Part shown: piece by piece, positions 1-64,000 of the stretch | How the letters are laid out: each line of letters starts with the position of its first letter | Position numbering within the stretch: the first letter of the stretch is position 1 | Assembly (NCBI GenBank): GCA_965178125.1 | Contig: OZ237746.1 | Coordinates: 248,001 to 312,000, forward strand | Length of the DNA stretch: 64,000 nucleotides | Source: Bilabrum cf. latius | Taxonomy: Eukaryota | Direction: 5' to 3' | The notes under the pieces: model-generated | The model's database searches: none | Seen by the model: the letters and a program-made list of their open reading frames with translations, nothing else | What the model was told of the DNA's origin: nothing | Position numbers and translations under genes: made by a program

Positions 1-1
1 G

Positions 2-2353
2 ACGTTTGGAACCCACCGCATTGGGGCTCCGTCAGGCATGCCTGCATCTGGCAGGGCGACGCCAGGTCAGGACAAACAGGTTGCCGCTTCTAACAATGTG
101 GCGCAGGGCAGCGGGGTTCAGCCGCAGCAGGCTGGGCATGGTGGATCATACGTTGCGAACAGTAAACACCTGGTGGAGCCTTTGCTTGCCGCTGCGGCGG
201 GCTCCTTCGGAGACGGCCTGAGGATGCATCTCGACGAATCGCACGGATCTAGACGCTTCTCGATTTCTTTCGACAACTCGGTTTTGAAGCCCAGGGTGGG
301 CAAGCACCTTACCTGCGCGTGGCGGGCAGCCATTCGTTGCGCTACTCAGGAAGAACGGCCACTGAGCGACCACGTAATAAACCGCCGATCTCGCGCCATC
401 GAATTCTCCGGCGCTGATCTTCTAGATTCGATTGGCGGCGATCAGGATCTATACAGGCAAATTCGGGCGGCATATTTTGGTGCATAGGGCGTGGCTCCAC
501 CTGAGTCGGCCGCGAAGGGGACCGCGGTTGGAGGGGCAGACATGGTGCGGCGGAGAAATGGCTCAACAGATAGCATGGTCTCGGCTATCGCTCTTCGTTC
601 GCCGCCAGTGTCCTCGCAGGCCATCTCTACAGCCGCACAGCGTACGGCAATACTTTCTTCAAGTGCATCCGCAGCAATGGCGCCGCCCTCTCCAGCTTCA
701 TCGTCGCTGTCTCGCGGGCGCCTGGTCATTCCAACAGCGCCTCCACCTGAGCCGCAGTATCTTGTCCCGCAGTATCTCAGTCAGCCATTCATCAACGGAA
801 AGAATGGCACTTTTGGAGAAGGACTCACCTTGCAATTGGGCCCCACGCCAAGGTCTCCCTGGTCGATTCGGTTCGACAACCGAGTGCTCAATCCCCGCAT
901 CGGTTTCATCAAGTCGGGAGGGTGGAGAGCCGCCGTGCGCCGCGTGGCCGAATCTGAGGAGGCTATCGTGAAGAACGGAGCATCCGTCCGCGTGGTGGAG
1001 TTTAAAGGAGACGACCTGTACACTGCCCTGCGAGGATGCCGGTCCCTCCTCGCCGACCTGGGATACCAGGGAGTATCGGATCTCAGGGCAGGCTCTGGCA
1101 GGTCGATCCATGCGAGCGGTGAAGTCGAACCACCCAACCCTTCGTCTGCAAACATCGGCAACAAGCGGGGGAGGGCCAGCACCTGGGGTTCGAGCCAATC
1201 GCAGAGCGGTGGAAGCAATGCAAAGCGAGCTCGCACCCAGCCCGCATCAACAGGCACGGAAACCAGCACCAGCGTCGGGCTGAGCGATGGATGCAGTGAC
1301 ATGATTGCCGTGGCAGGCCTGCATGCCCTGGCGTCTGCCTCGGGCGGCAGCAGCCCAGCCAGCACCCCAGGCAGCGCCATCCATGGACCGTGGGCCGCGC
1401 ATGGCGATGGGCCGGGCCAGAGGGGCACGCAAGGCAGCGGGAGCGGGCAGCTGGCTGCGCACTGGCACCACCAGCACCATCAGCACCAGCATCATGGTGT
1501 CCATGCAGGCCAGAGAATGTTCCCTGGCTCATTCCCGCACCCTGGAGGCATGCTTCGTCATGGCCAGCCGTATTCCAGCTACCAGCCGCATCAGCACTTT
1601 CCTTCGTACCAGCAGCACCAGTACCAGCGAATACAGGCGGGGACAGGAATGCACCCGTTCATGAGCCAGGGCTCTGCTGTCCTCGATTTTGAGGGGACCG
1701 CGGGTGCATTGCATGGTGGCGCATCGCTGGACGCGCCAGTCCCCGGCATGAAGGCTGATCACCGGGCTCATGTGCAGGCGCAGCTGCAGATGCAACAGAT
1801 GCAGATATCTGAGAGATTGAGGCAGCTCGAGCATCTGCGAAGGATGGAAGAGTTGCAGAGGATGCAGGCACAGCTGCAGGAGCAGCAGGAGCAGCAGATG
1901 CTGCACAAGCAACGTTTACTGCAGTTTCAGCAGCAGAGCGCGCCTGCTTCTGGTGGTATGCGCAGCAATGTACTCTATGCACCAGCCCTACAATCGCCGT
2001 GGGCGCAGCCCTCCCAGGCCCCGTCTCCTGCATCAACCAGCACGATGGTGGGGACAGGACCAGCTGCCTCTGCCATGGGGGCGACTCCAACGATATCGAG
2101 GAGCGGAACACCCATGGCGCCGCAGAGTGAGGGTTCTGCATGGGTCGCTCGGAGCCACGGCGCGCCCGGTACAGCTAGGCCTGGCACTGGTGCTTTCGCT
2201 GGCGTGACGGGTGTCGCGGGGGCAGGTGGTGGGTCGGCTGACGGGAAGCACCTTGGAGCCGTGTCCGGGTCATTCGCACCCACGTCATCATCTTCATCGT
2301 CATCAGCGATGCTGCCATAGACGTCATCTTCTGGACAGGACGACAGGACCTGA
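2..2353 (+). CDS. Hypothetical Q/H/S-rich protein with two copies of an unknown ~75-aa globular domain (possibly 5'-truncated; first ATG at 38)
   Basis: ORFs 38-487 and 491-2320 are in one frame, joined by TAG; after another TAG the frame ends at TGA 2351-2353; frame is open from the window start. Repeated domain FG(D/E)GL..L....(F/W)SI.FDN.VL.PR.G......WRAA.R......R.(I/V)EF.G.DL, followed by His-rich and Gln-rich coiled-coil-like segments. Confidence 0.7.
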
Positions 2354-2598
2354 TCGCGAATCGCGATGGCCCTGAGCGCACACGTCCTCCCGGTAGGGTT
2401 CAGTGCCGCAAGGTGGCAGCTCGCGCAGGGCTAGTTCATTTATTTTCCGGTTTCTTGCGCTTCCGGATTCTTGCGCTCGCCAGTAAGCACGCGCAACGTG
2501 TACAGAACTGACTGATACGCTTATACAAATTATTCCATCACTGAGATCAAATCATACCAGAGGTCGGATTGCCTAGTAACCATTCTGAATTCGGACCG

Positions 2599-5500
2599 TC
2601 ACGCACGCCCAAGGAACACGGATGCAGGCACCTCCCTGGCGTTGTAGGTCGAGGCCATCACGCGACCGTAAGCTCCTGCGTTCACCACGACGGCAATGTC
2701 GCCAGGGGCCGTGCTGGCTGGCAGCAGGGCCTGCTCGCATACCACGTCGGCCGACTCGCAAATCGGACCCGCCGCCACGCAACGCATCGAGTGTTGTTCC
2801 CCAAGCCGACTCAGGTTTGCCACCGCGTGGTTAGCGCCGTACAGCGCCGGCCGGATCAGCGCGTTCATGCCTGCCGCAAGTCCCACGAAGGTCAGCCCGT
2901 GCTTCTGCTTCACCCTCGTGACCCGCGCGGCGAGCACCCCCGCCGGAGCAATGCAGTACCTGCCTGGCTCCATGCGGACGACGAGCGGCCGATGTTCCCC
3001 ATCCCCGCCCTCTGCCGCCGCCCCCCCTCGCTTCTATAGCAGCTCCTGAAACCTAGGTCCGGCGAGTGCCCCTTGGATCTCGCGATTCACAGCAGCGACA
3101 TCCAGAGGCTCCTGACCCGCCTTCTCGACCACGCCCAGGCCGCCGCCAAGCCCGACCCACTCCAACTGCTGCACGGCCCTCGTGGGCAGCCGAAGTGCGA
3201 CCGCGGCGAGCCGAGCGGCCACAAGGCTCCAGAGCCTAGGCTTCAGCACGCCGCTGCCCACGTGGGCGTGGAGGCCGGTCAGCACGCCGCCAGCGTCAAG
3301 CACGGCCTGCACCGCCGCCGGCACATCGCCCTCGTCACACCCGAACTTCTGCTTTGGTCCAGCCGTTAGCACCTTCTTGTGGTGCACCGCATCCGCAGCG
3401 GCCTCTGTGTTCCCCGAGCTAGAGTCCGTGAGGCTGCCCTCGGGGTCCACGCGCACGGCCACCCGCTGCCCCGCGAGGACGGGTCCCAGGCCAGCCACGA
3501 TGTCCGCGCCATCCAGCACCAGGTCGAGCTGGATGGGACCAGGTGAGCTAGTCGCCGGCGCCGCAGGGGCTGCGTCACCGCTGCTCCCTGCTGCTGTTGC
3601 GGCGGCGGGGCCCATCACTCGCTGGTTCTCGGCCTACACGGCCCTGATGACGCGGGCCGCTTCTTCCACCGAGCACAGGTTAGGGGAGAACTGGATTCGA
3701 AACCGAGTCCCGCCTGAGCTAGCTTCTCCGGTGCTTGCACTGCCGCTTGACATGGCCCCCGCCCTTCCGCCAGCCGTGCCCCCAACCTCACCGTGCCCTG
3801 CCTTTGCCCCTGTGACGGCAGCTGCCACCGACCTGGGGCTGCTGCTCGCCCCACCTGAAAGCAGTGAGGCCGGCTTGACCGGCTCCCCGCAATCGGCACC
3901 CGCACTGCCTGTTCCCTGCGCCAGCCCCGGCAGCATGCCAGTCTCCCGCGCGGCTCTCAGCGCGAGCCTCACCTCCTGCTCGCTCACGCACTCCATCCCG
4001 ATGCCCAGCACCGCAAGGGCACGGAGCACCTCGGCTGAGTCGTTGGCCTTGACGGCGTAGAACAAACCGCCCCCGGCTGTCACGGTCAGGGCCCCAAGCA
4101 GCCTTTGCGCTCTGCGGCGAAGCACAGCCAGGTCATACACAAAGGCAGCACCGGAGCCGCCCCTGGACTCCACGCGCTCCGTGGCAGCAAGCGACTGCGC
4201 GATCCGATTGGCCGCCTCTGGCTGGCTCCACCACGGGTCTTCGCACTGGTCCTTGGCCGGGCAAGCTGAGTCGGCGCTTGTGCCCGATGGGGCCTCTGGG
4301 GCGGCCTCTGTGCTGCTTCCTGCGGCGGCAGGCGGTCGTGGAGGAGCAGCGCGCTGTGGGCTCGGCGCACTTGGGGCCTGGCCTGCGCCTGCACCTGCGT
4401 GCGGCGCGTTTTGTTCCGACCTGACCGACGAATCCTCGGTCGCTGCGGGATCGGCAGCACCTGCAGAGCCCACGCTGGACGGTTCCAGCTACAGCGGGCC
4501 AGGTCCGCCTTGCCCCGCATCGGCCGGTGGGACCTGAAGCATGACCGCGGATGGGCTGGTCTTGCCCGCTGCCACGAGGTCCATCCACCTGGGCCCGAAT
4601 AGGGAGGCGTCTTCGATGTCGTCGGCGGGGGCCTCTTCCGAGCCCGTGTATGCCCTTCCCCCGTGCTCCAGCAGTGCTCCGTGGAGGGAGGCCACGAGGG
4701 AGTCGGCCCTGCCCTCATCCACCACGAATGACATGTTCAGGTCCTCTGCCGCCTCGGAGACCATGTGCACGGCCACGCCATCCAGCGCCTCCATCGCCCG
4801 GCCCAGGCGCGGCAGTGCCATGCGCAGCCTCCTACCCACCACCGACACCACCGAGCACGGCGACCGCACCACCACGCGGGCCAGCTTGCTCAGGGACGCG
4901 GTCAGTCGCCTCAGCTGCGGGCCATGCAAACCGCCTGGCACAGACTCGAGCGTGATGGACACCGCGTACTGACTCGTGGCCAGCAAGTCAACGGACACCT
5001 GGTGCTGGGCAAACACGTTGAACACCTTGGCTAGGAATCCAACCGCACCCCACATACCGAACGTGGACACCGTCAGCAAGATCACGTCCTTCCGGCGCGC
5101 CACTGCCAGCACGAGAGGGGGCTTCGTGGACCGCCCGTGCCCACCGTCCCCGCCACCCCCGTCCGCCCTGTGATCCGGCGCCTGCTGCAGGGTGTTGCCG
5201 TCGAGCCCTGGGAGGTAGGTGTGGCTCCCGGCAGAGGCCGGCAGCAGAGGGCTCCCCTCTTTGGAAGAGGCCCCCTTGGCCCCCTCGGCGCTGCTTCCCA
5301 GGGGGGGAGGAAATCCGTAAGGGGTGTCGATCCCGTCATCCTAGTAGGCGGTCCCGTCCAGGCTCGTGGCCACGGATCCGGAGCCAACGGTGGAGTTCCC
5401 GTCGTCACCCCCGCCCCTTCCCCAGTCATCGAACCGAGGCGCCCCATCGTCCCCGTCGTCGTCGCCTGTTCTCGAGTCCTCCCATCCCTCCTGCCTCCTC

Positions 5501-7182
5501 TCCCTCGCCCTCCGCGCGGGCCGCCTCTTGGGCCCGATCCACGTGCCCCCCGCCTTGGGGTCCATCGTGTTGCGGATCTCCACGGGGACACCCGCCCTGG
5601 AGGCGGGGCCCAGGCACCTTGGATGCAGCACCTTGGCCCCCATGGCGGCCAGCTCCTGCGCCTCGCGGTAGGACATGTGCCTGAGGAGACGCGCGGCGCT
5701 CACCCGCCTCGGGTCCGCCGTGAACATGCCGTGCACGTCCGTCCAGATCTCAAGCTTGCGGGCCTGGATCAGCGCGGCAAACAGAGCCGCCGAGGTGTCC
5801 GACCCCCCCCTCCCCAGGAGGCACGTGTCCCCAGACGGGGTCGAGGCGATGAACCCCTGAGTGAGCACCACCTCCTGGTTCCTGCTCGCGGCCTCCGCTC
5901 GGTCCACCGCTGACCTGGGGAACACGTTCGCCTCCAGGTACACGTCGTGCATGTCCCGAACGGCGCCGTCATCCTCGTCCTCCTCGCCGTCGTCGCTCCC
6001 CGGGGCAGGCCCGTTCAGCATGAAATTGGGACCGATAGCCCCCGGAGGGTGCGTGGCACCGTACCCTGGGGACGCGATGGGGTGCGGGTGCATTCCCCCG
6101 GGGGTGTTGGGGTCATCCCCTAGCCCTCCCCCGAGGGCAAGCCCGACGTTGCCGGAGCCGACACCCGCACCCGCACCCGCACCGCCGCTGCTCAGCTGCG
6201 GGTCGGATTGCGAGGCTCGGAGAACAGCGGCTCGGAGCAGGTCCTGTGACGAGTGCCTCCGGGACGAGTGGTCGCCAGCCCCTGCCGCCGCGCCGCCTCC
6301 GCTGTTCCCTGCCGCCGCCGCGGCCGCCTGCTCCTCCAGCTCCCCCTCGAATAGCACGTCCTTGGAGCCCCCGAATCCCTGCCAGGCATCCCTCTGGGCG
6401 GAGGGGGCCCCCGCCCCCGCAGAGGGGGCATCGTGGACGCTGCGGAGGAGGCTGCGGGCGTCCACGCGGGCCACCCCCATGCCTCTCGACCGGAGCAAAG
6501 CGGCGCCCATTGCGGAACTCATCATCTCGCCGTAGGCGGTCACGCGCGCCCGCAGGCGCGGTGACGCTTCCTGCGTCAGGTGCGCCCCCTGCAGGAGCCG
6601 CCTGAGGTCTGCCAGTAGGCTCTCCACGACGGGGGGTGCTCGCCAGCCGAGCGCGTCTTCCTGCTTCTCGGACTTTGATTCGGCCACGGCGGCGGCCGAG
6701 CTCTCCTCGCCCCAGTCCTCCCAGGATGCAGCGACAGCGGGCGAGGCTCGGCCGTCGGATTTCGAATCGTCGGCCTTGAACACCAGCGCTACTTGCTGCG
6801 GCGGCAGAGGCATTGGATTGCCCAAGCCCATGTCTCGCGCGAGCCTGCGGTGCTGCCGCCTGATCCATCGCCACTGACGCAGATAACTCTACAGTTCCTA
6901 TTGATGACCGCTACCTGTGCTGCGAGCGTCCGAGTCTGCTCTAGGAGTGGCGGCGAACGGTGATGACGCTCCAGAGTCTGGCGGCTGCTCCATCACATCA
7001 TCTAGGCTCTTGATCAATCTATTCGTGACCTGGGACAGAGCTGATACTACAATCCAAACTCTGTTTCTAGGAAGTAGCTCCTAGACGCGCTGAATGATCA
7101 CTTCCCAGGTTGTTGGACTGGCGACCGAAGTTCCTCCAAACTTGAGCACCACCCACGGACGAGTCGGCTTGTGCGCAGTCAT
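2599..7182 (-). CDS. lysAC: Bifunctional aspartate kinase / diaminopimelate decarboxylase (~1527 aa, intronless, many low-complexity insertions)
   Basis: One frame from ATG 7182 to TGA 2599 through at least seven TAG codons. AK motifs WVVLKFGGTS, VVSALSQVTN, QGFIA..LGRGGSDTSAA, WTDVHGMFTADPR, GAKVLHP, then ACT domains. DAPDC motifs FYAVKAN, HVGSG, GGGLG, EPGRY, GPICESAD, GAYGRVMASTYN. Confidence 0.93.
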
Positions 7183-7930
7183 CAGCGAGCCGTAACTGCC
7201 AGTTCCCTGATTATTATCCTAACTGCCTGCTCGAAACGACATCGGTGGGCCGAGGCCGGCGACTGTGAAATGAATCTCGCACCTCGGGGCTGGTCCGAAT
7301 CCTTGCGACGGCCCGTCGCCGCCGCGACGTGTCTTCCGTCACGGTGTGCCTGCGGAACCACTGTTCGTCCTGCTCTCAACGGCGCAGCAGGCCGCCTGCC
7401 ACCCATGCATAAACCTAAGCATCTTACAACGCATAGCCCTCTGCACGCAGTGCATGCTCGGGCTCGGTCTCGACCCGGGACGTAGACGACCACGGCCCGC
7501 TGTGAACCTGCCCCGGTCCAGCGGTTTTCTGTGGGGCGTCTGGGGGTCGACGCTGGGAGTCTAGACGAAATTCATGCCGCCCAACTGTGTTTCATTGAGT
7601 ATCGTACGGCATTTTGATGCCTCTTGTTGGACCTCGTCGCACTGTCAGCTCCCAAGCGGGACTCCATCGGATCCACGGCTGGGTCGGCCCGCCGGAACCG
7701 AAGCCCGGCCTTCGGGGTTTTGCCGGCTGCTCTGCTCCGGATAGATTCCCTGTTAGGGGCCGCCTCCCTGTCCAGTAGTAGACATCATCGAAGTCTTCCT
7801 TGTGCTGTCACCGTGCTTGGCTCGTGGGCACTTGTGCCCAGCTGGCCAGGCGCTCCTTTCCCACCAGTTGCGTGCGGTTTCATCACGGACACCCGTTGCG
7901 CATTTTGCCTCTCGCTGCCCACCTGGAGGC
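7183..7930. promoter_or_regulatory. Probable bidirectional promoter region between divergent lysAC and kinesin genes
   Basis: ~750-bp gap between head-to-head ATGs (7182 minus, 7931 plus). Positional inference only; no motif identified. Confidence 0.4.
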
Positions 7931-10900
7931 ATGGCGTCCCATGATAGCGCGAGGGAGCGCATGCAAGTGATTGCTAGAATCCGTCCCATGCTCACGCGAG
8001 AGGTGGAGTCGAAAGAGGAGTGTGCAATCGCCATTCGTGACAACGAATTGGCGGTTGCCTCCAGCACGCAGCTTAGCCCAGTAGTTTACAGACTCGACAA
8101 GGTCTTGGGCGTGGATAGAGACCAAGCTAGCGTGTTTAGCTGCATAAAGCACAACCTCGACCAGGCGCTGGACGGATTCAACACCACCGTGTTTGCGGTG
8201 AGGCTGCCGTACTGGATGGCCAATAGATCTGTCAAACCCCCGAGCTCACCCGCTTGTTTGATGCTTGATGATGCGCTCACATATTTTCTCGCAGTATGGT
8301 TAGACTGGAACAGGCAAGACGCATACCATGCTCGGCGTCGACATGTGGCAGCTGGCCCAGGACGAGCACGCCAGAATCGCAGCAGCCCCGCGCACGCCCG
8401 CCGCACCTCGCCGCGACCCGCGAACCCCACGCACGGGAGCCTCCTCCTCATCAAGTGCATTAGGGGGCGGAGTAGCATCCGCCCTGGGCGCCGACCGGCT
8501 CATGTCGCAGATGGACGGCGGCGACATGCTCGCCGACCTCATGCAGTACGAGGGCGACTTCCACCCCTCCTGGGGTCTCATCCCGCGCGCCATGGCTTAC
8601 CTATTCAGAAGGCTCACCGTCGGCGGGAGGTAGTCGAGGGGTTCCTCCCCTCGACCGGGTCACCACCCCGGTGCCCCCACTATGGGGCGGGGGGCCCTCC
8701 CCGCGGGGGTGGTCATCACCTGCAGCTACCTGGAGGTGTACGCCGAGCGGGTGTTCGACCTCCTGCGGCCCGAAACGGTAGAGAACAGAGCCCAAGTGAA
8801 GGGCCAGGGCGCGTCCACGGGCCTGGACGTGGTGCACGACAAGACCCGAGGCGTCCTCGTACCCGAGGCAGTGGCGGTGCAGGTGCAGAGCGAAGAGGAC
8901 GTGCTGAGCCTGCTGTGGGAAGGGGCCAAGAACCGGCTGCTCAGCTCAACGGACATGAACCAGCACTCGAGCAGATCACACACCATTTGGCAGGTCACCA
9001 TCCGGAGGTCGGTACAGAGGAGAACGACGCCGGGCAAGGGGACGGGGACGGGGAAGGGAAAGGGAACAACAACTAGAGCGGGCAGGGGCAGGGTAGGCTC
9101 GGCGGCCAGTGGTGCCGGCAGCGTCGCTGGTGATTCCGTGAGCGGGTCCAAGGAGGAGGAGGACGGAGACGAGGACGAGGGCGTAGAGAGCGTCGTGGTC
9201 CAGAGCAAAATAAACCTGGTGGATCTCGCTGGCAGCGAGAAGATTCGAACCCACGACCTGGAGGCCATGACTGACCGCAGGCTGGCCGAGCTGACCTCGA
9301 TCAACGCGAGTCTGTCCTGCCTCAGCAACTGCATCCGTGCCCTGGCCGACTCATCGAGAACCCACATCCCATACCGCGACTCGAAGCTGACTAGGCTGCT
9401 GCAGGATTCGCTGGGCGGCAACTGCAAGACAACGTTCGTGGTCACCCTCAGCCCGGCGAGCAGCGCCATCGACGAGACCGTCAGCACGCTCCAGTTCGCA
9501 GAGCGCGCCAAGAGGGTGGAGATGCACGCAAGCAGGAACGAGACTCTGGACGATGCATCGCTGCTCCGCAAGTACGAGCACCAGGTGCAGAGGCTCAAGA
9601 AGCTGCTCAAGGAGGCCAGGAGCAGGGCGGGCACCGGAATAGGACCGGCGTCCGCGGCTGCAGGAGGTCCTTCATCCATGTCCAGGATTGCACCCGGCGG
9701 CGCTGCCCTCATGACGGCAGACCAGCTGGCCCAGCAGGCCAGGGATGAGATCGCCGAGCTGAGATCTCAGCTGAGGGGTGCGCACGAGGAGAGGAGGCAG
9801 CAGCAGCAGGAGGTGCTCAGGCTCCGGGAGCAGCTGCACGTGGAGCAGGGGGCGAGGAGGTCGATGGTGCTGGCCAGCGTGCAGAGAGCCGGTGACGCGG
9901 TGCAGGCCGTGGTAGAGGCCTCCGGTAGCAGCTTCGGTAGTGTGCCGGGCGCGGGCGCGTTCGGAGGCCGGGGGTCTCCACCGGGATCTGCTGGACGGGC
10001 GAGCGACGGCACAAGTACTGGGTCGGGCGCAGAAGGCGGGGTGGTGAATCCGCATACGCTGCGTGCGGCAGCGGCCAAGGCGGCCGAGGCACTCAGGGCG
10101 GTGGAGGGGGATAGGGAGGCTCTGAGAAAACGGGCAGAGGTGCTGGCAGCGGACGAAGAGGACACGCAGACGAAGCGATAGGCCCTTCGGAAGTACTACG
10201 AGTGGCTGCGATCTGTGCCAACCGTGCCTGCGCTGCGTGCAGGCAGGGGCAAGGGCAGGAGCTCGGGGGGAGGCAGGCGCGGGTCATTCGGTGGAAGCAA
10301 CGGGTCCTCTGCGTCTTCGCTGAGCCCATCGGCGGTGCGGTGGGCAGAGAGGGTCTCTGTTCTCCAGGGAACAGTGGACGAGCTGGAGCAGGGCGCGCTG
10401 CTGGCCAAGGACGCAATGCAGCGGGACCTCGCCAGGCTGCAGAAGAGGCTCGAGGAGGGGGCGGCAGACCACGACAGGCTGACAGATGGGCTCAAGGGGG
10501 CACAGGAAGAGATGGAGGCTATGAGCACAGAGCTCAGGTCAGCTGCGAGCAGGGCAGATCGGGCGGAAGCGGCCCTTGTGCAGGAGAAGGAAGCGAGGGC
10601 GAAGGCCGAGAACGCCGCCACGGTGGCACATGCGCGAGCAACCGACGACGGGGACGGAAATTCAGGTGACAGCAATCCCGCCGGCGCTGGCGCCGGGGCG
10701 GGTTCCATGGCAGATGACCCGGCCAAGGCGGCCGATGTGCTGCTCGCGGCCCGCACCCAGGCGCAGGAGCAGTGGACGCACCACGTGGACAGGCGGACTC
10801 AGCGATCCTACTGGCACAGCAAGGAGAGCGGGGCCACTCAGTGGGAGAGGCCAGCGGGGCTTGACAGCGCGGTGGAGCGTGCGCTGCGGCACGAGCACGC

Positions 10901-11156
10901 GGCGGTGGTGGAGCGATTCAGGGGGCAGCTCGGGAGGCTCTTCGGGGCCGTGACTGGCGAGCTCAAGAAGTAGCTCGAGGGCATCCTCAGAAAGCACGCG
11001 CAGCAGCTGGGTAGGGATGGGGGGCAAGGGGCGCAGGCTGCAGCCGAGCTGCTCGCTGCCGCCGCCGGGGATGAAACGGACAAGTACTGCAAAGAGACGC
11101 AGGCAGCTCTCGACCGTGAAGTGAGCTTGCTGGCTGCAAGCATGGCCTTGCGTTAA
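7931..11156 (+). CDS. Kinesin motor protein with coiled coil and C-terminal WW domain (exons 7931-8197 and 8295-11156)
   Basis: VIARIRP; spliced P-loop FA|YG(TAG)TGTGKTHTM; SYLEVYAERVFDLL, MNQHSSRSH, NLVDLAGSE, HIPYRDSKLTRLLQDSLGGNCKT; WW-like QWTHHVDRRTQRSYWHSKESGATQWERP; ends TAA 11154-11156. Confidence 0.93.
8198..8294 (+). other. 97-nt spliceosomal GT-AG intron in the kinesin gene
   Basis: GTGAGG donor and pyrimidine-rich TTTTCTCGCAG acceptor; removal reconstitutes the canonical kinesin FAYGQTGxGKT motif. Confidence 0.9.
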
Positions 11157-11640
11157 TTAACCTCGGATTATTGATCCCGCGGATCCGATGTTTGGAGGAT
11201 CCTGGTTACACGAAACGCACCTTAAACCACTCATTCTATCGGATACGTATTTGAAAGGTTCATTTTAATCAATTGTATTGGATCCTTGGGCTCCAAAGTG
11301 ATCCGGGGTCCAAAGCAGGAGAGAGGCCATTACGCCTGACTGTACTGCTGCATCGCAGCAACTACTTGGACGATCTCAACTTGGCCGCGTAGGCACCTCG
11401 GCCCAGGCACAACTTTGACCGGCTTGGTGAAGTCCCCAGACCCCACCACTTTGACACTTGCGTCGTGGACATCCTACGCGAGTTCACGGAGGGCGCAACA
11501 TGCTAGGTACCTAGGGCGATGGCCACCGGAGTCTCGAAGCTAAAGCAGCGTGGGAATGGCTTCCGAGACTACAAGAGATCGCCGGGACCACGCTCCGCTT
11601 CTTACGAGCTTGTCTACCGCCGCAGCCAAAATACATGCAC

Positions 11641-12340
11641 CGGCTTGCACCAGCACTCAGCCACTCCCACCGCCAGCCGCACCCCAAGCGCTCCTCACTG
11701 GCACAATCCCTAGGCGGACCAGAAGGTCACTGATGCCCTGGCTGGTCGCAGCCTTAGCGACTGCCGTCTGTAGCCCAGTGGACCCCCGGGCCACGCAGCG
11801 CAGGATAGTCTCCACGGCCTTCCGCGCTTTGACAGGCGTGCGCTCTCCCATGTACACCTGCACCAGCCTCGCAAGCACGCCGTCCGTCGATGCGATCGCT
11901 TGCTTGACCGCGCATGGACCGGACACAAATTTCGACAGTGCGCTGATCGCTGCACTCGCCTGAGGAGCGGGCCCAGGTGAAAGTAGCTTGCTCGCAATGG
12001 CAGGCATTGCCCCTGCCTGCAGCACGGCTGCAGCGATCTCGGGAGAGCCCCCGGCCAGCCAAGCGAGAGTAGCAGCAGCCGTGTCCCAGGTGGAGCCAGA
12101 GCTGTGCCCCAGCAGCCGCACCAGCTCGGGCACAGCACCCGCCTCAAGCATGGCTCGCTTGACCGGCATGGCCCCGCATGCCATGGTCTCGAGGAACTCG
12201 ACCGTGATGACCACGATGACGGGGTCCTGGGACTGCAGCAGGGGCAGCATGGCCGGGATAGTCTCTGCTTTCGCAAGCGACTGGCGGACGTCGTCACCAC
12301 CGCTGGAGAGTCTGCCCAGGCATGCAGCGGCTCGCTTGGC
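11641..12340. repeat. ~700-bp near-identical duplicate of 18232-18931 (3' ends of ARM paralogs A and B)
   Basis: Direct comparison at offset 6591 shows only scattered substitutions; the flanks diverge abruptly. Confidence 0.95.
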
Positions 12341-15300
12341 AACAGAAGAATCTGATGACTTTAAATGCCTGACAATCTACGTGAGACCCTTCTTGGACTC
12401 ACAAATTTCACGTGTTGCCTTCGCATGGCCGCTTGCCAGGAGAGTTAGAGCTTGCAAAGATGCGTCGACAATGTCTTTTTTGCTAGAAGCTAGTTGCTTG
12501 AGCAGAGAAAGAACTGCACCTGCACCAATGACTGCAATTTTAAAAGTTGCACCAGCCTCAGCAAGAAGGCCTAACGACTGGATCAGCGGGCAAAGTGACC
12601 CAGCTGTTAAGTTGGTCTTGAGCACATTGACAACACAACGAAGCTGACTTGGCCTTGCAAGAGCCTTCTTTGCCTCCATGGAGCCCGCAGCAAAGTCAGC
12701 AATGAAACGACTGAATGCCATTGCGTTGGCGGTGTTGTCGGATAGCAATGCGGTCACAGCAACTGGCAAGGCAGCGGCATCAAGCAGAGCTGCTTGCACT
12801 TCTACAGGGCCACCTGCCAGGCTTGACAGAACCTCGATGGCTGATTGTGCTACAGGTCTACTAGCCCCAGTCTTCAGTATCTGCAGTAAGGAGGTCACAG
12901 CACCATACTTTACAAGCTTACGCTAGGTACTGGCATTAGACCGACAAAGCGGGACAAGTGCTCGTGCAGCGTGCAGCGCTTCAGGTGCAGGATCGCTCGC
13001 AAGAATCGCTACGATCGACTCCATTGCTTTGGACGATTTAAGTAGTTGCTCGCGAACATGAATCGAATGAACAGCTAGTACGCAAAGTGCTATAGTCGCA
13101 TGCCTTATGGTATCAAGCTGCTGATATTCGAAAAGACGGAGCAGAGGTGGCACCACGCCGGCGTCTACAATTACTTTGCAAGTCTCTTCCGTTGCGGAAG
13201 CAGCAGCCAACGCTGCAACAGTATGGCACGCGTCTTCTACCGCTTTGGCGAAAATTTCTGCAGCTGATGGCTCGCTGGCTTCAGCCCGCCGACTCTTCTT
13301 GTACTCGTAGGCCGTCTGATCGGATTGCAGCACTCTGACCATCGCCGGCAGAACACCCCCCTGAATCAACTTGACGTGAACATCGTTGCAATGTGTTTTG
13401 GCCAGATTCAATACTACCTAGTGCGCAAGGCCAACAGATTCAGGCACAACAGGCTTAACCACTGATAGCAAGATTGGAAGTGCTCCAGCCTCTATGACTG
13501 CCTTTGAGATCGGCACCACTTCTGTGTTGCACGTCAGGTGGCAAAAGCATCGCATGAGAGGGTCAATTTCGAATGAGTACGCTCGATCAAGATGTTGACA
13601 AACCCGAAGAAGCTACTTCATTCCGTCCGCATCCACGAATTGTTGCTTCACATCATCTCTGCCGTCAAGCAGACATTCAAGGATCTCGTAACCGGTGGAT
13701 ATTGGCTCCAGGTACCAAAGGATTGGCACCTCTTTCGCGCGGACATTGATTGCACCAGCATCGATGATGGCCTGGATGATACTTGGGTCTCTTCCCGTTG
13801 CGAATGATTCCAAGCAAGCCAGGCATTCTCCCATTTCGCAGCGGTCTAAGGAGCCCATGCGCAGCATCTCCATCAGTCCATCGAGCATTCCGGCATCTAT
13901 AGCAGCCCGCTAAACGTGCACACAGCCCTCACATATGTAGCAAATGACATTGGTTGCAGTAATGCGACAGTAACCGCTGGATGGGTCCAATGCTGCCACG
14001 AGAATAGGCAAAGCGCCGGCTCTGACAACTGCCATCTTCATTTCATTTCGTCCTTTTACCACTTTCCCAAGGCACTCACCAGCTTCGAATCCTGCCTATA
14101 ACGCCCAACAGGTATCGGATACTTCGTTTTTGTATCCAACTATTGCCACTAGCGCCTCAATTGCGTCTTGGTTGGCAGACAACCCTGTATCGTAGTGGTA
14201 CCAGGCGTTCTAGACAAGGAACTTGGCATGCAAGTAGCCTCGGATAGGCACGCTTCTTCCTGAAATATATATACCACCAGCCTCTACTACTCCTTGATTT
14301 ACCTGTGGACTGCTGCTGTCTACGATGGCATCAAGACAATCCTCTAGCTCCTCGCGTTCATCATGGTCTTGTTGGACTCGGTTTATCAGGTTAACGAGAG
14401 TCGCGATTGCACCAGCCTGTGCTGCAGCCTCCTTGGCAAGTATTCTCACCTATTTATCGGCACTTGTGGCAAGCACATCTGAACAAACGTTTTGAAGCAG
14501 TCGCACTGCAGTAGATCGGCAGCGGTGGCTATTAGATGCAATGATTTCAACTAGCATTGGCATTACATCGGCATTGACTACAGCACTCGTTGCATCTTCG
14601 CAATTCTCGGTTAGTTCCAACAGATATTCGACAGCCTCCTACTTAATTGCCTCATGTTCCGATACTTCGTAAGGCGGCGTAAATATTATAGCCAGAATGG
14701 CCTCAATCACGCCTGCCTAGACTGCTATATCGAGCACGTCAGCACAGGCATCCACAGCTCTGAAAGCTACAAAAGCGAGAAGCCGCGTTTCGAGATTCAA
14801 AGATAGCATCATAGGAATCACACTCAAAATTCCATCGTCAACCATTGCATCATGAAAACCGTCGCCCGCAAGCGCTAGGAACCGAAAGAATCGAGCTACG
14901 GCAAGTTCCGCCCAGGTCGGTACCCCTCCTGTCCCGAGCGCACCCACCAGCTTGGGAATCGCTCGAGCAGCCATTAGCGTATCAACTTGCTTGTTCTTTG
15001 AAAGGGGTAGCAACGTAGCCAACGCATCGGCACAGCATAAAAGTCGTGCTCCATCGCATCCATCGAACTCTTCAATTAAGGATGGAACAATCTCACTTAT
15101 TACCTTCTAGACGGCGCCAGGTACCTTCCCAACGTTCTTGATAGCGCTCAGAACGGCTCGAAGCAAGCCAATTGGCTTCTTCTCTTGAATACACTGCTAG
15201 CAAATATCAATAAGCTGCAGTAATATGTTCGACTCCTCGACAGAGAGATGGGCCCCACTGCTAAACGGACGGTGCATGGCGCCAAGGAGCATTGCCGCTG

Positions 15301-17488
15301 CCTTGCGCATGGGTAAGGAATCGAGTTGTAGCATGTGAATCAGGCTCTTCAGCACTTCAGGTCCGTCCGCGGTATCATGTACCTCGTACAGAGAGCCGTG
15401 AATGGTAGTGAGGGCGCTTGCAGCATCGATGCATGCTGCAGCACTCGAACTGGACTGCGCAATCATCAGTTGCAAAGGCTGCACAGCCTCTGCGAGCTAG
15501 CAAACATGCTCAGGGCGCATGTTTTGCAAATCACTCGTAGTGACATCGAGTGATGATAGCGCCCGAATCGCTGACTACGCTGCTGAGCCCCGCATTCCTG
15601 TGACGATGCGCAAGAGTGCGCAAATATACCCGGCGTCAGCGACAAGCCTACGACGGGCGTTGGACGTGCTGGCTGCAAGGCTGGCCAACGTGTCGGCTGC
15701 CACACATACCAACTGAGAGGATGTCTACGGACACATTAGCTTCGCCAGCGACGTCGCCAAGTCTTCATTATCCACTGCGGCTTTGGCCTCGGATCCACCG
15801 CATGCTATCGCTCGAAGAGCCTCTGCAGCGTGTAGGATTTCAAGCTAGTTCAGCGATTCAAGCATGCCCGATAGCAAAGGAATCACCCCGGACTCCTCCA
15901 CCTCACTTATCTCGTGCATTGATAGAGAGGCGATTGCCAAAGCTGCGACGCATGCATTTGAGCTTACATCGGATGCAAGTAGTCGTGCTACCGCTGGCAG
16001 GCTTCCAGCTGCAATCAAGAGTCTTGAAGCTTGGCGGCTGACTGTACTGCACAACTGCACAATGAAGCAACCAATACGCGGTGGCATTGATGGATGCAGA
16101 CCCTGCAGGGACATCTAAATAATGCCGGCCATAGCGCCCCGGGAAGATAGTAGAGAGTCCACAAGCTGCCCCGCTTGGTCCTCAACCAAGGCACGAACGG
16201 CTGGAGCAGCGCTCTCTAGGTTCAGGATCCCGAGCCCGGTGTATATGCAATACAGTAGACTAGTCCATCCCGCGAAGTTGGGCGCAGAAGCAAGTGCGAG
16301 CAAGTCCGCCTTGGCTGCATCTATCGCGCTGCTCTCCGGACACGGCCCGCACAGCAGCGGCAGCAGGCGACGTGCATCTTGATCGATGGCAGGATCCCCC
16401 GAGGTGGGGAAGCGCCTGGGAGCGTAGGTCAGATACTCATCAATGGCGAGCATGAGGTCATCGGTACCTGCTGCCTCGGTCACCGTTGCCACTAGCTTGG
16501 CCAGCAGCGGCGGTTGCCTGTGCTAGCCAGCTCTGGCTGCGGTTGCCGAGGCAGCGTCGGTGCCTGTTCTTTTCGCCTCGGACCTCGTCGCAGCCTTGTT
16601 GAACACTCGTGAGAGGCTGGTCAGAGCGTCGAGGCATGTACCCTTGAACTGAGGGTCAATGTTCGCATTCTTGGCCGATGGGCTAGTCTGCTCCTTGCCA
16701 AGTGCGGCATCAGAGTGTGCAACTGCAGAGGACGAGGACGATGACGATGAGGGCGGAGGTCCTGCTGCCAGATGGCCTGCCGCAACTCTCGCAGCGTCAT
16801 TCTGCCGCGAAAGCACGACAGGCAGAAGCACCACCCTCCCCCCATTGCCCTCGTCACACCCCTCCGTGCTCCACGCCAGGTTGTCCATCGTGACCCAGTC
16901 CAGCGGGATGTCGAGCGAGAGAAGCAGCTGCATGATCTCCGCGATGTCGCGGGCAAGGAAGAGCTGCTCTACGTCAGGCATTGGCCTCTCCGTGCGTGCC
17001 ACCTCCGTGATCTTCTGCAGCATGGTGCACTCCACGCGCTGCAGCAGCACCACCTTGCCGAACGTACTCCTGGCAGCGTCGGGCTTCGCTCCAGCCAAAG
17101 GTGCAAGACCGCCTACAGACGATGAGATCCGGCTAGCGTCATCCTGAATAAGCCTCTGGATCCATTCGGGAACCTCCATCACCTTCTTGAACAGGATCCG
17201 ATTGACATGCGGATGACCAGGCAACTGCTGCAAGCTGTCCAAGGCTGAGGCCTGAGGATCAGATTTAGAGGCCCCCGCAACTGCGCTCGGACTAAAGGAC
17301 CCATAGACAGTACAGTCACATATGCCAGCGTTTGCGTCTACACTTGACACGCTGGAAGCTTGCTTCTTGTCGGCTTGGACATTGATGAGCACCACGCCGG
17401 GTATCTTGGCCAGCGCTCGAATATCCGAGGGAGGCACGTTTGCCCCAGTAAGTAAAGCTTCAAACCCTTCTGCTTCTTTGCCAGCCAT
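11657..17488 (-). CDS. Pseudokinase-like N-terminus + long armadillo-repeat protein, paralog A (~1943 aa)
   Basis: All ARM-like ORF fragments from 16523-17572 down to 11657-12250 share one frame, broken at TAG; terminal TGA at 11657. Repeats such as EAGAVPELVRLL and DAGVVPPLLRL. N-terminus LPGHPHVNRI...ARDIAEIMQLLL...TMDNLAW. Confidence 0.85.
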
Positions 17489-18247
17489 CTCGATTGACTT
17501 TCTCTGTAAGGGGTGAGCGAATGTAAAACTTCTCGGTGTTGCTCGGTGGGCGATGCAGTCTTTTTCTGGCAAGCTTCAAGGGAACTGGCCAGTCTGCAAC
17601 AACAAACATAGTGTTAACAATGTGCTTAACAGTATGAATTCGATGAACAGGTCGAACTTACCGACTATTGCGAAGGAATGGCTGCGATTGTCTCGATGCT
17701 GCAATTTGTATTTGTAGCGTTGGGATTGATCGCAAATCGGACTGCCAGTGCCACATCGTCGATGATGCGGTCGCTTTCTTGAGCTTGATTGTTTAAGAAA
17801 CATGCTCCAGCATGGGTTTTGACATGATGTGTTGTGCATGTACCGCTGCCTGACAGAATCGATACCTGGAGGTGTTCTTGCGCATTTCAAACAATCGGTT
17901 TCGTGGATGCAGTTGCCGCACACGCGTTGGCTCTGCATTTGGCTAGAAATAGACAGTGACAGTCCGATGCAAGTTTATATGTGCAGTATTTGGGGCTTGA
18001 ATACTGCACCAAACTGCCTACTGGCAGCTGCAGAGCACTCTGAGGTATGTGAACCAGGTTGCAACTTTGGGAAATGAATGTCAAGACTCAATTTATTTTC
18101 CAATTCAATATCATGTACAAGTCCTCAATTTATTCAATACTCCTACTCGACAATACATGCTGCAATGGCCAAGAAGGCCACAGTCCTGCCCGGTTCAAGC
18201 CCAACCCTGACACGATCACCGAACCTCTCCCCGGCTTGCACCGGCAC

Positions 18248-21200
18248 TCAGCCACTCCCACCGCCAGCCGCACCCCAAGCGCTCCTCACTGGCACAATCC
18301 CTAGGCGGACCAGAAGGTCACTGATGCCCTGGCTGGTCCCAGCCTTAGTGACTGCCGTCTGTAGCCCAGCGGACCCCCGGGCCACGCAGCGCAGGATAGT
18401 CTCCACGGCCTTCCGCGCTTTGACAGGCGTGCGCTCTCCCATGTACACCTGCACCAGCCTCGCAAGCACGCCGTCCGTCGATGCGATCGCTTGCTTGACC
18501 GCGCATGGACCGGACACAAATTTCGACAGTGCGCTGATCGCTGCACTCGCCTGAGGAGCGGGCCCAGGTGAAAGTAGCTTGCTCGCAATGGCAGGCATGG
18601 TCCCTGCCTGCAGTACAGCAGCAGCGATCTCGGGAGAGCCCCCGGCCAGCCAAGCGAGAGTAGCAGCAGCCGTGTCCCAGGTGGAGCCAGAGCTGCGCCC
18701 CAGCAGCCGCACCAGCTCGGGCACAGCACCCGCCTCAAGCATGGCTCGCTTGACCGGCATGGCCCCGCATGCCATGGTCTCGAGGAACTCGACCGTGATG
18801 ACCACGATGACGGGGTCCTAGGACTGCAGCAGGAGCAGCATGGCCGGGATAGTCCCTGCTTTCGCCAGCGACTGGCGGACGTCGTCACCACCGCTGGAGA
18901 GTCTGCCCAGGCATGCAGCGGCTTGCTTGGCGATTACAGCAGATTTCGCTGCAAGTAGAAGCTTGATCTGTGCAATGCAATCTGCGCAGTCTATGATAGA
19001 ATGCTTCACCTCCCTTGGGCCGCTTGACAAGGCAATCAGCGCGTTCAAGGCACCATTCACGACCCCATTGTCGTCTGCGGAGAGCGCAGTCGCAAGGGAC
19101 TGAAGCGCACCTGCACTCACAATGGCCTTCTGCATGTCGGTTCCAGCCTCTGCTATGGCAGTAAGTATGCCTAGGACGACCCGTTGAGGCTCAGCTGCTG
19201 CTGTCGCTTCGCACGCTAGCAGCGGTGTCAGGCACTCGAGCACAGCTGACGAGCCCATGGCGCGCTTGACCTGCAATGAGCCGAGGGACAGTCGGGCAAG
19301 CAGTCGGATAACCGCATTCGAAGATCCATGTTCCTGTTGTTGCAGCACCCTTGTCACAATAGAGAGGGTGCCAGACTGGACTAGTGCCACTTGCAAGTCC
19401 TCTGTTCCAGAGGCGAGGTTCGCCAGTACCTCAATCGCGATGCTTGACGTGCCAGCGGCCCAGCCAGGGTTAAGCAGCCTCAGCATTGCCGGTATTACCT
19501 TGTGTTCGAACAAGACCTTCTACGATTTCTCCCCCGCCCGGCTCATGCTACACAGCACAGATAGTGCTGCTCGAACCTGCTCATCACGACCACGTTCAAG
19601 CAATCTCATGATGCGGGGAAGTGCTACCTTCGATTCCAGGACAAGTGCTTGGGCCGAGTATGAATCCCGCGCAACGAAGCAAAGCGCAGTGGCTGTTTCC
19701 TGGTCATCATCGGGCGACTGTTCATTGCTACTCATGAGGTCGATCATGGCCTGCACTGCTCCTGCTTTCACTAGAGCCCCGCTGGATGCCTATGATGATT
19801 GCACCAACAACTGTAGGGTCGCGATGCACAGCCCCTTGGCCTGCATCAGGGATGATTCTTCAATGAATGAGTCGTCTTCATCGTCAGATACTACCTAGAG
19901 CAAGTCGAGTACATCGCACACTTCGGAATCTGTTTCGGCAAGCGCCGGCATCCTCGTGCGGAGAATAGACACAAGAGGCAGAAGCAGGCCGTTGGAAATG
20001 ATTGCTTCTACTATTCTGTCGCGCCTATCGACCCTTCCACAGAGCATAGCTGTGAGGCAGTCGACTGCTGCAAGCAGAACGTCGTCATTCGTGGACTCCA
20101 GACATACCCTGATCGCACTTGTGGCAGGTACTCGAAGCAGTGCCTCGATTCCATCCTGCGAGTGCTGGGCAACGTGTCGAAGACAGGCAAGCAGCTCGAT
20201 CCGTGCATCTGTTTCAGCCCTTTCATGCCATCTGGCATCGCTGGAAACTCGCAGGCAGGCGCAGATTGACTCCAAGGCGCCCTTTTTAGCACACTACTGT
20301 CTCGCCCTTGTAGACGAGCTGGCTAGAAGCTGCAGAGCTTGGGCCGCACTGTCCAGGTGTGACCTGATGTCAGTCTGTAGCAGCTGCAGTAACCTTGGAA
20401 TTGCGTTTGACTCCGAAATGTGGGCAGCATATCCCTCCCTTGGATTCTGCATGAGAGCACACAGAGCAAGGAGTGTTTGCCCGACCAGTTCGCTGTTGCC
20501 GTCATCCAAGGAAGCGACTAGGATAGGAAGAACGCCAGCATCAGCCACCCGAGCTCTCTCAGTAGCGTTGATTTCGATTATTGATAGCAGCGCTCTTGTT
20601 GCCCCAACCTTGGCGGGTGGGTACCCTTTCTTCAGTATCTGGTACAGCACTGGCACTGCACCAGCGTCAGCAACGGCCTGCGCATGTTCTTGCGAGTCGG
20701 TTGCAAGCGACACGACTGCCTACAATGCGCCAGAAGAGGTCGTCAATTCTGCTTGAGCTGATAATTTCCCAATGATTGCCGGCAAGGCACCTGCAGCCAC
20801 AACGGCCAGTCTGCATGCGCTGCAACGCGACGCCTCTTCCCCCAGCATGACCTCAACTCCGGAAGCAACAGGCTTGTTGGGTGAAGTAAGCAGGAGCAAA
20901 GCCGCCGCAGTAACTTCCCTGTGAATGGAGGCATTTGCACGCGCGGAAAAGATCTGCAACACTCTAAGCATGAGTTGCGTGCCTTGTGCAATGCATTTCT
21001 CGCTGTAGACGGTCTGCAGCAGCTACGTCGCACCAATCCGTAGCAATGCATCACCGTGAGCGACCTCCTACGCGAAAACACGGTTCAAGACGCGCTGTGC
21101 CTTTGTCTAGGTGAGATTTGGTCCCGCTACAGCAGCTTCAAAGAGACGAGCAAGCACTTTCGTGTTGACAAAGGCTCTGTGGACCTCGTCTGCATTTGTC

Positions 21201-24200
21201 AAGATGGCTCCTGCCGCTAGGCATCCCTCCGCCGAACAATCATCTCTCGCGATCAAGACCGCTAATCCTTTTAAAGCAGTACTGTTTGCAATAGCTCTCC
21301 ATTGGGATCCAGGGCATGATGCTAGAGTATGAAATGCAGCTGCGGCAGCGCGTGCTCTGTCCCTGCTTGGTGATTGCAGCTGCTCAGCAAGTCCAGGGAT
21401 GCCGCGGGCATCAACCACAGCTTGCTTCCGCTGCGCGTTCCCGAATGCAAGGCGGCGTATTGTTGATGCAATCATGGCCTGACAATGTGGTTTGGTACAT
21501 AACATGGTGCGTGTCATCACTTCCGGCTTGAATCCGATGTGGTGTACAAGCGCCGGAATCATTCCCTCTTTAGCAAATAGATGCGCTTGGTTCTTGCACG
21601 TGCGTAGAAGCCAATAGGCTGCATAGATGGCTGCTTCAGAGCGCTCCTACTCACCGGACCGCAGCATCTGCACGATTGGCATGGTAATACCAGCTTGCAG
21701 TGCGTCTTTGCCAGTCTCAGCGCTTGTGCGAAGAATGTATCCCAGGGCGAATCCTGCATTGACGGCCACGCAGTCTTGCTTGCCCAGCATTGACCGTTTG
21801 AGCTTCAATATCACGCCATACTCGACCAAGTTCTCTGTGAGTTGTGCATCTTTGGCACGGCTCACATTGAAAACTGTTTGCGTCGCTATTCGAGACTTCT
21901 GATCTGATTCTGAGTCCATCATGGAGGCAATGGATTGAATCAACTGCGAGGCTAGCAGCTCCTGCAACACATCAGTGCCCGCACAAGACAGCTGTTCGAT
22001 GCACTGCATGGATGCGATCTAGCAGGGTTCTTCGTCAGATTTCACCATGGCTTTTAATGAACGAAGCGCGTCTGACCTGGCAACCAACAGCTGTGCGCTC
22101 GATGGCCTACTGGCTACATGTGTTAGTGCTTGCGCTGCAATTATCCGACAGCCCAACGAATCCGGTTCAAGCATGCGTACTAGTCCAGGCAACGCTTTCG
22201 CATGGTCAATGGCCTCCACGCTGCTGCTCGCAGCCCTGGCAAAGGCTGCAAGAAACCGCGCCGCTGCATTTATGTTGACTTCATCATCGGAGTCCAGCAG
22301 CTTGACCATGGCCGACAGAACCCCTAATTGCTGCAGCATACGCCGAGTATCCGCGCCGCTATTGGCCAGATTCAGAAGTGCGGCATGTACATGACTCGCC
22401 GTAGCCTCAGAAGGTGGGTCCAAGGCAAGAAGCAAGCTCGGGATAGCCCGTCTCAATGCATCTGCGGCTGCGTGCATCGGTTCTGGCTTGCTCGTGGTGT
22501 ACACGCTGATACAGCGAGCAGCGATGTTGGCTATGTCATCTACCTCATGTCCTAGAAGCTCTGCACAGTTCTATAGTCCATACGCGTCGGCAAATGCGAG
22601 CTTGGCACCATCACTTGCACACATAAGGCGATGCGTCAGCTCAAGCAAAGGCAAGTGTTCGTCATCGCAGTCATCAGACTCTTGAAACCAAGCCTATAGT
22701 TTTGAAACTAAATCAGTAGCAGTGAGAACCGATGTGATTGGCAGGGGCAGAGCTTGTACCATGTAATCGAGGCAGCTTGCCGCCGTGCTTGCTGTCTCTA
22801 GGTCTGAATCGCTTTTCGCAGAGTCTACAAGGCGGAGCAGCTTTGCCAAAGCTCCTGCATTCATGGCAGCAGTTGTTCTGGGTGGCGACTGGTCACAAAG
22901 AAGACCAAGAAAATGCGCAGCACATAATGGTGGCAACCCGCTGGTATGGTCCCAGTCCAAATCTTTTGATATGTCCGGCGCTAGGGCAGCCACGATGAAG
23001 GGCAGCGTACCAGCCTCCACGATTGATTGCTTCAAGTCGTCCCGACCTTCGGCAGCAAGGTTTTCTAGGCATTCGAAGACAGAGTCACAGGAACCTACTT
23101 GACTATCGATTGATAACATCTGCACCATTGCTTGAATTGCGCCAGCCTCGAGAACAGCATCGATGATGTCGATCGGGCCTTCTTGCAGGGACTGAATGAT
23201 TCCCACCACTGACCATCTAGCTGTGATGCTTGAAGAATGCATCACTGGTAGAATGCCTAGTATTCCCTAGCCTATCATCTACTTGTGCAACTTGCGATCA
23301 CAAAAAGTAAGGGAGCAAAGGGCTGCGGCAACCTATTCCTCCACTTGAACTGGAGCTCCTCCAGACCCCAGTAGGCGAACGAGGTGGGGGATGACGCACG
23401 CGTCACAGAGTATAGATCCGAAGATCTTCGCAGAACGATAGCCCGTTGCAAGTCCAGATACCAACCCAGCCGCATGCATCGCCAGCTCACTATCATCGCC
23501 TTGGAGAATTGCGACTATAACTGCAATAATTCCAGTCTTAGCCAGATCGTGTGGGTTCTTGTCGCAATGAGCCACATTTGTGATTGTGCGTAGTGCTGCT
23601 ACAAGAACGGATCTGTCCCTTTTATCCATTACACAGCGTGTGCATAGAATACTGAGCATTGGTAGCGCACCCGCATCAACGATTGCAACTTGGGCTGTCC
23701 AGCTGCAAGCTGAGATGCTCGCTAGACACTGCGATGCAGAGTATCGTGCCTCAAGATCAGTCGAATCAAGCATTCGAGCTAGAGCGCTGAGTGCCGTTTT
23801 GGAGGCAATTCTTTCCGCCATCGATGTAGATTGACCTGCAAAAGTAGCGAGCGCGTCGGCTGCAGCACAGCTCGATGCGTCGATTGACAGCGATACTCGG
23901 TGCATCAAGGACTCTACTGCCTCAGCATCGCGAAGCCCCCGACGGACTAGATCGTTTCCTTTGGCAAAACATTCAATGGCACCGGATGCAGCTTTTGCTA
24001 CGGGTATGTCCGAGTGCTTGACTGCCTGAACGAGGTGCTCAAGGCAGCCCGACTCCAGAAGGCGGTCCAGCCGATGCTCAGCCTCGCCTCGACCCAGTCC
24101 AGAGAGGATCTCCGCCGCCGCAATCAAAAGCCTGCTAGATACGCACGTTAATAGGCATACAATACTTTGAACAGCGCCAGCTTCGACAATGGTATTCCTG

Positions 24201-25909
24201 GCTTCCTCGCCGCAGCATGCGATCGCTCGAAGAGCAACTGCGGCGTGCAGCGCTTCCGCCTCATCCATGGATGACAGCATGCGCACTAGGATTGGAATAG
24301 AGCTAGACTGGACAATAGATAAGGTCGGCCCCTTTGCTAGCCATCCTAGCGCTTGTGCGGTCGCCTGTCTGGTGCTACTGCTGTCCGTCTGCAGCAAATC
24401 AACCAAGATTGGCACAACCCCCGCATCGATCAGCAGTTCTTGAGGGCACACACTGGTTTTGCTGCCGCAAAGCTAGACTGCAAAAGCACCAACGCACGGC
24501 GGAACTGGCGGACCCGTTCCCTTTAGGATCGCAATGATTTGGTTCTTCACTGCTTTATTGGAGACATTGAGCTGTCCAGCCACAATGACGCTCTGCTCCT
24601 GAAGAAGACCGAGCAAACCAGTGGCGTCTTGGTGCATGTCCAAGATACCGAGGCCCCGGATAATGCACCACATCATCTGGACTACACTCAGGCTAGAACT
24701 GGTCCGATGAATTTCTTCAAATGCTTTTCGCGCTGCATCGATCGCGCTGCTCTCGGGACACGGCCCGCACAGCAGCGGCAGCAGCCGACGTGCATCTTGA
24801 TCGATGGCAGGATCACCAGAGGTGGGAAATCGCCGGGGCAAATGAAGAAGGTACAGCTGTAGAGCATCTAATACCTCGATTCCAGATGTTGCGTCTGCTA
24901 GTGCTGATTGAAATGCAGCAAGCGCAGGAGAATGAGCTGCCTCGACGGATAGGGCACTCAAGGCATCAGTTCCAGTAGCAGAAGAGGCAGGAGCACCTGG
25001 TCCTGGTAAGCTAGCCAACTATAGTAGTAGCTGTACACAACCGCCGAAGAACTTGGACCGGAGCAGCTTCGATGCAGCCATCCCATGGCGCCTCTCCTGC
25101 GCTGGCTTGTCCTTGTCCCTGCTGCTGCTTCCCGACGATCCACCGGCCGACGCTGCGGCTGGACCATCGGAGCATTCTCCCTCAGCACCGCTGACAAATA
25201 TGTTGCGTGATGTGGCAAATACTGGAAGCAGCACCACCCTCCCCCCATCGCCCTCGTCACACCCCTCCGTGCTCCACGCCAGGTTGTCCATCGTGAGAGC
25301 ATCTGCGTCGATGTCGTGCTGTAGCAGGAGCTGCATGATCTCAGCAATATCGCGTGCTAGCAGCATACGCCCTAGGCGTGATAGCAAATTGCTCTTGTTG
25401 TCCAACTCAGTCATGCGTTGCAGCACCGTGCAACGGATAGGTTCCTTGAGGATCGCTAGCCTGGCCTGTGCACGGCTGGATGGCGCCCGGCCTGCTGCCC
25501 CGGACTCAGAGGAACCATTGCTCGGATCAGATGTACGCTACACGCTAATTTCAGGGATGAACCCATGAAAACAGTCGGGAATGTCAAAAATTCCTTCAAA
25601 ATGGACCTGTGCAATGTTAGGATGGTAGGTCAATCGGCGTAGGAGAGTAGTCAGCTGGGCATGCCCAGTCGGGTTCATGGGGCTAGCGTGCCTATCTCCT
25701 AATCTCTATGCGATTAATGAACACGAATAGGTGGGAAGGCTTGCCTCAGCAACTGATGTGCCGCGGGGTCTCTCGCTTTTGTACAAGTTGATCAATGCTC
25801 TCCCGTCGATCGTGGTCCACACAACCTACCCGTGCTCTTCGTCGCTATTTTGAAGCAAGGTGATCAAATCTTCTTTGTGAAAATCGGACTGGCCGCCATA
25901 GTTTGCCAT
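18248..25909 (-). CDS. Pseudokinase-like N-terminus + long armadillo-repeat protein, paralog B (~2553 aa)
   Basis: ATG 25909 to TGA 18248 is 7662 nt; the intervening ARM ORF fragments are all in frame. LTYHPNIAQV and ARDIAEIMQLLLQHDID..LTMDNLAW at the N-terminus; many ARM repeats. Confidence 0.85.
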
Positions 25910-26724
25910 TGTCCGTATAGTTTCTCGTTGCTGACAGCGTATAGGCAGTAGCGAAGGTGCCTCGGAGAATACGATTTACTCTCAAAAGTAGCACAACCCT
26001 TCCAAACTTACGAAGACCCAATGATAAATCAATTTAATATAAAACGATGTTTGCAGCAAGTCTACCGAATTACTCAAAGATATGCAATAAATGGAGAATT
26101 TTATGCGCCGTGCTCGTTTTTCATAGTTGCGTTGAAATATTGAATATATCAGATCCCGATCGGTTTCGCGAAAGCAGTTGCCCTATGCTTTTTCATCAAC
26201 ACCAACGTGCTTGTACACGCATGACAGCCTTGTTCTTGGTCGCACAGTCTCTAAAACACCAGCCAAATCAATGGGACTTGACCTGGCAGGTGCCCAGGTC
26301 CCATCTTAGCGCATCCAGAGGCGTTGACTCTTTCGAGCAGCCACCTTGTTGCACTGCATTCAAGGCTTTCGAGCCAGCAAGCAATCATAGTGGCAATTAT
26401 CGTGAATATTTACTCATTGTACTGTTATACATGACACTAGCTGCGGCTCAGAGTGCAAAGTACAGATCGTCTCCATGGCTTGCTGGGCCATCCGCACCAC
26501 AAGAGACAGGGCAGCGCCCAACTCAATCGCATTTGCATCCCACTGCCACACGCGTCTCCCTTGTGCCTTACACCTGGAGCCCCCTTCCTCCTGTTGTGCT
26601 TTCCCTTTTAATACCGCACTATCGTCGCCTGTGCCAGCGTCTCCTTCTTCTTCCTTTCCGCCTCCTGTCCGTCTGCGCCCACCTCGTCTTCGGGCTCATC
26701 TCTGCTCCCCGTCGCTTATCCTAC

Positions 26725-29700
26725 TTACATAAACCGACTGAACAATTCAACGATGGCTGCGGCAACTTCAGCAATTTCCTGACTAGCTTGCGTATCAACG
26801 GCACACATCATTCGAATGAGCGTCGCAGACATTGCGCCGGATCGCGCCAGAGCCTCCTGTACTTTGGCAGGACCATGCACGATGTGCTGAACTAACAGGC
26901 TCGCAAGTGTGGATACGTCTTCGGAACCGCTTGAGTTTGAAAGAGCGAAGAGCCTAGGGAGTCCATCAGCCTCAATGGTGGCCACTGCGGCTTCAGCATC
27001 ATCTGAAACAAGGTTGCACAAGAGACCACACGCGAACGTGAGACTGACTATCTCGTCATCCGCGTCCAACTGTCTAACGAGCAACGGCACGGCACCGGCA
27101 GCAACAACTGCCCTTTTCATCTGACGGTCGTCTTTGCAAAGGCAGGCTATAGATGAGTACATGGATATGGAGCAACCAGGATCTTCATGGCACGTGTGCT
27201 GCAGAAGGATCGGCAGGGCGTTTGCAGCCAGGATGCTCTCCTTCAACGACCTGTCTGGTTCGTGGCATACGGCCAAAAGGACTCCTGCTAGTTCACAATG
27301 GGAGATGCAGCTTTCAGAACCACGTTGATCTGCAGCAATGTGTACAATGTCGCTACCACGGAGAGCTTCTACCGCACGGTCACTCCTACCAGCGAGCTGA
27401 TAGACGGCCACGCAAGCCGCGTGGTTTGCTTGGGGGCGCGCTGCTGGGTGCCGCATCAGAGTCAAGAGTGAAGCAATCGCACCAGACTTCACGATCGTAT
27501 CGCTTCTCGCTGTCGCATCGGACTCATCTCCATCGCAGGTCCTGGCAAGCTATGCGATGCACAGGGCGGCAAGCTCGGCGTGTTCGTCACGCTCGCTTGC
27601 GAGCAGCTTCAAAAGCGAAGGGAGTGCGCCTGTATCCAACACTGCCTGCTTACACTCGATTGATCCAGCCGCAAGACTGCCGAACATTGATACTGCTGCT
27701 CGAACCAGCGCTTCATCCGTAGACCCGAGCTATGCAGCAAGTGCGGGCAAGGCCCCGGATCGAGCAACCGCAGCCTACAACGTTGGATGGCCTTGCACCA
27801 CCCACTCAAAGAACAAACTAGCCGATGTTACCACGCCCTTGTCGTCCGACGAAAGCAGTTTGACCATGCCAGGGATAGCACTTCGACCCCCGATGTCCAG
27901 CTCTAGCGATTTGGACTCGCGAACTGCTGCACCGAGAATGTCTGCAGCCATGCCGGCGACCTGGCACGTTTCAGAGTCCAGCATCGTCACGAGGCAAGGG
28001 AGCGCACTACTCTTCTGGATCTCGGGTAGCACTTCCTCCGAGAGCAGGTGCGTGTAGTGCTGCAGAGCTTCCAGCGCATATTGCGTTGCTGGGCCATCTG
28101 TCGGAAATAGCTACTTGGCCATTGCTTCAACTAGGCCAAGAGATAAAGCTGTCAAGAATTGATACTTGCACTCTTTGCCTGCCTCAGCTAACACGTTTCG
28201 GATAATCTCGCAAGCAGACGTGGCACAGCTGCCTACGGTTGAGGCGATGTTAGGGATCATCTCAGCAATGATGCCTGAGTGAGCTAAGGCGATACATGCA
28301 CTCTTGGACCCACTCGTTAGGCCAACCATCATCTGCAAGAAACGTTCGTTTGCGCATGCATGCCCATGATCTTGGTCAGTCGTCCCATCTTGTGTCTAGG
28401 GAGAGTCCGAAGGGGAACTGCCCACGCTCACAATGTCGCCGGGAATATCCTTGTCGCGCAACAGGCGCGCCATCCGAGGCATCACAGTGGAAAAAGTAGC
28501 GGTCTTGCCCATGGATGTCCCGAATTGACCGAGGCAGAGCAGCACCAGGGAAGCTCGTTTAGCGACGGAATCATCAGGCTCTGATCGGACGACTCTCGTC
28601 ACTGCTGGCAGTGCTCCGGCTTCGATGAGGGGTTGCAGCGATTCAACAGGCCCTTGCGACAAACGCAAAAGAGCAGCCAATGCGTGCATACGCCCCCGTC
28701 CTTCGCTTCTCTTGAGCACCTCTACGACGGGTGGTACGGCACCAAGCTCTACTGCCATTGCTCGACGGCTCTCACACAGCGTGGTCATCTGCGCGATACA
28801 TGTGGCCGTCAGATCATGTATTGGGCGGGCGTCATAACTTGCAAGTGTCTCAACGAGTGCCGCTAGCCCACCTTGTGCTACCACCGGCCCGGTCAGAGCC
28901 GGGTCAGCTAGCAGTAGCTCGTGTAGAAGAACGATTGCTGCCTTCCTGCAGGGGTTGCAAGACGCTGTCAGGTGTCTGCGGAGTATTGGAACCCCGCCTC
29001 CATCTACCACCACGTGTGCCCACTACCTGTCAGCGCAAAGCTGTTGGCTCAAGAGGCAAAGCGTGGGTAGGCTTATGACTTTATCGCTTGCAAGCAGGCG
29101 CACCAGAGCTGTAGCACCGTCTCTAAGTTGGTCTGATCCGGCTACTTTTGGCAAACTAGGAGACAAGATCCGGATGTTAAGACTTGCCACAATCTGAGCG
29201 AGAATTGACGTCTCCTGCTCTGCTCTTGCGTCGACATCTTCGTACTTCTTCACGAGTCCCACAAGACGTGTAATGGCTCCTTCTGACACGATGGCTTTGC
29301 AAATAGCTTCCCTTGTGGCCTCATCGCCCGATACCAACAGGGTGCAGATGCATCCGGTACACCTTTCCAACTCATCATTATCGTGCGAGTACAAACGAGG
29401 CAAAAGTGCTGGCAAGACACAACCTTCTGCCACTGCTGCTGGGCTGCCTGTTCGCAAGAGATGCCTTAGTGCCAGCCACGCACTGCGGACGATGTCAGCT
29501 TGGTCTGTCTCCAAAAGCGCAAGCAGTGCTGGAAGTGCCCCAGCATCGATCAGCTCACCAGCAAGGCTGGGATGCTCTGGAATGATTTCGGCAATCGCAT
29601 CGCACGTGGCGCGTGTCGCGTTTGCTGGGCCAGGTGCAAGATTCTGAAGAAGTATTGGCACCATGCTCACGTTCGCGACCGCATCAATAGCATCCTCTCT

Positions 29701-31065
29701 GCCAAGACAAGCGATGTATATCAGAGTGTGGACGGCTAAGCGAGCGAGTTTCTGGTCTCCAGCTTCTATGATGCTCTGCAGCGCTGCAACGGCACCTGCC
29801 TCTGCCAGCACGTCAGCAGCGTCACCTGAGCGGAACATTATCATGACCAACATCCGCAGCGCTGGCTCTACTGCATTATATTGCGAATTGAATCCGGCAC
29901 AATGAGTGAGCCCTGCAGCAATGCCGACCAGTTCGACTTTGCTTACAATGATGCGGTCGAGCTCAGCTTGACAGGCCACGATGACTGATCGCGAGGTATT
30001 CTTGCAGCAGCGGAACAGCAAGTAATAGACACCATCTTGAAGCTTACGCGCACGAAGCTGTTTGGCGATTCTATGGATTGCATCGCCTCCATTGACAGCT
30101 TCCTTTGCAGCTTCACAGGTGTCCTCGATGCTCTGCCTCATGAGCTGGGAGAGGCCTTCGTCCCCCTTTGGACGCAGGGCGGAGCAGAGCATCCGAACAC
30201 AGATCTCGCTCATTCCAGGAGGCGCCGCCGAGAGGCCCATTCCGGCTTGTTTGATTAGTGCGGGGATGCCAGCCTCTACCGATGGCCCGCCGGCAGCTAT
30301 AGCCTGGTAGCCATCTGCGTCGGCACCCGTGCCAGCACCTGCGGGAAATGGCGCGGCATCCGCAGATGAACCACCCTGCAATACGTGTACTAAGCACTCG
30401 AGAGTGCTTCCAAGCGCGATGGCTGCCAGTCTGGCCTGTTCTGCCTAGTCAGTTGCCGGCTGGCCACTCGCGCTGGGAGCCGATGTGCCTTCGCGATCGC
30501 CGCATGTCTCCGATGGGGTAGGCACTGCGTGTGACCGTGGACCATTTAAAGTTGTAGTGCAATGTGGCAATAGCACAGCCCTCCCGGCTCTGCCCACGCC
30601 ACTGCCTTCGTTCTCCTCCGTCTTCCACATGACGTGGTCCAGGCTCAGCCGGCTGAGATCCACCCCGTGCTGCATCAGGTGGTGCGCGCCCTCTGCGATG
30701 TCGCTGGCAATGAGAACTACTTCAGTAGTAGTGACTAATCCGAAGACTTGCTTGATGTTCTCCAGATGCTGCCTCAGGGTGCACTCGATCCGCTTGGTCA
30801 CGACTACCCTGGCCCTCGCAGGGATCGATGCCTCGTCCTGTGCTCCACCGGATGCGGCTCCCTTGGAGCTGGTTGATGAACGCATCTCCGAACCTGTTAA
30901 AAAGTGTCTCCTCAACCACTTGGGGACGCTTGTTGCCTTGTCGAAGAGGACACTGGCGACGTTGGGATGCTCGGGAACTCGCCCAGGCTGACCGCTTGGC
31001 ACCGTGGCTCCATTCAAGTTGGCTGCACCAGTGTCATCACCGGCGTTGATCTTGTACATTCCCAT
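26725..31065 (-). CDS. Pseudokinase-like N-terminus + armadillo-repeat protein, paralog C (>=1446 aa; both ends uncertain)
   Basis: Fragments 30445-31065, 29023-30381, 28396-29013, 28111-28338, 27775-28032 and 26725-27492 are in frame. PEHPNVASVL...ASDIAEGAHHLMQHGV. Frame stays open upstream to ~31251 without an ATG. The terminal TAA overlaps a GTAAGT that could be a splice donor. Confidence 0.78.
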
Positions 31066-31680
31066 CGTTAGATCTATTTGCTAGGCCTTAGGTTCTGATG
31101 ATCTTGCCGAGCCGCTCGTTGGGCTGCCGATGTCGACAGTGAGGTGAAGCAGCACGGCATCTCCTAGCTCTGTTAGCACCTTGCTATGCCAAGATGGCAA
31201 TTCTTGCGCACGCGATTCGAAAAAAAATCCATAATGACCTTGACTGCAGCTTCAGTTTACATTATCTGCGGTTTTGGCTGTATAGAAAACGATACATTGG
31301 GTGCTCATTGTTCTCGATCGGCGATCCGATAACAACAGGCATCAAGTGACAGGATCGTAAATTTGGAGAGTCAAATAGCTACAATAGTATATGTACAATT
31401 GGTTTGTACAGATCGTTGCTATCGTCTTACCTGCAGGCTTATGCAAGAAGTGCAAAGAAGAGATTACCCCCCCCGCTACGGTAATAAATAAATTTATTCC
31501 CTTCGGTTAAGGATGATTAACATCATCAATAGTTCCAGTCCATCAGAGCTAAAGCTCTTCAGTCCGTTCCACTCCTTTTGGAGCTAGTCGCTCCAAAAGT
31601 CAAGGTGATACTCTTCATACTGCTACTTCATATAACTGCTTTATCCTTCTAATTATATAAAATCAATTTAATATAAAACT

Positions 31681-31809
31681 CTATACGATGACCATATCCA
31701 TAAATTGCGTATTAGTATATGTAAGTTCTAATCAAAACGTGGATGTAGCCCTCTTGTGAAGGTGTTATGGGACTCTAGCCATTTTCTAGCCAAAAGTTCC
31801 ATCACTTTA
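31681..31809 (+). repeat. Dispersed ~130-bp non-coding repeat with inverted arms, copy 1 (others at 33011-33146 and 46291-46425)
   Basis: Shared blocks ATACGATG, ATATCCAYAAATTGCGTAT, AAAAYGTGGATG and AGTTCCATCACTTTA at near-constant spacing. Confidence 0.9.
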
Positions 31810-32172
31810 TGGGACTCCATTATTCAACCTTCTAAACTACCTTCATTATACCCCCTTATCCTCGCTTATACCTTCACAAATGGAACAAACGCGCAACAGC
31901 AACTCGCTACACTCGTCATCGTCAAAATGAACCTGAACCTGAATATTGGAGTTCAGCATTTCTTAGGAAATATGAGGGTCTAACCAACAGGATTTAATAT
32001 TAAAGTTTAAACCTTTATTAAGGGTGTATATGTTTTTAAGTATTAATCTATGCCTATACATCACATAACCCCCTTCATAACCCTAGCCTATAGGCAGGGA
32101 TAACCCCCACATAACCCCCCCACCTCTAAGCGTTTTTTTAAAACTCAAAAATTATAACTTAGTATTATAGAT

Positions 32173-32943
32173 ATGAACTTTAATAATTATGTCATTGAAA
32201 ATCCCGTCCTAATGAAGCAGATTTATAAGGCTACAGACCATATTACGGATAATACACAGAAAATTTTAGAGACCATTACTACGTATGTAGATTTAGGTGG
32301 TAAGTTTTCAAAACCTAAATTAATTAATAAAAATATAGTTAGTGATATTAAAGAGAAAAAAGCCGTCAAAAAACCCAAGAAAGAAGAGAAACAGAAGATA
32401 CAACACGATAATAACGACCAGCTTGAAATTAACCAAACATACATTCTAGATAAATTTAATGACTATAAACCACAGAATAATAAAATTTATAATGATGTAG
32501 ATGATTTACAACCGCCAGAATTAATTAGATAGACCGCAATAGATGAAAAATTAACCGGTATGGAGCCTGACAGTGAAAGTGAAATAAACAGCGTTAGTAC
32601 CGAACAAGACTAGATAGAAGCAGAAAGTGATGATGAAATGATACCTGAGGAAGAGAAACAAATAATAGGAGACCTGGAAAGGCTAGAAGACGGAGACTAT
32701 AGGTATAAAGTGTCCGTAAATGGAAATGATGTATTTTTTGGTGAAATTAATTTACCCGATGTAGAGGCTCTTAAGAAATAGTTTAGCCCTCGTAAATTAC
32801 AAATTATGATTTGTAAAATTAAAAGAAATTTTAATATTAATAATAGCGATGATATCAACAGCCCTGAGTTTTGGAATAGCCGGGTATATTTGACCCTTGA
32901 TGTGAAGGCCGAACACGAAAAACTACAAGATATCTATAATTAA
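32173..32943 (+). CDS. Viral hypothetical protein (256 aa); acidic middle, C-terminus resembling a degenerate Tlr6F-like domain
   Basis: Reads through TAGs to TAA 32941-32943; YKVSVNGNDVFFG...SPEFWNSRVYL resembles the C-terminus of 42484-43191. Confidence 0.65.
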
Positions 32944-35850
32944 AAGCCCCTACAACTTAATAAACGGGCTAGAATTTAATAAAATATTTTAATATAACCG
33001 CTATATTAAAATCTATACGATGGCTATATCCACAAATTGCGTATAATTATATAGTATTTCTAGCAAAATGTGGATGTAGGGCCTCTTGTGAAGGTGGTAT
33101 GGGACCTTAAGATAATTTTAAAAAATAGTTCCATCACTTTAGAAGGTGTTAAAATACACCATTCATATCACAATCTATTTTTTAGGGCTAAATGGCAAAA
33201 ATCACCTTTTACCTTCATTAATTATTATAGCCCCTTTAAGCCCTCTATAATTAAATATGGCGTTTAAAATAGTTTAAAAATATATTTCTAATAATATATA
33301 TAGAAAATGAATAATAAAAACCTTGTAAGTTTCCCCATCAAGCACAATCAAAAAATACCCGATGTTAAAAGTTGGCGATATCTCACCAAACCCGAACCTA
33401 AACGATTTAATAATCAGAATATGGCTATTATCACCGGAGAAATTAATAATATAACCGTGTTTGATATTGATTCATATAAATGGAGCGATAAGAAGGAGCA
33501 TTTATTCATCAAGAAATTTTCAGATGACTTTGTGAAGCGGTTCAACACATTCACGGTTAAAACAGCGGGTGGAGGGTATCATTTATATTTTAAATATGAT
33601 TAGAATATATTAACTACCACCAATAGAGATATTGACGTTGATATTCGTAATGATGGGGCTTATGTAGTGGCACCACCAAGTGGCATAAATGGGTCAAAAT
33701 ACGAAGTTATTAATAATGTAGAAATAAAAAAATGTCCTAAGGAGCTTTATAAATTTTATGAAAAGTATATTATTAAATCCTCTAAGAAATCCAACGTAAA
33801 AGGGGCGAGTAAAAGGATATCAAAAATTGATAATCAAGATGTGAATAACTGTATGATGAAATTCATTCTAAATGGTAAAGACTGGTCAATTATATTAAAT
33901 AGATTAGATAAGAAATATTTAAATAATTATAGTGATTGGTATAAAGCAACCCTAGCGAGTAAATATTTAGGATTTAAGAAGGAATGGTAGGAGTGGAGCA
34001 AGAAGGGCAATAAATACGACTACCACAAAAATAACAAGGTGTGGAACTCTATCCATTATTTTGATAAGTTAAAAACCTTTAATTTAGTTAATTCAATAAT
34101 TTAGAATGATAAAAGTTTAAAGGCATTTGTGAAGGATAAGTATATTTCAAAGTGTTATTATCGTCCTTATGACGAGAATATTAACGGGTATACAGAAATT
34201 AATAAACCTAAGTTAGATGATATAGAGAAGCCCGAACGCTTTTTTAAATATGAATATAACTATGTGGTAAAAAGTGATACAGGAACAGGTAAAACAACAG
34301 CATTTAAGAAGTATATTAAACAGGTTCAAACGCCGTTCTTATCCATTGTGTCCCGTGTATGTTTAGGCACAGAGCAATACGAGAGCTTTTTAAATGAAGA
34401 TATTAAATGTGAGTTCTACCAGAATAAAGATTTTGATTTTGGATAGTCTCTTATTATTACGCCGGAAAGTATCCCCCAAATTGTGAATTATGATTTTTCT
34501 AAATACATCGTATTCTTGGATGAATTCAATAGCATTATAGAGCATATATTAAGTTCTACCACGATGAATAAAAATAGGGTTCTTGTATTATTTATTATTT
34601 TAAAAATGATAAGGACGTGTAAATAGTTTATTGCTGTAGATGCTGACATATCCCAGATAGCGATGAAATTTTTAAAATGTGCTGGAGTAGAATTTAGCTT
34701 CATTAAGAATAAATATAAGCATTTTAAGGACGTAAAAGTATATTTTGAAAAAGACCAATAGAAATTTTACGATAAATTAAAAAGTGAAGATATATTTATA
34801 CTGGCGTGTGATAGCAAGAAGAACGCAGATACATTTTATAAAATGTTATGTAAAGATGGTATAGAGGACGTTAAATTAATTACTAGTGATTTATTACCTG
34901 ATGAAGATGTGAGCTTAGATAAATATGATAAAATTATATTTAGTCCTAAAGTCATTTACGGATTAGATAGTGTAATGGAACGCCCAGTGTATGGATTATA
35001 TAAAGGAAAAACGATTCTACCGCCGTAGATGATGTAGCAACTGGCAAGATGTAGAAATCCCGAATATATGAATATATATTTTGAAGATGTAAAATCCATT
35101 TATCCAAGATATGAGAATTTAAAGGAGGTATAGACGACCTTAAATATGGAAATTAACGCATAGACAGATTTATATACTAAATTAGAAAAATACGAAAAAA
35201 GGATAATGTAGGAGAATGATATTGACATTGATATTTTTGAGGGAGAAGATGATGAAGAGATAGCCCATAAAGCAATGATAGAGGCATCATATAAGGTTTA
35301 TTTACCACTCAAGAAATTATATAATTTCAAATGTGATACATACGAAACAAATAAATATATTCATTTATAGCTTATTCTTAAAAACAGGGGTGCCGATGTA
35401 TAGGTGGATAAGGAATTACCACAACGAATGAATAAATAGCAGATGAAAGAGGCGACAATGGAGATACTACAAGAAAAGATTGATTCAGTTGATGTAGAGA
35501 ACGACCATATAAAAAGAAGAATTGAAATTTTAGGGCTACCAGAGACAGCCATAACGGAGGATATTAAAATGTTATTAATTGATAATTACAAATTAATGAA
35601 TTATTTTAATTATGCTAATTTCAAGAGAAAAGATAAATATAAACTAATGACAGAATTAATGATCCTAACGCCGGATGGGGTTCGGTGTTGATGCCAGAGT
35701 GGGAGCGCGTGAACGTCTCGTTGGGTTCCGATGGCGGTTGCGACCGGGAAGGTGCGACCAAGCCAACGGATTGCTTGCGATGACGCGCATACCCTCTCTG
35801 TGTTCAGGAGAGGGGCGGAGATTGGGTAATTTCACCGACTGGCAGCTTCG

Positions 35851-38800
35851 ATGCACTCATCCCCGCCACCGGTCGACGCTCTACCCGCTCATCAGCCACC
35901 CCGTGAACCTCCTGTCTCATCTTCTGCCTCACCGCAGCCTGCGTCTTCAATTGACCCAGTTTCACCGGGCGCAGGCACGGCAGTGGACTCCGCGGTCGGT
36001 CGCTCGCAACCAGTGGAGAATTTGTAGCGTGAGGCCTCTGCACCTTCAATCGCTGCAATTCGAATGCAGAATTGGTTTTCTGATGATTTCTTGGCAACGT
36101 TGACCTCGATCTTTCGCCAATCCGCGTTCATGCCGCGGTTTTGCTAGGCTGACGCGCTTCATTTGGACGCTAGCGGCCGCGATTTCGCTGCCGAACTGGC
36201 CCGTGCCCTGTTTGGTCAGGCTGTGACGAGAGCCAAGATTGAATCGGCTATTTTCTCGTTCACGAGCCGGCTTCATGCAGCTCTGCCGATGAGCAATGCT
36301 AGTTTTGGGAAGTTTGATGCGTCCAACTCGGAGTCGTCTGCTGCAGGCGGACGAGACAAGTAGGTACCATCTAGCGAGTTACTATGCACTATTTACTCGG
36401 CTATTTCCTTTGCTTTAGGCTGTGTGCTTGTGCGGGCTGCTTGCGTGCATTCGACGGCGTCCTTGCCGTCCTGGTTGCCGCAGGGCAGCAGCTCGTGGTA
36501 GTGTCCAGCATCACTAGTGCCCGATTGGAAAACCTTAGGGCAGGTTCGCAATGATTTTCTTCGTTTAGTTAGTGCTTCCGGGGCATCATCTGCATCGGCG
36601 TCCAGACTAGAGGTGGTGTTTGCCGCTGTGTGTGTGATACCACGCGGAAGTTCAGCTTTTGAGATGCTCTCATCCCATGCTTGGCGCCATACAGGCGAAC
36701 GCTGTGACGTTGAGATTCGTGACCTTGTTGGGAATGAGATTCCATCTTGCTCTTCTGGCGACTGCATGCGTCTCCTACAATTGCTGCATCCGTGGGCCAC
36801 TGAGGCATGCAGATCAGGCGAACCTGGCCTCGTGCGCGGACTGCTACAGGGAGTCCAGGCTGACATGCAGGCGCCGTCCCGTCGAGCAGCACTGTCCCGT
36901 CACTTCGACCCCCGCGGGGGCAGTGGAGGCCGGGGCAGTGGAGGCGGGGGCAGTGGAGGCTCCAGGCACAGCGGGGGTGACAGCGACCAGCCCAGTGCCG
37001 ATCGTGGCGGAGGTCGACACCGTCGAGGCCGTGGACGTGGCGGTGCAGGCCAGCAAGGTGGCCAGCACCAGCGTGCGGACCGGCAGGACGGGGGCTCCAC
37101 CAGGAAGTCCAAGGAGCCTTCACCTGACCCCCCCCCACGAGGTACGTCACGTCAGAGCCAGCCCAGCACTCCAACACCAACACTGCCGCAGGGGCGTACG
37201 CAGACTACCACCACATCGGACGCGTGTGCTGCTTCCACACCACCTGTCACGTCAACGCCCGCGCTTCACCCAGTCCTGGTGGCCCTAGCGCGCCCTAAGC
37301 GACCGCAGCGGCCGCCCACGGCGTCATCCACGAGGCTGCCAGGTAGGACGGACATCTCTCCAGCATTCGTTGACTGGGCATATCCAGCTCCGGATCCAAG
37401 CCATGAGTGGGCAGGGACGACAGCACCCTCCGTCGAGGACTTCATACAGCGAAAGGACGATCACCAGCGTACCAGAGAATGTCCCGGCGAATTCGTGGAG
37501 GCTCCAGCTGCGACGTGGGACCGTGAGCGGCTCCACCTGAAGGTTCACGACGACCCGCTGGCATTCACGCCACGCAAGTACTTCGACAAGGTGCCTCGCT
37601 AGACTGCAACACTGCGGACCCGGCGGGAGGTTCTGTTTGGCGGCCGCACACCGAGGAAGGCCCCGTCCCTTGCCGAGTTTAAAGCCCTCCCACGAGTCGA
37701 GCGTGTACTGGCAGCACTGAACTATGGTTGCCCCCTAGCCATCGTGGACGAGGTGCCCAAAGAGCACGATCTAGACTACAAGGACCGTAAGCTGTCTCCG
37801 GAAGAAAAGTGGGAGATCGCCTGCGAGATCGGGCGCTCCATGCGGGCTGGCGAGCGTGACTTCGTGTCACCCAAAGATTTCGACACAGCCCGGGCCCGGC
37901 CGCTGGTGATCCCCAAGAAGGACTCGACAAAGCTACGGTTCCTTCAGGACTCCTCACTCAAGGTGAACGGCCAGCGTACCGGTCTGAACAAGGCCATCGA
38001 CTACAGTGCAGCCACGCCTGTGCAGCAGACGAGCAGCATGGACGTGCTGCGCTCGGCAGCCGCAGCAGTTCGATCCTGCCCCAAGCGTGCCAGCGGATAC
38101 GTCGTCGACATTTCCTCGTACTTTCGGGTCCTGCCGGTGGCAGTGGAGGATCTCCAATACAACCTGATCAAGCTGCCCGACGGGCGCATCGTGCAAGATT
38201 TCAGGCTCTCTATGGGCAGCTCATCATCTCCCGCATTCGCAACTACGATCAGTTCGGCTTTGGCCCAAGCCCTCGAGGAACAGTCCATTGGCAGGGCCAT
38301 GCGACCCGGACGGAGACACAAGCAGAAGCAACGACGCCGGAAGCAGCAGCACGCCAACGCCCAATCCAGCACGACGGACCAGGCGCCCCAGGCGAACTCG
38401 TCAGCAACGTCCACCCCGCCTGCCGCTAGCACGACAACGGGACATGTCAAGACGGCCCAAGACTAGTCCCGCCATTGGTAGGTCGAAAATGAGGTGTTTG
38501 TAGATGACTTTGCCTGCCTCGGCGGAGATCACGAAGTCGATGCATGGGCAATTCGAGCCATGGGGCAGCTGGACTCCACAAACTTCCCCGTCAGCATCTC
38601 GAAAGCATTGAAGCAAGGGGCCCCAGCCCCGGTATTCGAGTACTTGGGCCTCACCTACGACTTGATCAAACACGAGGTGCGGTGCCCTAAGGACAAGGCC
38701 AACGACGTCCTGCGCAGACTGCACGAGGCACTCACGACGAAGGGGATGCTGCTGTCTAGCTTTGAGACCTTGGTCGGCAAGTTGTCCTTCCTGTCGGGCG

Positions 38801-40386
38801 CACTTTATGGTATGCGCGGTGCTCTACGTCCCCTGTATGACGCCAAGGGCTGGGCCCTTCACAAGTAGGCCAGCCGGTCACGACCAGGTGAGGTGTGGGT
38901 CCCCACCTCCTTTGTGTCCAAGGGTGGCTTCACAGTTGGGGAAATCCTCGAGGGATTCCAGGTGGCTATCCAGCGCAAAGGCGGGCGCAGTTTTCCGATG
39001 CGGGGCACCATTGACTGTCCCATCCTTCGCACTGATGCGTCGGTGACAGGCTACGGCGCCGAGCTGCTTCTCCACGACAAGGACGGCAACATCACTTCGC
39101 ACACCGGCATCCAGGGCACTTGGCCGCATCGCCTAGAGGCGAAGGATGTAGCGGCGGCAGAACTTGCAACATGTTTGTTGGCACTGGCGCATTGGCGACA
39201 GCACCTGCGTGGACGTGTGGTGCGTTTGTGGTGTGATAATGATGCTTCCGTGTAGCTGATACGCTACGGCAGACCCAAGAGCCACATCATGGCAGCCTTA
39301 CTTCGCCCTATCTTCGTACTGCAGACAACGCAAGATGTGCAGATTCACGTGAAACACATTCCTGGCGAGGACAACGTCGTTGCGGACGCTTTGAGCCGCG
39401 GCTCACAGGAGGCATACACGCACCTGGACGCGGTGTATCCGGTCAACTGTCCCACGCCGATCTGGAACACCTTGTCCAAGCACGACCATTTCACGCTGGT
39501 GGCCACTCTGGACTCAGTGGGTTGCGCACGGCGTGGGGGCACTTCGACAACTTCCTCACGTGGTACGACATCGACCGCAGCTTCATGGACGGGCATCTTC
39601 CAGCAGCTCGCAGACTCTTCGCGTTCAGGCTCAATGCAGCGCTCTCGAGATTCGCAGTCTTCTTAGGGGAATGTTCGCCTCTCAGTGGCGGCACCATCGC
39701 TACATACACCAGAAATGCCTAGCGAGTCGTCATCGAGTCCACAGGAGCGTGCGGCGTCCCACGGTCAAGCTAGCTCGACAGCATCCTCCGGTACTACCAC
39801 AAAGCATCGCCATCGGCGCACCCGTTGCGTCGATCTTCAGCCCCACTCCGCGCAATCCGACGGTGTTTCTCGACAGCCGGTTGCAGCACAACAGAGTAGG
39901 CTGCTCGGGCAGCTGTCTGTCTCTGCTTCTGTGGGGGCCTCCGGCTGGGAGAGCTCGTCGGTGCGTCCAGACGACAAGCCGGCCTCCAATGGCAGCAAGT
40001 GCAGTTCATCACGCGAGACGGACGCATCCATGGTGTTGCCATCCGCCTGGGCCTCCACAAAGCCGACGGCCCAGCCAAGTTCTCCATCCAAGCCGCAGAG
40101 CCCATCGCAGTCCATTGCAGAGCCGGACGATGGGCAGTCACAGGCAGCAGGTTCTGCGGCGTGCGAGCCTTCGTGGCGTGGGCAGCAGCGAGCCACGCCC
40201 CAACTGCAGGCGCAGACGAAGACTACGCCCGGTAGCTGGCGCTCAGCTGCCCCACGTCAGGGCCAGTCTTCGTGGCGAACACGAAGCCGATCGTCAAGGC
40301 GCAGGTAGTACGGGCGCTCCGCAGCTTCTGCTCACGAGAAGTTGCAGGAGCGGTGCACGGACATTCCATCCGCATCGCGGCAGTGA
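35851..40386 (+). CDS. Ngaro Gag-like + reverse transcriptase + RNase H polyprotein (single frame, ~1511 aa)
   Basis: ORF fragments 36163, 36517, 37744, 38494, 38893, 39289 and 39685 are all in one frame, joined by TAG. RT: KLRFLQD, YVVDISSYF, LSMGSSSSP, FVDDF, EYLGL. RNase H: TDAS, AAEL, WCDN, HIPGEDNVVADALSR. Ends TGA 40384-40386. Confidence 0.85.
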
Positions 40387-40580
40387 TGTGTTTGGACCGT
40401 GCTGGGGTCGCCTTCGAGGTCATTAGGCGATTTGGCAGATGGAAGTCGGCATCTGCATGCGAGGTGTACTTGCGGGGCGTCAGGGAAGGCTTGCCTCCTC
40501 TGGAGCTCGGCGGCAGGAGCCTCGATTTGAACAGGCCAGTGTGGGTGCTGGCCAGCGCGCTGCGGCTGAACTTGGAGTGA
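39243..40580 (+). CDS. Ngaro tyrosine recombinase (start undefined; overlaps the pol frame)
   Basis: Frame open from 39243 to TGA 40580 with two TAGs; catalytic signature GGLRLGEL (R), LHKAD (K), HSIR (HxxR), GRWKS...VY (W, Y). Confidence 0.88.
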
Positions 40581-41565
40581 GCCACACAGCCGCAGCGTAC
40601 AAGACATGGCGGTAAGATTTGGCGGAGTAGTGCACGTGCTCTTCCCAGCCCCGGTCAGTCCGGTCAAGGGTCGCGCACAGGCACAGCTTTGTCAGGTCTT
40701 GCCATGTCTGATTGTTAACGAGACTAGGTTGCGCGTACACTCTGGCATCATGATCCTAACGCCGGATGGGGTTCGGTGTTGATGCCAGAGTGGGAGCGCG
40801 TGAACGTCTCGTTGGGTTCCGATGGCGGTTGCGACCGGGAAGGTGCGACCAAGCCAACGGATTGCTTGCGATGACGCGCATACCCTCTCTGTGTTCAGGA
40901 GAGGGGCGGAGATTGGGTAATTTTTGCCCACCCTCCCAACCCCCTCCTCCTCGGCGGAGTAGTGCACGTGCTCTTCCCAGCCCCGGTCAGTCCGGTCAAG
41001 GGTCGCGCACAGGCACAGCTTTGTCAGGTCTTGCCATGTCTGATTGTTAACGAGACTAGGTTGCGCGTACACTCTGGCATCAAGGATAGAAAGGATTTTA
41101 AGGATGAGAAAGCAAAAAGTACAAAGAATAAAATAATCATATTGTAGGAGATGTTATAGACGCTTAAATTGAATAAATTTGATTTAAGTTATACACGTAA
41201 AAATGAGAAATCCATTAAATATATAGAAATGGGTAAAAGATATGTAGAAGTAAGCGGGGCGAGATTATAGAAGCCAATAGAAACCGATAGTGAATTACAC
41301 GGGGCAATCGTAAAATTATATAAGTAGTTATTTGGAAATATCAAAACCTCCTGGAGTATGGGGAATAAAAAGGATAAAAAGGATAGAGAATTAAGAATTA
41401 AATTCACCAAGGAGAAAGAATTATTTGATGAAGTTTATAAATATTAGTATCCCGAAATGAAGGACGTATACAAGGAATCCAACGAACGATTAGATTAGAA
41501 TATTTAATACCTTTTTTATGTGTTTAAAATAACTTAAACATTATATATTTATATAATATATAGTG

Positions 41566-41868
41566 ATGAGCGATATTTAGAGTTCAAGCAATACATAGGA
41601 ACAACCAAAAATTAATTATATGTAGGAATATTACAAAACAAACAAAGACAAATGGAATAAAAAATATTTAGCTAGAGGAAATGAAAAAGTTAAATGCGAT
41701 GTGTGTGATTGTTATTATAGAAGGAAGGACAGAACGAGACACGAACGAACGAAGAAACACCAAAAAAATCTCAAAGAACCAAAAAAGGATATACTAGAGG
41801 AATATATCAAAAAACTTAATCAAACCCTGCTTAATAGCGGGATTAAACCACCGGAGATATCAATTTAA
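41566..41868 (+). CDS. Small C2H2 zinc-finger protein (100 aa)
   Basis: KCDVCDCYYRRKDRTRHERTKKH; visible only with TAG=Gln; homologous to 60487-60759. Confidence 0.8.
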
Positions 41869-41908
41869 ATTTATCTATTTATTTATTTTTTATAAATAAA
41901 AAGATTTT

Positions 41909-42430
41909 TCAACCTTTAATAACCATCCAATTAGCGGACCAATCATTAGAGGAATTACCACCCGTTAAATGAATCGTAAATCCATCGGTTCCTGCTACTA
42001 CGTGGGAAAATTCAACCGGCTCACTGGCGGGGGTGATTGTAGTAATAAAAACCAAATCACTAGAAGTCATACCCGGAACACTAGCGAATTCAGTAGCACC
42101 TCCACCACTCCAATTTACCCTTCCTTTATGCGCTACGGTGTTATTTGCTACTACTTCACCTTTTACGGTTAAATCACATTCGTGACCGTCTTCATCAAAA
42201 CTCATAACTAAACCAGCAGATGCGGTATTGGCACCGAATCGTAAAGCTTCACCCGAAGTGATGTAAGAGATACCCTTACTGTCAAGATGTAATCCTGCGT
42301 TGCTAACAACTACATCACTACTATTCACAACAGCATTTACATATAGACCACTACTATCTAATCTACCAGTTGCGACATTCTTACATTGAATAGATATATC
42401 ATTAGGTTGCGATAATCTTGCTAAGCTCAT
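41909..42430 (-). CDS. Putative virion fibre/structural protein (173 aa)
   Basis: Beta-rich; N-terminal half homologous to 54245-54736 (LRFG.N.ASAG...S..E.G..CD....G); function inferred. Confidence 0.55.
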   Translation of the reverse strand: MSLARLSQPNDISIQCKNVATGRLDSSGLYVNAVVNSSDVVVSNAGLHLDSKGISYITSGEALRFGANTASAGLVMSFDEDGHECDLTVKGEVVANNTVAHKGRVNWSGGGATEFASVPGMTSSDLVFITTITPASEPVEFSHVVAGTDGFTIHLTGGNSSNDWSANWMVIKG

Positions 42431-42483
42431 TTTTTGTATATATAAATAAGAGAAAAACTAAAACTTATATCAAACCTATAATA

Positions 42484-43191
42484 TTAAACTTTCATTAATT
42501 TTTTAGCTCTATCTACGGCGTCCATAAAGCTATCTTTTAATGTTGGTTCATTCCATAATACAAACCTAGACCAAAAAGCGGGGGATTTATAGTCTTTAAA
42601 GTCTTCATTTATTGAATGTCTTTTAATATAATTTTTCTTTTTACGGTTTGCTTCCTTCTCTCCATCTTTATTATAATATTGTATAAAGTCCATATAAGGG
42701 GTACCATCATTCTTAATTCCACCAAAATGAACAGTAAACAGAATATTATTACCTTGAACTACTTTAATCATATATTTTTTATTTGATTTAGTTGATTTAT
42801 ATAAATTAAAAACTGGTTTAGGTCTAAATGATTTCACGTGTCCGTTATTAAATTTTTCCTTCATTGCTTCCTCTATTTCTTCCGTGTCTAATTCTCCAAA
42901 GGTTAAAGGGGTCTCTTTATTTATTCTTTTAGTGGGTCTATATATATCTCCTTTTTCCTAATATCCCTTTTCTCCCTTCTAATTCTTCCAATCCTCTAAT
43001 TTCCACCTTCTTAAATTTTTCTATGCTTCATTTAATTTAATTTTATCATATGTCCCCCCTAGTTTTTTATATGATTTAAAGTATGCTAATGAACGATAAG
43101 CTGAAGGCTTTTTATACGTTCTATTTACTTTCTCAACTGCCTGACGCCATAATTTAGGACTATTAATATAACTAGGTATATTATCATTCAT
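42484..43191 (-). CDS. Fusion of a conserved virophage/NCLDV-type domain (KPSAY..RW..E.W..YRPT.RI...TP.T) with a Tlr6F-like domain (235 aa)
   Basis: With TAG=Gln extends from ATG 43191; C-terminal KKYMIKV..VHFG...YMDF...RKKNYIKRH...SPAFWSRFVLW is the Tlr6F-like pattern of PLVs/virophages. Confidence 0.7.
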
Positions 43192-43385
43192 CTATATAAT
43201 TAATAAAATGATAATTTTTTAATAGCGTGAGCCGTTTTCTTTCTATATTCTTCATAGACTCTTTTATTAGTTGGATTCTTCATTAATTTATTTTTTACCT
43301 TCTTTAATGCCTTCTTAATAGCATACTAAACAAAGATATTACTAATAATATTAATCATATATTATATAATTAATAAATATTTAAT

Positions 43386-44885
43386 TCAAAGCATTAAACC
43401 GCCTTTTTTTCCTTTCCTTGATATAATTTCTTCTTTTTCATTTACGACCATTAAATCATTCTATCCGTGGATAATTAATTTCTATCCTTCTTCATTTATC
43501 TATTCTTCTTTATATTCACCTAATTCTTTACCTACTTTAAAATTTAATCTTTTGTTAAATGTGATACTGTCGGTGTGAATTCGTATAATATGTTTAGCGT
43601 TGTTCTTATTCACTTTCTTCATCAATCGTTGTCTTCCATATGCCAGAATAAAAGGTTTCAATTTTCCCCAGCTATATTTAAAGGGTACTTTATGTTTCAA
43701 ATGATAAATAAATTCTCCGTCATTATCCATTTCTACACGGTCAATATCAAATTTATCTATATTTATTTTTTTATCATCTTTTGATGTAATTGTCTTTTTA
43801 GAGGAACTACATAATTTACCCCATAATGAATTTAATATTTCTTTTGCTAGATATGATTTGCTTTTTAATTTGTAGAACATTGAGACATAGGATTTAAAAA
43901 GTGTTTCACCTTTGATATATTTATCATAGGTCATAAAATTAAATTCGTCGCTTGACATCTCTATCTCACACCCATATTTAACAAACATATTCATATCAGT
44001 AAAGACATAATAAGTAAATTCATTTTCAAATACCTTCATCATTTGAAAGATATTCGGGTCGCATTTTCCACGGCTTACCTTACATTTATAAATCCCTATT
44101 TCGTTTTTATTATTAATCTATTTATTATCAATTGTTTTATAAATAGGATTTCCATATGGTAGTAGTGAATTAGATGACATAATGGCGGGGTAATGACTAT
44201 TTATATCGTAGGTGATAAACTCCTCATATTGTCCCTTCTTGTGATATTGAATCCCGCCACGCGTTGAACCTTCAATAAATACCGCTTCCTCTGGGGTTAT
44301 ATCTGGTGGGCTATCTATCATCATATTAAACATTGTAAAGAAATGAAGGGCTGTTTGTCTGATTCCATATTTCATTACATCTAATGATGGGTTCTCGTCG
44401 TGTAATTCATCACTTGCTATACTCAGCCTTAAGCTCCATTCTTTGATATCTTCATCCTCTGGGCATTCGTGAATGGTGTAATGAAGATAATATTTCTTTG
44501 AATGATAATCGGTTAGGCTCTCAACTCTATATTTATCTTTTTCAATTATTTCGGCTTTATCGGTTAATTTAACAACCATAGATTTATGGCACCGCACAAA
44601 TAAAGGTTTCATCCTCTAGACGGCTTTAAATGAACCATCTTTATATTCTAAACAAACCCTTTTAAAACTCTTTTTTTTCCTACTTAGATAATAGACCTTT
44701 ATATCGTCTTTCTCTCTAATCTCTATATCCATTTTTAAACCTGAAACAAGTTTATAAAGGTTCTTTGTAGTTATGGGCTTACCGTTAAATACCTTTTCTA
44801 GATACTTCACGGATTGAATGGGGTTATCATACTTTTTACCAAAGCATATATTTAATTGATTTAACACATTTTCGTAATTTATCAT
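43386..44885 (-). CDS. polB: Short family-B DNA polymerase (499 aa; protein-primed type likely; no recognisable exonuclease motifs)
   Basis: TRGG, YDINSHYP (motif A), KEILNSLWGKL (B), RIHTDSI (C); one frame through TAGs to TGA 43386. Confidence 0.85.
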
Positions 44886-44904
44886 TTCCTATAGTATATT
44901 ATAT

Positions 44905-45137
44905 TCGATCCGATGGCTACCGGCGCCGTTCATGTTAAATGAACGGAGCAGGAACTTTCTTCAAAAATTACCCAATCTCCGCCCCTCTCCTGAACACAGA
45001 GAGGGTATGCGCGTCATCGCAAGCAATCCGTTGGCTTGGTCGCACCTTCCCGGTCGCAACCGCCATCGGAACCCAACGAGACGTTCACGCGCTCCCACTC
45101 TGGCATCAACACCGAACCCCATCCGGCGTTAGGATCA
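44905..45137 (-). mobile_element. Inverted Ngaro remnant: repeat A plus a ~60-bp tail unlike repeat B
   Basis: 44964-45137 is the reverse complement of A2 (including GGGTAATTTTT); 44905-44963 is GC-richer than the virus and contains the hairpin CCGTTCAT-GTTAA-ATGAACGG. Confidence 0.9.
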
Positions 45138-45194
45138 AATATATTTTTAAGCCATTTTAAACACATATTATAAAGTTTAAATTATAAAATGTAA

Positions 45195-45536
45195 TTATTG
45201 TTTCGGAGCAGTGAGGATTAATATAAATCTCTTCACTTGCTCATCACTTAAGAAGGTATAGCGAGAAGAAGGACTGAATAACATTACATCATCCTTTAAT
45301 TTAAATGGTGAACCAGTTCGCCAGCCTATGGGGTAGAGAGAACTAACATACGCATCATAATTTTTTAAATGGGGCTTTTGTTTTAATAACCTCTAGATAT
45401 ATTTTTTTAATAAAGTCTTCATTTCTAAATCATTATATCCATCATCTGGACGAGGAGGGAACACGAAATTATATACGGGCTTATTGTTTTTAACAAGTTG
45501 AGTTCTAACAATTTGAATATCACTTAATTTAACCAT
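45195..45536 (-). CDS. 113-aa protein homologous to the N-terminal domain of element-2 PolB
   Basis: IVRTQLVKNNKPVYNFVF...SLYPIGWRTG versus PQRTKLRLNGKPIWSMRF...INYQDTGWRTR; lies directly upstream of polB on the same strand. Confidence 0.7.
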
Positions 45537-45628
45537 TTTTATATATATACTATAGATATTTTATTTTTAAGCCAAATACACGCGTTTAAAATGACTTAAA
45601 GATTTTATTTTATTATAATATATATAGA

Positions 45629-46174
45629 ATGTCAAAATTTGAGAGTTATGAACCAAGCGAATTAATGGAACTTTTAGAAGAGGGAGCCGTAAAGAAAGCC
45701 AAGAAATATATTAATCAATTCTTCTTTAAAACTTTTAAAGGGATATTTTTTAATAATACCGTAGAAGATAAATTTGAACTAGTGGATGAAGACGAATTAA
45801 ATGGTTTGTATCTAACCCCTGATATGAAAACCGACAGTGCCAAAAATCCATTTGTTCCATACATTTATATGTTTTCTAGTGAGCCCCCGATTTATTATAC
45901 AGGAAATTTTGAGAGTAAAGACCCCATAATGACAATTAAAAAGAAGGACAAACCCATCAAATATATTAATTTGTCATACGGTCAATTTATACCCGAGGAA
46001 GTAGAGGAACCAGAAGAAGAAGAAGAACCAATAAGACCCAAGAAAAAGACTAAGAAGAGGAATAAGAAGAAACAAAAACGTGATAATAATAGAAATGTTG
46101 ATAAACCAGATGATGAAGATGATGATGAAGAAACCTTTAGAGACCAACTAAACGAGGCATTAAAAGATTTCTAA
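45629..46174 (+). CDS. Viral hypothetical protein (181 aa) with acidic/basic tail
   Basis: Clean ORF ending in TAA, preceded by the AT-rich TATAATATATATAG motif. Confidence 0.7.
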   Translation: MSKFESYEPSELMELLEEGAVKKAKKYINQFFFKTFKGIFFNNTVEDKFELVDEDELNGLYLTPDMKTDSAKNPFVPYIYMFSSEPPIYYTGNFESKDPIMTIKKKDKPIKYINLSYGQFIPEEVEEPEEEEEPIRPKKKTKKRNKKKQKRDNNRNVDKPDDEDDDEETFRDQLNEALKDF

Positions 46175-46496
46175 ATAATTTAATATTTATACTAATATTA
46201 AATATGATATCTTTATTAATAATTGAACACCTTGACCATCTAATAAAAGGGCTAGAATATTAAAATATATATGGTTATCTCTATAATAAAATCCATACGA
46301 TGGCTATATCCACAAATTGCGTATTAGTATATGTATTATTTAGCAAAACGTGGATGGATTAGTTTTATGAAGATGATTTGATTGATATCGTATTTCTAGC
46401 CCAAAAGTTCCATCACTTTAGAAGGTTGTAATATAGCCCCTTCTAACTCCCATCATCAATATGTTAAATATTAATTTTATCATTAATATCTAATTA

Positions 46497-47048
46497 TTAT
46501 TTACCAATATGACATTTATAACAAATTGAATATTTCATATCTTTAATTCTAGACACTCCGCATTTTTTACACGCCTTTTTACCATATTTTGTAATCGTAT
46601 AACAAGACTTACAGGTTGTCCTCCAATCACTTCTAAGCATTTTACAAAGACACACATCACATCTTTTTTCATTCCTCTTTTTTTCCTCTAACTTATTCTA
46701 TTTCTTTTCTAACTCAATATGTCTTATTCCTTCACAGTGCTTATTATATCGGTCTCTTGCGACATCCTTTTTACATATTCCACACCACTTATATAAACAT
46801 TTTTTACGAATTTGATTTTCTTTATCCTTTATCATCTACTTTATACAACTAGAACCCACTTTAAAAACATATCCACTAGGGGTATGCTCTATTTCGTGCT
46901 CGGTTCGTATCTCGTGCCCACAAATACAATTACCCAATTTATCACCTTGAATAACGGTTGAGCCAATATGAATTAATTTCTTCTAAATGTCCATCCATTT
47001 TATATTACCGGTATGTTCCTATATTTGTTCAATACACTTTTTACACAT
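46497..47048 (-). CDS. Multi-zinc-finger Cys-rich protein (183 aa)
   Basis: CICGHEI...VGSSC, WCGICKKD...KHCEGIRH, then four CxxC pairs; needs TAG=Gln; ends TAA. Confidence 0.8.
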
Positions 47049-47200
47049 TCTCTATATAATATCTATATAATATAATCTTTAAGTCATTTTAAACGCGTTA
47101 TATTATAAAAAAGGGGCTTAAAAAATAGACACTATTGATATAGATGATTATATTAATTAATATTATTAAAATATTAATTAATTAGACCGGTTAAATAGTT

Positions 47201-47313
47201 CTTTGGAAAGTATGAACCTACTTTGAAAAGTATGAACCAACTTCGGAAAGTATGAACCTACTTTGAAAAGTGTGAACCAACTTCGGAAAGTATGAACCTA
47301 CTTTGGAAAGTAT
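47201..47313. repeat. Intergenic 20-bp tandem repeat, ~5.6 copies (CTTYGRAAAGTATGAACCWA)
   Basis: Directly visible; variants alternate, giving a 40-bp higher-order period. Confidence 0.95.
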
Positions 47314-47702
47314 CATTCACAGGTCATATATTTATTTAATATGTATAAATAAATAATAAAATGATTATCTTGCCTTATATAATTGAATGGGTTTCTTTTC
47401 TAATAGACAAACAGCCAAATAATGAAGTACAATGTCATCATCTCTATACTTATTCCTCGTCTAAATAATACATTTATAGGTTGAATATTTGAGATATAAT
47501 AGCTTCTCTCTACTGTCTTTTTTTAATTGATTGGTGATTTCTTTTACCTAATCACTGTTTGTAAAAATTACGGTCAAAACTCCATCAATTTCTGTCTGGA
47601 TATAGACATCGTGTGTAGGCGGTAGATTCTCAATAATTTTATTTAACTTTTCCATTTGATATATATTAGTTAGTTAATATATATTTAAGTCATTTTAAAC
47701 GT

Positions 47703-49151
47703 TTAAGATGTGCTTAAAAGGGCCTCAAGATCGTCTGTTTTCATTGCCGCACCTCCACGCATCGTAAGTTTTCCACCAAGTTTATTCAATTCTCCTCCAC
47801 TATTTCCATATCCATAATGTGCCGCCGCTTTGCCAAGAGCACTATTGTCTCCTGTTAGACTTTTGAGTGGTCCTATATTCCTAATGGTTTTCGCTAGGTT
47901 TTTAGCCTAATCACTTTTTGCCCAATCTTTAACCTTGTTCCATCCGTGTTTAAAGGCTCGTCCAATCTTAGACCAGAAACGACCTTTTCCACCCATAACA
48001 TTAGCATAATTATCTAAATCCTCAAATACAGGCTAGAAACCTTTAGAACCACTTTCAGCATCACCACGTTTAGCAAGTTCAGAAAGCACTTTAGAAGGCT
48101 CAATAAGGGCGCCAGCCTCAGTATAGACACCGTTATCATTCACAAGAACATTATCATAAAACATCCATACTTTTACCTCGTATTTATCCTCATACGCACC
48201 ATCCGCATATTTATTATAAGGGTTGAAGCACTAAAGATTAACTTTAAGATTAAATCCAGTATTTACATTAGATTGAACACCAGCAAGTGTAGCAACATCT
48301 GAAGGTTTTAAAATCATATAGCAACCAGTACCGCGGTTTCCATCACTTCCATCAATTGATGAACCATAAAAGGATGAAGGAGGAAGAGCATATCCGTTCT
48401 TTCTACTAATTCTATATAATTCGTGTGGATTATCTACAGCCCCTAATTCCTCAGCGCTTCCATTGAGTGAGAAACCTATTCTTCTAATTGGTAAAGTTCT
48501 ATTAGCCCAGTTAGGGTTATCATCACAACCAACAAGGCGGGCACATACCATAATAGCACTAGGGATACCATTCTCACGGGATAATTGATAATCAAAAGAA
48601 GTTAAAGAATTTTCAGTTGCGGATTTAGGTACAGGGACAGGCGCCTAAGACTAAAATTTAATTGTAGGCATATTATACATACAACGAGTCGGGGGGGCGT
48701 ATCCACTCTAAAATTCAACTTCATCAACAAGAAGGGTCGTATTTGTTTCTCCTATAATTGACTAACCCGTTATTTTGTTAATATCTCCGTTATCTTTTGT
48801 AAAACTAGCCTTACACAGTCTTTGAATGGCATTTACGTGATAATCTAAATCAACCTGAAGGCTTCTCACACCGGTGAAATATTTAGCATTCACATCAACA
48901 TCTGCTCCTTTTAGTGGTATAGCTTCTTGAAAATCAATAGTCCAATCAATTTGGTCTCTATTACCCGCAACGAAATCAGCACTTACAGTCGTAAAAGCAT
49001 TCCCATATGCTCCACGATAACTAAAGCTATCACCGGCACTATATCCAACATCCTAACCCCAAGCTAAAGGATTTTTAAGGGTATCACTTACTTCACGATA
49101 ATCACCAACAGTGTCAGGGCGTCCAACGGGTGAGATTGTGGATAAGGTTTG
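47703..49151 (-). pseudogene. Major capsid protein of element 1, 5' part (~130-140 codons) displaced by element 2
   Basis: ~482 codons open to TAA 47703. Collinear with MCP 56008-57774 (NPLAW/NALAS, FTGVRSL/IFGLETL, GIPSAIMVCAR/SVPSRLFVFAR, ELYRISRKNG/QLWDLSRSNG, basic Gly-rich tail). Homology stops at the G7 run at 49151. Confidence 0.85.
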
Positions 49152-49634
49152 GGGGGGACAACAGGTGGTGGTAGGTACACCAAGCGTTTAGGACGAGGGC
49201 TACGCTACGCTCGCCCCTCCTTTAAAGGCATATTTAGCAACTCAAGTGTTTCCCCTATAAACCTAAATGATTTCACAGGGGGTTCCCCAAGAACCCCTAT
49301 AGAACCCCTCTATGTACCCATTTTCAGATATAAAATTTACTCCTACGAAGTAGGGGTAAATTGAAGAATTCTAATATTTAACCCCCTTATAAACTCTAAC
49401 AGCAAAGACAGAGATGTTTTAGTAAAGTAGGAAAAAATGAAGAAATTAACCAAGTGTCCAAAATATCTCTGTGTTTGCTGTAGGAACGGAAGGATGAATT
49501 CCCAAGAGACCAAGAGACCAACCGAGGATTTCCCCAAGAGAACAAGGTATTTTATCAAGAGACCGAGGTATGTTCCCAAGCGACAAACCGATAAACCGAC
49601 CGATGAACCGACCGATGAACCGACCAAGGATTTC

Positions 49635-50570
49635 CCAAGATGCTCGGGCTTTGCCCTCCGCTCTTTTGATATCTTTTTCAAAGATTGGATTTCCCAAGGA
49701 TTTCCCAAGCGACTAAATTGTTCTCCGAAGCAACCAAACCGATTACCCAAGAGATGATACATTATAAGGAAAACGAAAACGTATTTTAAGTCCCTTTGGA
49801 AAAGTCCCCCAAAAATTGAGAGATTTTACAGGTCAATTATAAGAGACTTAGAAAAAATAAATTAAGTTCCCAAGATGCTCGGGCTTTGCCCTCCGCTCTT
49901 TTGATATCTTTTTCAAAGATTAAAATTAAATGTTGTAATTCCTATGATGCCACCATAAAAATTAAAAGGAAAATAAAAAACAAATTATAATTGTTTTCCA
50001 ATTAAAAACACAAAAATTGATTGAAAAATTTTGACAATATAGGATACAAAGAAATATTAAAATTAATTTTCCAAGATGCTCGGGCTTTGCCCTCCGCTCT
50101 TTTGATATCTTTTTCAAAGATTGGATTTCCCAAGGATTTCCCAAGCGACTAAATTGTTCTCCGAAGCAACCAAACCGATTACCCAAGAGATGATACATTA
50201 TAAGGAAAACGAAAACGTATTTTAAGTCCCTTTGGAAAAGTCCCCCAAAAATTGAGAGATTTTACAGGTCAATTATAAGAGACTTAGAAAAAATAAATTA
50301 AGTTCCCAAGATGCTCGGGCTTTGCCCTCCGCTCTTTTGATATCTTTTTCAAAGATTAAAATTAAATGTTGTAATTCCTATGATGCCACCATAAAAATTA
50401 AAAGGAAAATAAAAAACAAATTATAATTGTTTTCCAATTAAAAACACAAAAATTGATTGAAAAATTTTGACAATATAGGATACAAAGAAATATTAAAATT
50501 AATTTTCCAAGATGCTCGGGCTTTGCCCTCCGCTCTTTTGATATCTTTTTCAAAGATTGGATTTCCCAAG
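49635..50570. repeat. Subterminal 436-bp tandem duplication containing five copies of a ~52-bp core
   Basis: Core CCAAGATGCTCGGGCTTTGCCCTCCGCTCTTTTGATATCTTTTTCAAAGATT at 49635, 49870, 50071, 50306 and 50507; the two alternating spacers are themselves exactly repeated. Confidence 0.95.
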
Positions 50571-50752
50571 AGATGATAATTAAGACCATTCTATATCACT
50601 ATAGTAAATGAACCCATTTTTAAAGGAGTTGATGATAGAGCATATTGTCAAGCAAATTAATCCACGTATTTGGAAAAAATTACACGAAAAACTAAAGGAA
50701 TACAAGAAGCTCGGGCTTTGATATAAGTAGAAGACTATACTATAAAGTACTT

Positions 50753-51037
50753 ATGAAGCTACATACCTACGATTTTGAAAAGGTTGTTGAGAATTTTCTA
50801 TTTAAAGCACCCTCAAGACGCAAGAATAAGAAGTATGATGTTTTTGACGAAAATGATGAATATATTACATCGTTTGGTGATAGGCGGTATTAGCAATTTT
50901 ACGATAGAATAGGGTATTACAGCCATTTAAATCATTTAGATACGGACCGCCAATTTAGATACTTCAAACGACACGGTATCGAAGTAAAACCAAGAACCCC
51001 AAAGTTCTTCTCACATTTTTACCTTTGGAGTTCATAA
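50753..51037 (+). CDS. Tlr6F-like small protein (94 aa)
   Basis: SRRKNKKYDVF...ITSFGDRRYQQF...RYFKRH...PKFFSHFYLW. Confidence 0.72.
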
Positions 51038-51568
51038 ATGACACGTCAATAAATACACTAATTCATCAGGATTTAATGTATGTTTCTTACAAACCTTATC
51101 CACCCACTTTTTATACTAATTAGCGTTTTTCGCTCTATTCCATAACCTTACTATACAATGTCTCCCGCAGGTTGCTATATCCATTCCATCCGCCTAAAAC
51201 TAATAGGGGTTATAGTCAATTTTATAAGGAGAATGATACATTAAATAAATTAACTCAGGGTCTTCATAAAAACGTTTCCGGACGCTTTCACTCATTGTAT
51301 GCTGTTGTCTATCAGGACGAATTCCATAACTGTCAAAGAAGTATACAGTACCCTTACGCTTAAATAAGCACACCCAATGACCAGAGTTTATTTCTTCTTG
51401 GTATAGAATGATACAACAATTACAACGACTAAATAATCCATCAATACTATTGTACTATCCTAATTCTGTATATGGAACGATGTTTACCGACGTAGGAAGA
51501 AATGCCTTAATATTTGGTGGAGTTTTGAGGAGAACACGAATATCACTATCGCTAAGAGCATAATCCAT
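51032..51568 (-). CDS. Virion maturation cysteine protease (adenain/Ulp1-like clan, 178 aa)
   Basis: SGHWVCL (His), YFFDSYG (Asp), Y(TAG)F(TAG) (oxyanion Gln region), ATCGRHC (Cys); absent from the ORF track because of TAGs. Confidence 0.92.
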
Positions 51569-51757
51569 ATATATTTATTATAGAAACATATATTGGGGGA
51601 GATGAATTCTCTTAACCACTATTTAAGTGTAGAAGTATTTCTACAAAATCCGTTTTGGAATTTGTGGATAATATAAAAGACAATCATTCAAAATAAGTTT
51701 TCAACAAAAAGACAAAACACTTTAGAAAATATAAAAACATATAGTAAATATACTAAA

Positions 51758-52663
51758 ATGGCTCATTTTTCTTGGAAGGAAACTACAAAATCAACACCCA
51801 TCGCATACGATACACACGGAAAACGTATTTTATACACAGCGGAAAAGACAGACAACCAATTTGGAGATGATAGTATATCATTCTAGGATTTTCAAGTATC
51901 ATCACTTACAGGGAAACGATTTCCGCAGAGGAAAATGGATTTATTAGCACGACACTTAATCAAACAGGTCGAACCCCTAGATGAAGACATAAAATATTTA
52001 TATGAGAAAGCATAGGAAAAGAAACATAAAGAGATTACATTAAAATAGGGTGAATTTTAGTGTCTTCCAAATCCAGATATTCAAAGGGAAGTGGTATATA
52101 TCACAGCTCCAGCAGGAAGTGGGAAAAGTACTTGGGTGGGTAAATACGCTAAGAATTACAATAGATTATTTCCAGACCGACGTATTATTTTATTTTCTAG
52201 GGTTGGGGTAGATAAGGCCTTAGATGATTTGAAGAACCTAAGTAGAATTGAATTAAATTAGGAATTAGTGGAAAACCCTATTGATTGCCACACAGAATTA
52301 AAGGATTGTTTAGTTATTTTAGACGATATAGATACAGTAAGAGATAAAGACGTAAAAAAGGCTTTGATAGATTTATAGGACGATATTTTACAAGTTGGTC
52401 GCCACTCAAATACGTCAATTCTAATGACTTCTCATTTATCCACAAATTATAAAAGTACCCGAATTATTCTTGCGGAAAGTCATAAGTTCGTTATATTCCC
52501 TTAGTGTTCATCCGCACATTCTCTAAGGTATTTGTTAAAGAATTATATAGGACTTGAGAAACAAGAAATCTCTAAAGTCTTAAAAATGCCTTCCAGGTGG
52601 GTCTGTGTCCACAGGAATTACCCGAGGTATTTAATTGGAGAAAGGTAGGCTTACCTTCTATAA
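51758..52663 (+). CDS. FtsK/HerA-family (A32-like) genome packaging ATPase (301 aa)
   Basis: YITAPAGSGKST (Walker A), LVILDDID (Walker B), QVGRHSN, MTSH, TRIILAESH; ends TAA. Confidence 0.92.
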
Positions 52664-52692
52664 TTTTGGTCAAACTTGTTATAAAAGTTTCT

Positions 52693-52932
52693 TTAAATAA
52701 TATTCTATTCTCTTATATACCGACTTGCTTGAGGTAAACTCATACCAGTCTACTACATCACCATTTTTACAAGTTTATTGCGGCGTTTCATTTTGGCGCT
52801 CACTTTCCGCTTAGGCTTACTACGGCCTTTTCCAACTTTAATATGATGGTTTTTAACTCTATTTAAAGCGTCTTGTTCTTTCTATAGCGCGAGTTGTTTG
52901 GTTCTCTATATAATCCACTTATCAATATCCAT
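52693..52932 (-). CDS. Small basic putative core/DNA-binding protein (79 aa)
   Basis: GKG followed by RRNKLVKMVMQQTGMSLPQASRYIRE, a pattern I recognise from virophage small basic proteins. Confidence 0.65.
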
Positions 52933-52997
52933 TATACTATACACAAACACTTTATTTTTTATTTTTTGGTCAAGCTTTTTATAAAAGCTTATAGTAA

Positions 52998-54179
52998 ATG
53001 AAAACTGCTAAAGTGAATGCTCTTATTCAGCAAGCCCTAGAAAGGGAACTGGACAATGCTAAAATGTTAGATTTACAGGCAAGGGACGACGTAGATTTAG
53101 AAACAGAATATAGTGATTTTATAAGGAAAAGGGCAAAAATTGAACGATTAAAAGAAAGTGGAAGGTATGGAACTCCAGCGTAGAGAAAATAGGCAGACCA
53201 AAGCAACGAGGAAATCATATCTAAGTCAATATCTGGTATAATGAAAGGTATTATTGAGGGTAAAAATGTAAGTCCAGCAGTGAAAGCATTGAAGGATTTT
53301 GTTGGTAATATCAATATGTCTCCACAAATGAAGCAACAACTCGCCCGTCAATACGTTAACATAGAGAGGTTTCAAAGGAAAGGATACGAAGGACTGCAGA
53401 GAGTTCCAGCTGAGGATAGAAAACAACTCTTAGAATTAGGGAAAGTTATATAGGAGGCATCCGGACAACGAATACCGTAGGGAATGTTGGGAATTGATTA
53501 GTAGCCAACATCTTTACAAACACCTGCTCGAACAACAAGAAGAAACACGTTTTCCGCTCCAACACAAGTACAGCTTCCAAAAAGGTCTTCGGGTGCGTAT
53601 AAATAGTTATTGGAAAGAGCCAGAGAAAGAATACAACAAGACAGACCCTTAACTGAAAAACAACGAATAGCGTGGGATTTAGAATAGGGAAAGAATTTCT
53701 CACAAAGAACATCACAGGGGCAGACAAATATGTTTTAGCATTTTCAAGAGGGTTCAAGTAGTAATGCGTCAAAAACATCAAAAGACTTAGATGCCATATT
53801 AGCCGCAGCGAGCAATGAAAGACCACTACCGCAAGGAAGCACTCCGGGGGCGTGGGACCCAGAAACTGGTGAGTACTATGATATGCCGAGTAGGATGGAA
53901 ATTGAGCAGGGAATTGGAAAACGTGCTACTAGACCTGTGTAGCGATTTACGGGGTTTAGTCCGCCCTATGGAATGTAGTAGCCTGATTTAGAAGACCCAC
54001 CATCACGCGCAATGACTGTAGAAGAAAGTGGAAAACCAAAAAAGGGGAAAGGATTAACAGGTGGAAAAAGAATTATCTATGATACAGCAATGAATGTAGC
54101 CAAGAAAGTAAAAGGAAGCACTAAAAATATTCATCATTAGGTTGCTATGGAACTATTACATCTTTTAGGAAAAGATTGA
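52998..54179 (+). CDS. Putative virion core protein (393 aa)
   Basis: One frame through many TAGs to TGA; has KKGKGLTGGK, shared with the MCP tail. Confidence 0.7.
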
Positions 54180-54244
54180 CCAAAACCTCTTATATACATC
54201 TTTTGGCAACCTGATAAAAATTATATCTGTGGATATACTATAAA

Positions 54245-54736
54245 ATGTCAGTCTCAAATCTTCTATCTAAGAACAGTCTAGACCTTATGTCTCAAACTAT
54301 TACGTGTAATGTTGTGAGTAGCGACGCAATTAAAGTGTCCGCAATTACTAACTCTACGGGAGCAGTCATAGGCAATCCAAGTATTGAATTCAAAGACGGA
54401 GAGCCTTATATGGAGTGGGGTGAAACTGTTCTACGGTTTGGAAAAAACGGAGCGTCTGCTGGTTGTCAGTTCAGTATGAGCGAAGAAGGAGAAAGATGCG
54501 ATATTTCACTAGTTGGTTCATTCAAGACTTCTCAAGAGGGTGTTGTTGGGCTGAGTGAGGTTGCTGGAGCTACATTGGCTGACGCTTCTACCCCTATTAA
54601 TACGTCAGCAGAGCGAAAGTTCAAGGGCGCTTTAGTGTATAATGGAAGCGACAACGATGTCTATGTGGCGATTGGCAGTTCTTCTACATCTAGTTGGAAA
54701 TCCTTAGTGTCAGGTTCACTTATTACACCATCTTAA
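54245..54736 (+). CDS. Putative virion fibre/structural protein (163 aa)
   Basis: Directly upstream of penton and MCP; N-terminal homology to 41909-42430 with an unrelated C-terminus. Confidence 0.6.
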   Translation: MSVSNLLSKNSLDLMSQTITCNVVSSDAIKVSAITNSTGAVIGNPSIEFKDGEPYMEWGETVLRFGKNGASAGCQFSMSEEGERCDISLVGSFKTSQEGVVGLSEVAGATLADASTPINTSAERKFKGALVYNGSDNDVYVAIGSSSTSSWKSLVSGSLITPS

Positions 54737-54792
54737 TTATACTTTAGAAAAGTAATCAAACCCACCCCATAATTATAAGCCTCTATAGTAAA

Positions 54793-55902
54793 ATGAGTTC
54801 TCCAGACCGATTTTACATTACCGCAAACATACGAAATAACGAAGATACTTTCCAACCAGCGACCTATAGCGAAACCCGCAAGTAGCCATTATTAGATAAG
54901 GATGTTGGTGATTATACGATGTCAGTATTCCGGTTTTCCATAAGCACCAATTCAATACCTTTATGGGTTCCACACATAGAAACCGATAAAGTGAAAAATC
55001 CAACTTCAAATCCTAATCAAACAGTGTATAGAATAAGCATTACAGATGAAGACGGAGTAAGTTTGTGGACCTCAAGCATTCAGTGGAGACCCTAGTTAAC
55101 AGGGGAAAACCAACCCCCTTTTTCCAATCCTATGTAGTTTGTTCCTTATTATTATATGTATTCCGTGTAGCATTTTGTTGATTTATTCAACGAAACCCTA
55201 TAGAACGCTTTGTCAGCGGATATTACATCAGTTCCGGTTTTACTCTTTAAAGATGGTAAATTTTCTTTAGTAGCAAACCCCGATTACGACGAGGAAAACT
55301 CAGGACAGAAATTTAAATTAGTGTTGAATGAAGCCCTTAACGAACTGATGACGGGTTTTCCTATGGAACGAATGGATATCCAAGATGACGACTTATACGC
55401 AAGCATTCTATTCAAATCCTTAGGAACGAATGTTTAATTTGATGATGGCTCTTCTGTTGGAAAATATGAACCTTAGGCATACTTCGAGGGAAACCCAACG
55501 GGAGACTACAGATTAATGATGACCTAGGAACGAGGGAGTTTAGTGTAGTTTTAGATTTTTCGCGGAATAGTTTTCACATCTTCAAGTCTTCCAGTGAGGA
55601 GTGAGGCAATATCCTAGAAATCCGCCTATGGACAATCCACTAATACAGTTCAAAATTCAGGTTCAGGGACCGAGAGTTTATTAGTGGATATGGATTGTGT
55701 ATTAGATGATACTGAAACAGTTAATTAGTAGGTTCTTCAATACCAGCCCCATATTCTCCACGAAATTGATTTTTTAGATACACATTCAGTAGATAGGATT
55801 TAGTTTAATCTATATTGGAAAGACAATTATTCAAATCTAAGACCTCTTTATTTACGCCACGGAAGTGTGAGTGTGAAGTTTTTATTTAAGAAACGGAAGT
55901 GA
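54793..55902 (+). pseudogene. Minor capsid (penton) protein, ~369 codons, with one in-frame TAA at 55435-55437
   Basis: YSETRKQPLL..DYTMSVFRFSISTNSIPLWVP at the N-terminus; IVFTSSSLPVRSE and LYWKDNYSNLRPLYL...SVKFLFKKR at the C-terminus; immediately upstream of MCP; frame continues unshifted past the TAA. Confidence 0.8.
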
Positions 55903-56007
55903 AATTAGTTTTGTATTACTTTTATGAAGAAACGAGTTTGCGTTCTTTTCTAAAGAACTGAGTGATAGAATTTTATTCGTTGTATATAATATACAAGGAA
56001 AACAAAA

Positions 56008-57774
56008 ATGTCATTGAATACATTTGCCCTTCAGCCAGTCAAAGTATCTCCCGCAACATTAGACGTACAACCAAAGCCTTATGAAGTTCAAGAAGGTTAT
56101 GAGAACCGAACGTTTCGCAGATACGCTCCATCTGGTTCAGCCGGTAATTATAATTCAGGTGTGAATTGGAATATTAGTATGCCTTCAGGTGTAGGTTTAT
56201 GCCGCCGCGCATACGTGTCTTGCCGTTTTTCCATTACCTTTTCCGTGAATAATCAAACCGCAGGTGCTCTCGTACCATTTACACCAGATTACGATGCTCC
56301 ACGCTCATATCCACTTAATCGCTCCATTGCAACACAGACAGTTGGTATCAATAACATTCGCTTTACTTAGAATAACGCGGAAATAATGGACGTAGTGTCC
56401 CATTGTTTAGATGATGATGTTCATCGTGTGAATTGCCTTGATAGTGTGTATAGACGCGACAATGTGCCTTCATACGCGATGATGAGTTAGGCTACAAATA
56501 ACGCTCTTGCTTCGTATGAGGACGTGCTTTAGGACCAACCCGCAAGAGGAAGTGGATTTTATAACTTGGTTCAAATGGATAACACTCCAGTGCCCGCAGG
56601 TCAAACGCAAAATCGTGTTCTTGTCTTTGAATGTACTGAGGCGGTTCTTTGCCCACCTTTCCATTACGAAAGTAAATAGGAACAACCAGCCATTTTCGGT
56701 TTAGAAACTCTTTCCTTGGATATCAATTGGTCGCAACTGAGTAGAACCGTGTGGTCTCGTATTCCACAATAGGACTTAACTGCTACCGTTTAGTCGGTAG
56801 ATGTCCAGAACCCCTATTTATACCTTGAATAGATTACCCCTAAAACAGGGTTTGTCCTTCCAAAACAGGTATCCTATGATATTTTTGAAATGACTTCATA
56901 TACTCAAAGCTATGGTGCAACAATCAGCGCAGGAACAACAGCAACTCTTACGAACAACAATATTAAACTTAGCAATTCAGTTCCATCTCGTCTATTTGTG
57001 TTTGCCCGTCGCTCACCTACCAGCGTCTCAGTAGATTAGGGAAACACATTCCTTGGAATTGAGGGAATATCTATTGAGATGAATAACCAAAGTGGATTAC
57101 TCGCAGATGCTTCACCTCAGTAGCTATGGGACTTATCCAGAAGCAATGGACTTGAATAGCAATACGCGGAATGGGCTATGCGTAAATTCGGGGATAGGGT
57201 GCTATCAGGCGCAATTCTCTCCATCGACCCCGCCAAGGATTTGAGCCTAGATGTAGATTAGACAAATGGAAGCAACGGCTCTAACCAATTGTCTATCACC
57301 CTACGAGTGAAGAATAATGATGTTGTAGATTACCAAAATGTGTAGTGTGTGGTTGTGGGATTGTACGAAGGAGTAATGAATGTGATTGATGGTTCTAAGA
57401 TTGAGTATTAGCAGGGTGTCATCTCACGGGCAGATGTTCTTTCCGCCTCTAAACTACCCGTAGTATATGAAAGTCAATTATCAGGACTACACGGTCGCGG
57501 TCTTGGGAAAAAGATTAGACACGCCTTAAAAAAGTTCGCACACAAAACCGCTGATTGGGTAAAGAAAGGCAATCTCAAAAAAGTATTAAAGGATGGTAAG
57601 TAGGTATTTGACACCGCTAAAATGGTGGGTGAAATGGCTGGTATGGGACGCCAAAGGAAACCCCGAAAAACTACCAAGAAAGGCAAGGGCTTAACAGGTG
57701 CCAAGTTGGGTTCTGGATTAACAGGTGGTAAATCTCTCTCTCGCAATCAATTACTCGCTATGCTCCAAGCTTGA
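56008..57774 (+). CDS. Virophage-type double-jelly-roll major capsid protein (588 aa)
   Basis: APRSYPLNRSIATQTVGINN, VPSRLFVFARR, NNQSGLLADAS, LSIDPAKDL; basic Gly-rich C-terminal extension; intact with TAG=Gln; ends TGA. Confidence 0.9.
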
Positions 57775-57829
57775 GTATGAAAAGGGTAAACCAATAAATA
57801 TTTGTCTTGGTATATAGTATATCAAAACA

Positions 57830-58447
57830 ATGTCAGTATCATCTGCTGTAATGGTTGCTGGGACTTTGGCTCCTTTAATGTATTCTGGTAGTCGGTGTCT
57901 ATATTCTTGGTGGACGAAAGACGGAACTTAGAAACAGAAATCCTGCGTGGTTGTTCCAAAAGGCTCTGGGAAAACTACTTTGTGTCGCTCTATAGAAAGT
58001 GTTGATAAAGACACTTTGGTCATTGACTTAGATGAATGCGTAAATGGTTAGATTTCAGGGTAGGAAAAATAGAAAATGGAGAAAATGCTAATTGATGGTG
58101 ATGAAAGCACCCACCGTCTCTTTTATTACTCTTAGTCAAGATTAGTGTATGAAAAAATTAAAGCGGATTGGCTCACAAAGAAATCCAGGCGTTTAATTGT
58201 TATGGTTGGTTCGTTGGAATTAGCGAAAGATTTATTTAAGGAAAGTTCAATTTTTGTGTGTGTGCCTTCTCACAGTCTTTTTGAGGAAATCCGTGAAGGG
58301 AAAAAATCGGGGGACTTATTGTCTGTAGAACGCTCAAGAACGAATTTAATCGCTGGATTACATTAGAGTTAGTACTGTGTCTATTCATCCTTTTAGCAAC
58401 TGGAGGAATTCGTCCGGAAAACCTTCGGTCTTGGAAGTCGTCTATGA
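57830..58447 (+). CDS. Small P-loop NTPase/kinase-like protein (205 aa) with hydrophobic N-terminus
   Basis: VVVPKGSGKTTL and LVIDLDE. Confidence 0.7.
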
Positions 58448-58472
58448 GTTTTTTAATACAAGCCTATACTAA

Positions 58473-59783
58473 ATGGATAGTTTTTATACACTTAGTGGCG
58501 GAAAAATGAATTCTGGTTTTGTTAAGACGTACATTAGTGTCAAAGAACCAAAGAGTAAAACAACAAGGACATGGAAAAGTGAACATCCTTATTCTAAAGA
58601 AGCCCTTGAAAAAGCAATTAAGTTTGAAGATGGTGTGCGAAGCACCCCCTCTCGGCGCAGTTAGCTGGCGCAACAGCTTAAAGATGGTGTGCGAAGCACC
58701 CCCTCTCGGCGCAGTTAGCTGGCGCAACAGCTTAAAGATGGTGTGGGAACAAAAGGAAAACCAAAAAAGAAATCCTAGAAGAAATCCACACAATCCAACA
58801 CACTTCATTAGTATTTAAAAGATGGTTTGCGAAGCACCCCCTCTCGGCGCAGTTAGCTGGCGCAACAGCTTAAGGGTGGAGTAGTGTATGGGAATTCAAA
58901 CGAAGTCCAGAGAACACTACAGCAATACGGGGATAGAACAATTATAGCTATGAAAGTAATTAGAACCCCCATTAGTGGCGCGATTAATCGGTTGCTTAAC
59001 TGGATTACCCTTGGAAAAATGAAAAAGTTAAAAAATAAACACGGATATAATGATTTTTTTCACTTAGCCTTAGAGTTGAACCTTGGAGGTGGAAAAAAGA
59101 TTTATCTTGAGAAGAATGAGAGGGTTAATTTGTCCTCAAGATTTTCCACCAACAAGAAAACACAAACTATGGAAGTAAATATTAATGGAAAACCTTAGAA
59201 AACAGTAAGGGAATTATATGAAACCACTTTACAGAAAATAGGAGAATACAATTTTTATTAGTATCGTGCTTTCTCGTTGAATTGTCAAAAGTTCATTTAG
59301 GATGTTCTACGCACAAATGGGTTTTTGACACCACCCTTAAACCAATTTATTATGTAGGATGTAGAGAGTATTGCTAAGAACGTATCGGGATTTACTAAGA
59401 GAGTGGCTAATGCTGCTACTGATGTGGCTGGGTATTTTTCCAAATGGTTCGGGAGAGGTTTAGATGATTTACCGGAAGATGTAAGAAACGCTTTAAGAAA
59501 AAATTAGGAAAAGCATAAGTAGAACACAGAAAGGGATTTTGGACAAGATTTTAAGGAAGGTTGGGATTTAGCAACTAAAACAGTTGGAAGACCAATTATG
59601 AAAGAAATCCATTCGCATACGAATGACCCAGTATCGGGTATGTATCTGGAAATATTTGGAGGTCAATGTCAGTGTGAAACAAAACGTTCAAGAGTTATGA
59701 AAATGGCGTCCATTTTAAGAGGAAAAGGAATATCCAAGAAGACAGCACTTAAGTAGGCTTGGAAAATGTTTGCGTATGATTAA
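58473..59783 (+). CDS. 436-aa protein with three 18-aa repeats and a permuted papain-like (PPPDE/LRAT-like) thiol-hydrolase domain
   Basis: Single frame with TAG=Gln; FFHLAL...YLEKNE...YQYRAFSLNCQKFI (His before NCQ Cys); basic C-terminal tail; ends TAA. Confidence 0.68.
58627..58872 (+). repeat. 54-bp GC-rich coding repeat: two tandem copies (58627-58734) and a third at ~58819-58872
   Basis: AAGATGGTGTGCGAAGCACCCCCTCTCGGCGCAGTTAGCTGGCGCAACAGCTTA; in frame as DGVRSTPSRRSQLAQQLK. Confidence 0.95.
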
Positions 59784-59803
59784 TTTATGATTGTGTATAG
59801 TAA

Positions 59804-60445
59804 ATGGCGGGTGTTGATGATTATACCGAAGAACAACTACATTTACTGGCTAGTTAGCCACATCAGAGTTTGGGGAAAGACGCTAGACAAGCACTAGCAA
59901 TTTTGAAAGGATTGAGGAAGCACTAGAGTATAGGGGAAAAGTACGCTAATCGTGTATATGTAAACCCTTAGGAAAGGGAAATGATGGAAATGCTCGCCGA
60001 AAAGACCGAACAAGAATTTGATACGCTAGGAATTGACAAAGATAGTGATGGTGATTATGACGTGGGTATACTAAAATTCTTATCACCATCACTACACGAG
60101 CAACACGACACAACACTTGATGATTTTAATTAGGCAATTCATAGAAAATATGCGTCAGAACGGAGAGATACTATGCGTGAATTTTTTGATGCTAGAGAGA
60201 AGGGAAATAGTTAGAAAGAACTATTATCATCGAGATAGGCTAGAGTAATGCGAATGGGTGGTGAAGTGCCTGATTGGGGCTCGAACGAAAGAGCGAAGTA
60301 GAGTTTTAAACCACAAAAAACTGGAAAAGGGAGGCGCCGTCGGAAAAACCCAAAAGCAAAACTAGCAATGAAAATCGCTCAGTAGTTAAGAGGTAGAGGA
60401 TATGGGAAAAGTGATGCTCTAAAAATTGCTTGGTAGAATGTATGA
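59804..60445 (+). CDS. Putative virion core protein (213 aa) with basic C-terminal tail
   Basis: Open with TAG=Gln; GKG then AMKIAQQLRGRGYGKSDALKIAW, similar to the tail of 58473-59783. Confidence 0.7.
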
Positions 60446-60486
60446 CTTAAATCTAACTCTATAGTATAATACTATAGAATACAAAA

Positions 60487-60759
60487 ATGACACTCAGTCA
60501 TTCAGAAAGAAAAGAACAGGATAAGCTGTATGCCCGTGAATACTACCGGAAAAACAAGGAAAAACTTGGAGAATAGATAAAGTGTTCCTGTGGTGGTGTA
60601 TATAAGAAGTACAATAAATCACATCATTGTAGAACCAAAAAACACCTTGATTGGCTTCAAAAAGAGGAAGACACAAAAAGGGAACAAATTAATATTATGG
60701 ATGAACTTGATAGTTTGCGATAGGAAATTTAGAGACTAAAGGAAAAGCAGACTATTTAA
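60487..60759 (+). CDS. Small zinc-finger protein (90 aa)
   Basis: EYYRKNKEK..IKCSCGGVYKKYNKSHHCRTKKH; homolog of 41566-41868. Confidence 0.8.
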
Positions 60760-60814
60760 TTCAATCTTTTCTAAAAATTTTCATGCCGTTCCGCCGGCAA
60801 ACTGCGGTGTTTGG

Positions 60815-62656
60815 TCAATCTTTTTTAAAAAGTTTCTTCTTACTGTGAATAATTTGACATTCACCTGATTGCTCCAACTTCATACCCCCAAGGTTCGTTG
60901 ATAACTTTAGAGGTAATTCTTTCTCACTAATGAAACCATCCGTGTTGACATAGTGAATGTTTTCAAGATATGGCTCAATCATTTTGGACAATTTACTTCG
61001 TCCAAGTCCAGTCAGAAAGGGGCCCATTCTTGCGTAGGCTGTTTTGTAATCGTACTCTTCGTCATATAGTATACCCGATACAAGTCGTCCAGATGCTTTA
61101 GGATACGCGTTCTTTAATTGTCTAAAATTCATACAATCACCATCTCGGAGTGTTTTTGTGATTGTGTTTTTCTAACATAGAGAACCCCAAATATTATTTA
61201 GTATCTCCTTCGCACACTTCAATCCCTATTTTTTATAACCGTACAATCGCTCAATCATCGTTTTGAACAGTCCATTTGCCTTCACCCTTGTTGTCTCATC
61301 GTAAAGTAAAGCGTTGGCTTCACCGTCTTCAATCAGAGACACCTAAGCGCCCGTCTCAATCGCTCGGTTAATGTCATATTGGGTATAATAATTGTTTTTT
61401 CTTTTTTGTACCAATTTAGAATTGATATTTTCAATATGTACCCTAAAAATGCCGTACGGATAGAAACCACTTGAAGGTACTTCAAATTTTACGAACTTAC
61501 CCCTTCTAACCGGAAATGTAAATGTACCCTTCATAATACTTGGATAAAATGAGTTAATATCGTACTGGTATGCGTTTTTTAATGTAGTATTCTTGTTTGC
61601 CCAATTCAATCCACCACCCGAGGCTTTAGAAATCCATAGTGCTTCAACTTGGTCAATCGGGTCGGCAGGGTAAAGTTTGGAAAACTTACTGAAATACGAC
61701 TTTACAAATAGGGATGTTCTAAACATAAATCGTGATAAATCCATATATCCACCCGTCTCCTTCGCTAATGCCCTTACATTTTTCATCCGTTCTTCGTGTT
61801 TTGTTCTTAGTTCTTCCTTGGACTTGACTTCAAAGATGAATTTATCCTTGGAAACTGATGTAATGCCTTCTGATTGATACTCACGGTCTCCATCAAATAG
61901 TAAATAAGAATTCTCGGATTGATACAAGCGGGTAATTAGCGTACACGGTTCTTTAGACGGCGGTGTAAATAATTCTTTCTAACTAATGGGGGGAACATAC
62001 TTGTAATGCCCATTTGTTAATGAAACAGTTAGAAGACGGTCAAAATGAGTTTTTCCAGATGTGTATTCAAAGTCGCCTACAACATGAATGCGTACTTGAA
62101 GTTCGTCTTCTATCTCTGGTATTCTTCTGTAATCAACGGGGTCATCACGTCCAATTTTCAAGAGTTCTTTGAGGTCGGACTTCGACAATCTTTTAATAGT
62201 AGTTTTCCATTTGCCTTTTGCGCTCTTTACATTTACCTTACGACCAACTGAAAAAGGAAAAGCCTGTTTTATAGCGTTATATAAACAATCGTTATGTTCG
62301 TCAGCACCGCCTTCTGGTTCTGGCTTTCTAATAAGCAGTAGTTCAAAAGAATTCAATTTTCTATATTCGTCGTCATCGTCGTCTTCGTAGCCCGCCCATA
62401 AACTATCTTGATTTTCTAAATCATCTGTAGTAATCCAAGTGCTTCGTGTTCGCCAACCTGTATCTTGGTAATTGATATTCACCTTAAATTTAAAGTCATC
62501 AAACGGATTTTCACCACCATCGTCGTAATCACGAATAAATTCCAAGACATTTTTTACGGTGATAAGGTCCTCGCTCTCAAATCGCATACTCCATATTGGT
62601 TTCCCATTAAGACGCAATTTGGTTCTTTGGGGTTCCGTAAAATCGATTTCGGGCAT
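60815..62656 (-). CDS. polB: Short family-B DNA polymerase (613 aa; protein-primed type likely)
   Basis: ASGGG, YDINSFYPSIM, KEILNNIWGSL, YVNTDGF; three track ORFs in one frame, joined by TAG; ends TGA. Confidence 0.87.
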
Positions 62657-62713
62657 TCTATAGTATCTATTATATTATAGAATACGATAATTATTCTTAA
62701 GGTACGAACTCAC

Positions 62714-64000
62714 TCACTTCTCAATTTTACAGAGGAATTTGGAAAGTTTTCCTTTTTTGTTCTTTGGTGGGTTCTCTTTTATCCATTTTTGAATAGCGAT
62801 GCTATTCTCAACACTCAGCTGTTTCTGGATTTTCTTATGGACTTGTTCCGTCGGTGTAATCTCCTTTTCTAATTCCAACTATTCAATCGTTTCCTACTGC
62901 TATGCGACTTGTTTCTGTAGTTCTCTAATCTACTCTCGAAGAACATCTACCTCGGATTTTGCTTTTTCCATCTCAGCAGAATGACGAAGTGCCTAAAATT
63001 TAGATTGGAAGCCTTTTAGTAAGTCTGCGTGTTTCACATTAAATTCTTGTTTTCTCTATTTGTTCATCGTTGAATGAACACCTACCTCTGACAATAGTGT
63101 TTTAATCATAGGTGTACCAAGGTTCTTCACTCTACCGTTCAGTTCCTGCTTTAGATAATTGCGGAATTCCAAGACTGTCATTTTAAAATCTCTGCCTTCG
63201 TCCAGCCACTCTTCTTTTAGAATTTTTAAAACCGGATGTGCGCCATCAAGAATTCCTTTGTAAAAATTCTTTGATTTTGGTGCGAATTGTCCTGTAAAGT
63301 CTGGTGATTTATCATAGATTTCAACCAATAACATATAAAATGCCTTAGCCACTTCTGGATTTTCTGTAAAACGTTTTAGTGTTGTAAAGTATTCTTTGTC
63401 TCCTTTCTTTGATGTATTCACATCCAAAACACAATATCTACGGATTTCCTCGGTGATTTTGATTGGACTATCATTCGTATCAATAATTAGATTGAATGTA
63501 TTCGGACGACTTTCGGATTTGACAAACTTCTCATTACAGGAAAAGTGTTTTTCCGTAATAAGATTTCTTAGTGTTGCCTACATGGCGTCCCAAATAGTTG
63601 GCGAGGCTTTTGGAATTTCATTAAAATTGACTAATAGTTTCCCGTCCAGAATTGAGTTGAAGGCGTCGGGTTGAAGCATCTTGTGTGTAAGCGTCTATAG
63701 TGTAAGGGTATATCCGAGTAGTTTTCTCATAAGGAAGGTAATAATCATCGATTTACCAGTTCCTTGTGGAGATTTCAAATATAGTGCTGTTCCCAACTTC
63801 TTTCCGCCCACAATAACGTGAGCCAACCATTTCATCACAAAATCACACTATTCTTTGTCTTCTGAAGTCCACACCTTCTGGATATGTTCATAAATCATAG
63901 TCGCGCCTGCTTTTGCGTCTTCGGATAAATCCTCTATGTTTCCACAGTTTTCCCGTGTAAGTATAGGTGAACCCATAACGTTAATTGTTTGATTGTCGTA
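62714..64000 (-). CDS. Superfamily-3 (D5-like) helicase, 5'-truncated by the window edge
   Basis: FVMKWLAH, LYLKSPQGTGKSMI (Walker A), LVNFNEI (Walker B), IIDTNDSPI, RRYCVLDV; coiled-coil tail; ends TGA 62714. Confidence 0.88.

Follow-up and report, generated by a model that had tools for sequence, protein, structure and literature searches.

GC content across the window, the whole 64-kb stretch of DNA analysed here, is 0.51-0.69 in 1-32 kb and drops to 0.30-0.42 at 32-36 kb and again at 42-64 kb, with a GC island of 0.60 at 36-40 kb between them. The GC-rich part holds the following host genes.

2599..7242, minus strand: aspartokinase/diaminopimelate decarboxylase fusion, 1547 aa, 8 in-frame TAG
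8265..11156, plus strand: kinesin gene (Pfam Kinesin, 3.9e-74)
11657-17572, minus strand: armadillo-repeat gene, 18 in-frame TAG
18248-25909, minus strand: armadillo-repeat gene, 21 in-frame TAG
26725-31200, minus strand: armadillo-repeat gene, 8 in-frame TAG

The fusion gene matches the Pfam families AA_kinase (8.5e-38), Orn_Arg_deC_N (6.7e-21) and Orn_DAP_Arg_deC (1.5e-18) and has aspartokinase and DAP decarboxylase among its PDB matches. The three armadillo-repeat genes, which as a set match Pfam Arm and ARM_ARMC5, stay open only if TAG is a sense codon. In the kinesin, the glutamine of the P-loop (YGqTGTGKTHT) is a TAG at 8301-8303; as residue 13 it pairs with the Q that solved kinesins have in YGQTSSGKTHTM and YGQTGSGKT.

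The AT-rich part yields only short open reading frames (ORFs) under the standard code and long ones when TAG is read as glutamine. Its left portion is a broken virophage-type element with a retrotransposon inside it.

31467..49150: element 1, truncated virophage-type element, ~31% GC, placed by the GC shift, left end approximate
33307..35658, plus strand: primase-polymerase/helicase, first 784 codons, 14 in-frame TAG
35659..41081, plus strand: Ngaro-type (DIRS order) tyrosine-recombinase retrotransposon, 60% GC, with 100% identical direct repeats
35659-35832, 40621-40750, 40750-40923 and 40953-41082: Ngaro repeats A1, B1, A2 and B2
35851-40386 and 39522-40580: Ngaro ORFs, together 15 in-frame TAG
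43386..44933, minus strand: protein-primed PolB-like gene, 6 in-frame TAG
44906..45137, minus strand: solo inverted Ngaro A repeat, 100% complementary to 40751-40926
47703..49148, minus strand: major capsid protein (MCP), N-terminally truncated, no start codon, ~140 residues missing
49151..49639: inter-element spacer, present in run X7, there adjoining GC-rich DNA

Element 1 is certainly a dead copy. The Ngaro insertion splits its primase-helicase (Pfam Prim-Pol 5.6e-16, PriCT_2 2.8e-6), whose reading frame resumes at 41082-41507; the 33307 piece aligns to residues 1-785 of protein P0172 and the 41082 piece to 785-929, and contigs from runs X1 and X2 join 35658 to 41082. Ngaro itself matches Pfam RVT_3 (5.7e-6) and, under the cut-off, Phage_integrase (7.4e-5), and 25 of the 39 listed differences among its copies are synonymous in the TAG-bearing frame. 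At the solo repeat, only one T separates 44905 from 45138 in contigs from X1 and X2. This repeat overlaps the 5' end of the PolB-like gene, the N-terminus of which is ~118 aa shorter than in relatives; residues 184-479 align with residues 302-597 of the PolB of element 2 and of metagenome locus L003 at 25-29% identity (BLASTP). The truncated MCP aligns to virophage MCP alignment A1 in hhalign (probability 97%, E 8.4e-11, columns 144-517) and reaches 0.0016-0.0023 with Pfam MCP_V20_C, under the cut-off. The right end of the element is a break within this gene: an X2 contig stops at 49150, and an X7 contig, whose GC-rich flank is unrelated, begins at 49151, run X7 having the spacer sequence without virophage sequence.

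To the right of the spacer lies a second element.

~49.6 kb to past 64 kb: element 2, with Sputnik-type MCP, penton, packaging ATPase and protease
49630..50570: ~2.2 tandem copies of a 436-bp unit, families D1 and D2
50753..51037, plus strand: small DUF5754-family gene (Pfam DUF5754 3e-6, 27.6 bits, cut-off 27.4)
51032..51568, minus strand: cysteine protease with 4 in-frame TAG; the L003 protease is 54% identical
51758..52663, plus strand: packaging ATPase (P-loop), 8 in-frame TAG, weak Pfam AAA matches
54793..55902, plus strand: penton (minor capsid), 13 in-frame TAG (Pfam V18-19 4.7e-7, 29.4 bits, cut-off 27)
56008..57774, plus strand: MCP, 588 aa, 14 in-frame TAG (Pfam Sputnik_MCP_1st 1.9e-22, MCP_V20_C 2.2e-27)
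60815..62656, minus strand: protein-primed DNA polymerase B with 4 in-frame TAG; its L003 counterpart is 62% identical across 605 columns
62714..64000, minus strand: D5/DUF5906-type helicase, 9 in-frame TAG, truncated by the window end

The tandem repeat may represent one terminus of element 2. The right end, any integrase and any terminal repeats fall beyond the window. The virophage identity given in the preliminary description is borne out by profile searches, in which the Sputnik MCP domains and the V18-19 penton exceed the Pfam cut-offs. For the remaining genes, the ATPase is 61% identical to an L003 ORF adjoining the protease and penton, and its low-confidence model (pLDDT 53) is closest to the packaging ATPases of Yellowstone Lake virophage 5 (3.7e-14) and Sputnik V3 (1.1e-13). 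The polymerase matches a PHROG DNA polymerase (2.1e-13) and Pfam DNA_pol_B_2 (1.3e-5, 24.7 bits, slightly under the cut-off of 25.8), and the helicase matches Pfam DUF5906 (2.3e-15) and is 60% identical to a 547-aa L003 protein. The protease has 2618 homologs at E<=0.001; across 101 aligned sequences G63, H64, Q125, C134, G135 and D168 never vary, and conservation of D79 is at least 90%. Relative to L003, the element 2 proteins carry no frameshifts. An in-frame TAA interrupts the penton gene at 55435-55437, with the frame unchanged on both sides; three homologs have L, H and L at this position, and conservation continues downstream. Element 2 is intact except for this one codon, and because it is a true in-frame TAA, this copy may not make particles.

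In-frame TAG/TAA/TGA counts are 38/0/0 in element 1 (2808 codons), 94/1/0 in element 2 (3888 codons), 15/0/0 in Ngaro and 61/0/0 in six long host ORFs, where the zeros for TAA and TGA arise partly by construction because these codons delimit the ORFs. Two off-frames of the same virophage DNA contain 83-246 TAA and 60-157 TGA. Support free of this circularity comes from ORFs that span the full length of their homologs with the same end points, the element 2 products and homologs measuring 588 and 587 aa (MCP), 613 and 613 aa (PolB), 301 and 324 aa (ATPase) and 178 and 184 aa (protease). At least one in-frame TAG occurs in 19 of the 22 tabulated virophage-region ORFs (the others being 41909-42430, 45629-46174 and 54245-54736), in line with the earlier statement that almost all viral genes bear TAG. 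Host, both virophages and the retrotransposon all need TAG as sense, as their proposed sharing of one variant code predicted. Two of the terms first applied were too strong. The elements were called fully recoded, but TAG makes up 43% of their glutamine codons and CAA/CAG still 57%. Retranslation with TAG as Q did produce long ORFs, but the frames are not otherwise intact, given the penton TAA and an element 1 that is interrupted and truncated.

The residue read at TAG can be judged from homologs. When the element 2 MCP is compared with eight homologs, Q occupies 32/103 residues in TAG columns, 58/186 in CAA/CAG columns and 3.8% of the 3885 residues elsewhere. For the element 1 primase-helicase and 30 homologs, the values are 83/391 in TAG columns, 94/414 in CAR columns and 2.5% of 21232 residues in other columns. 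Eleven element 2 proteins set against L003 give Q at 32/79 TAG positions, 42/112 CAR positions and 105/3136 others. TAG columns therefore match glutamine at the same rate as CAA/CAG columns, about tenfold above other columns, which confirms the assignment of TAG to Gln and answers the suggested tabulation of residues opposite TAG: they are not random with respect to Gln. Of the 32 L003 matches, 10 are themselves TAG and 22 CAR, a sharing not clearly above free codon interchange. TAG also encodes invariant glutamines, namely Q125 of the protease (100/100 homologs), Q384 of the element 2 MCP (57157-57159; 8/8) and Q577 of the primase-helicase (35035-35037; 30/30). The protease codons lie at 51455-57, 51200-02, 51194-96 and 51116-18; the span originally noted, 51194-51202, therefore reads TAG-TTC-TAG, i.e., Q123-F124-Q125, with 51194-51196 as Gln125. 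A 90%-identical MCP (P0001), seen as protein and not as codons, has Q at 13/13 aligned TAG sites. The in-frame TAGs are sense codons and not decay.

Relatives with in-frame TAG also exist in metagenomes, where they had been suggested as worth seeking. Seven loci encode MCPs 55-62% identical to that of element 2. The matched MCP stretch contains 2-6 in-frame TAG in six of them and zero in L007, where it spans 157 codons; in-frame TAA and TGA are absent from all seven. L003 has the gene set of element 2 at ~60% protein identity. Between L002 and L003, which with L001 form three records 95-99.9% alike, pN/pS is 0.158 (Sd 142.8, Nd 75.2), indicating purifying selection, and 37 TAG are kept with one CAG/TAG swap. 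Up to 13.8 kb of these relatives show no host flank, yet they could come from integrated copies in cells. A protein collection lists the relatives' MCP both as fragments of 109-150 aa, which end at the first TAG or begin after the last, and as a 587-aa sequence identical to what TAG=Q translation gives, so that the lineage is partly hidden from standard gene calling. Because the relatives share gene set, in-frame TAGs and purifying selection, the recoding looks like a lineage trait; we infer from these sequences that it was inherited in a virophage lineage of UAG=Gln hosts rather than acquired by drift after integration.

The explanation we regard as highly probable, judged from sequence comparison, is that of integrated virophages and a retrotransposon in a UAG=Gln host code, with the recoding inherited. 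The window would come from the nuclear genome, GC-rich and poor in introns, of a eukaryote that reads UAG as glutamine and stops at UAA and UGA. Two virophage-type genomes of different lineages would have integrated beside a host gene array: element 2, nearly intact with four capsid-morphogenesis genes, a protein-primed polymerase and a helicase, and element 1, a dead truncated copy struck by Ngaro. Mobile DNA of all three kinds would follow the host code, with TAG an ordinary Gln codon even at catalytically essential positions.

Standard-code virophages may instead have integrated first, their CAA/CAG codons then drifting to TAG under host tolerance, and the code match would be uninformative on any free recoded virus. 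A single transition turns CAG into TAG, only 10 TAG sites are common to the window and L003, and a primase-helicase relative (P0175, 40% identity) and penton relatives P0292/P0293 are full-length in their JGI source, suggesting few or no TAG if standard-code gene calling is assumed. Such drift is nonetheless unlikely, given how large a share of Gln codons TAG makes up in both elements, which are unrelated to each other, the otherwise intact ORFs of element 2, the TAGs kept under purifying selection in L001-L003, whose visible parts lack host flank, and the Q at every aligned TAG site of P0001, codons unseen. That free virophage contigs were misjoined to host DNA is very unlikely: repeats are abundant and the contigs inspected cover 35501-55500 rather than the 31.47 kb junction, but 71-85% of sampled words from 27000-36000, which crosses that junction, are present in six runs of two studies, and the host-type GC-rich Ngaro, at high depth also in runs without virophage, sits within element 1.

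Pseudogene decay, with TAGs as nonsense mutations in dead elements, draws on the state of element 1 and the penton TAA. It is contradicted by TAG sites that are not random with respect to Gln and match it as CAA/CAG columns do, by 132 in-frame TAG against one TAA and no TGA in 6696 virophage codons whose off-frames abound in both TAA and TGA, by the absence of frameshifts relative to L003 and by TAG in host genes, and is scarcely credible. Equally far-fetched is recoding driven by a virophage or giant virus with its own suppressor tRNA and a code unlike the host's. TAG=Gln is known in crAss-like phages (PMC9523058), and code-15 bacteriophages show the identical codon change, but they depart from their host's code while the virophages here match it; host genes, the kinesin P-loop included, need TAG=Gln, and no tRNA gene was found in the window or in metagenome loci L001-L008.

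Calling this an undescribed system went too far, since endogenous viral elements (EVEs) in a host variant code have been published for Streblomastix strix (PMC10120064) and Blastocrithidia triatomae (PMC11108086). The former, integrated capsid-bearing DNA elements, use the host's non-standard translation table, and the code match is viewed as a sign of long virus-host association (Bellas et al. 2023). In that host TAA and TAG alike encode Gln, whereas only UAG is reassigned here; its MCPs belong to a 'Metamonada group' rather than the Sputnik type, and the available portion of the report contains no free environmental relatives or selection test. The B. triatomae EVE is a tombus-like RNA-virus fragment in a host with three reassigned stop codons, with neither a capsid-gene set nor virophage biology.

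In architecture the locus resembles the endogenous mavirus-like elements (EMALEs) of Cafeteria burkhardae (Hackl et al. 2021, PMC8547959), AT-rich virophages in a GC-rich protist genome with short conserved motifs upstream of virophage genes, isolated Ngaro repeats and ~6-kb GC-rich Ngaros (A1-[ORFs]-B1A2B2) inside virophage genes including a primase/helicase. EMALEs are mavirus-like with integrases, whereas here the best MCP fold is Sputnik and the visible part holds no integrase; the accessible text mentions no variant code, whereas all gene sets here read TAG as Gln. Halocafeteria seosinensis likewise has nested and partial virophage elements with embedded transposons (bioRxiv 10.64898/2026.07.28.741278), but its GC content is 47%, its transposons are MULE and LINE rather than Ngaro, and the available part of the preprint does not mention stop-codon or glutamine recoding. 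With Sputnik and mavirus, element 2 shares the penton, FtsK/HerA-like ATPase, cysteine protease and double jelly-roll MCP (3j26 and 6g43-45, E 1.1e-28 and 3.6e-23; best solved fold 3j26_A, TM 0.61/0.70), but MCP identity is just 16-24% and 94 in-frame TAG set it apart.

A 'locked-in virus', confined by a code switch to hosts of that code, has been discussed before (PMC11108086). If the explanation favoured here is true, the recoded virophages would not be expressible in standard-code cells. Their helper is presumably a giant virus, and any such virus would likewise have to avoid TAG stops.

GC content over the first 31.4 kb of the window is 0.51-0.69, and from 32 kb on it is 0.30-0.42 save for an island of 0.60 GC at 36-40 kb. 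Under the standard code, ORFs in the AT-rich part are all short; once TAG is treated as sense, as the preliminary description had proposed, long ORFs emerge there, and the GC-rich part behaves likewise.

Features of the window
GC-rich part: host genes for an aspartokinase/diaminopimelate decarboxylase fusion and a kinesin, and three very long armadillo-repeat genes, all open only with TAG as sense
31.47-49.15 kb: element 1, an integrated virophage-type genome
35659-41081: Ngaro-type retrotransposon, 5423 bp
44906-45137: solo inverted Ngaro repeat
About 49.6 kb, or at least 50.6 kb, to beyond 64 kb: element 2, an integrated virophage-type genome
Element 2 gene order, part 1: DUF5754 protein, cysteine protease, P-loop ATPase, 393-aa protein, fibre-like protein, penton, MCP
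Element 2 gene order, part 2: three further proteins, a small zinc-ribbon-like protein, protein-primed PolB, D5/DUF5906 helicase (cut by the window end)

Because the host ORFs are open only when TAG is sense, the window comes from a eukaryotic nucleus, and it is the host itself that has changed its code. The pattern is that of NCBI table 15, with UAG read as Gln and UAA and UGA as stops: the terminal codons of 26 ORFs are TGA (16) or TAA (10), and these ends coincide with the ends of homologs. No tRNA gene was found in the window or in the related metagenome loci, and no Rfam family matched the window. Beside the insertion site lies a tandem array of three armadillo paralogs. Those at 11657-17572 and 18248-25909 are almost identical over their C-terminal ~230 aa and similar in their N-terminal domains, and the third spans 26725-31200. 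The kinesin motor domain extends over two overlapping frames (7346-9133 and 8265-11156), one ORF coding for the N-terminal 80 motor residues and the other for the remainder; this split points to a short intron or a frameshift around 8.2 kb.

If the in-frame TAGs of the virophage genes were the product of decay, they would carry no relation to Gln. The residues of homologs were tabulated at the TAG codons of the window and compared with those at CAA/CAG codons, the positive control, and at all remaining codons, the background.

Gln among homologous residues, and in-frame stop-type codons
Element 2 MCP against 8 homologs: 32/103 residues at TAG; 58/186 at CAA/CAG; 3.8% of 3885 elsewhere
Eleven element 2 proteins against the metagenome locus L003: 32/79 positions at TAG (10 TAG, 22 CAA/CAG); 42/112 at CAA/CAG; 105/3136 elsewhere
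Element 1 primase-helicase against 30 homologs: 83/391 residues at TAG; 94/414 at CAA/CAG; 2.5% of 21232 elsewhere
In-frame TAG/TAA/TGA, host: 61/0/0
In-frame TAG/TAA/TGA, retrotransposon: 15/0/0
In-frame TAG/TAA/TGA, element 1: 38/0/0
In-frame TAG/TAA/TGA, element 2: 94/1/0

Columns at TAG match Gln as CAA/CAG columns do, and invariant glutamines are TAG-encoded, so the TAGs are Gln codons, as had been claimed, and decay is excluded as their source. Among these glutamines are Q125 of the protease (TAG at 51194-51196; Gln in 100/100 homologs), Q384 of the MCP (8/8 homologs) and Q577 of the primase-helicase (30/30 homologs); the P-loop glutamine of the host kinesin is TAG-encoded as well. In the reverse comparison the window has Gln at 18 of 43 TAG positions of L003. 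Where homologs lack Gln at a TAG site, they mainly have E, K, D, S or R. The zero counts of in-frame TAA and TGA arise partly by construction, yet the ORFs span their homologs end to end and terminate at the same place. The share of TAG among Gln codons is 14% for the host, 15% for the retrotransposon and 43% for both virophage elements.

Element 2 is the better preserved source of recognizable virophage proteins of the Sputnik and mavirus kind (class Maveriviricetes). Its MCP is a virophage-type double jelly-roll, matching the Pfam families Sputnik_MCP_1st at 80.1 bits and MCP_V20_C at 96 bits (cut-off 27). The best solved fold for its AlphaFold model (pLDDT 62.7) is the Sputnik MCP (3j26_A), followed by the mavirus MCP, and the closest predicted viral structures in BFVD are the MCPs of the Sissi and Qinghai Lake virophages; the "phages" collection gave no match to this MCP. 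The penton matches Pfam V18-19 at 29.4 bits (cut-off 27) and is 52-54% identical to three full-length pentons. Its frame holds a single TAA at 55435-55437, where the three homologs have Leu, His and Leu, and since the sequence is still conserved past this codon, the TAA is probably a recent change or an error. The cysteine protease has a His/Asp/Gln/Cys active site: across 101 sequences, H64, Q125 and C134 never vary, and conservation of D79 reaches at least 90%. This protein has no named Pfam family and no PHROGs match, and its profile finds only weak matches in the PDB (E 0.15-0.8), including the SdeA deubiquitinase (E 0.15) and the adenovirus protease (E 0.72). The ATPase has only weak Pfam AAA matches, no significant sequence match in the PDB and a single weak DnaB-like helicase match in PHROGs (phrog_243, E 2.4e-4); the best-ranked matches of its low-confidence model (pLDDT 53.3) are the packaging ATPase of YSLV5, Sputnik V3 and the FtsK-HerA ATPase of mavirus, at a TM of only 0.30-0.38. 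Neither an rve nor a tyrosine-recombinase integrase gene was seen in element 1, in the visible part of element 2 or in the 13.8 kb of L003.

Several small features of the element 2 proteins may be recorded here. Within a 436-aa gene, a repeat of 54-65 nt occurs three times in frame (58626-58882), so that the peptide GVRSTPSRRSQLAQQLKDG, with a Gln encoded by TAG, recurs; the L003 homolog of this gene has 306 aa, being ~130 aa shorter. A similar basic C-terminal motif (R/K-rich, then ...LRGKG.S...AL..AW...) occurs on several otherwise unrelated small virophage proteins (window 59804-60445 and 58473-59783; L003 12494-13414 and 6781-7185), and a GKGLTGG motif near the C-terminus is common to the MCP and the 393-aa protein. 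These shared motifs could be packaging or protease-processing signals.

Element 1 is virophage-type, distinct from element 2 and more AT-rich. The product of its truncated MCP gene matches the virophage MCP profile with an hhalign probability of 97% and is 24% identical to the L003 MCP over 233 columns; no penton was found in the visible part of the element. The Ngaro-type retrotransposon interrupts the primase-helicase gene, whose two halves are in frame with each other and correspond, in a 933-aa homolog, to residues 1-785 and 785-929. The solo inverted Ngaro repeat overlaps the 5' end of a PolB-like gene that is missing ~118 N-terminal residues, and the MCP gene breaks at 49150 with the loss of ~140 N-terminal residues. 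Since the retrotransposon splits the primase-helicase, a solo repeat lies at the PolB-like gene and the MCP gene is broken off, element 1 is dead. The preliminary description had presented both virophages as fully recoded with frames otherwise intact; its reading of TAG as Gln stands, and the words "fully recoded" and "intact" overstate the case.

The retrotransposon has the split direct repeats of a Ngaro, arranged as A1-[ORFs]-B1A2B2, with A (174 nt) at 35659 and 40750 and B (130 nt) at 40621 and 40953, all copies being 100% identical. Its ORFs match RVT_3 (RNase H-like) at 26.7 bits (cut-off 21.6) and Phage_integrase at 23 bits, below the cut-off of 27.1; Pfam gave no RVT_1 match in the retrotransposon. 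Elsewhere in element 1, a non-coding unit of ~170 nt occurs in three copies of 61-86% identity (31669-31835, 33001-33167 and 46281-46446) and has no Rfam match, and an intergenic stretch at 47181-47333 is a tandem array of at least six CTTTGRAAAGTATGAACCWA-like units of 20 nt. The fibre-like genes of element 1 (41909-42430) and element 2 (54245-54736) are 31% identical and hold no TAG, an absence that is not significant because each has only 2-3 Gln codons; their L003 homolog, of 381 aa, has only its first 20 residues in common with them.

Other assemblies provide a further view of this DNA. Sampled words of 27000-36000 are present at 71-85% in six runs of two studies, no RNA run being among those listed, and contigs of four runs were aligned on 35501-55500. 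In two of these runs, X1 and X2, each of the 30 bins of this interval is covered. Both runs also hold forms without the Ngaro, with 35658 joined exactly to 41082, and forms without the solo repeat, with 44905 joined to 45138, so uninterrupted copies or alleles exist; the contigs that skip the retrotransposon show its insertion to be precise. Contigs only 90-99% alike to the interval number 86 of 220 in X1 and 148 of 358 in X2, and sequence divergence of this order suggests that these genomes hold several diverged copies of the elements, Ngaro included. Among copies of the Ngaro, 25 of the 39 listed differences are synonymous in the TAG-containing frame. The runs X7 and X8, under two other organism codes, contain the Ngaro at high depth and, over 35501-55500, no virophage sequence save one 69-nt repeat piece in X8 (46288-46356), which belongs to the ~170-nt non-coding unit of element 1. 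Since 49151-49639 is present in these two runs without virophage, this 0.5-kb stretch between the elements is not virophage DNA. It was considered as the empty site of element 1 and rejected, as the flank in X7 does not match the left flank in the window.

Relatives outside the window bear on whether TAG usage is peculiar to this insertion. Relatives of the element 2 MCP in a protein collection are P0001, which is 90% identical, a cluster at 61-64% and more distant proteins at 43-47%. The cluster contains 587-aa forms beside fragments of 109-150 aa, which stop just before the first TAG or start after the last; one 587-aa form (P0013) is, letter for letter, the translation of L003 with TAG as Gln. 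The TAG-rich relatives looked for in metagenomes were indeed found: seven loci encode this MCP, and their matched MCP parts contain 6, 6, 6, 3, 3, 2 and 0 in-frame TAGs, so that six of seven carry at least one and the single zero belongs to a locus matched over 157 codons (L007). An in-frame TAA or TGA occurs in none of the seven. The 13.8 kb seen of L003 has the gene set of element 2 with one block inverted, a uniform GC of ~0.44 and no GC-rich flank. L001, L002 and L003 are three records 95-99.9% alike; between L002 and L003, pN/pS is 0.158, 37 of 37 TAG codons are kept and one CAG/TAG exchange is seen. The IMG/VR alignment scan returned as its sole relative a standard-code virophage at 25% identity, for which TAG as sense gains nothing, and the IMG/VR single-protein scan returned no relative. 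Given TAG-bearing relatives under selection, TAG usage appears to belong to a virophage clade selected for function and not to this one insertion. Near the contig ends of L001 (5354-5469) and L003 (13659-13774) there are two tandem copies of a 57-nt unit, ~59 nt from start to start.

Host, virophages and retrotransposon share UAG as Gln, and with no tRNA gene in the window or the related loci, the elements rely on host decoding. Most element 2 genes contain 4 to 14 TAGs each, the fibre-like gene having none, so a cell with the standard code would produce no complete protein from any TAG-bearing gene, and the virophage lineage would be confined to hosts with UAG as Gln. A helper giant virus would likewise have to avoid TAG stops; such a partner, unseen so far, can be soundly inferred. 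A conserved TATAGTA-type motif lies a few bases upstream of many start codons of element 2 and L003. The window contains 18 occurrences of it where 4.6 would be expected, 14 of them within 50.6-62.7 kb, and element 1 genes have another motif, GTTTAAAATRDYTTAAA, with 6 occurrences against 0 expected, though the composition of the whole-window shuffle flatters AT-rich motifs in both counts. By analogy with the EMALEs, as described in PMC8547959, both motifs would fit virus-specific promoters. They identify no helper, and the TATAGTA-type motif gives only an indirect hint that replication depends on a giant virus. We tentatively propose, with slightly less than even confidence, a self-contained UAG=Gln virosphere, in which a free infectious virophage lineage and a giant virus share this code in a protist lineage where, as rarely happens, UAG alone is reassigned. 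The code would then act as a host-range lock on the system of host, giant virus and virophage, with the Ngaro as a further layer.

Searches of the literature on virophages with variant codes, stop codon reassignment, UAG and Ngaro returned no report of a TAG-recoded virophage. The principle of EVEs in a host's variant code already has precedents. The EVEs of Streblomastix strix use the host's table with TAA and TAG as Gln (PMC10120064), and for Blastocrithidia triatomae, which carries a recoded RNA-virus EVE, it is argued that a code switch locks a virus into its host (PMC11108086). One clade of metagenomic virophages carries an ochre-suppressor tRNA, which was taken as a hint of stop reassignment in the hosts (PMC6905037). 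In architecture, Cafeteria burkhardae, through its EMALEs and Ngaros, comes closest (PMC8547959). Literature searches for flagellates or stramenopiles that reassign only UAG returned no fitting host. Halocafeteria seosinensis was considered as the host and rejected, since its GC is 47%, its transposons are MULE and LINE, and the text on it contains none of the code-related words searched for. The present elements are the first case found of Sputnik-type virophages in a UAG-only code together with free-looking relatives under selection.

Since standard gene callers fragment this TAG-using lineage, it is undercounted wherever virophage diversity or protist genomes are surveyed. Screens for endogenous viruses should use the code of the host; here, one TAG-aware translation recovers full-length capsid genes. 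The sequences also serve as probes for giant viruses with UAG as a sense codon, and they make it testable whether a variant code is an antiviral barrier or a mere host-range lock. What the case adds is that a host's change of genetic code can be followed by its virophages and, by implication, by their giant viruses.

Follow-up and report, generated by a model that had tools for sequence, protein, structure and literature searches.

A virophage-associated Ngaro retrotransposon family in a UAG=Gln host and a candidate G-quadruplex stop in its replication

A recently active family of Ngaro retrotransposons almost certainly inserts into AT-rich virophage DNA in the genome of Bilabrum cf. latius, joining its target at the junction of its B and A repeats with neither duplication nor loss of bases, at loose sites marked by T or A at position -3. 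The window, that is the whole 64,000-nucleotide stretch of contig OZ237746.1 (assembly GCA_965178125.1) analysed here, contains one copy inside a virophage primase-helicase gene. This copy is very probably an abortive product of replication and not a deletion made at the DNA level. As Ngaro types 1 and 2 have already been published from endogenous virophages of Cafeteria burkhardae (Hackl et al. 2021, PMC8547959), this is a second case and not a new system.

The element and the virophage that carries it

The features of the window are listed with their positions and strands.

31468-49150, no strand: host virophage (copy 1), beginning with its left terminal repeat and reaching as far as the insertion of a second virophage in the major capsid gene
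33307-35659, plus: primase-helicase, upstream part, 784 codons with Prim-Pol, PriCT-2 and SF2-type helicase motifs
35660-35832, plus: repeat A1, 173 nt, 3 nt less than the 176-nt A elsewhere
35832-35833, plus: truncation junction, where A ends and position 1411 of the 6,660-bp element follows, with a loss of 1,237 bp
35851-40386, plus: rest of ORF1, 1,511 codons from the first ATG, 11 TAG
39243-40580, plus: tyrosine recombinase (YR) frame, 445 codons stop to stop, 4 TAG
40621-40750, plus: repeat B1, 130 nt, ending in TCA, its first 73 nt folding as a hairpin
40716-40813, plus: predicted hairpin of the B1-A2 junction (z -5.65)
40751-40926, plus: repeat A2, 176 nt
40927-40944, minus: G-quadruplex motif of four G tracts within the A2-B2 spacer (40927-40952), bordered by the 3' end of A
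40953-41082, plus: repeat B2, 130 nt
41083-41507, plus: primase-helicase, downstream part
44905-45137, minus: second insertion of the same family, 233 bp, element positions 1-233 only, no B
49151-64000, no strand: second virophage, inserted in copy 1 and flanked by a 5-bp target duplication, continuing about 2.5 kb beyond the window

The insert at 35660-41082 comprises 5,423 bp of about 60% GC surrounded by DNA of 30% GC, and its split direct repeats follow the order A1, ORFs, B1, A2, 26-nt spacer, B2. An earlier note on this DNA had described it as an intact and recent element with identical repeats. The repeats are indeed 100% identical (35660-35832 to 40751-40923 and 40621-40750 to 40953-41082), and the recent date is borne out by another copy, L003, with 0 differences over 5,250 nt; nine other alignable copies show 17-66 differences and two further copies are out of register. 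The copy is not intact, however. It is without positions 174-1410, which hold the 5' leader and about 410 N-terminal codons of ORF1, whereas seven genome copies are 6,660 bp long with one 1,928-codon ORF1 and a 445-codon YR frame; an eighth copy of that length is frameshifted. Splicing was ruled out as the origin of the deletion, because the GT-containing end of A is retained at the join, so that the missing piece is not an intron.

What remains of ORF1 covers the C-terminal part of a Gag-like region, reverse transcriptase (RT) with the motif FVDD at 38497, RNase H with TDAS at 39031, and a low-complexity tail that overlaps YR. As the earlier note had stated, these frames are open except for TAG, with 11 in the RT/RNase H frame, 4 in the YR frame and no internal TAA or TGA. 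Pfam placed RVT_3 above cut-off (E 1.7e-6), with weak matches only to RVT_1 and RT_RNaseH. The YR frame has the residues R, K, HxxR, W and Y, and its match to PF00589 lies below cut-off (E 1.5e-4). A PDB sequence search with YR gave nothing under E 0.19, and scans with a YR alignment returned 0 of 104 candidates in viral contigs and 4 of 137 in metagenomes. The long region N-terminal to RT is without a Pfam match and is called Gag-like by position only.

On its repeats, gene order and lack of target duplication the element is classed as a Ngaro of the order DIRS, by the definition given in PMC9210276: RT and RNase H precede YR, as judged from motifs, the Pfam evidence being weak for RT and YR. 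No DDE integrase family matched its ORFs in Pfam, and homologue searches returned no named Ngaro sequence. PAT-like elements, also of the order DIRS, are described with a methyltransferase domain (PMC7192593), and none was found here, neither as a Pfam match nor as a DPPY-like motif in the long ORFs, a search that a very diverged domain could escape. The only inverted match within the element is 35 nt at 74%, in contrast to the inverted terminal repeats and internal complementary region (ICR) of DIRS-like elements such as DIRS-1 (PMC7192593). The element has direct split repeats. PAT-like elements also differ from Ngaro in YR placement.

The interrupted gene allows the insertion to be read base by base. 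Of 33 genome matches to the primase-helicase, 20 were fetched, and 16 of these loci (L032-L047) contain the uninterrupted junction that the earlier note had predicted from an insertion without target-site duplication; of the remaining four, one is the copy in the window and three are diverged paralogues. The 925-residue frame expected at the empty site is equally real, with 925 codons in 14 of 15 whole uninterrupted genes and 903 in one. In its 2,353 upstream bases the window gene differs from uninterrupted copies at 8-30 positions and so is not decayed. The note held the gene to be knocked out. The interruption costs 141 C-terminal residues; loss of function is likely, although the 794-codon frame that is left retains the Prim-Pol, PriCT-2 and helicase motifs.

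The host element is identified as a virophage, a group recognised by major and minor capsid genes, ATPase, protease and inverted ends. Uninterrupted relatives of copy 1 are about 27 kb long, and inverted ends are present in L171-L174. The second virophage carries major capsid protein (MCP), penton, ATPase, protease-like, pPolB and helicase genes, with Sputnik MCP and penton families above cut-off and the protease recognised by eye; the split capsid gene of copy 1 gives a weak MCP match. At its insertion point (window 49150; about position 2994 of L166) the second virophage has poly-G/C ends. The reverse nesting also occurs, as a virophage of the same type splits a Ngaro copy with a 5-bp duplication (G000:C14:1091838-1109324; L017, L019). 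The smaller Ngaro remnant at 44905-45137 cost its target 1-2 bp and sits just upstream of a pPolB-like gene. Copy 1 further contains a three-copy intergenic motif block (31669-31835, 33001-33167 and 46281-46446), possibly a promoter, and positions 11657-31065 of the window are occupied by tandem long armadillo-repeat host genes that are open for TAG.

Truncated copies and insertion sites across the genome

Exact A starts of the window's family, F1, number 71 in the genome and exact B ends 67. Twenty-four copies, that in the window among them, form an A-capped series, in which a nearly whole A is followed by a 3'-coterminal piece of 5 to 6,475 nt. In 15 of them A is joined at 186, 416, 950, 1410, 1411, 3093, 4222, 4756, 4821, 5063, 5217, about 5633, 5733, 6015 or 6186, and the element then runs to B2 except in L016, which is cut short in A2. 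The other nine consist of A and the last 5, 5, 12, 15, 32, 41, 49, 54 or 130 nt of B. The left breakpoint is fixed in this series and the right one free. In 22 of the 24 A stops at 172-178; of the other two, one ends at 165 and one runs 12 nt into the spacer. The joins show microhomology of 0-5 nt and a single 6-nt insertion. L001 and L002 have different sequence backgrounds and different joins and share an internal break at 1410/1411, a position that on this sequence comparison is a stop hot spot.

The base that follows position 176 bears on the origin of the cap. In the genome the next base is C after A2 and A after A1. Among 20 copies tallied by hand, leaving aside four in which A ends before base 176, it is C in 12 (one with a nearby mismatch), G in 5, T in 2 and A in 1, an enrichment of C with a binomial p of 0.008, or 0.021 given the preceding G. 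Since this base is mostly C, as it is after A2, the cap appears on statistical grounds to be copied from A2. The enrichment is absent in the four junctions checked from the families F2 and F3. In F2, F3 and F5, too, there are truncated copies with the whole or a part of A as their cap.

Several copies stand outside the series. L008 is without A1, the window remnant and L052 retain the 5' end without B, L027 and L069 have other internal deletions, and L051, L057 and L065 are A only. Remnants leave scars, either as 332-bp A-spacer-B units or as A alone, and one A-only remnant cost its target 6 bp. The genome has at least four further Ngaro families (L091-L110), and one F1 mini-copy (L068) lies inside the A repeat of F3. 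L105, an F4b copy, has A plus spacer fused end to end with 19 nt from within A, a piece that may mark where transcription starts. Relative to F1, RT identity is 61% in F2, about 31% in F3 and about 44% in the metagenome relative L189 (same family as L188); this relative (L187-L189) has 45% YR identity and TAG-open ORFs of up to 1,841 codons.

Forty-five left flanks were used for the site test, and for 17 of them a natural empty copy was available among the fetched loci. Insertion was exact at 16 of the 17 sites, the exception being the A-only remnant with 6 bp lost. The empty site of L004 is also spanned by a contig from another sequencing run. The only strong signal in the target lies at positions -3 (T in 38 and A in 7 of 45) and -2 (T in 27 of 45).

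The earlier note had proposed a test for enrichment of copies in AT-rich viral islands, and the young ones show it. With young defined as an A at least 99% identical and an AT-rich flank as less than 46% GC, AT-rich viral DNA flanks 33 of 35 young copies as against 0 of 20 arbitrary 3-kb stretches. Among older copies AT-rich flanks number 1 of 16 and host-like flanks 15 of 16; these host-like flanks mix viral DNA turnover or a past change of preference into the targeting signal, and the old host-side remnants fit either short virophage residence or such a change. Altogether 52 insertions were scored, one without a usable A identity being dropped, and the window remnant was excluded together with five loci that are rearranged or split. 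Flanks were classed by GC; for 27 of the 52 there is in addition a match to fetched viral DNA, part of that DNA being their own neighbourhood. Young copies that retain YR sequence and lack the start of ORF1 have AT-rich viral flanks in 9 of 9 cases, a count for which the 95%-identical L015 was reassigned to the old class. Families differ in preference, F1 and F4 being found in viral and F2, F3, F4c and F5 in host-like DNA: right flanks are AT-rich in 5 of 5 F4/F4b copies, and the flanks of F2, F3, F4c and F5 have 0.45-0.62 GC.

A candidate route to the truncated copies and its alternatives

We lean slightly towards an explanation in which plus-strand strong-stop DNA stalls at the spacer G-quadruplex and joins full or unfinished cDNA. 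RNA would start at the end of A1, and RT would make minus-strand cDNA leftwards from B2, often stopping early. A plus strand begun in B1 would copy the B1 end and A2 and then stall at a G-quadruplex folded by the spacer in single-stranded cDNA. This minus-strand structure would lie on the template just past the plus-strand stop point, and the one or two C observed would be added as the plus strand entered its first tract. The strong-stop DNA would use 0-5 nt of homology to join the 3' end of a complete or truncated cDNA, after which YR would recombine the regenerated B-A hairpin with the target; strong-stop DNA integrating alone would give A and a few bases of B. Truncated products would be made and inserted by the proteins of the parent and would therefore show the same viral targeting. 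Both the polarity of the boundary and its cause we infer.

The spacer itself points in this direction. It carries four C tracts with differing loops in F1, F2, F3 and L189, and on the minus strand it is the sole four-tract G-quadruplex motif in the 3.2-6.9 kb examined of each of these elements and borders directly on the end of A; about 0.02 such motifs would be expected by chance per shuffled element, by a strict pattern that was set after the spacers had been seen. The conserved motif is 17-20 nt long. In F1 the boundary comes after the first C tract and not after the T run. Such a stop is not universal, since no minus-strand four-tract motif was found in the spacers of F4, F4b, F4c and F5, where A ends at internal homology or a T run. 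Two further points count against the G-quadruplex explanation: full-length copies need one read-through of the spacer, for which it has no account, and the enrichment of C is modest. Contigs of 4 sequencing runs cover the family, yet cannot reveal ends, strand or circles, because the B2-A1 junction reads the same as B1-A2; no RNA run was among the sequencing runs found with the family.

The presumed substrate of YR can also be folded. The predicted junction hairpin is formed by the final 35 nt of B with A 29-63 and has the B-A join at its loop base. Seven in-genome elements were checked, and each has a B that ends in TCA and a minimum-energy fold with the junction at or near the base of a loop. 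The hairpin beats shuffled sequences in F1, F2 and F5 and weakly in F4, but not in F3, F4b and F4c, and its stem shows two compensatory pairs between F1 and F2. The whole 3' block folds with a z of -4.05. A search of the 3' repeats against Rfam gave 4 matches, all far below the gathering score, and no ribozyme.

An unlikely but worthwhile alternative is a minus-strand strong stop, primed at the 3' end of A2 with the C-rich spacer as primer-binding site. The cDNA would copy A2 and part of B1, jump to B2, with B serving like a retroviral R, continue through the ORFs and be closed end to end. It is the simplest source of the 8 copies with A and 5-54 nt of B, and it would suit the one copy that retains 12 spacer bases, the conservation of the first 11-12 spacer bases in F1-F3 and L189, and the hairpin at the start of B, which could force the jump. 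A primer is harder to name: the spacer has no match to a tRNA CCA end, its best sense-strand partners are unremarkable and differ between families, and four kept tracts with changing loops are left unexplained. A self-primer complementary to the spacer was searched for, with nothing consistent found; poly(A) priming on the U run was rejected for F1, where A reaches past the run and such priming cannot yield G176 and C177. The cap could also come from A2 by a template jump on RNA, a model of the classical kind reportedly due to Goodwin and Poulter, in which the 3' end of a cDNA begun in B2 would jump to a hairpin loop that exposes the end of A2. This predicts an A2-derived cap just as well, in F1 and F2 the A end and spacer are predicted to form a small hairpin whose loop contains the T run, and F4b copies join over a 19-nt homology inside A. 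We consider it rather improbable, as that hairpin has no compensatory change between F1 and F2, the smallest copies would require 5-nt cDNAs and closure over 5 nt, and the G-quadruplex motif has no role.

Ordinary deletion after insertion, from a fragile spot at the end of A1, is very unlikely to have made the series. Some remnants are clearly of other kinds, being 3'-truncated or A only, and A-spacer-B units could arise by recombination of A1 with A2, as described in Cafeteria (PMC8547959). In the series itself the junction bases follow A2 and not A1 (12 C against 1 A, n=20), no G-quadruplex motif stands beside A1, the same fixed end recurs in other families, and copies are identical to their parents with exact flanks. 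Separate from the replication mechanism is the proposal of the earlier note that the insertion, being scarless, could be reversed by YR to restore the viral gene. Precise excision has already been hypothesised for Cafeteria, where virophage clones lack Ngaros found in the matching endogenous copies (PMC10945749); exact insertion and intact YR residues would be in keeping with it. The scarless part of the proposal stands for insertion (16 of 17 exact) and falls for excision: empty copies cannot be told from sites never invaded, and the remnants are scarred. No excision product was seen in the loci examined here, the halves of the junction hairpin are 5 kb apart once inserted, and copy 1 carries two further interruptions, so a reversible switch is doubtful.

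Genetic code, related systems and significance

The element, its virophage and its host share a genetic code in which, from alignments of paralogues, UAG is read as glutamine and UAA and UGA still stop, as the earlier note had claimed for the element. TAG faces Gln above any other residue, namely in 39 of 115 non-TAG columns in AT-rich and 21 of 74 in GC-rich genes, with 16 and 7 for the next best residue, the columns not being independent. In AT-rich genes TAG is the commonest change from Gln, one YR TAG is aligned with Gln in three outside homologues, and viral and host genes terminate in TAA or TGA. Prp8 has 3 TAG, at variable sites, and no TAA or TGA in 2,663 codons; HSP90 showed no TAG in three matches. 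A nuclear tRNA with a CUA anticodon is present (L118, G000:C23:907607-907679) and is not clearly closer to Gln tRNAs of the same genome (45/75 and 49/77) than to its Tyr tRNA (51/75). The share of TAG among Gln codons is 14/28 in the helicase part, 14/39 in the capsid gene and 7/57 in a host armadillo-repeat gene. The host of the metagenome relative L187-L189 probably has the same code.

The three-tier parasitism that the note had envisaged in a UAG=Gln host came through both the targeting and the empty-site comparisons. The same nuclear code variant, with UAA and UGA as stops, is described for Iotanema, Hartmannula, Trochilia and Protocruzia, one fornicate and three ciliates (PMC11687900, PMC5304391). 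The best identity of the host Prp8 is 72%, and a one-gene tree places it on a long branch outside animals, fungi and the alveolate clade; the host may be a further origin of the code. Integrated viruses also match the code of their host in Streblomastix (PMC10120064), whereas here a retroelement and its metagenome relative share it too. Sequencing runs labelled with several organisms contain the Ngaro family, a pattern that would fit a flagellate co-occurring in cultures. A second eukaryotic 18S gene lies on a small contig (L111, G000:C95) and is presumably dinoflagellate-like. Contig C111 looks mitochondrial and carries a tRNA with a UCA anticodon.

The Cafeteria Ngaros described in PMC8547959 resemble this family closely. 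They have the order A1, ORFs, B1A2B2 in about 6 kb, RT-RNase H before YR and solo AB units, are GC-rich within AT-rich virophages, differ between families in preference for viral or host DNA, and include an insertion in a primase/helicase gene and a virophage inside a Ngaro. Here, unlike in Cafeteria, the Gag-like region, RT and RNase H form one 1,928-codon ORF, UAG is read as Gln, and the host virophages carry Sputnik-type capsid families. The literature covered, including the parts of PMC8547959 on the Cafeteria Ngaros, gave no description of a continuous A-capped series or of a G-quadruplex spacer. Halocafeteria, a relative of Cafeteria, is reported to be without virophage-targeting Ngaros (bioRxiv 10.64898/2026.07.28.741278).

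DIRS-1 of Dictyostelium is likewise a YR retroelement that needs an internal copy of its end junction to rebuild its ends (Malicki et al. 2020, PMC7192593). Its cDNA is single-stranded minus cDNA, with the primer given as unknown, and this is the state in which a G-quadruplex folds and which the G-quadruplex explanation requires. DIRS elements share a trinucleotide at the junction (PMC7192593), as opposed to the one constrained position, -3, found here. The proposed route would resemble the plus-strand strong-stop transfer of retroviruses, in which a short DNA is likewise halted at a fixed block and is then joined through its 3' end to that of the minus strand. The block there is a modified tRNA base and here would be a G-quadruplex; the join here has almost no homology, and YR inserts without duplication.

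Taken together, this is a second host beside Cafeteria with virophage-targeting Ngaros, and exact insertion by YR at almost all AT-rich sites, under the constraint of a single base, is unusual for its family. ORF1 has been proposed to set the target in Cafeteria, where ORF1-less copies lie in host DNA (PMC8547959), whereas here they lie in viral DNA; such young copies argue against ORF1 choosing viral targets in cis. Tentatively, a G-quadruplex in cDNA could be the left-repeat stop signal of a split-repeat YR clade and the abortive copies its fossil record, with viral targeting provided in trans by the integration complex and not by ORF1 in cis, in a host of independent UAG=Gln origin. In the literature covered we found no experimental test of priming and end rebuilding in Ngaro or PAT elements. 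A fixed boundary, a motif of 17-20 nt and two dozen natural intermediates make the question of Ngaro replication experimentally tractable and give a handle on replication and targeting.

Follow-up and report, generated by a model that had tools for sequence, protein, structure and literature searches.

Mavirus carries pPolB, and the EMALEs of Cafeteria burkhardae use the standard genetic code. For mavirus, the consulted part of the preprint describes an rve integrase, terminal inverted repeats (TIRs) of ~615 bp, duplications of 5-6 bp and 11 integration sites without a consensus (bioRxiv 10.1101/068312). The Cafeteria EMALEs are AT-rich, bounded by TIRs and embedded in a GC-rich host genome; they encode an rve integrase, are flanked by 3-5-bp duplications and contain Ngaro inserts, according to the sections consulted (PMC8547959). 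In Halocafeteria seosinensis nine virophages and five PLVs lie within other viral elements, and main-text passages report nested elements with TIRs and duplications and term viral DNA an insertion hotspot (bioRxiv 10.64898/2026.07.28.741278). Here we describe a virophage, E2, inside the capsid gene of a second virophage, E1. The interruption itself is confirmed, and its reading as a nested integration is supported.

The analysed window comprises 64,000 nucleotides (C12:248001-312000) of a 48.6-Mb eukaryotic assembly in 111 contigs, in which host DNA has 50-70% GC and viral stretches 26-43%. E1 extends from window position 31468 to C12:336989, the element proper measuring ~25 kb. Its left TIR (31468-31894, ~428 bp) starts with C7 and is preceded by the 5-bp target-site duplication ATTAC (31463-31467), which is repeated past the right end at C12:336989. 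The gene set comprises a divergent major capsid protein (MCP), a penton, PolB, a primase-helicase, an rve integrase and two DUF285 proteins, together with candidates for the ATPase and the protease. Penton (PF21507) and integrase (PF00665) score over the Pfam cut-off, and the ATPase and protease candidates were recognised by motifs and by likeness to their E2 counterparts. The PolB-type polymerase (43386-44885, minus strand, 499 aa) shows polymerase motifs and no Pfam hit; its identity to the E2 polymerase is 26% over 324 aa (E = 1.7e-21). The primase-helicase, 925 aa in an uninterrupted copy, is represented by its 5' part (33307-35659, plus strand, Prim-Pol and PriCT_2 hits) and is interrupted by a GC-rich retroelement (35660-41081, plus strand). 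This insert contains RT/RNase H and tyrosine recombinase ORFs, with RVT_3 over and Phage_integrase under the cut-off, and split direct repeats in the order A...B-A-B, a combination that we take to be the defining structure of Ngaro retrotransposons. A 232-bp remnant with a Ngaro terminal repeat lies at 44906-45137 (minus strand). The earlier note had proposed at least three secondary insertions, and this E1 copy indeed carries five: E2, two GC-rich retroelements, the second of which is 8.8 kb long with split direct repeats, and two retroelement remnants.

The E1 MCP matches the mavirus MCP (6g45) over residues 92-615 with E = 3.6e-8, a distant relationship only, and the E2 MCP at 23% identity over 568 columns (E = 3e-13); Pfam PF22031 is reached under the cut-off only. 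By its likeness to these two proteins it is a major capsid protein of the virophage type. A search of 5.8 billion proteins, of which 7,999 candidates were scored, yielded no relative; this points to poor sampling of such lineages. E1 also contains a conserved intergenic repeat (family D8) with TATCCACAAATTGCG at window positions 31669, 33001 and 46281, with a shorter match in E2; this repeat is a candidate promoter or binding site.

On C12, E2 measures 17,343 bp (window 49151 to C12:314493) and is bounded by TIRs of 662 bp. The left TIR (49151-49812) starts with G7, and its inverted counterpart, predicted by the earlier note to lie beyond the window, was found at C12:313832-314493 with 100% identity. 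What that note had called a 1.4-kb terminal-repeat-like region is a perfect repeat over these 662 bp; the remainder belongs to a subterminal repeat array (49630-50570) with five copies of a 69-bp unit and a 436-bp duplication. Pfam bears out the MCP and PolB of the proposed second, divergent gene set, the latter just under the cut-off; the zinc finger is recognisable by eye only, and the labels 'Tlr6F-like' and 'fibre' were not confirmed, with no Pfam hit that fits them. The MCP (56008-57774, plus strand, 588 aa) contains 14 TAG codons, scores over the cut-off with PF21915 and PF22031, and matches the Sputnik V20 protein with E = 5.4e-29, far better than the mavirus MCP. It has 2264 relatives at E<=0.001; a scan of IMG/VR with the same protein returned 0 loci. 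The penton gene (54793-55902, plus strand, PF21507 over the cut-off) is shortened on C12 by a premature stop to 214 aa versus 369-371 aa in the 12 other copies of the 13 compared, either by mutation or by a consensus error. The remaining genes are a PolB-type polymerase (60815-62656, minus strand, 613 aa; motifs and PF03175 at E = 1.3e-5), a DUF5906 helicase of 553 aa that starts beyond the window (62714-64000, minus strand) and, also beyond the window, an rve integrase with a chromodomain (C12:312433-313488, minus strand; PF00665 and PF00385 over the cut-off). Adjoining the capsid genes are a maturation protease candidate (51032-51568, minus strand, 178 aa) with 31% identity to its E1 counterpart (E = 2.7e-13) and no Pfam hit, and a packaging ATPase candidate with a P-loop (51758-52663, plus strand), which has generic AAA hits under the cut-off and matches its E1 counterpart with E = 1e-7. 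The catalytic motifs of both, including the His/Asp/Cys motifs of the protease, were identified by eye.

As in rve-integrase elements of the mavirus/Polinton type, E1 and E2 combine an integrase with TIRs (428 and 662 bp) and 5-bp duplications. The latter were present at 19 of 19 end pairs of E2 and its more distant relative E3 and at 18 of 18 E1 end pairs, counting ends with a partner. Both have the four virophage core genes, ATPase and protease as candidates, and from their sequences both would act like mavirus-type integrating virophages, with no genus claimed. The two families are young: for E2, copies from unrelated loci are only 0.1 substitutions per kb apart in the pairs C30/C40, C25/C22b and C14/C9. 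Some 140 substitutions separate the C12 ATPase allele from each of the 12 others compared, and the protease allele is likewise distinct (together 51032-52663), which points to E2 copies as mosaics of gene alleles that would have arisen by recombination between variants. A stretch of 54 bases (60779-60832) is skipped in all three well-covered public runs and appears to be an insertion or duplication private to the C12 E2 copy.

The junction between the two elements lies at 49150/49151. On the E1 side of it, the 3' part of the MCP gene (47703-49150, minus strand, residues 149-629) is severed from its start; the frame is open only with TAG read-through, a condition absent from the earlier note. 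As the earlier note had seen, homology ends at the G7 run at 49151. The N-terminal part is indeed missing, but its size was put too low at 130-140 aa: compared with the 629-aa protein of an uninterrupted natural E1 copy the break falls in codon 148, and ~148 codons are absent. The short duplication of the flank and the missing 5' end that had been predicted are both found beyond E2. GGTTT flanks the element on both sides (49146-49150 and C12:314494-314498), and the 5' part of the gene (C12:314494-314940), which in the other direction continues into the E2 TIR and stops at 173 aa, is followed by the E1 penton, protease, ATPase and right TIR to C12:336989. An empty site that agrees with this duplication is present in 17 of 19 E1 copies compared, the remaining two being C12 and a copy on contig C4; among 20 E1 MCP matches, 18 are without interruption. 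Since the 5-bp duplication agrees with the empty site of 17 other copies, the predicted inactivation of E1 by nested integration holds in cis: the gene is split by E2, and this E1 copy cannot make MCP by itself. Among the contigs examined from four public runs, which drop rare variants, none bridges 49150/49151; one in run X5 passes into empty-site sequence and one in run X2 extends past 49150 off the stretch, so that these records speak neither for nor against the junction.

A second E1 copy is interrupted in the same MCP codon. It lies at C4:1225273-1281257, with host flanks and an E1 duplication that differ from those on C12, so that the two loci were rejected as alleles of one another. Its E2 (C4:1242361-1259606) is flanked by the duplication GTTTC. 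Both junctions are shifted by 1 bp relative to C12, and each duplication fits the natural empty site. The orientation is opposite, as the E2 and E1 MCP genes are antiparallel on C12 and parallel on C4. We also considered a single insertion altered by inversion between the TIRs or by gene conversion; by our reasoning either would leave the junctions in place, and both ends are shifted by 1 bp. Between the E2 copies on C12 and C4 there are 18.1 substitutions per kb, many of them in the C12-specific ATPase/protease allele; the C4 copy is nearer to C25/C22b (5.4 per kb), and polymerase, helicase and integrase of the C12 copy differ from C30/C40 by 2, 0 and 0 bases. In the replication module, too, each is closer to other copies than to its counterpart. 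The E1 hosts are 5.3 per kb apart and have no other insert in common; at distances of 166 and 181 bp from the site their alleles differ, and each allele also occurs in uninterrupted copies. At none of 45 sites where both agree against C7 (four outgroup copies) do they have a private variant in common. Because the two E1 hosts are without shared private variants, a second integration is the most likely course, and we regard C12 and C4 as very probably the products of two independent E2 integrations.

Several features might account for the position. The 16 oriented E2 sites have no consensus beyond a C beside the duplication, so that E2 does not qualify as a sequence-specific element. This C follows the duplication at the integrase-side end in 13 of 16 sites (p = 1e-5, uncorrected for 84 tests), and both MCP insertions agree with the preference. 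The opposite end shows no mirror G bias across the 16 sites, which is odd given that the ends are identical. For E1 a polar base preference was suspected at six sites and was gone at 16. At the insertion point the other 14 oriented E2 sites have no target sequence in common with the MCP site or with each other. With a position-weight matrix derived from 13 of them (C28 dropped), both MCP insertions rank no better than within the top 2-25% of positions and the per-pair chance is 1.3e-4 to 2e-3, leaving the coincidence unexplained. The dyad AAG-N4-CTT at the site was rejected as a signal because it is not unusual within E1, where 13-16% of positions equal it, and the folding energy is ordinary. 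A motif, TATCCACA, lies 2-3 bp from the insertion site. E1 has 4 copies of it (1.2 expected), three of which belong to conserved intergenic repeats, and E2 has 3 (0.65 expected); it may serve as a lead only. Among flank motif, dyad, folding and matrix, none is sufficient as a cause of the site preference.

Nesting is found elsewhere in the genome too. All element counts are lower bounds, with the best 40 of 95 and 40 of 43 candidates scored, and 13 of ~17 E2 and 7 of ~20 E1 copies were examined fully or nearly so. The assembly holds at least six nesting events. E2 lies inside E1 three times (C12, C4 and C30), the third insertion being ~9.7 kb from the MCP site, and E3 lies inside E1 on C6. The reciprocal arrangement also occurs, with a full E1 (659482-685525) within an E2-type copy at C22:646387-690251; at least five virophage copies are clustered in the surrounding region (C22:646-828 kb). 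E1 is furthermore found inside another virus-like element with integrase and P-loop homologues (C2:98857-126984 and C6:701637-727751). This C2/C6b pair was rejected as a second same-site case, since the flanking sequences agree at 100% for 5.8 kb, reaching into GC-rich DNA; it is one duplicated locus, present either as alleles or as a segmental duplication. An E3 end on C9 adjoins AT-rich DNA with a PolB homologue, at one end only. Three of the 17 listed E2 copies lie in E1, which makes up ~1% of the genome (P = 7e-4; P = 2e-2 should insertion be tolerated in only 30% of the genome). The earlier view of this locus as an integration hotspot therefore needs to be recast: nesting is spread over the genome, and the sharper hotspot is the base-pair site in the E1 MCP gene that was hit twice.

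Several further observations concern the same families. Two E1 ends with a 5-bp duplication form a 700-bp element at C17:888986-889686, and two E2 ends with a 5-bp duplication bound a 3.6-kb element at C41:392333-395969; both are possible non-autonomous derivatives. At C14:1091838 and C14:1139270 E2 ends lie inside Ngaro-type reverse-transcriptase genes (the first by BLAST, the second by eye), a virophage-in-retrotransposon arrangement that is the reverse of the Cafeteria pattern. More virophage types or divergent relatives of E1 occur at C9:386273, C30:698088 and C14:251696-281371.

From the integrase gene and the duplications we infer that the E2 rve integrase acted on a resident E1 provirophage, joining both TIR ends across a 5-bp staggered cut in a concerted reaction that, by analogy, would follow retroviral-type chemistry. 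The MCP gene is split on C12 and, very probably through an independent second event offset by 1 bp and with E2 in reverse, also in the C4 copy. Viral DNA may gather insertions because it tolerates them, and possibly also because the chromodomain guides the integrase towards silenced chromatin; within E1 the MCP position may be locally favoured by the structure of the DNA or chromatin, or by a protein bound there, and not through a strict recognition sequence. That the integrase inserted E2 in the ordinary way, at a position of E1 that is locally preferred, is the reading that we consider probable. Two real, independent and near-random insertions could also have coincided by chance, E1 serving as a neutral landing pad at ~19 loci. 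This would fit the lack of any motif or structure that accounts for the site, the third E2-in-E1 insertion ~9.7 kb off, and the absence of sequence specificity for the integrases of mavirus and EMALEs in the parts of the published accounts consulted. Under uniform insertion into a 25-kb target, however, a pair within 1 bp has a probability of 3.6e-4 (three pairs) or 7.2e-4 (six pairs, E3 included), and in the seven E1 copies whose retroelement inserts were mapped, these show no comparable recurrence. As the test is post hoc and concerns two events, it may be widened to all insert families, retroelements included, whereupon the probability approaches 1% by our own arithmetic. On balance we hold coincidence to be rather unlikely. 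A third reading takes the precision at its word: a protein bound at TATCCACA would tether the E2 integration complex to the E1 capsid gene, disabling a rival for the giant-virus helper. The base-pair accuracy in both orientations and the recurrence of the nearby motif in both elements would agree with tethering, as would the 13-mer beginning at the insertion site, which is common to all 13 E2 copies; but 3% of E1 sites overlap some 13-mer shared with E2, the motif is near no other E2 site, and its three intergenic copies in E1 are without insertion. Most E2 copies are located elsewhere, E1 in turn lies inside an E2-type copy, and with 18 MCP matches intact the knock-out of a competitor would be ineffective, so that directed targeting appears distinctly improbable.

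The remaining readings dispute that the two insertions arose separately or exist at all. If an E1+E2 composite had been duplicated, C4 could have gained a second E2 1 bp away and lost the first precisely by slippage between the 5-bp repeats, which by our reasoning reproduces the C4 junctions exactly and would imply that the bias concerns E2 ends already in place and not the MCP gene. A duplicated nested locus does exist in the assembly (C2, C6b), and adjacent EMALEs are recorded in the consulted part of the Cafeteria work. This course requires three steps, though, and is at odds with the E1 hosts, which have neither a private variant nor a remaining insert in common and carry near-site alleles that occur in uninterrupted copies; nor is there an adjacent E2 end pair among the 41 matches listed. 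We judge shared ancestry very improbable. An erroneous joining of E1 to E2 through repeats might be suspected given that both families are multicopy and nearly identical. Repeat collapse cannot, however, yield twice a fitting 5-bp duplication with a consistent 1-bp shift, and E1 is collinear on either side and has its own duplication; misassembly thus seems hardly credible. Insertion by the E2 integrase at a locally preferred site remains our favoured account. As 18 intact MCP matches exist elsewhere, the loss of two copies is unlikely to matter to the cell.

Viral and retroelement frames are open only with TAG read-through; TAA and TGA act as stops. TAG most likely encodes Gln in both virophages, judging from codon comparisons. 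When 13 natural E2 copies are compared, CAA or CAG accounts for 14 of the 22 different codons that stand opposite a TAG, and in an alignment of the E2 MCP with relatives of >=500 aa (141 of 150) Gln is the most enriched residue, 2.7-fold, in the 13 scorable TAG columns. Host genes show read-through too, with seven TAGs in a 1446-aa armadillo ORF and one in a variable column of BiP, by which the residue is not fixed. Read-through was noted throughout the window, including 26725-31065. In public data the nearest relatives of the E2 MCP, at 51-71% identity, are fragments; several of them begin or end close to TAG positions, a hint that the recoded clade may be wider. No report of virophages with TAG=Gln was found in the literature searched, which covers few subscription journals; an ochre tRNA is described in one virophage clade in the consulted part of one study (PMC6905037).

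Virophage integration is regarded as sequence-independent, and two hits 1 bp apart offer a concrete site for tests of target choice by a chromodomain rve integrase. The genome holds over 35 insertions from two young families, with some copies only 0.1 substitutions per kb apart, and should allow targeting and tolerance to be separated as causes of nesting. If directed targeting were true, this would be virophage-against-virophage interference in a host with TAG=Gln, one endogenous virus disarming a rival for its helper. The code itself has a practical consequence, as standard gene calling breaks up both virophages.

Among known systems, yeast Ty3 is tethered to a bound factor and so inserts within 1-2 bp, in both orientations. 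Such position-specific elements use their own target class almost always, whereas the MCP site was used in two of the 17 listed E2 copies. The Cafeteria EMALEs differ from the E2 site in that the authors find no sequence-specific integration, and a virophage inside a virophage is not described in the sections consulted (PMC8547959). The Halocafeteria host, unlike the genome studied here, has no Ngaro elements and 47% GC, and main-text passages of the preprint contain neither a one-base recurrence nor recoding, although its supplements may list sites (bioRxiv 10.64898/2026.07.28.741278). In the literature searched, which mostly excludes subscription journals, we found no base-pair recurrence of one virophage in another. 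Virophage-in-virophage nesting is thus already published; what appears new here is its recurrence to the base pair in the capsid gene of a rival, together with the probable TAG=Gln code.
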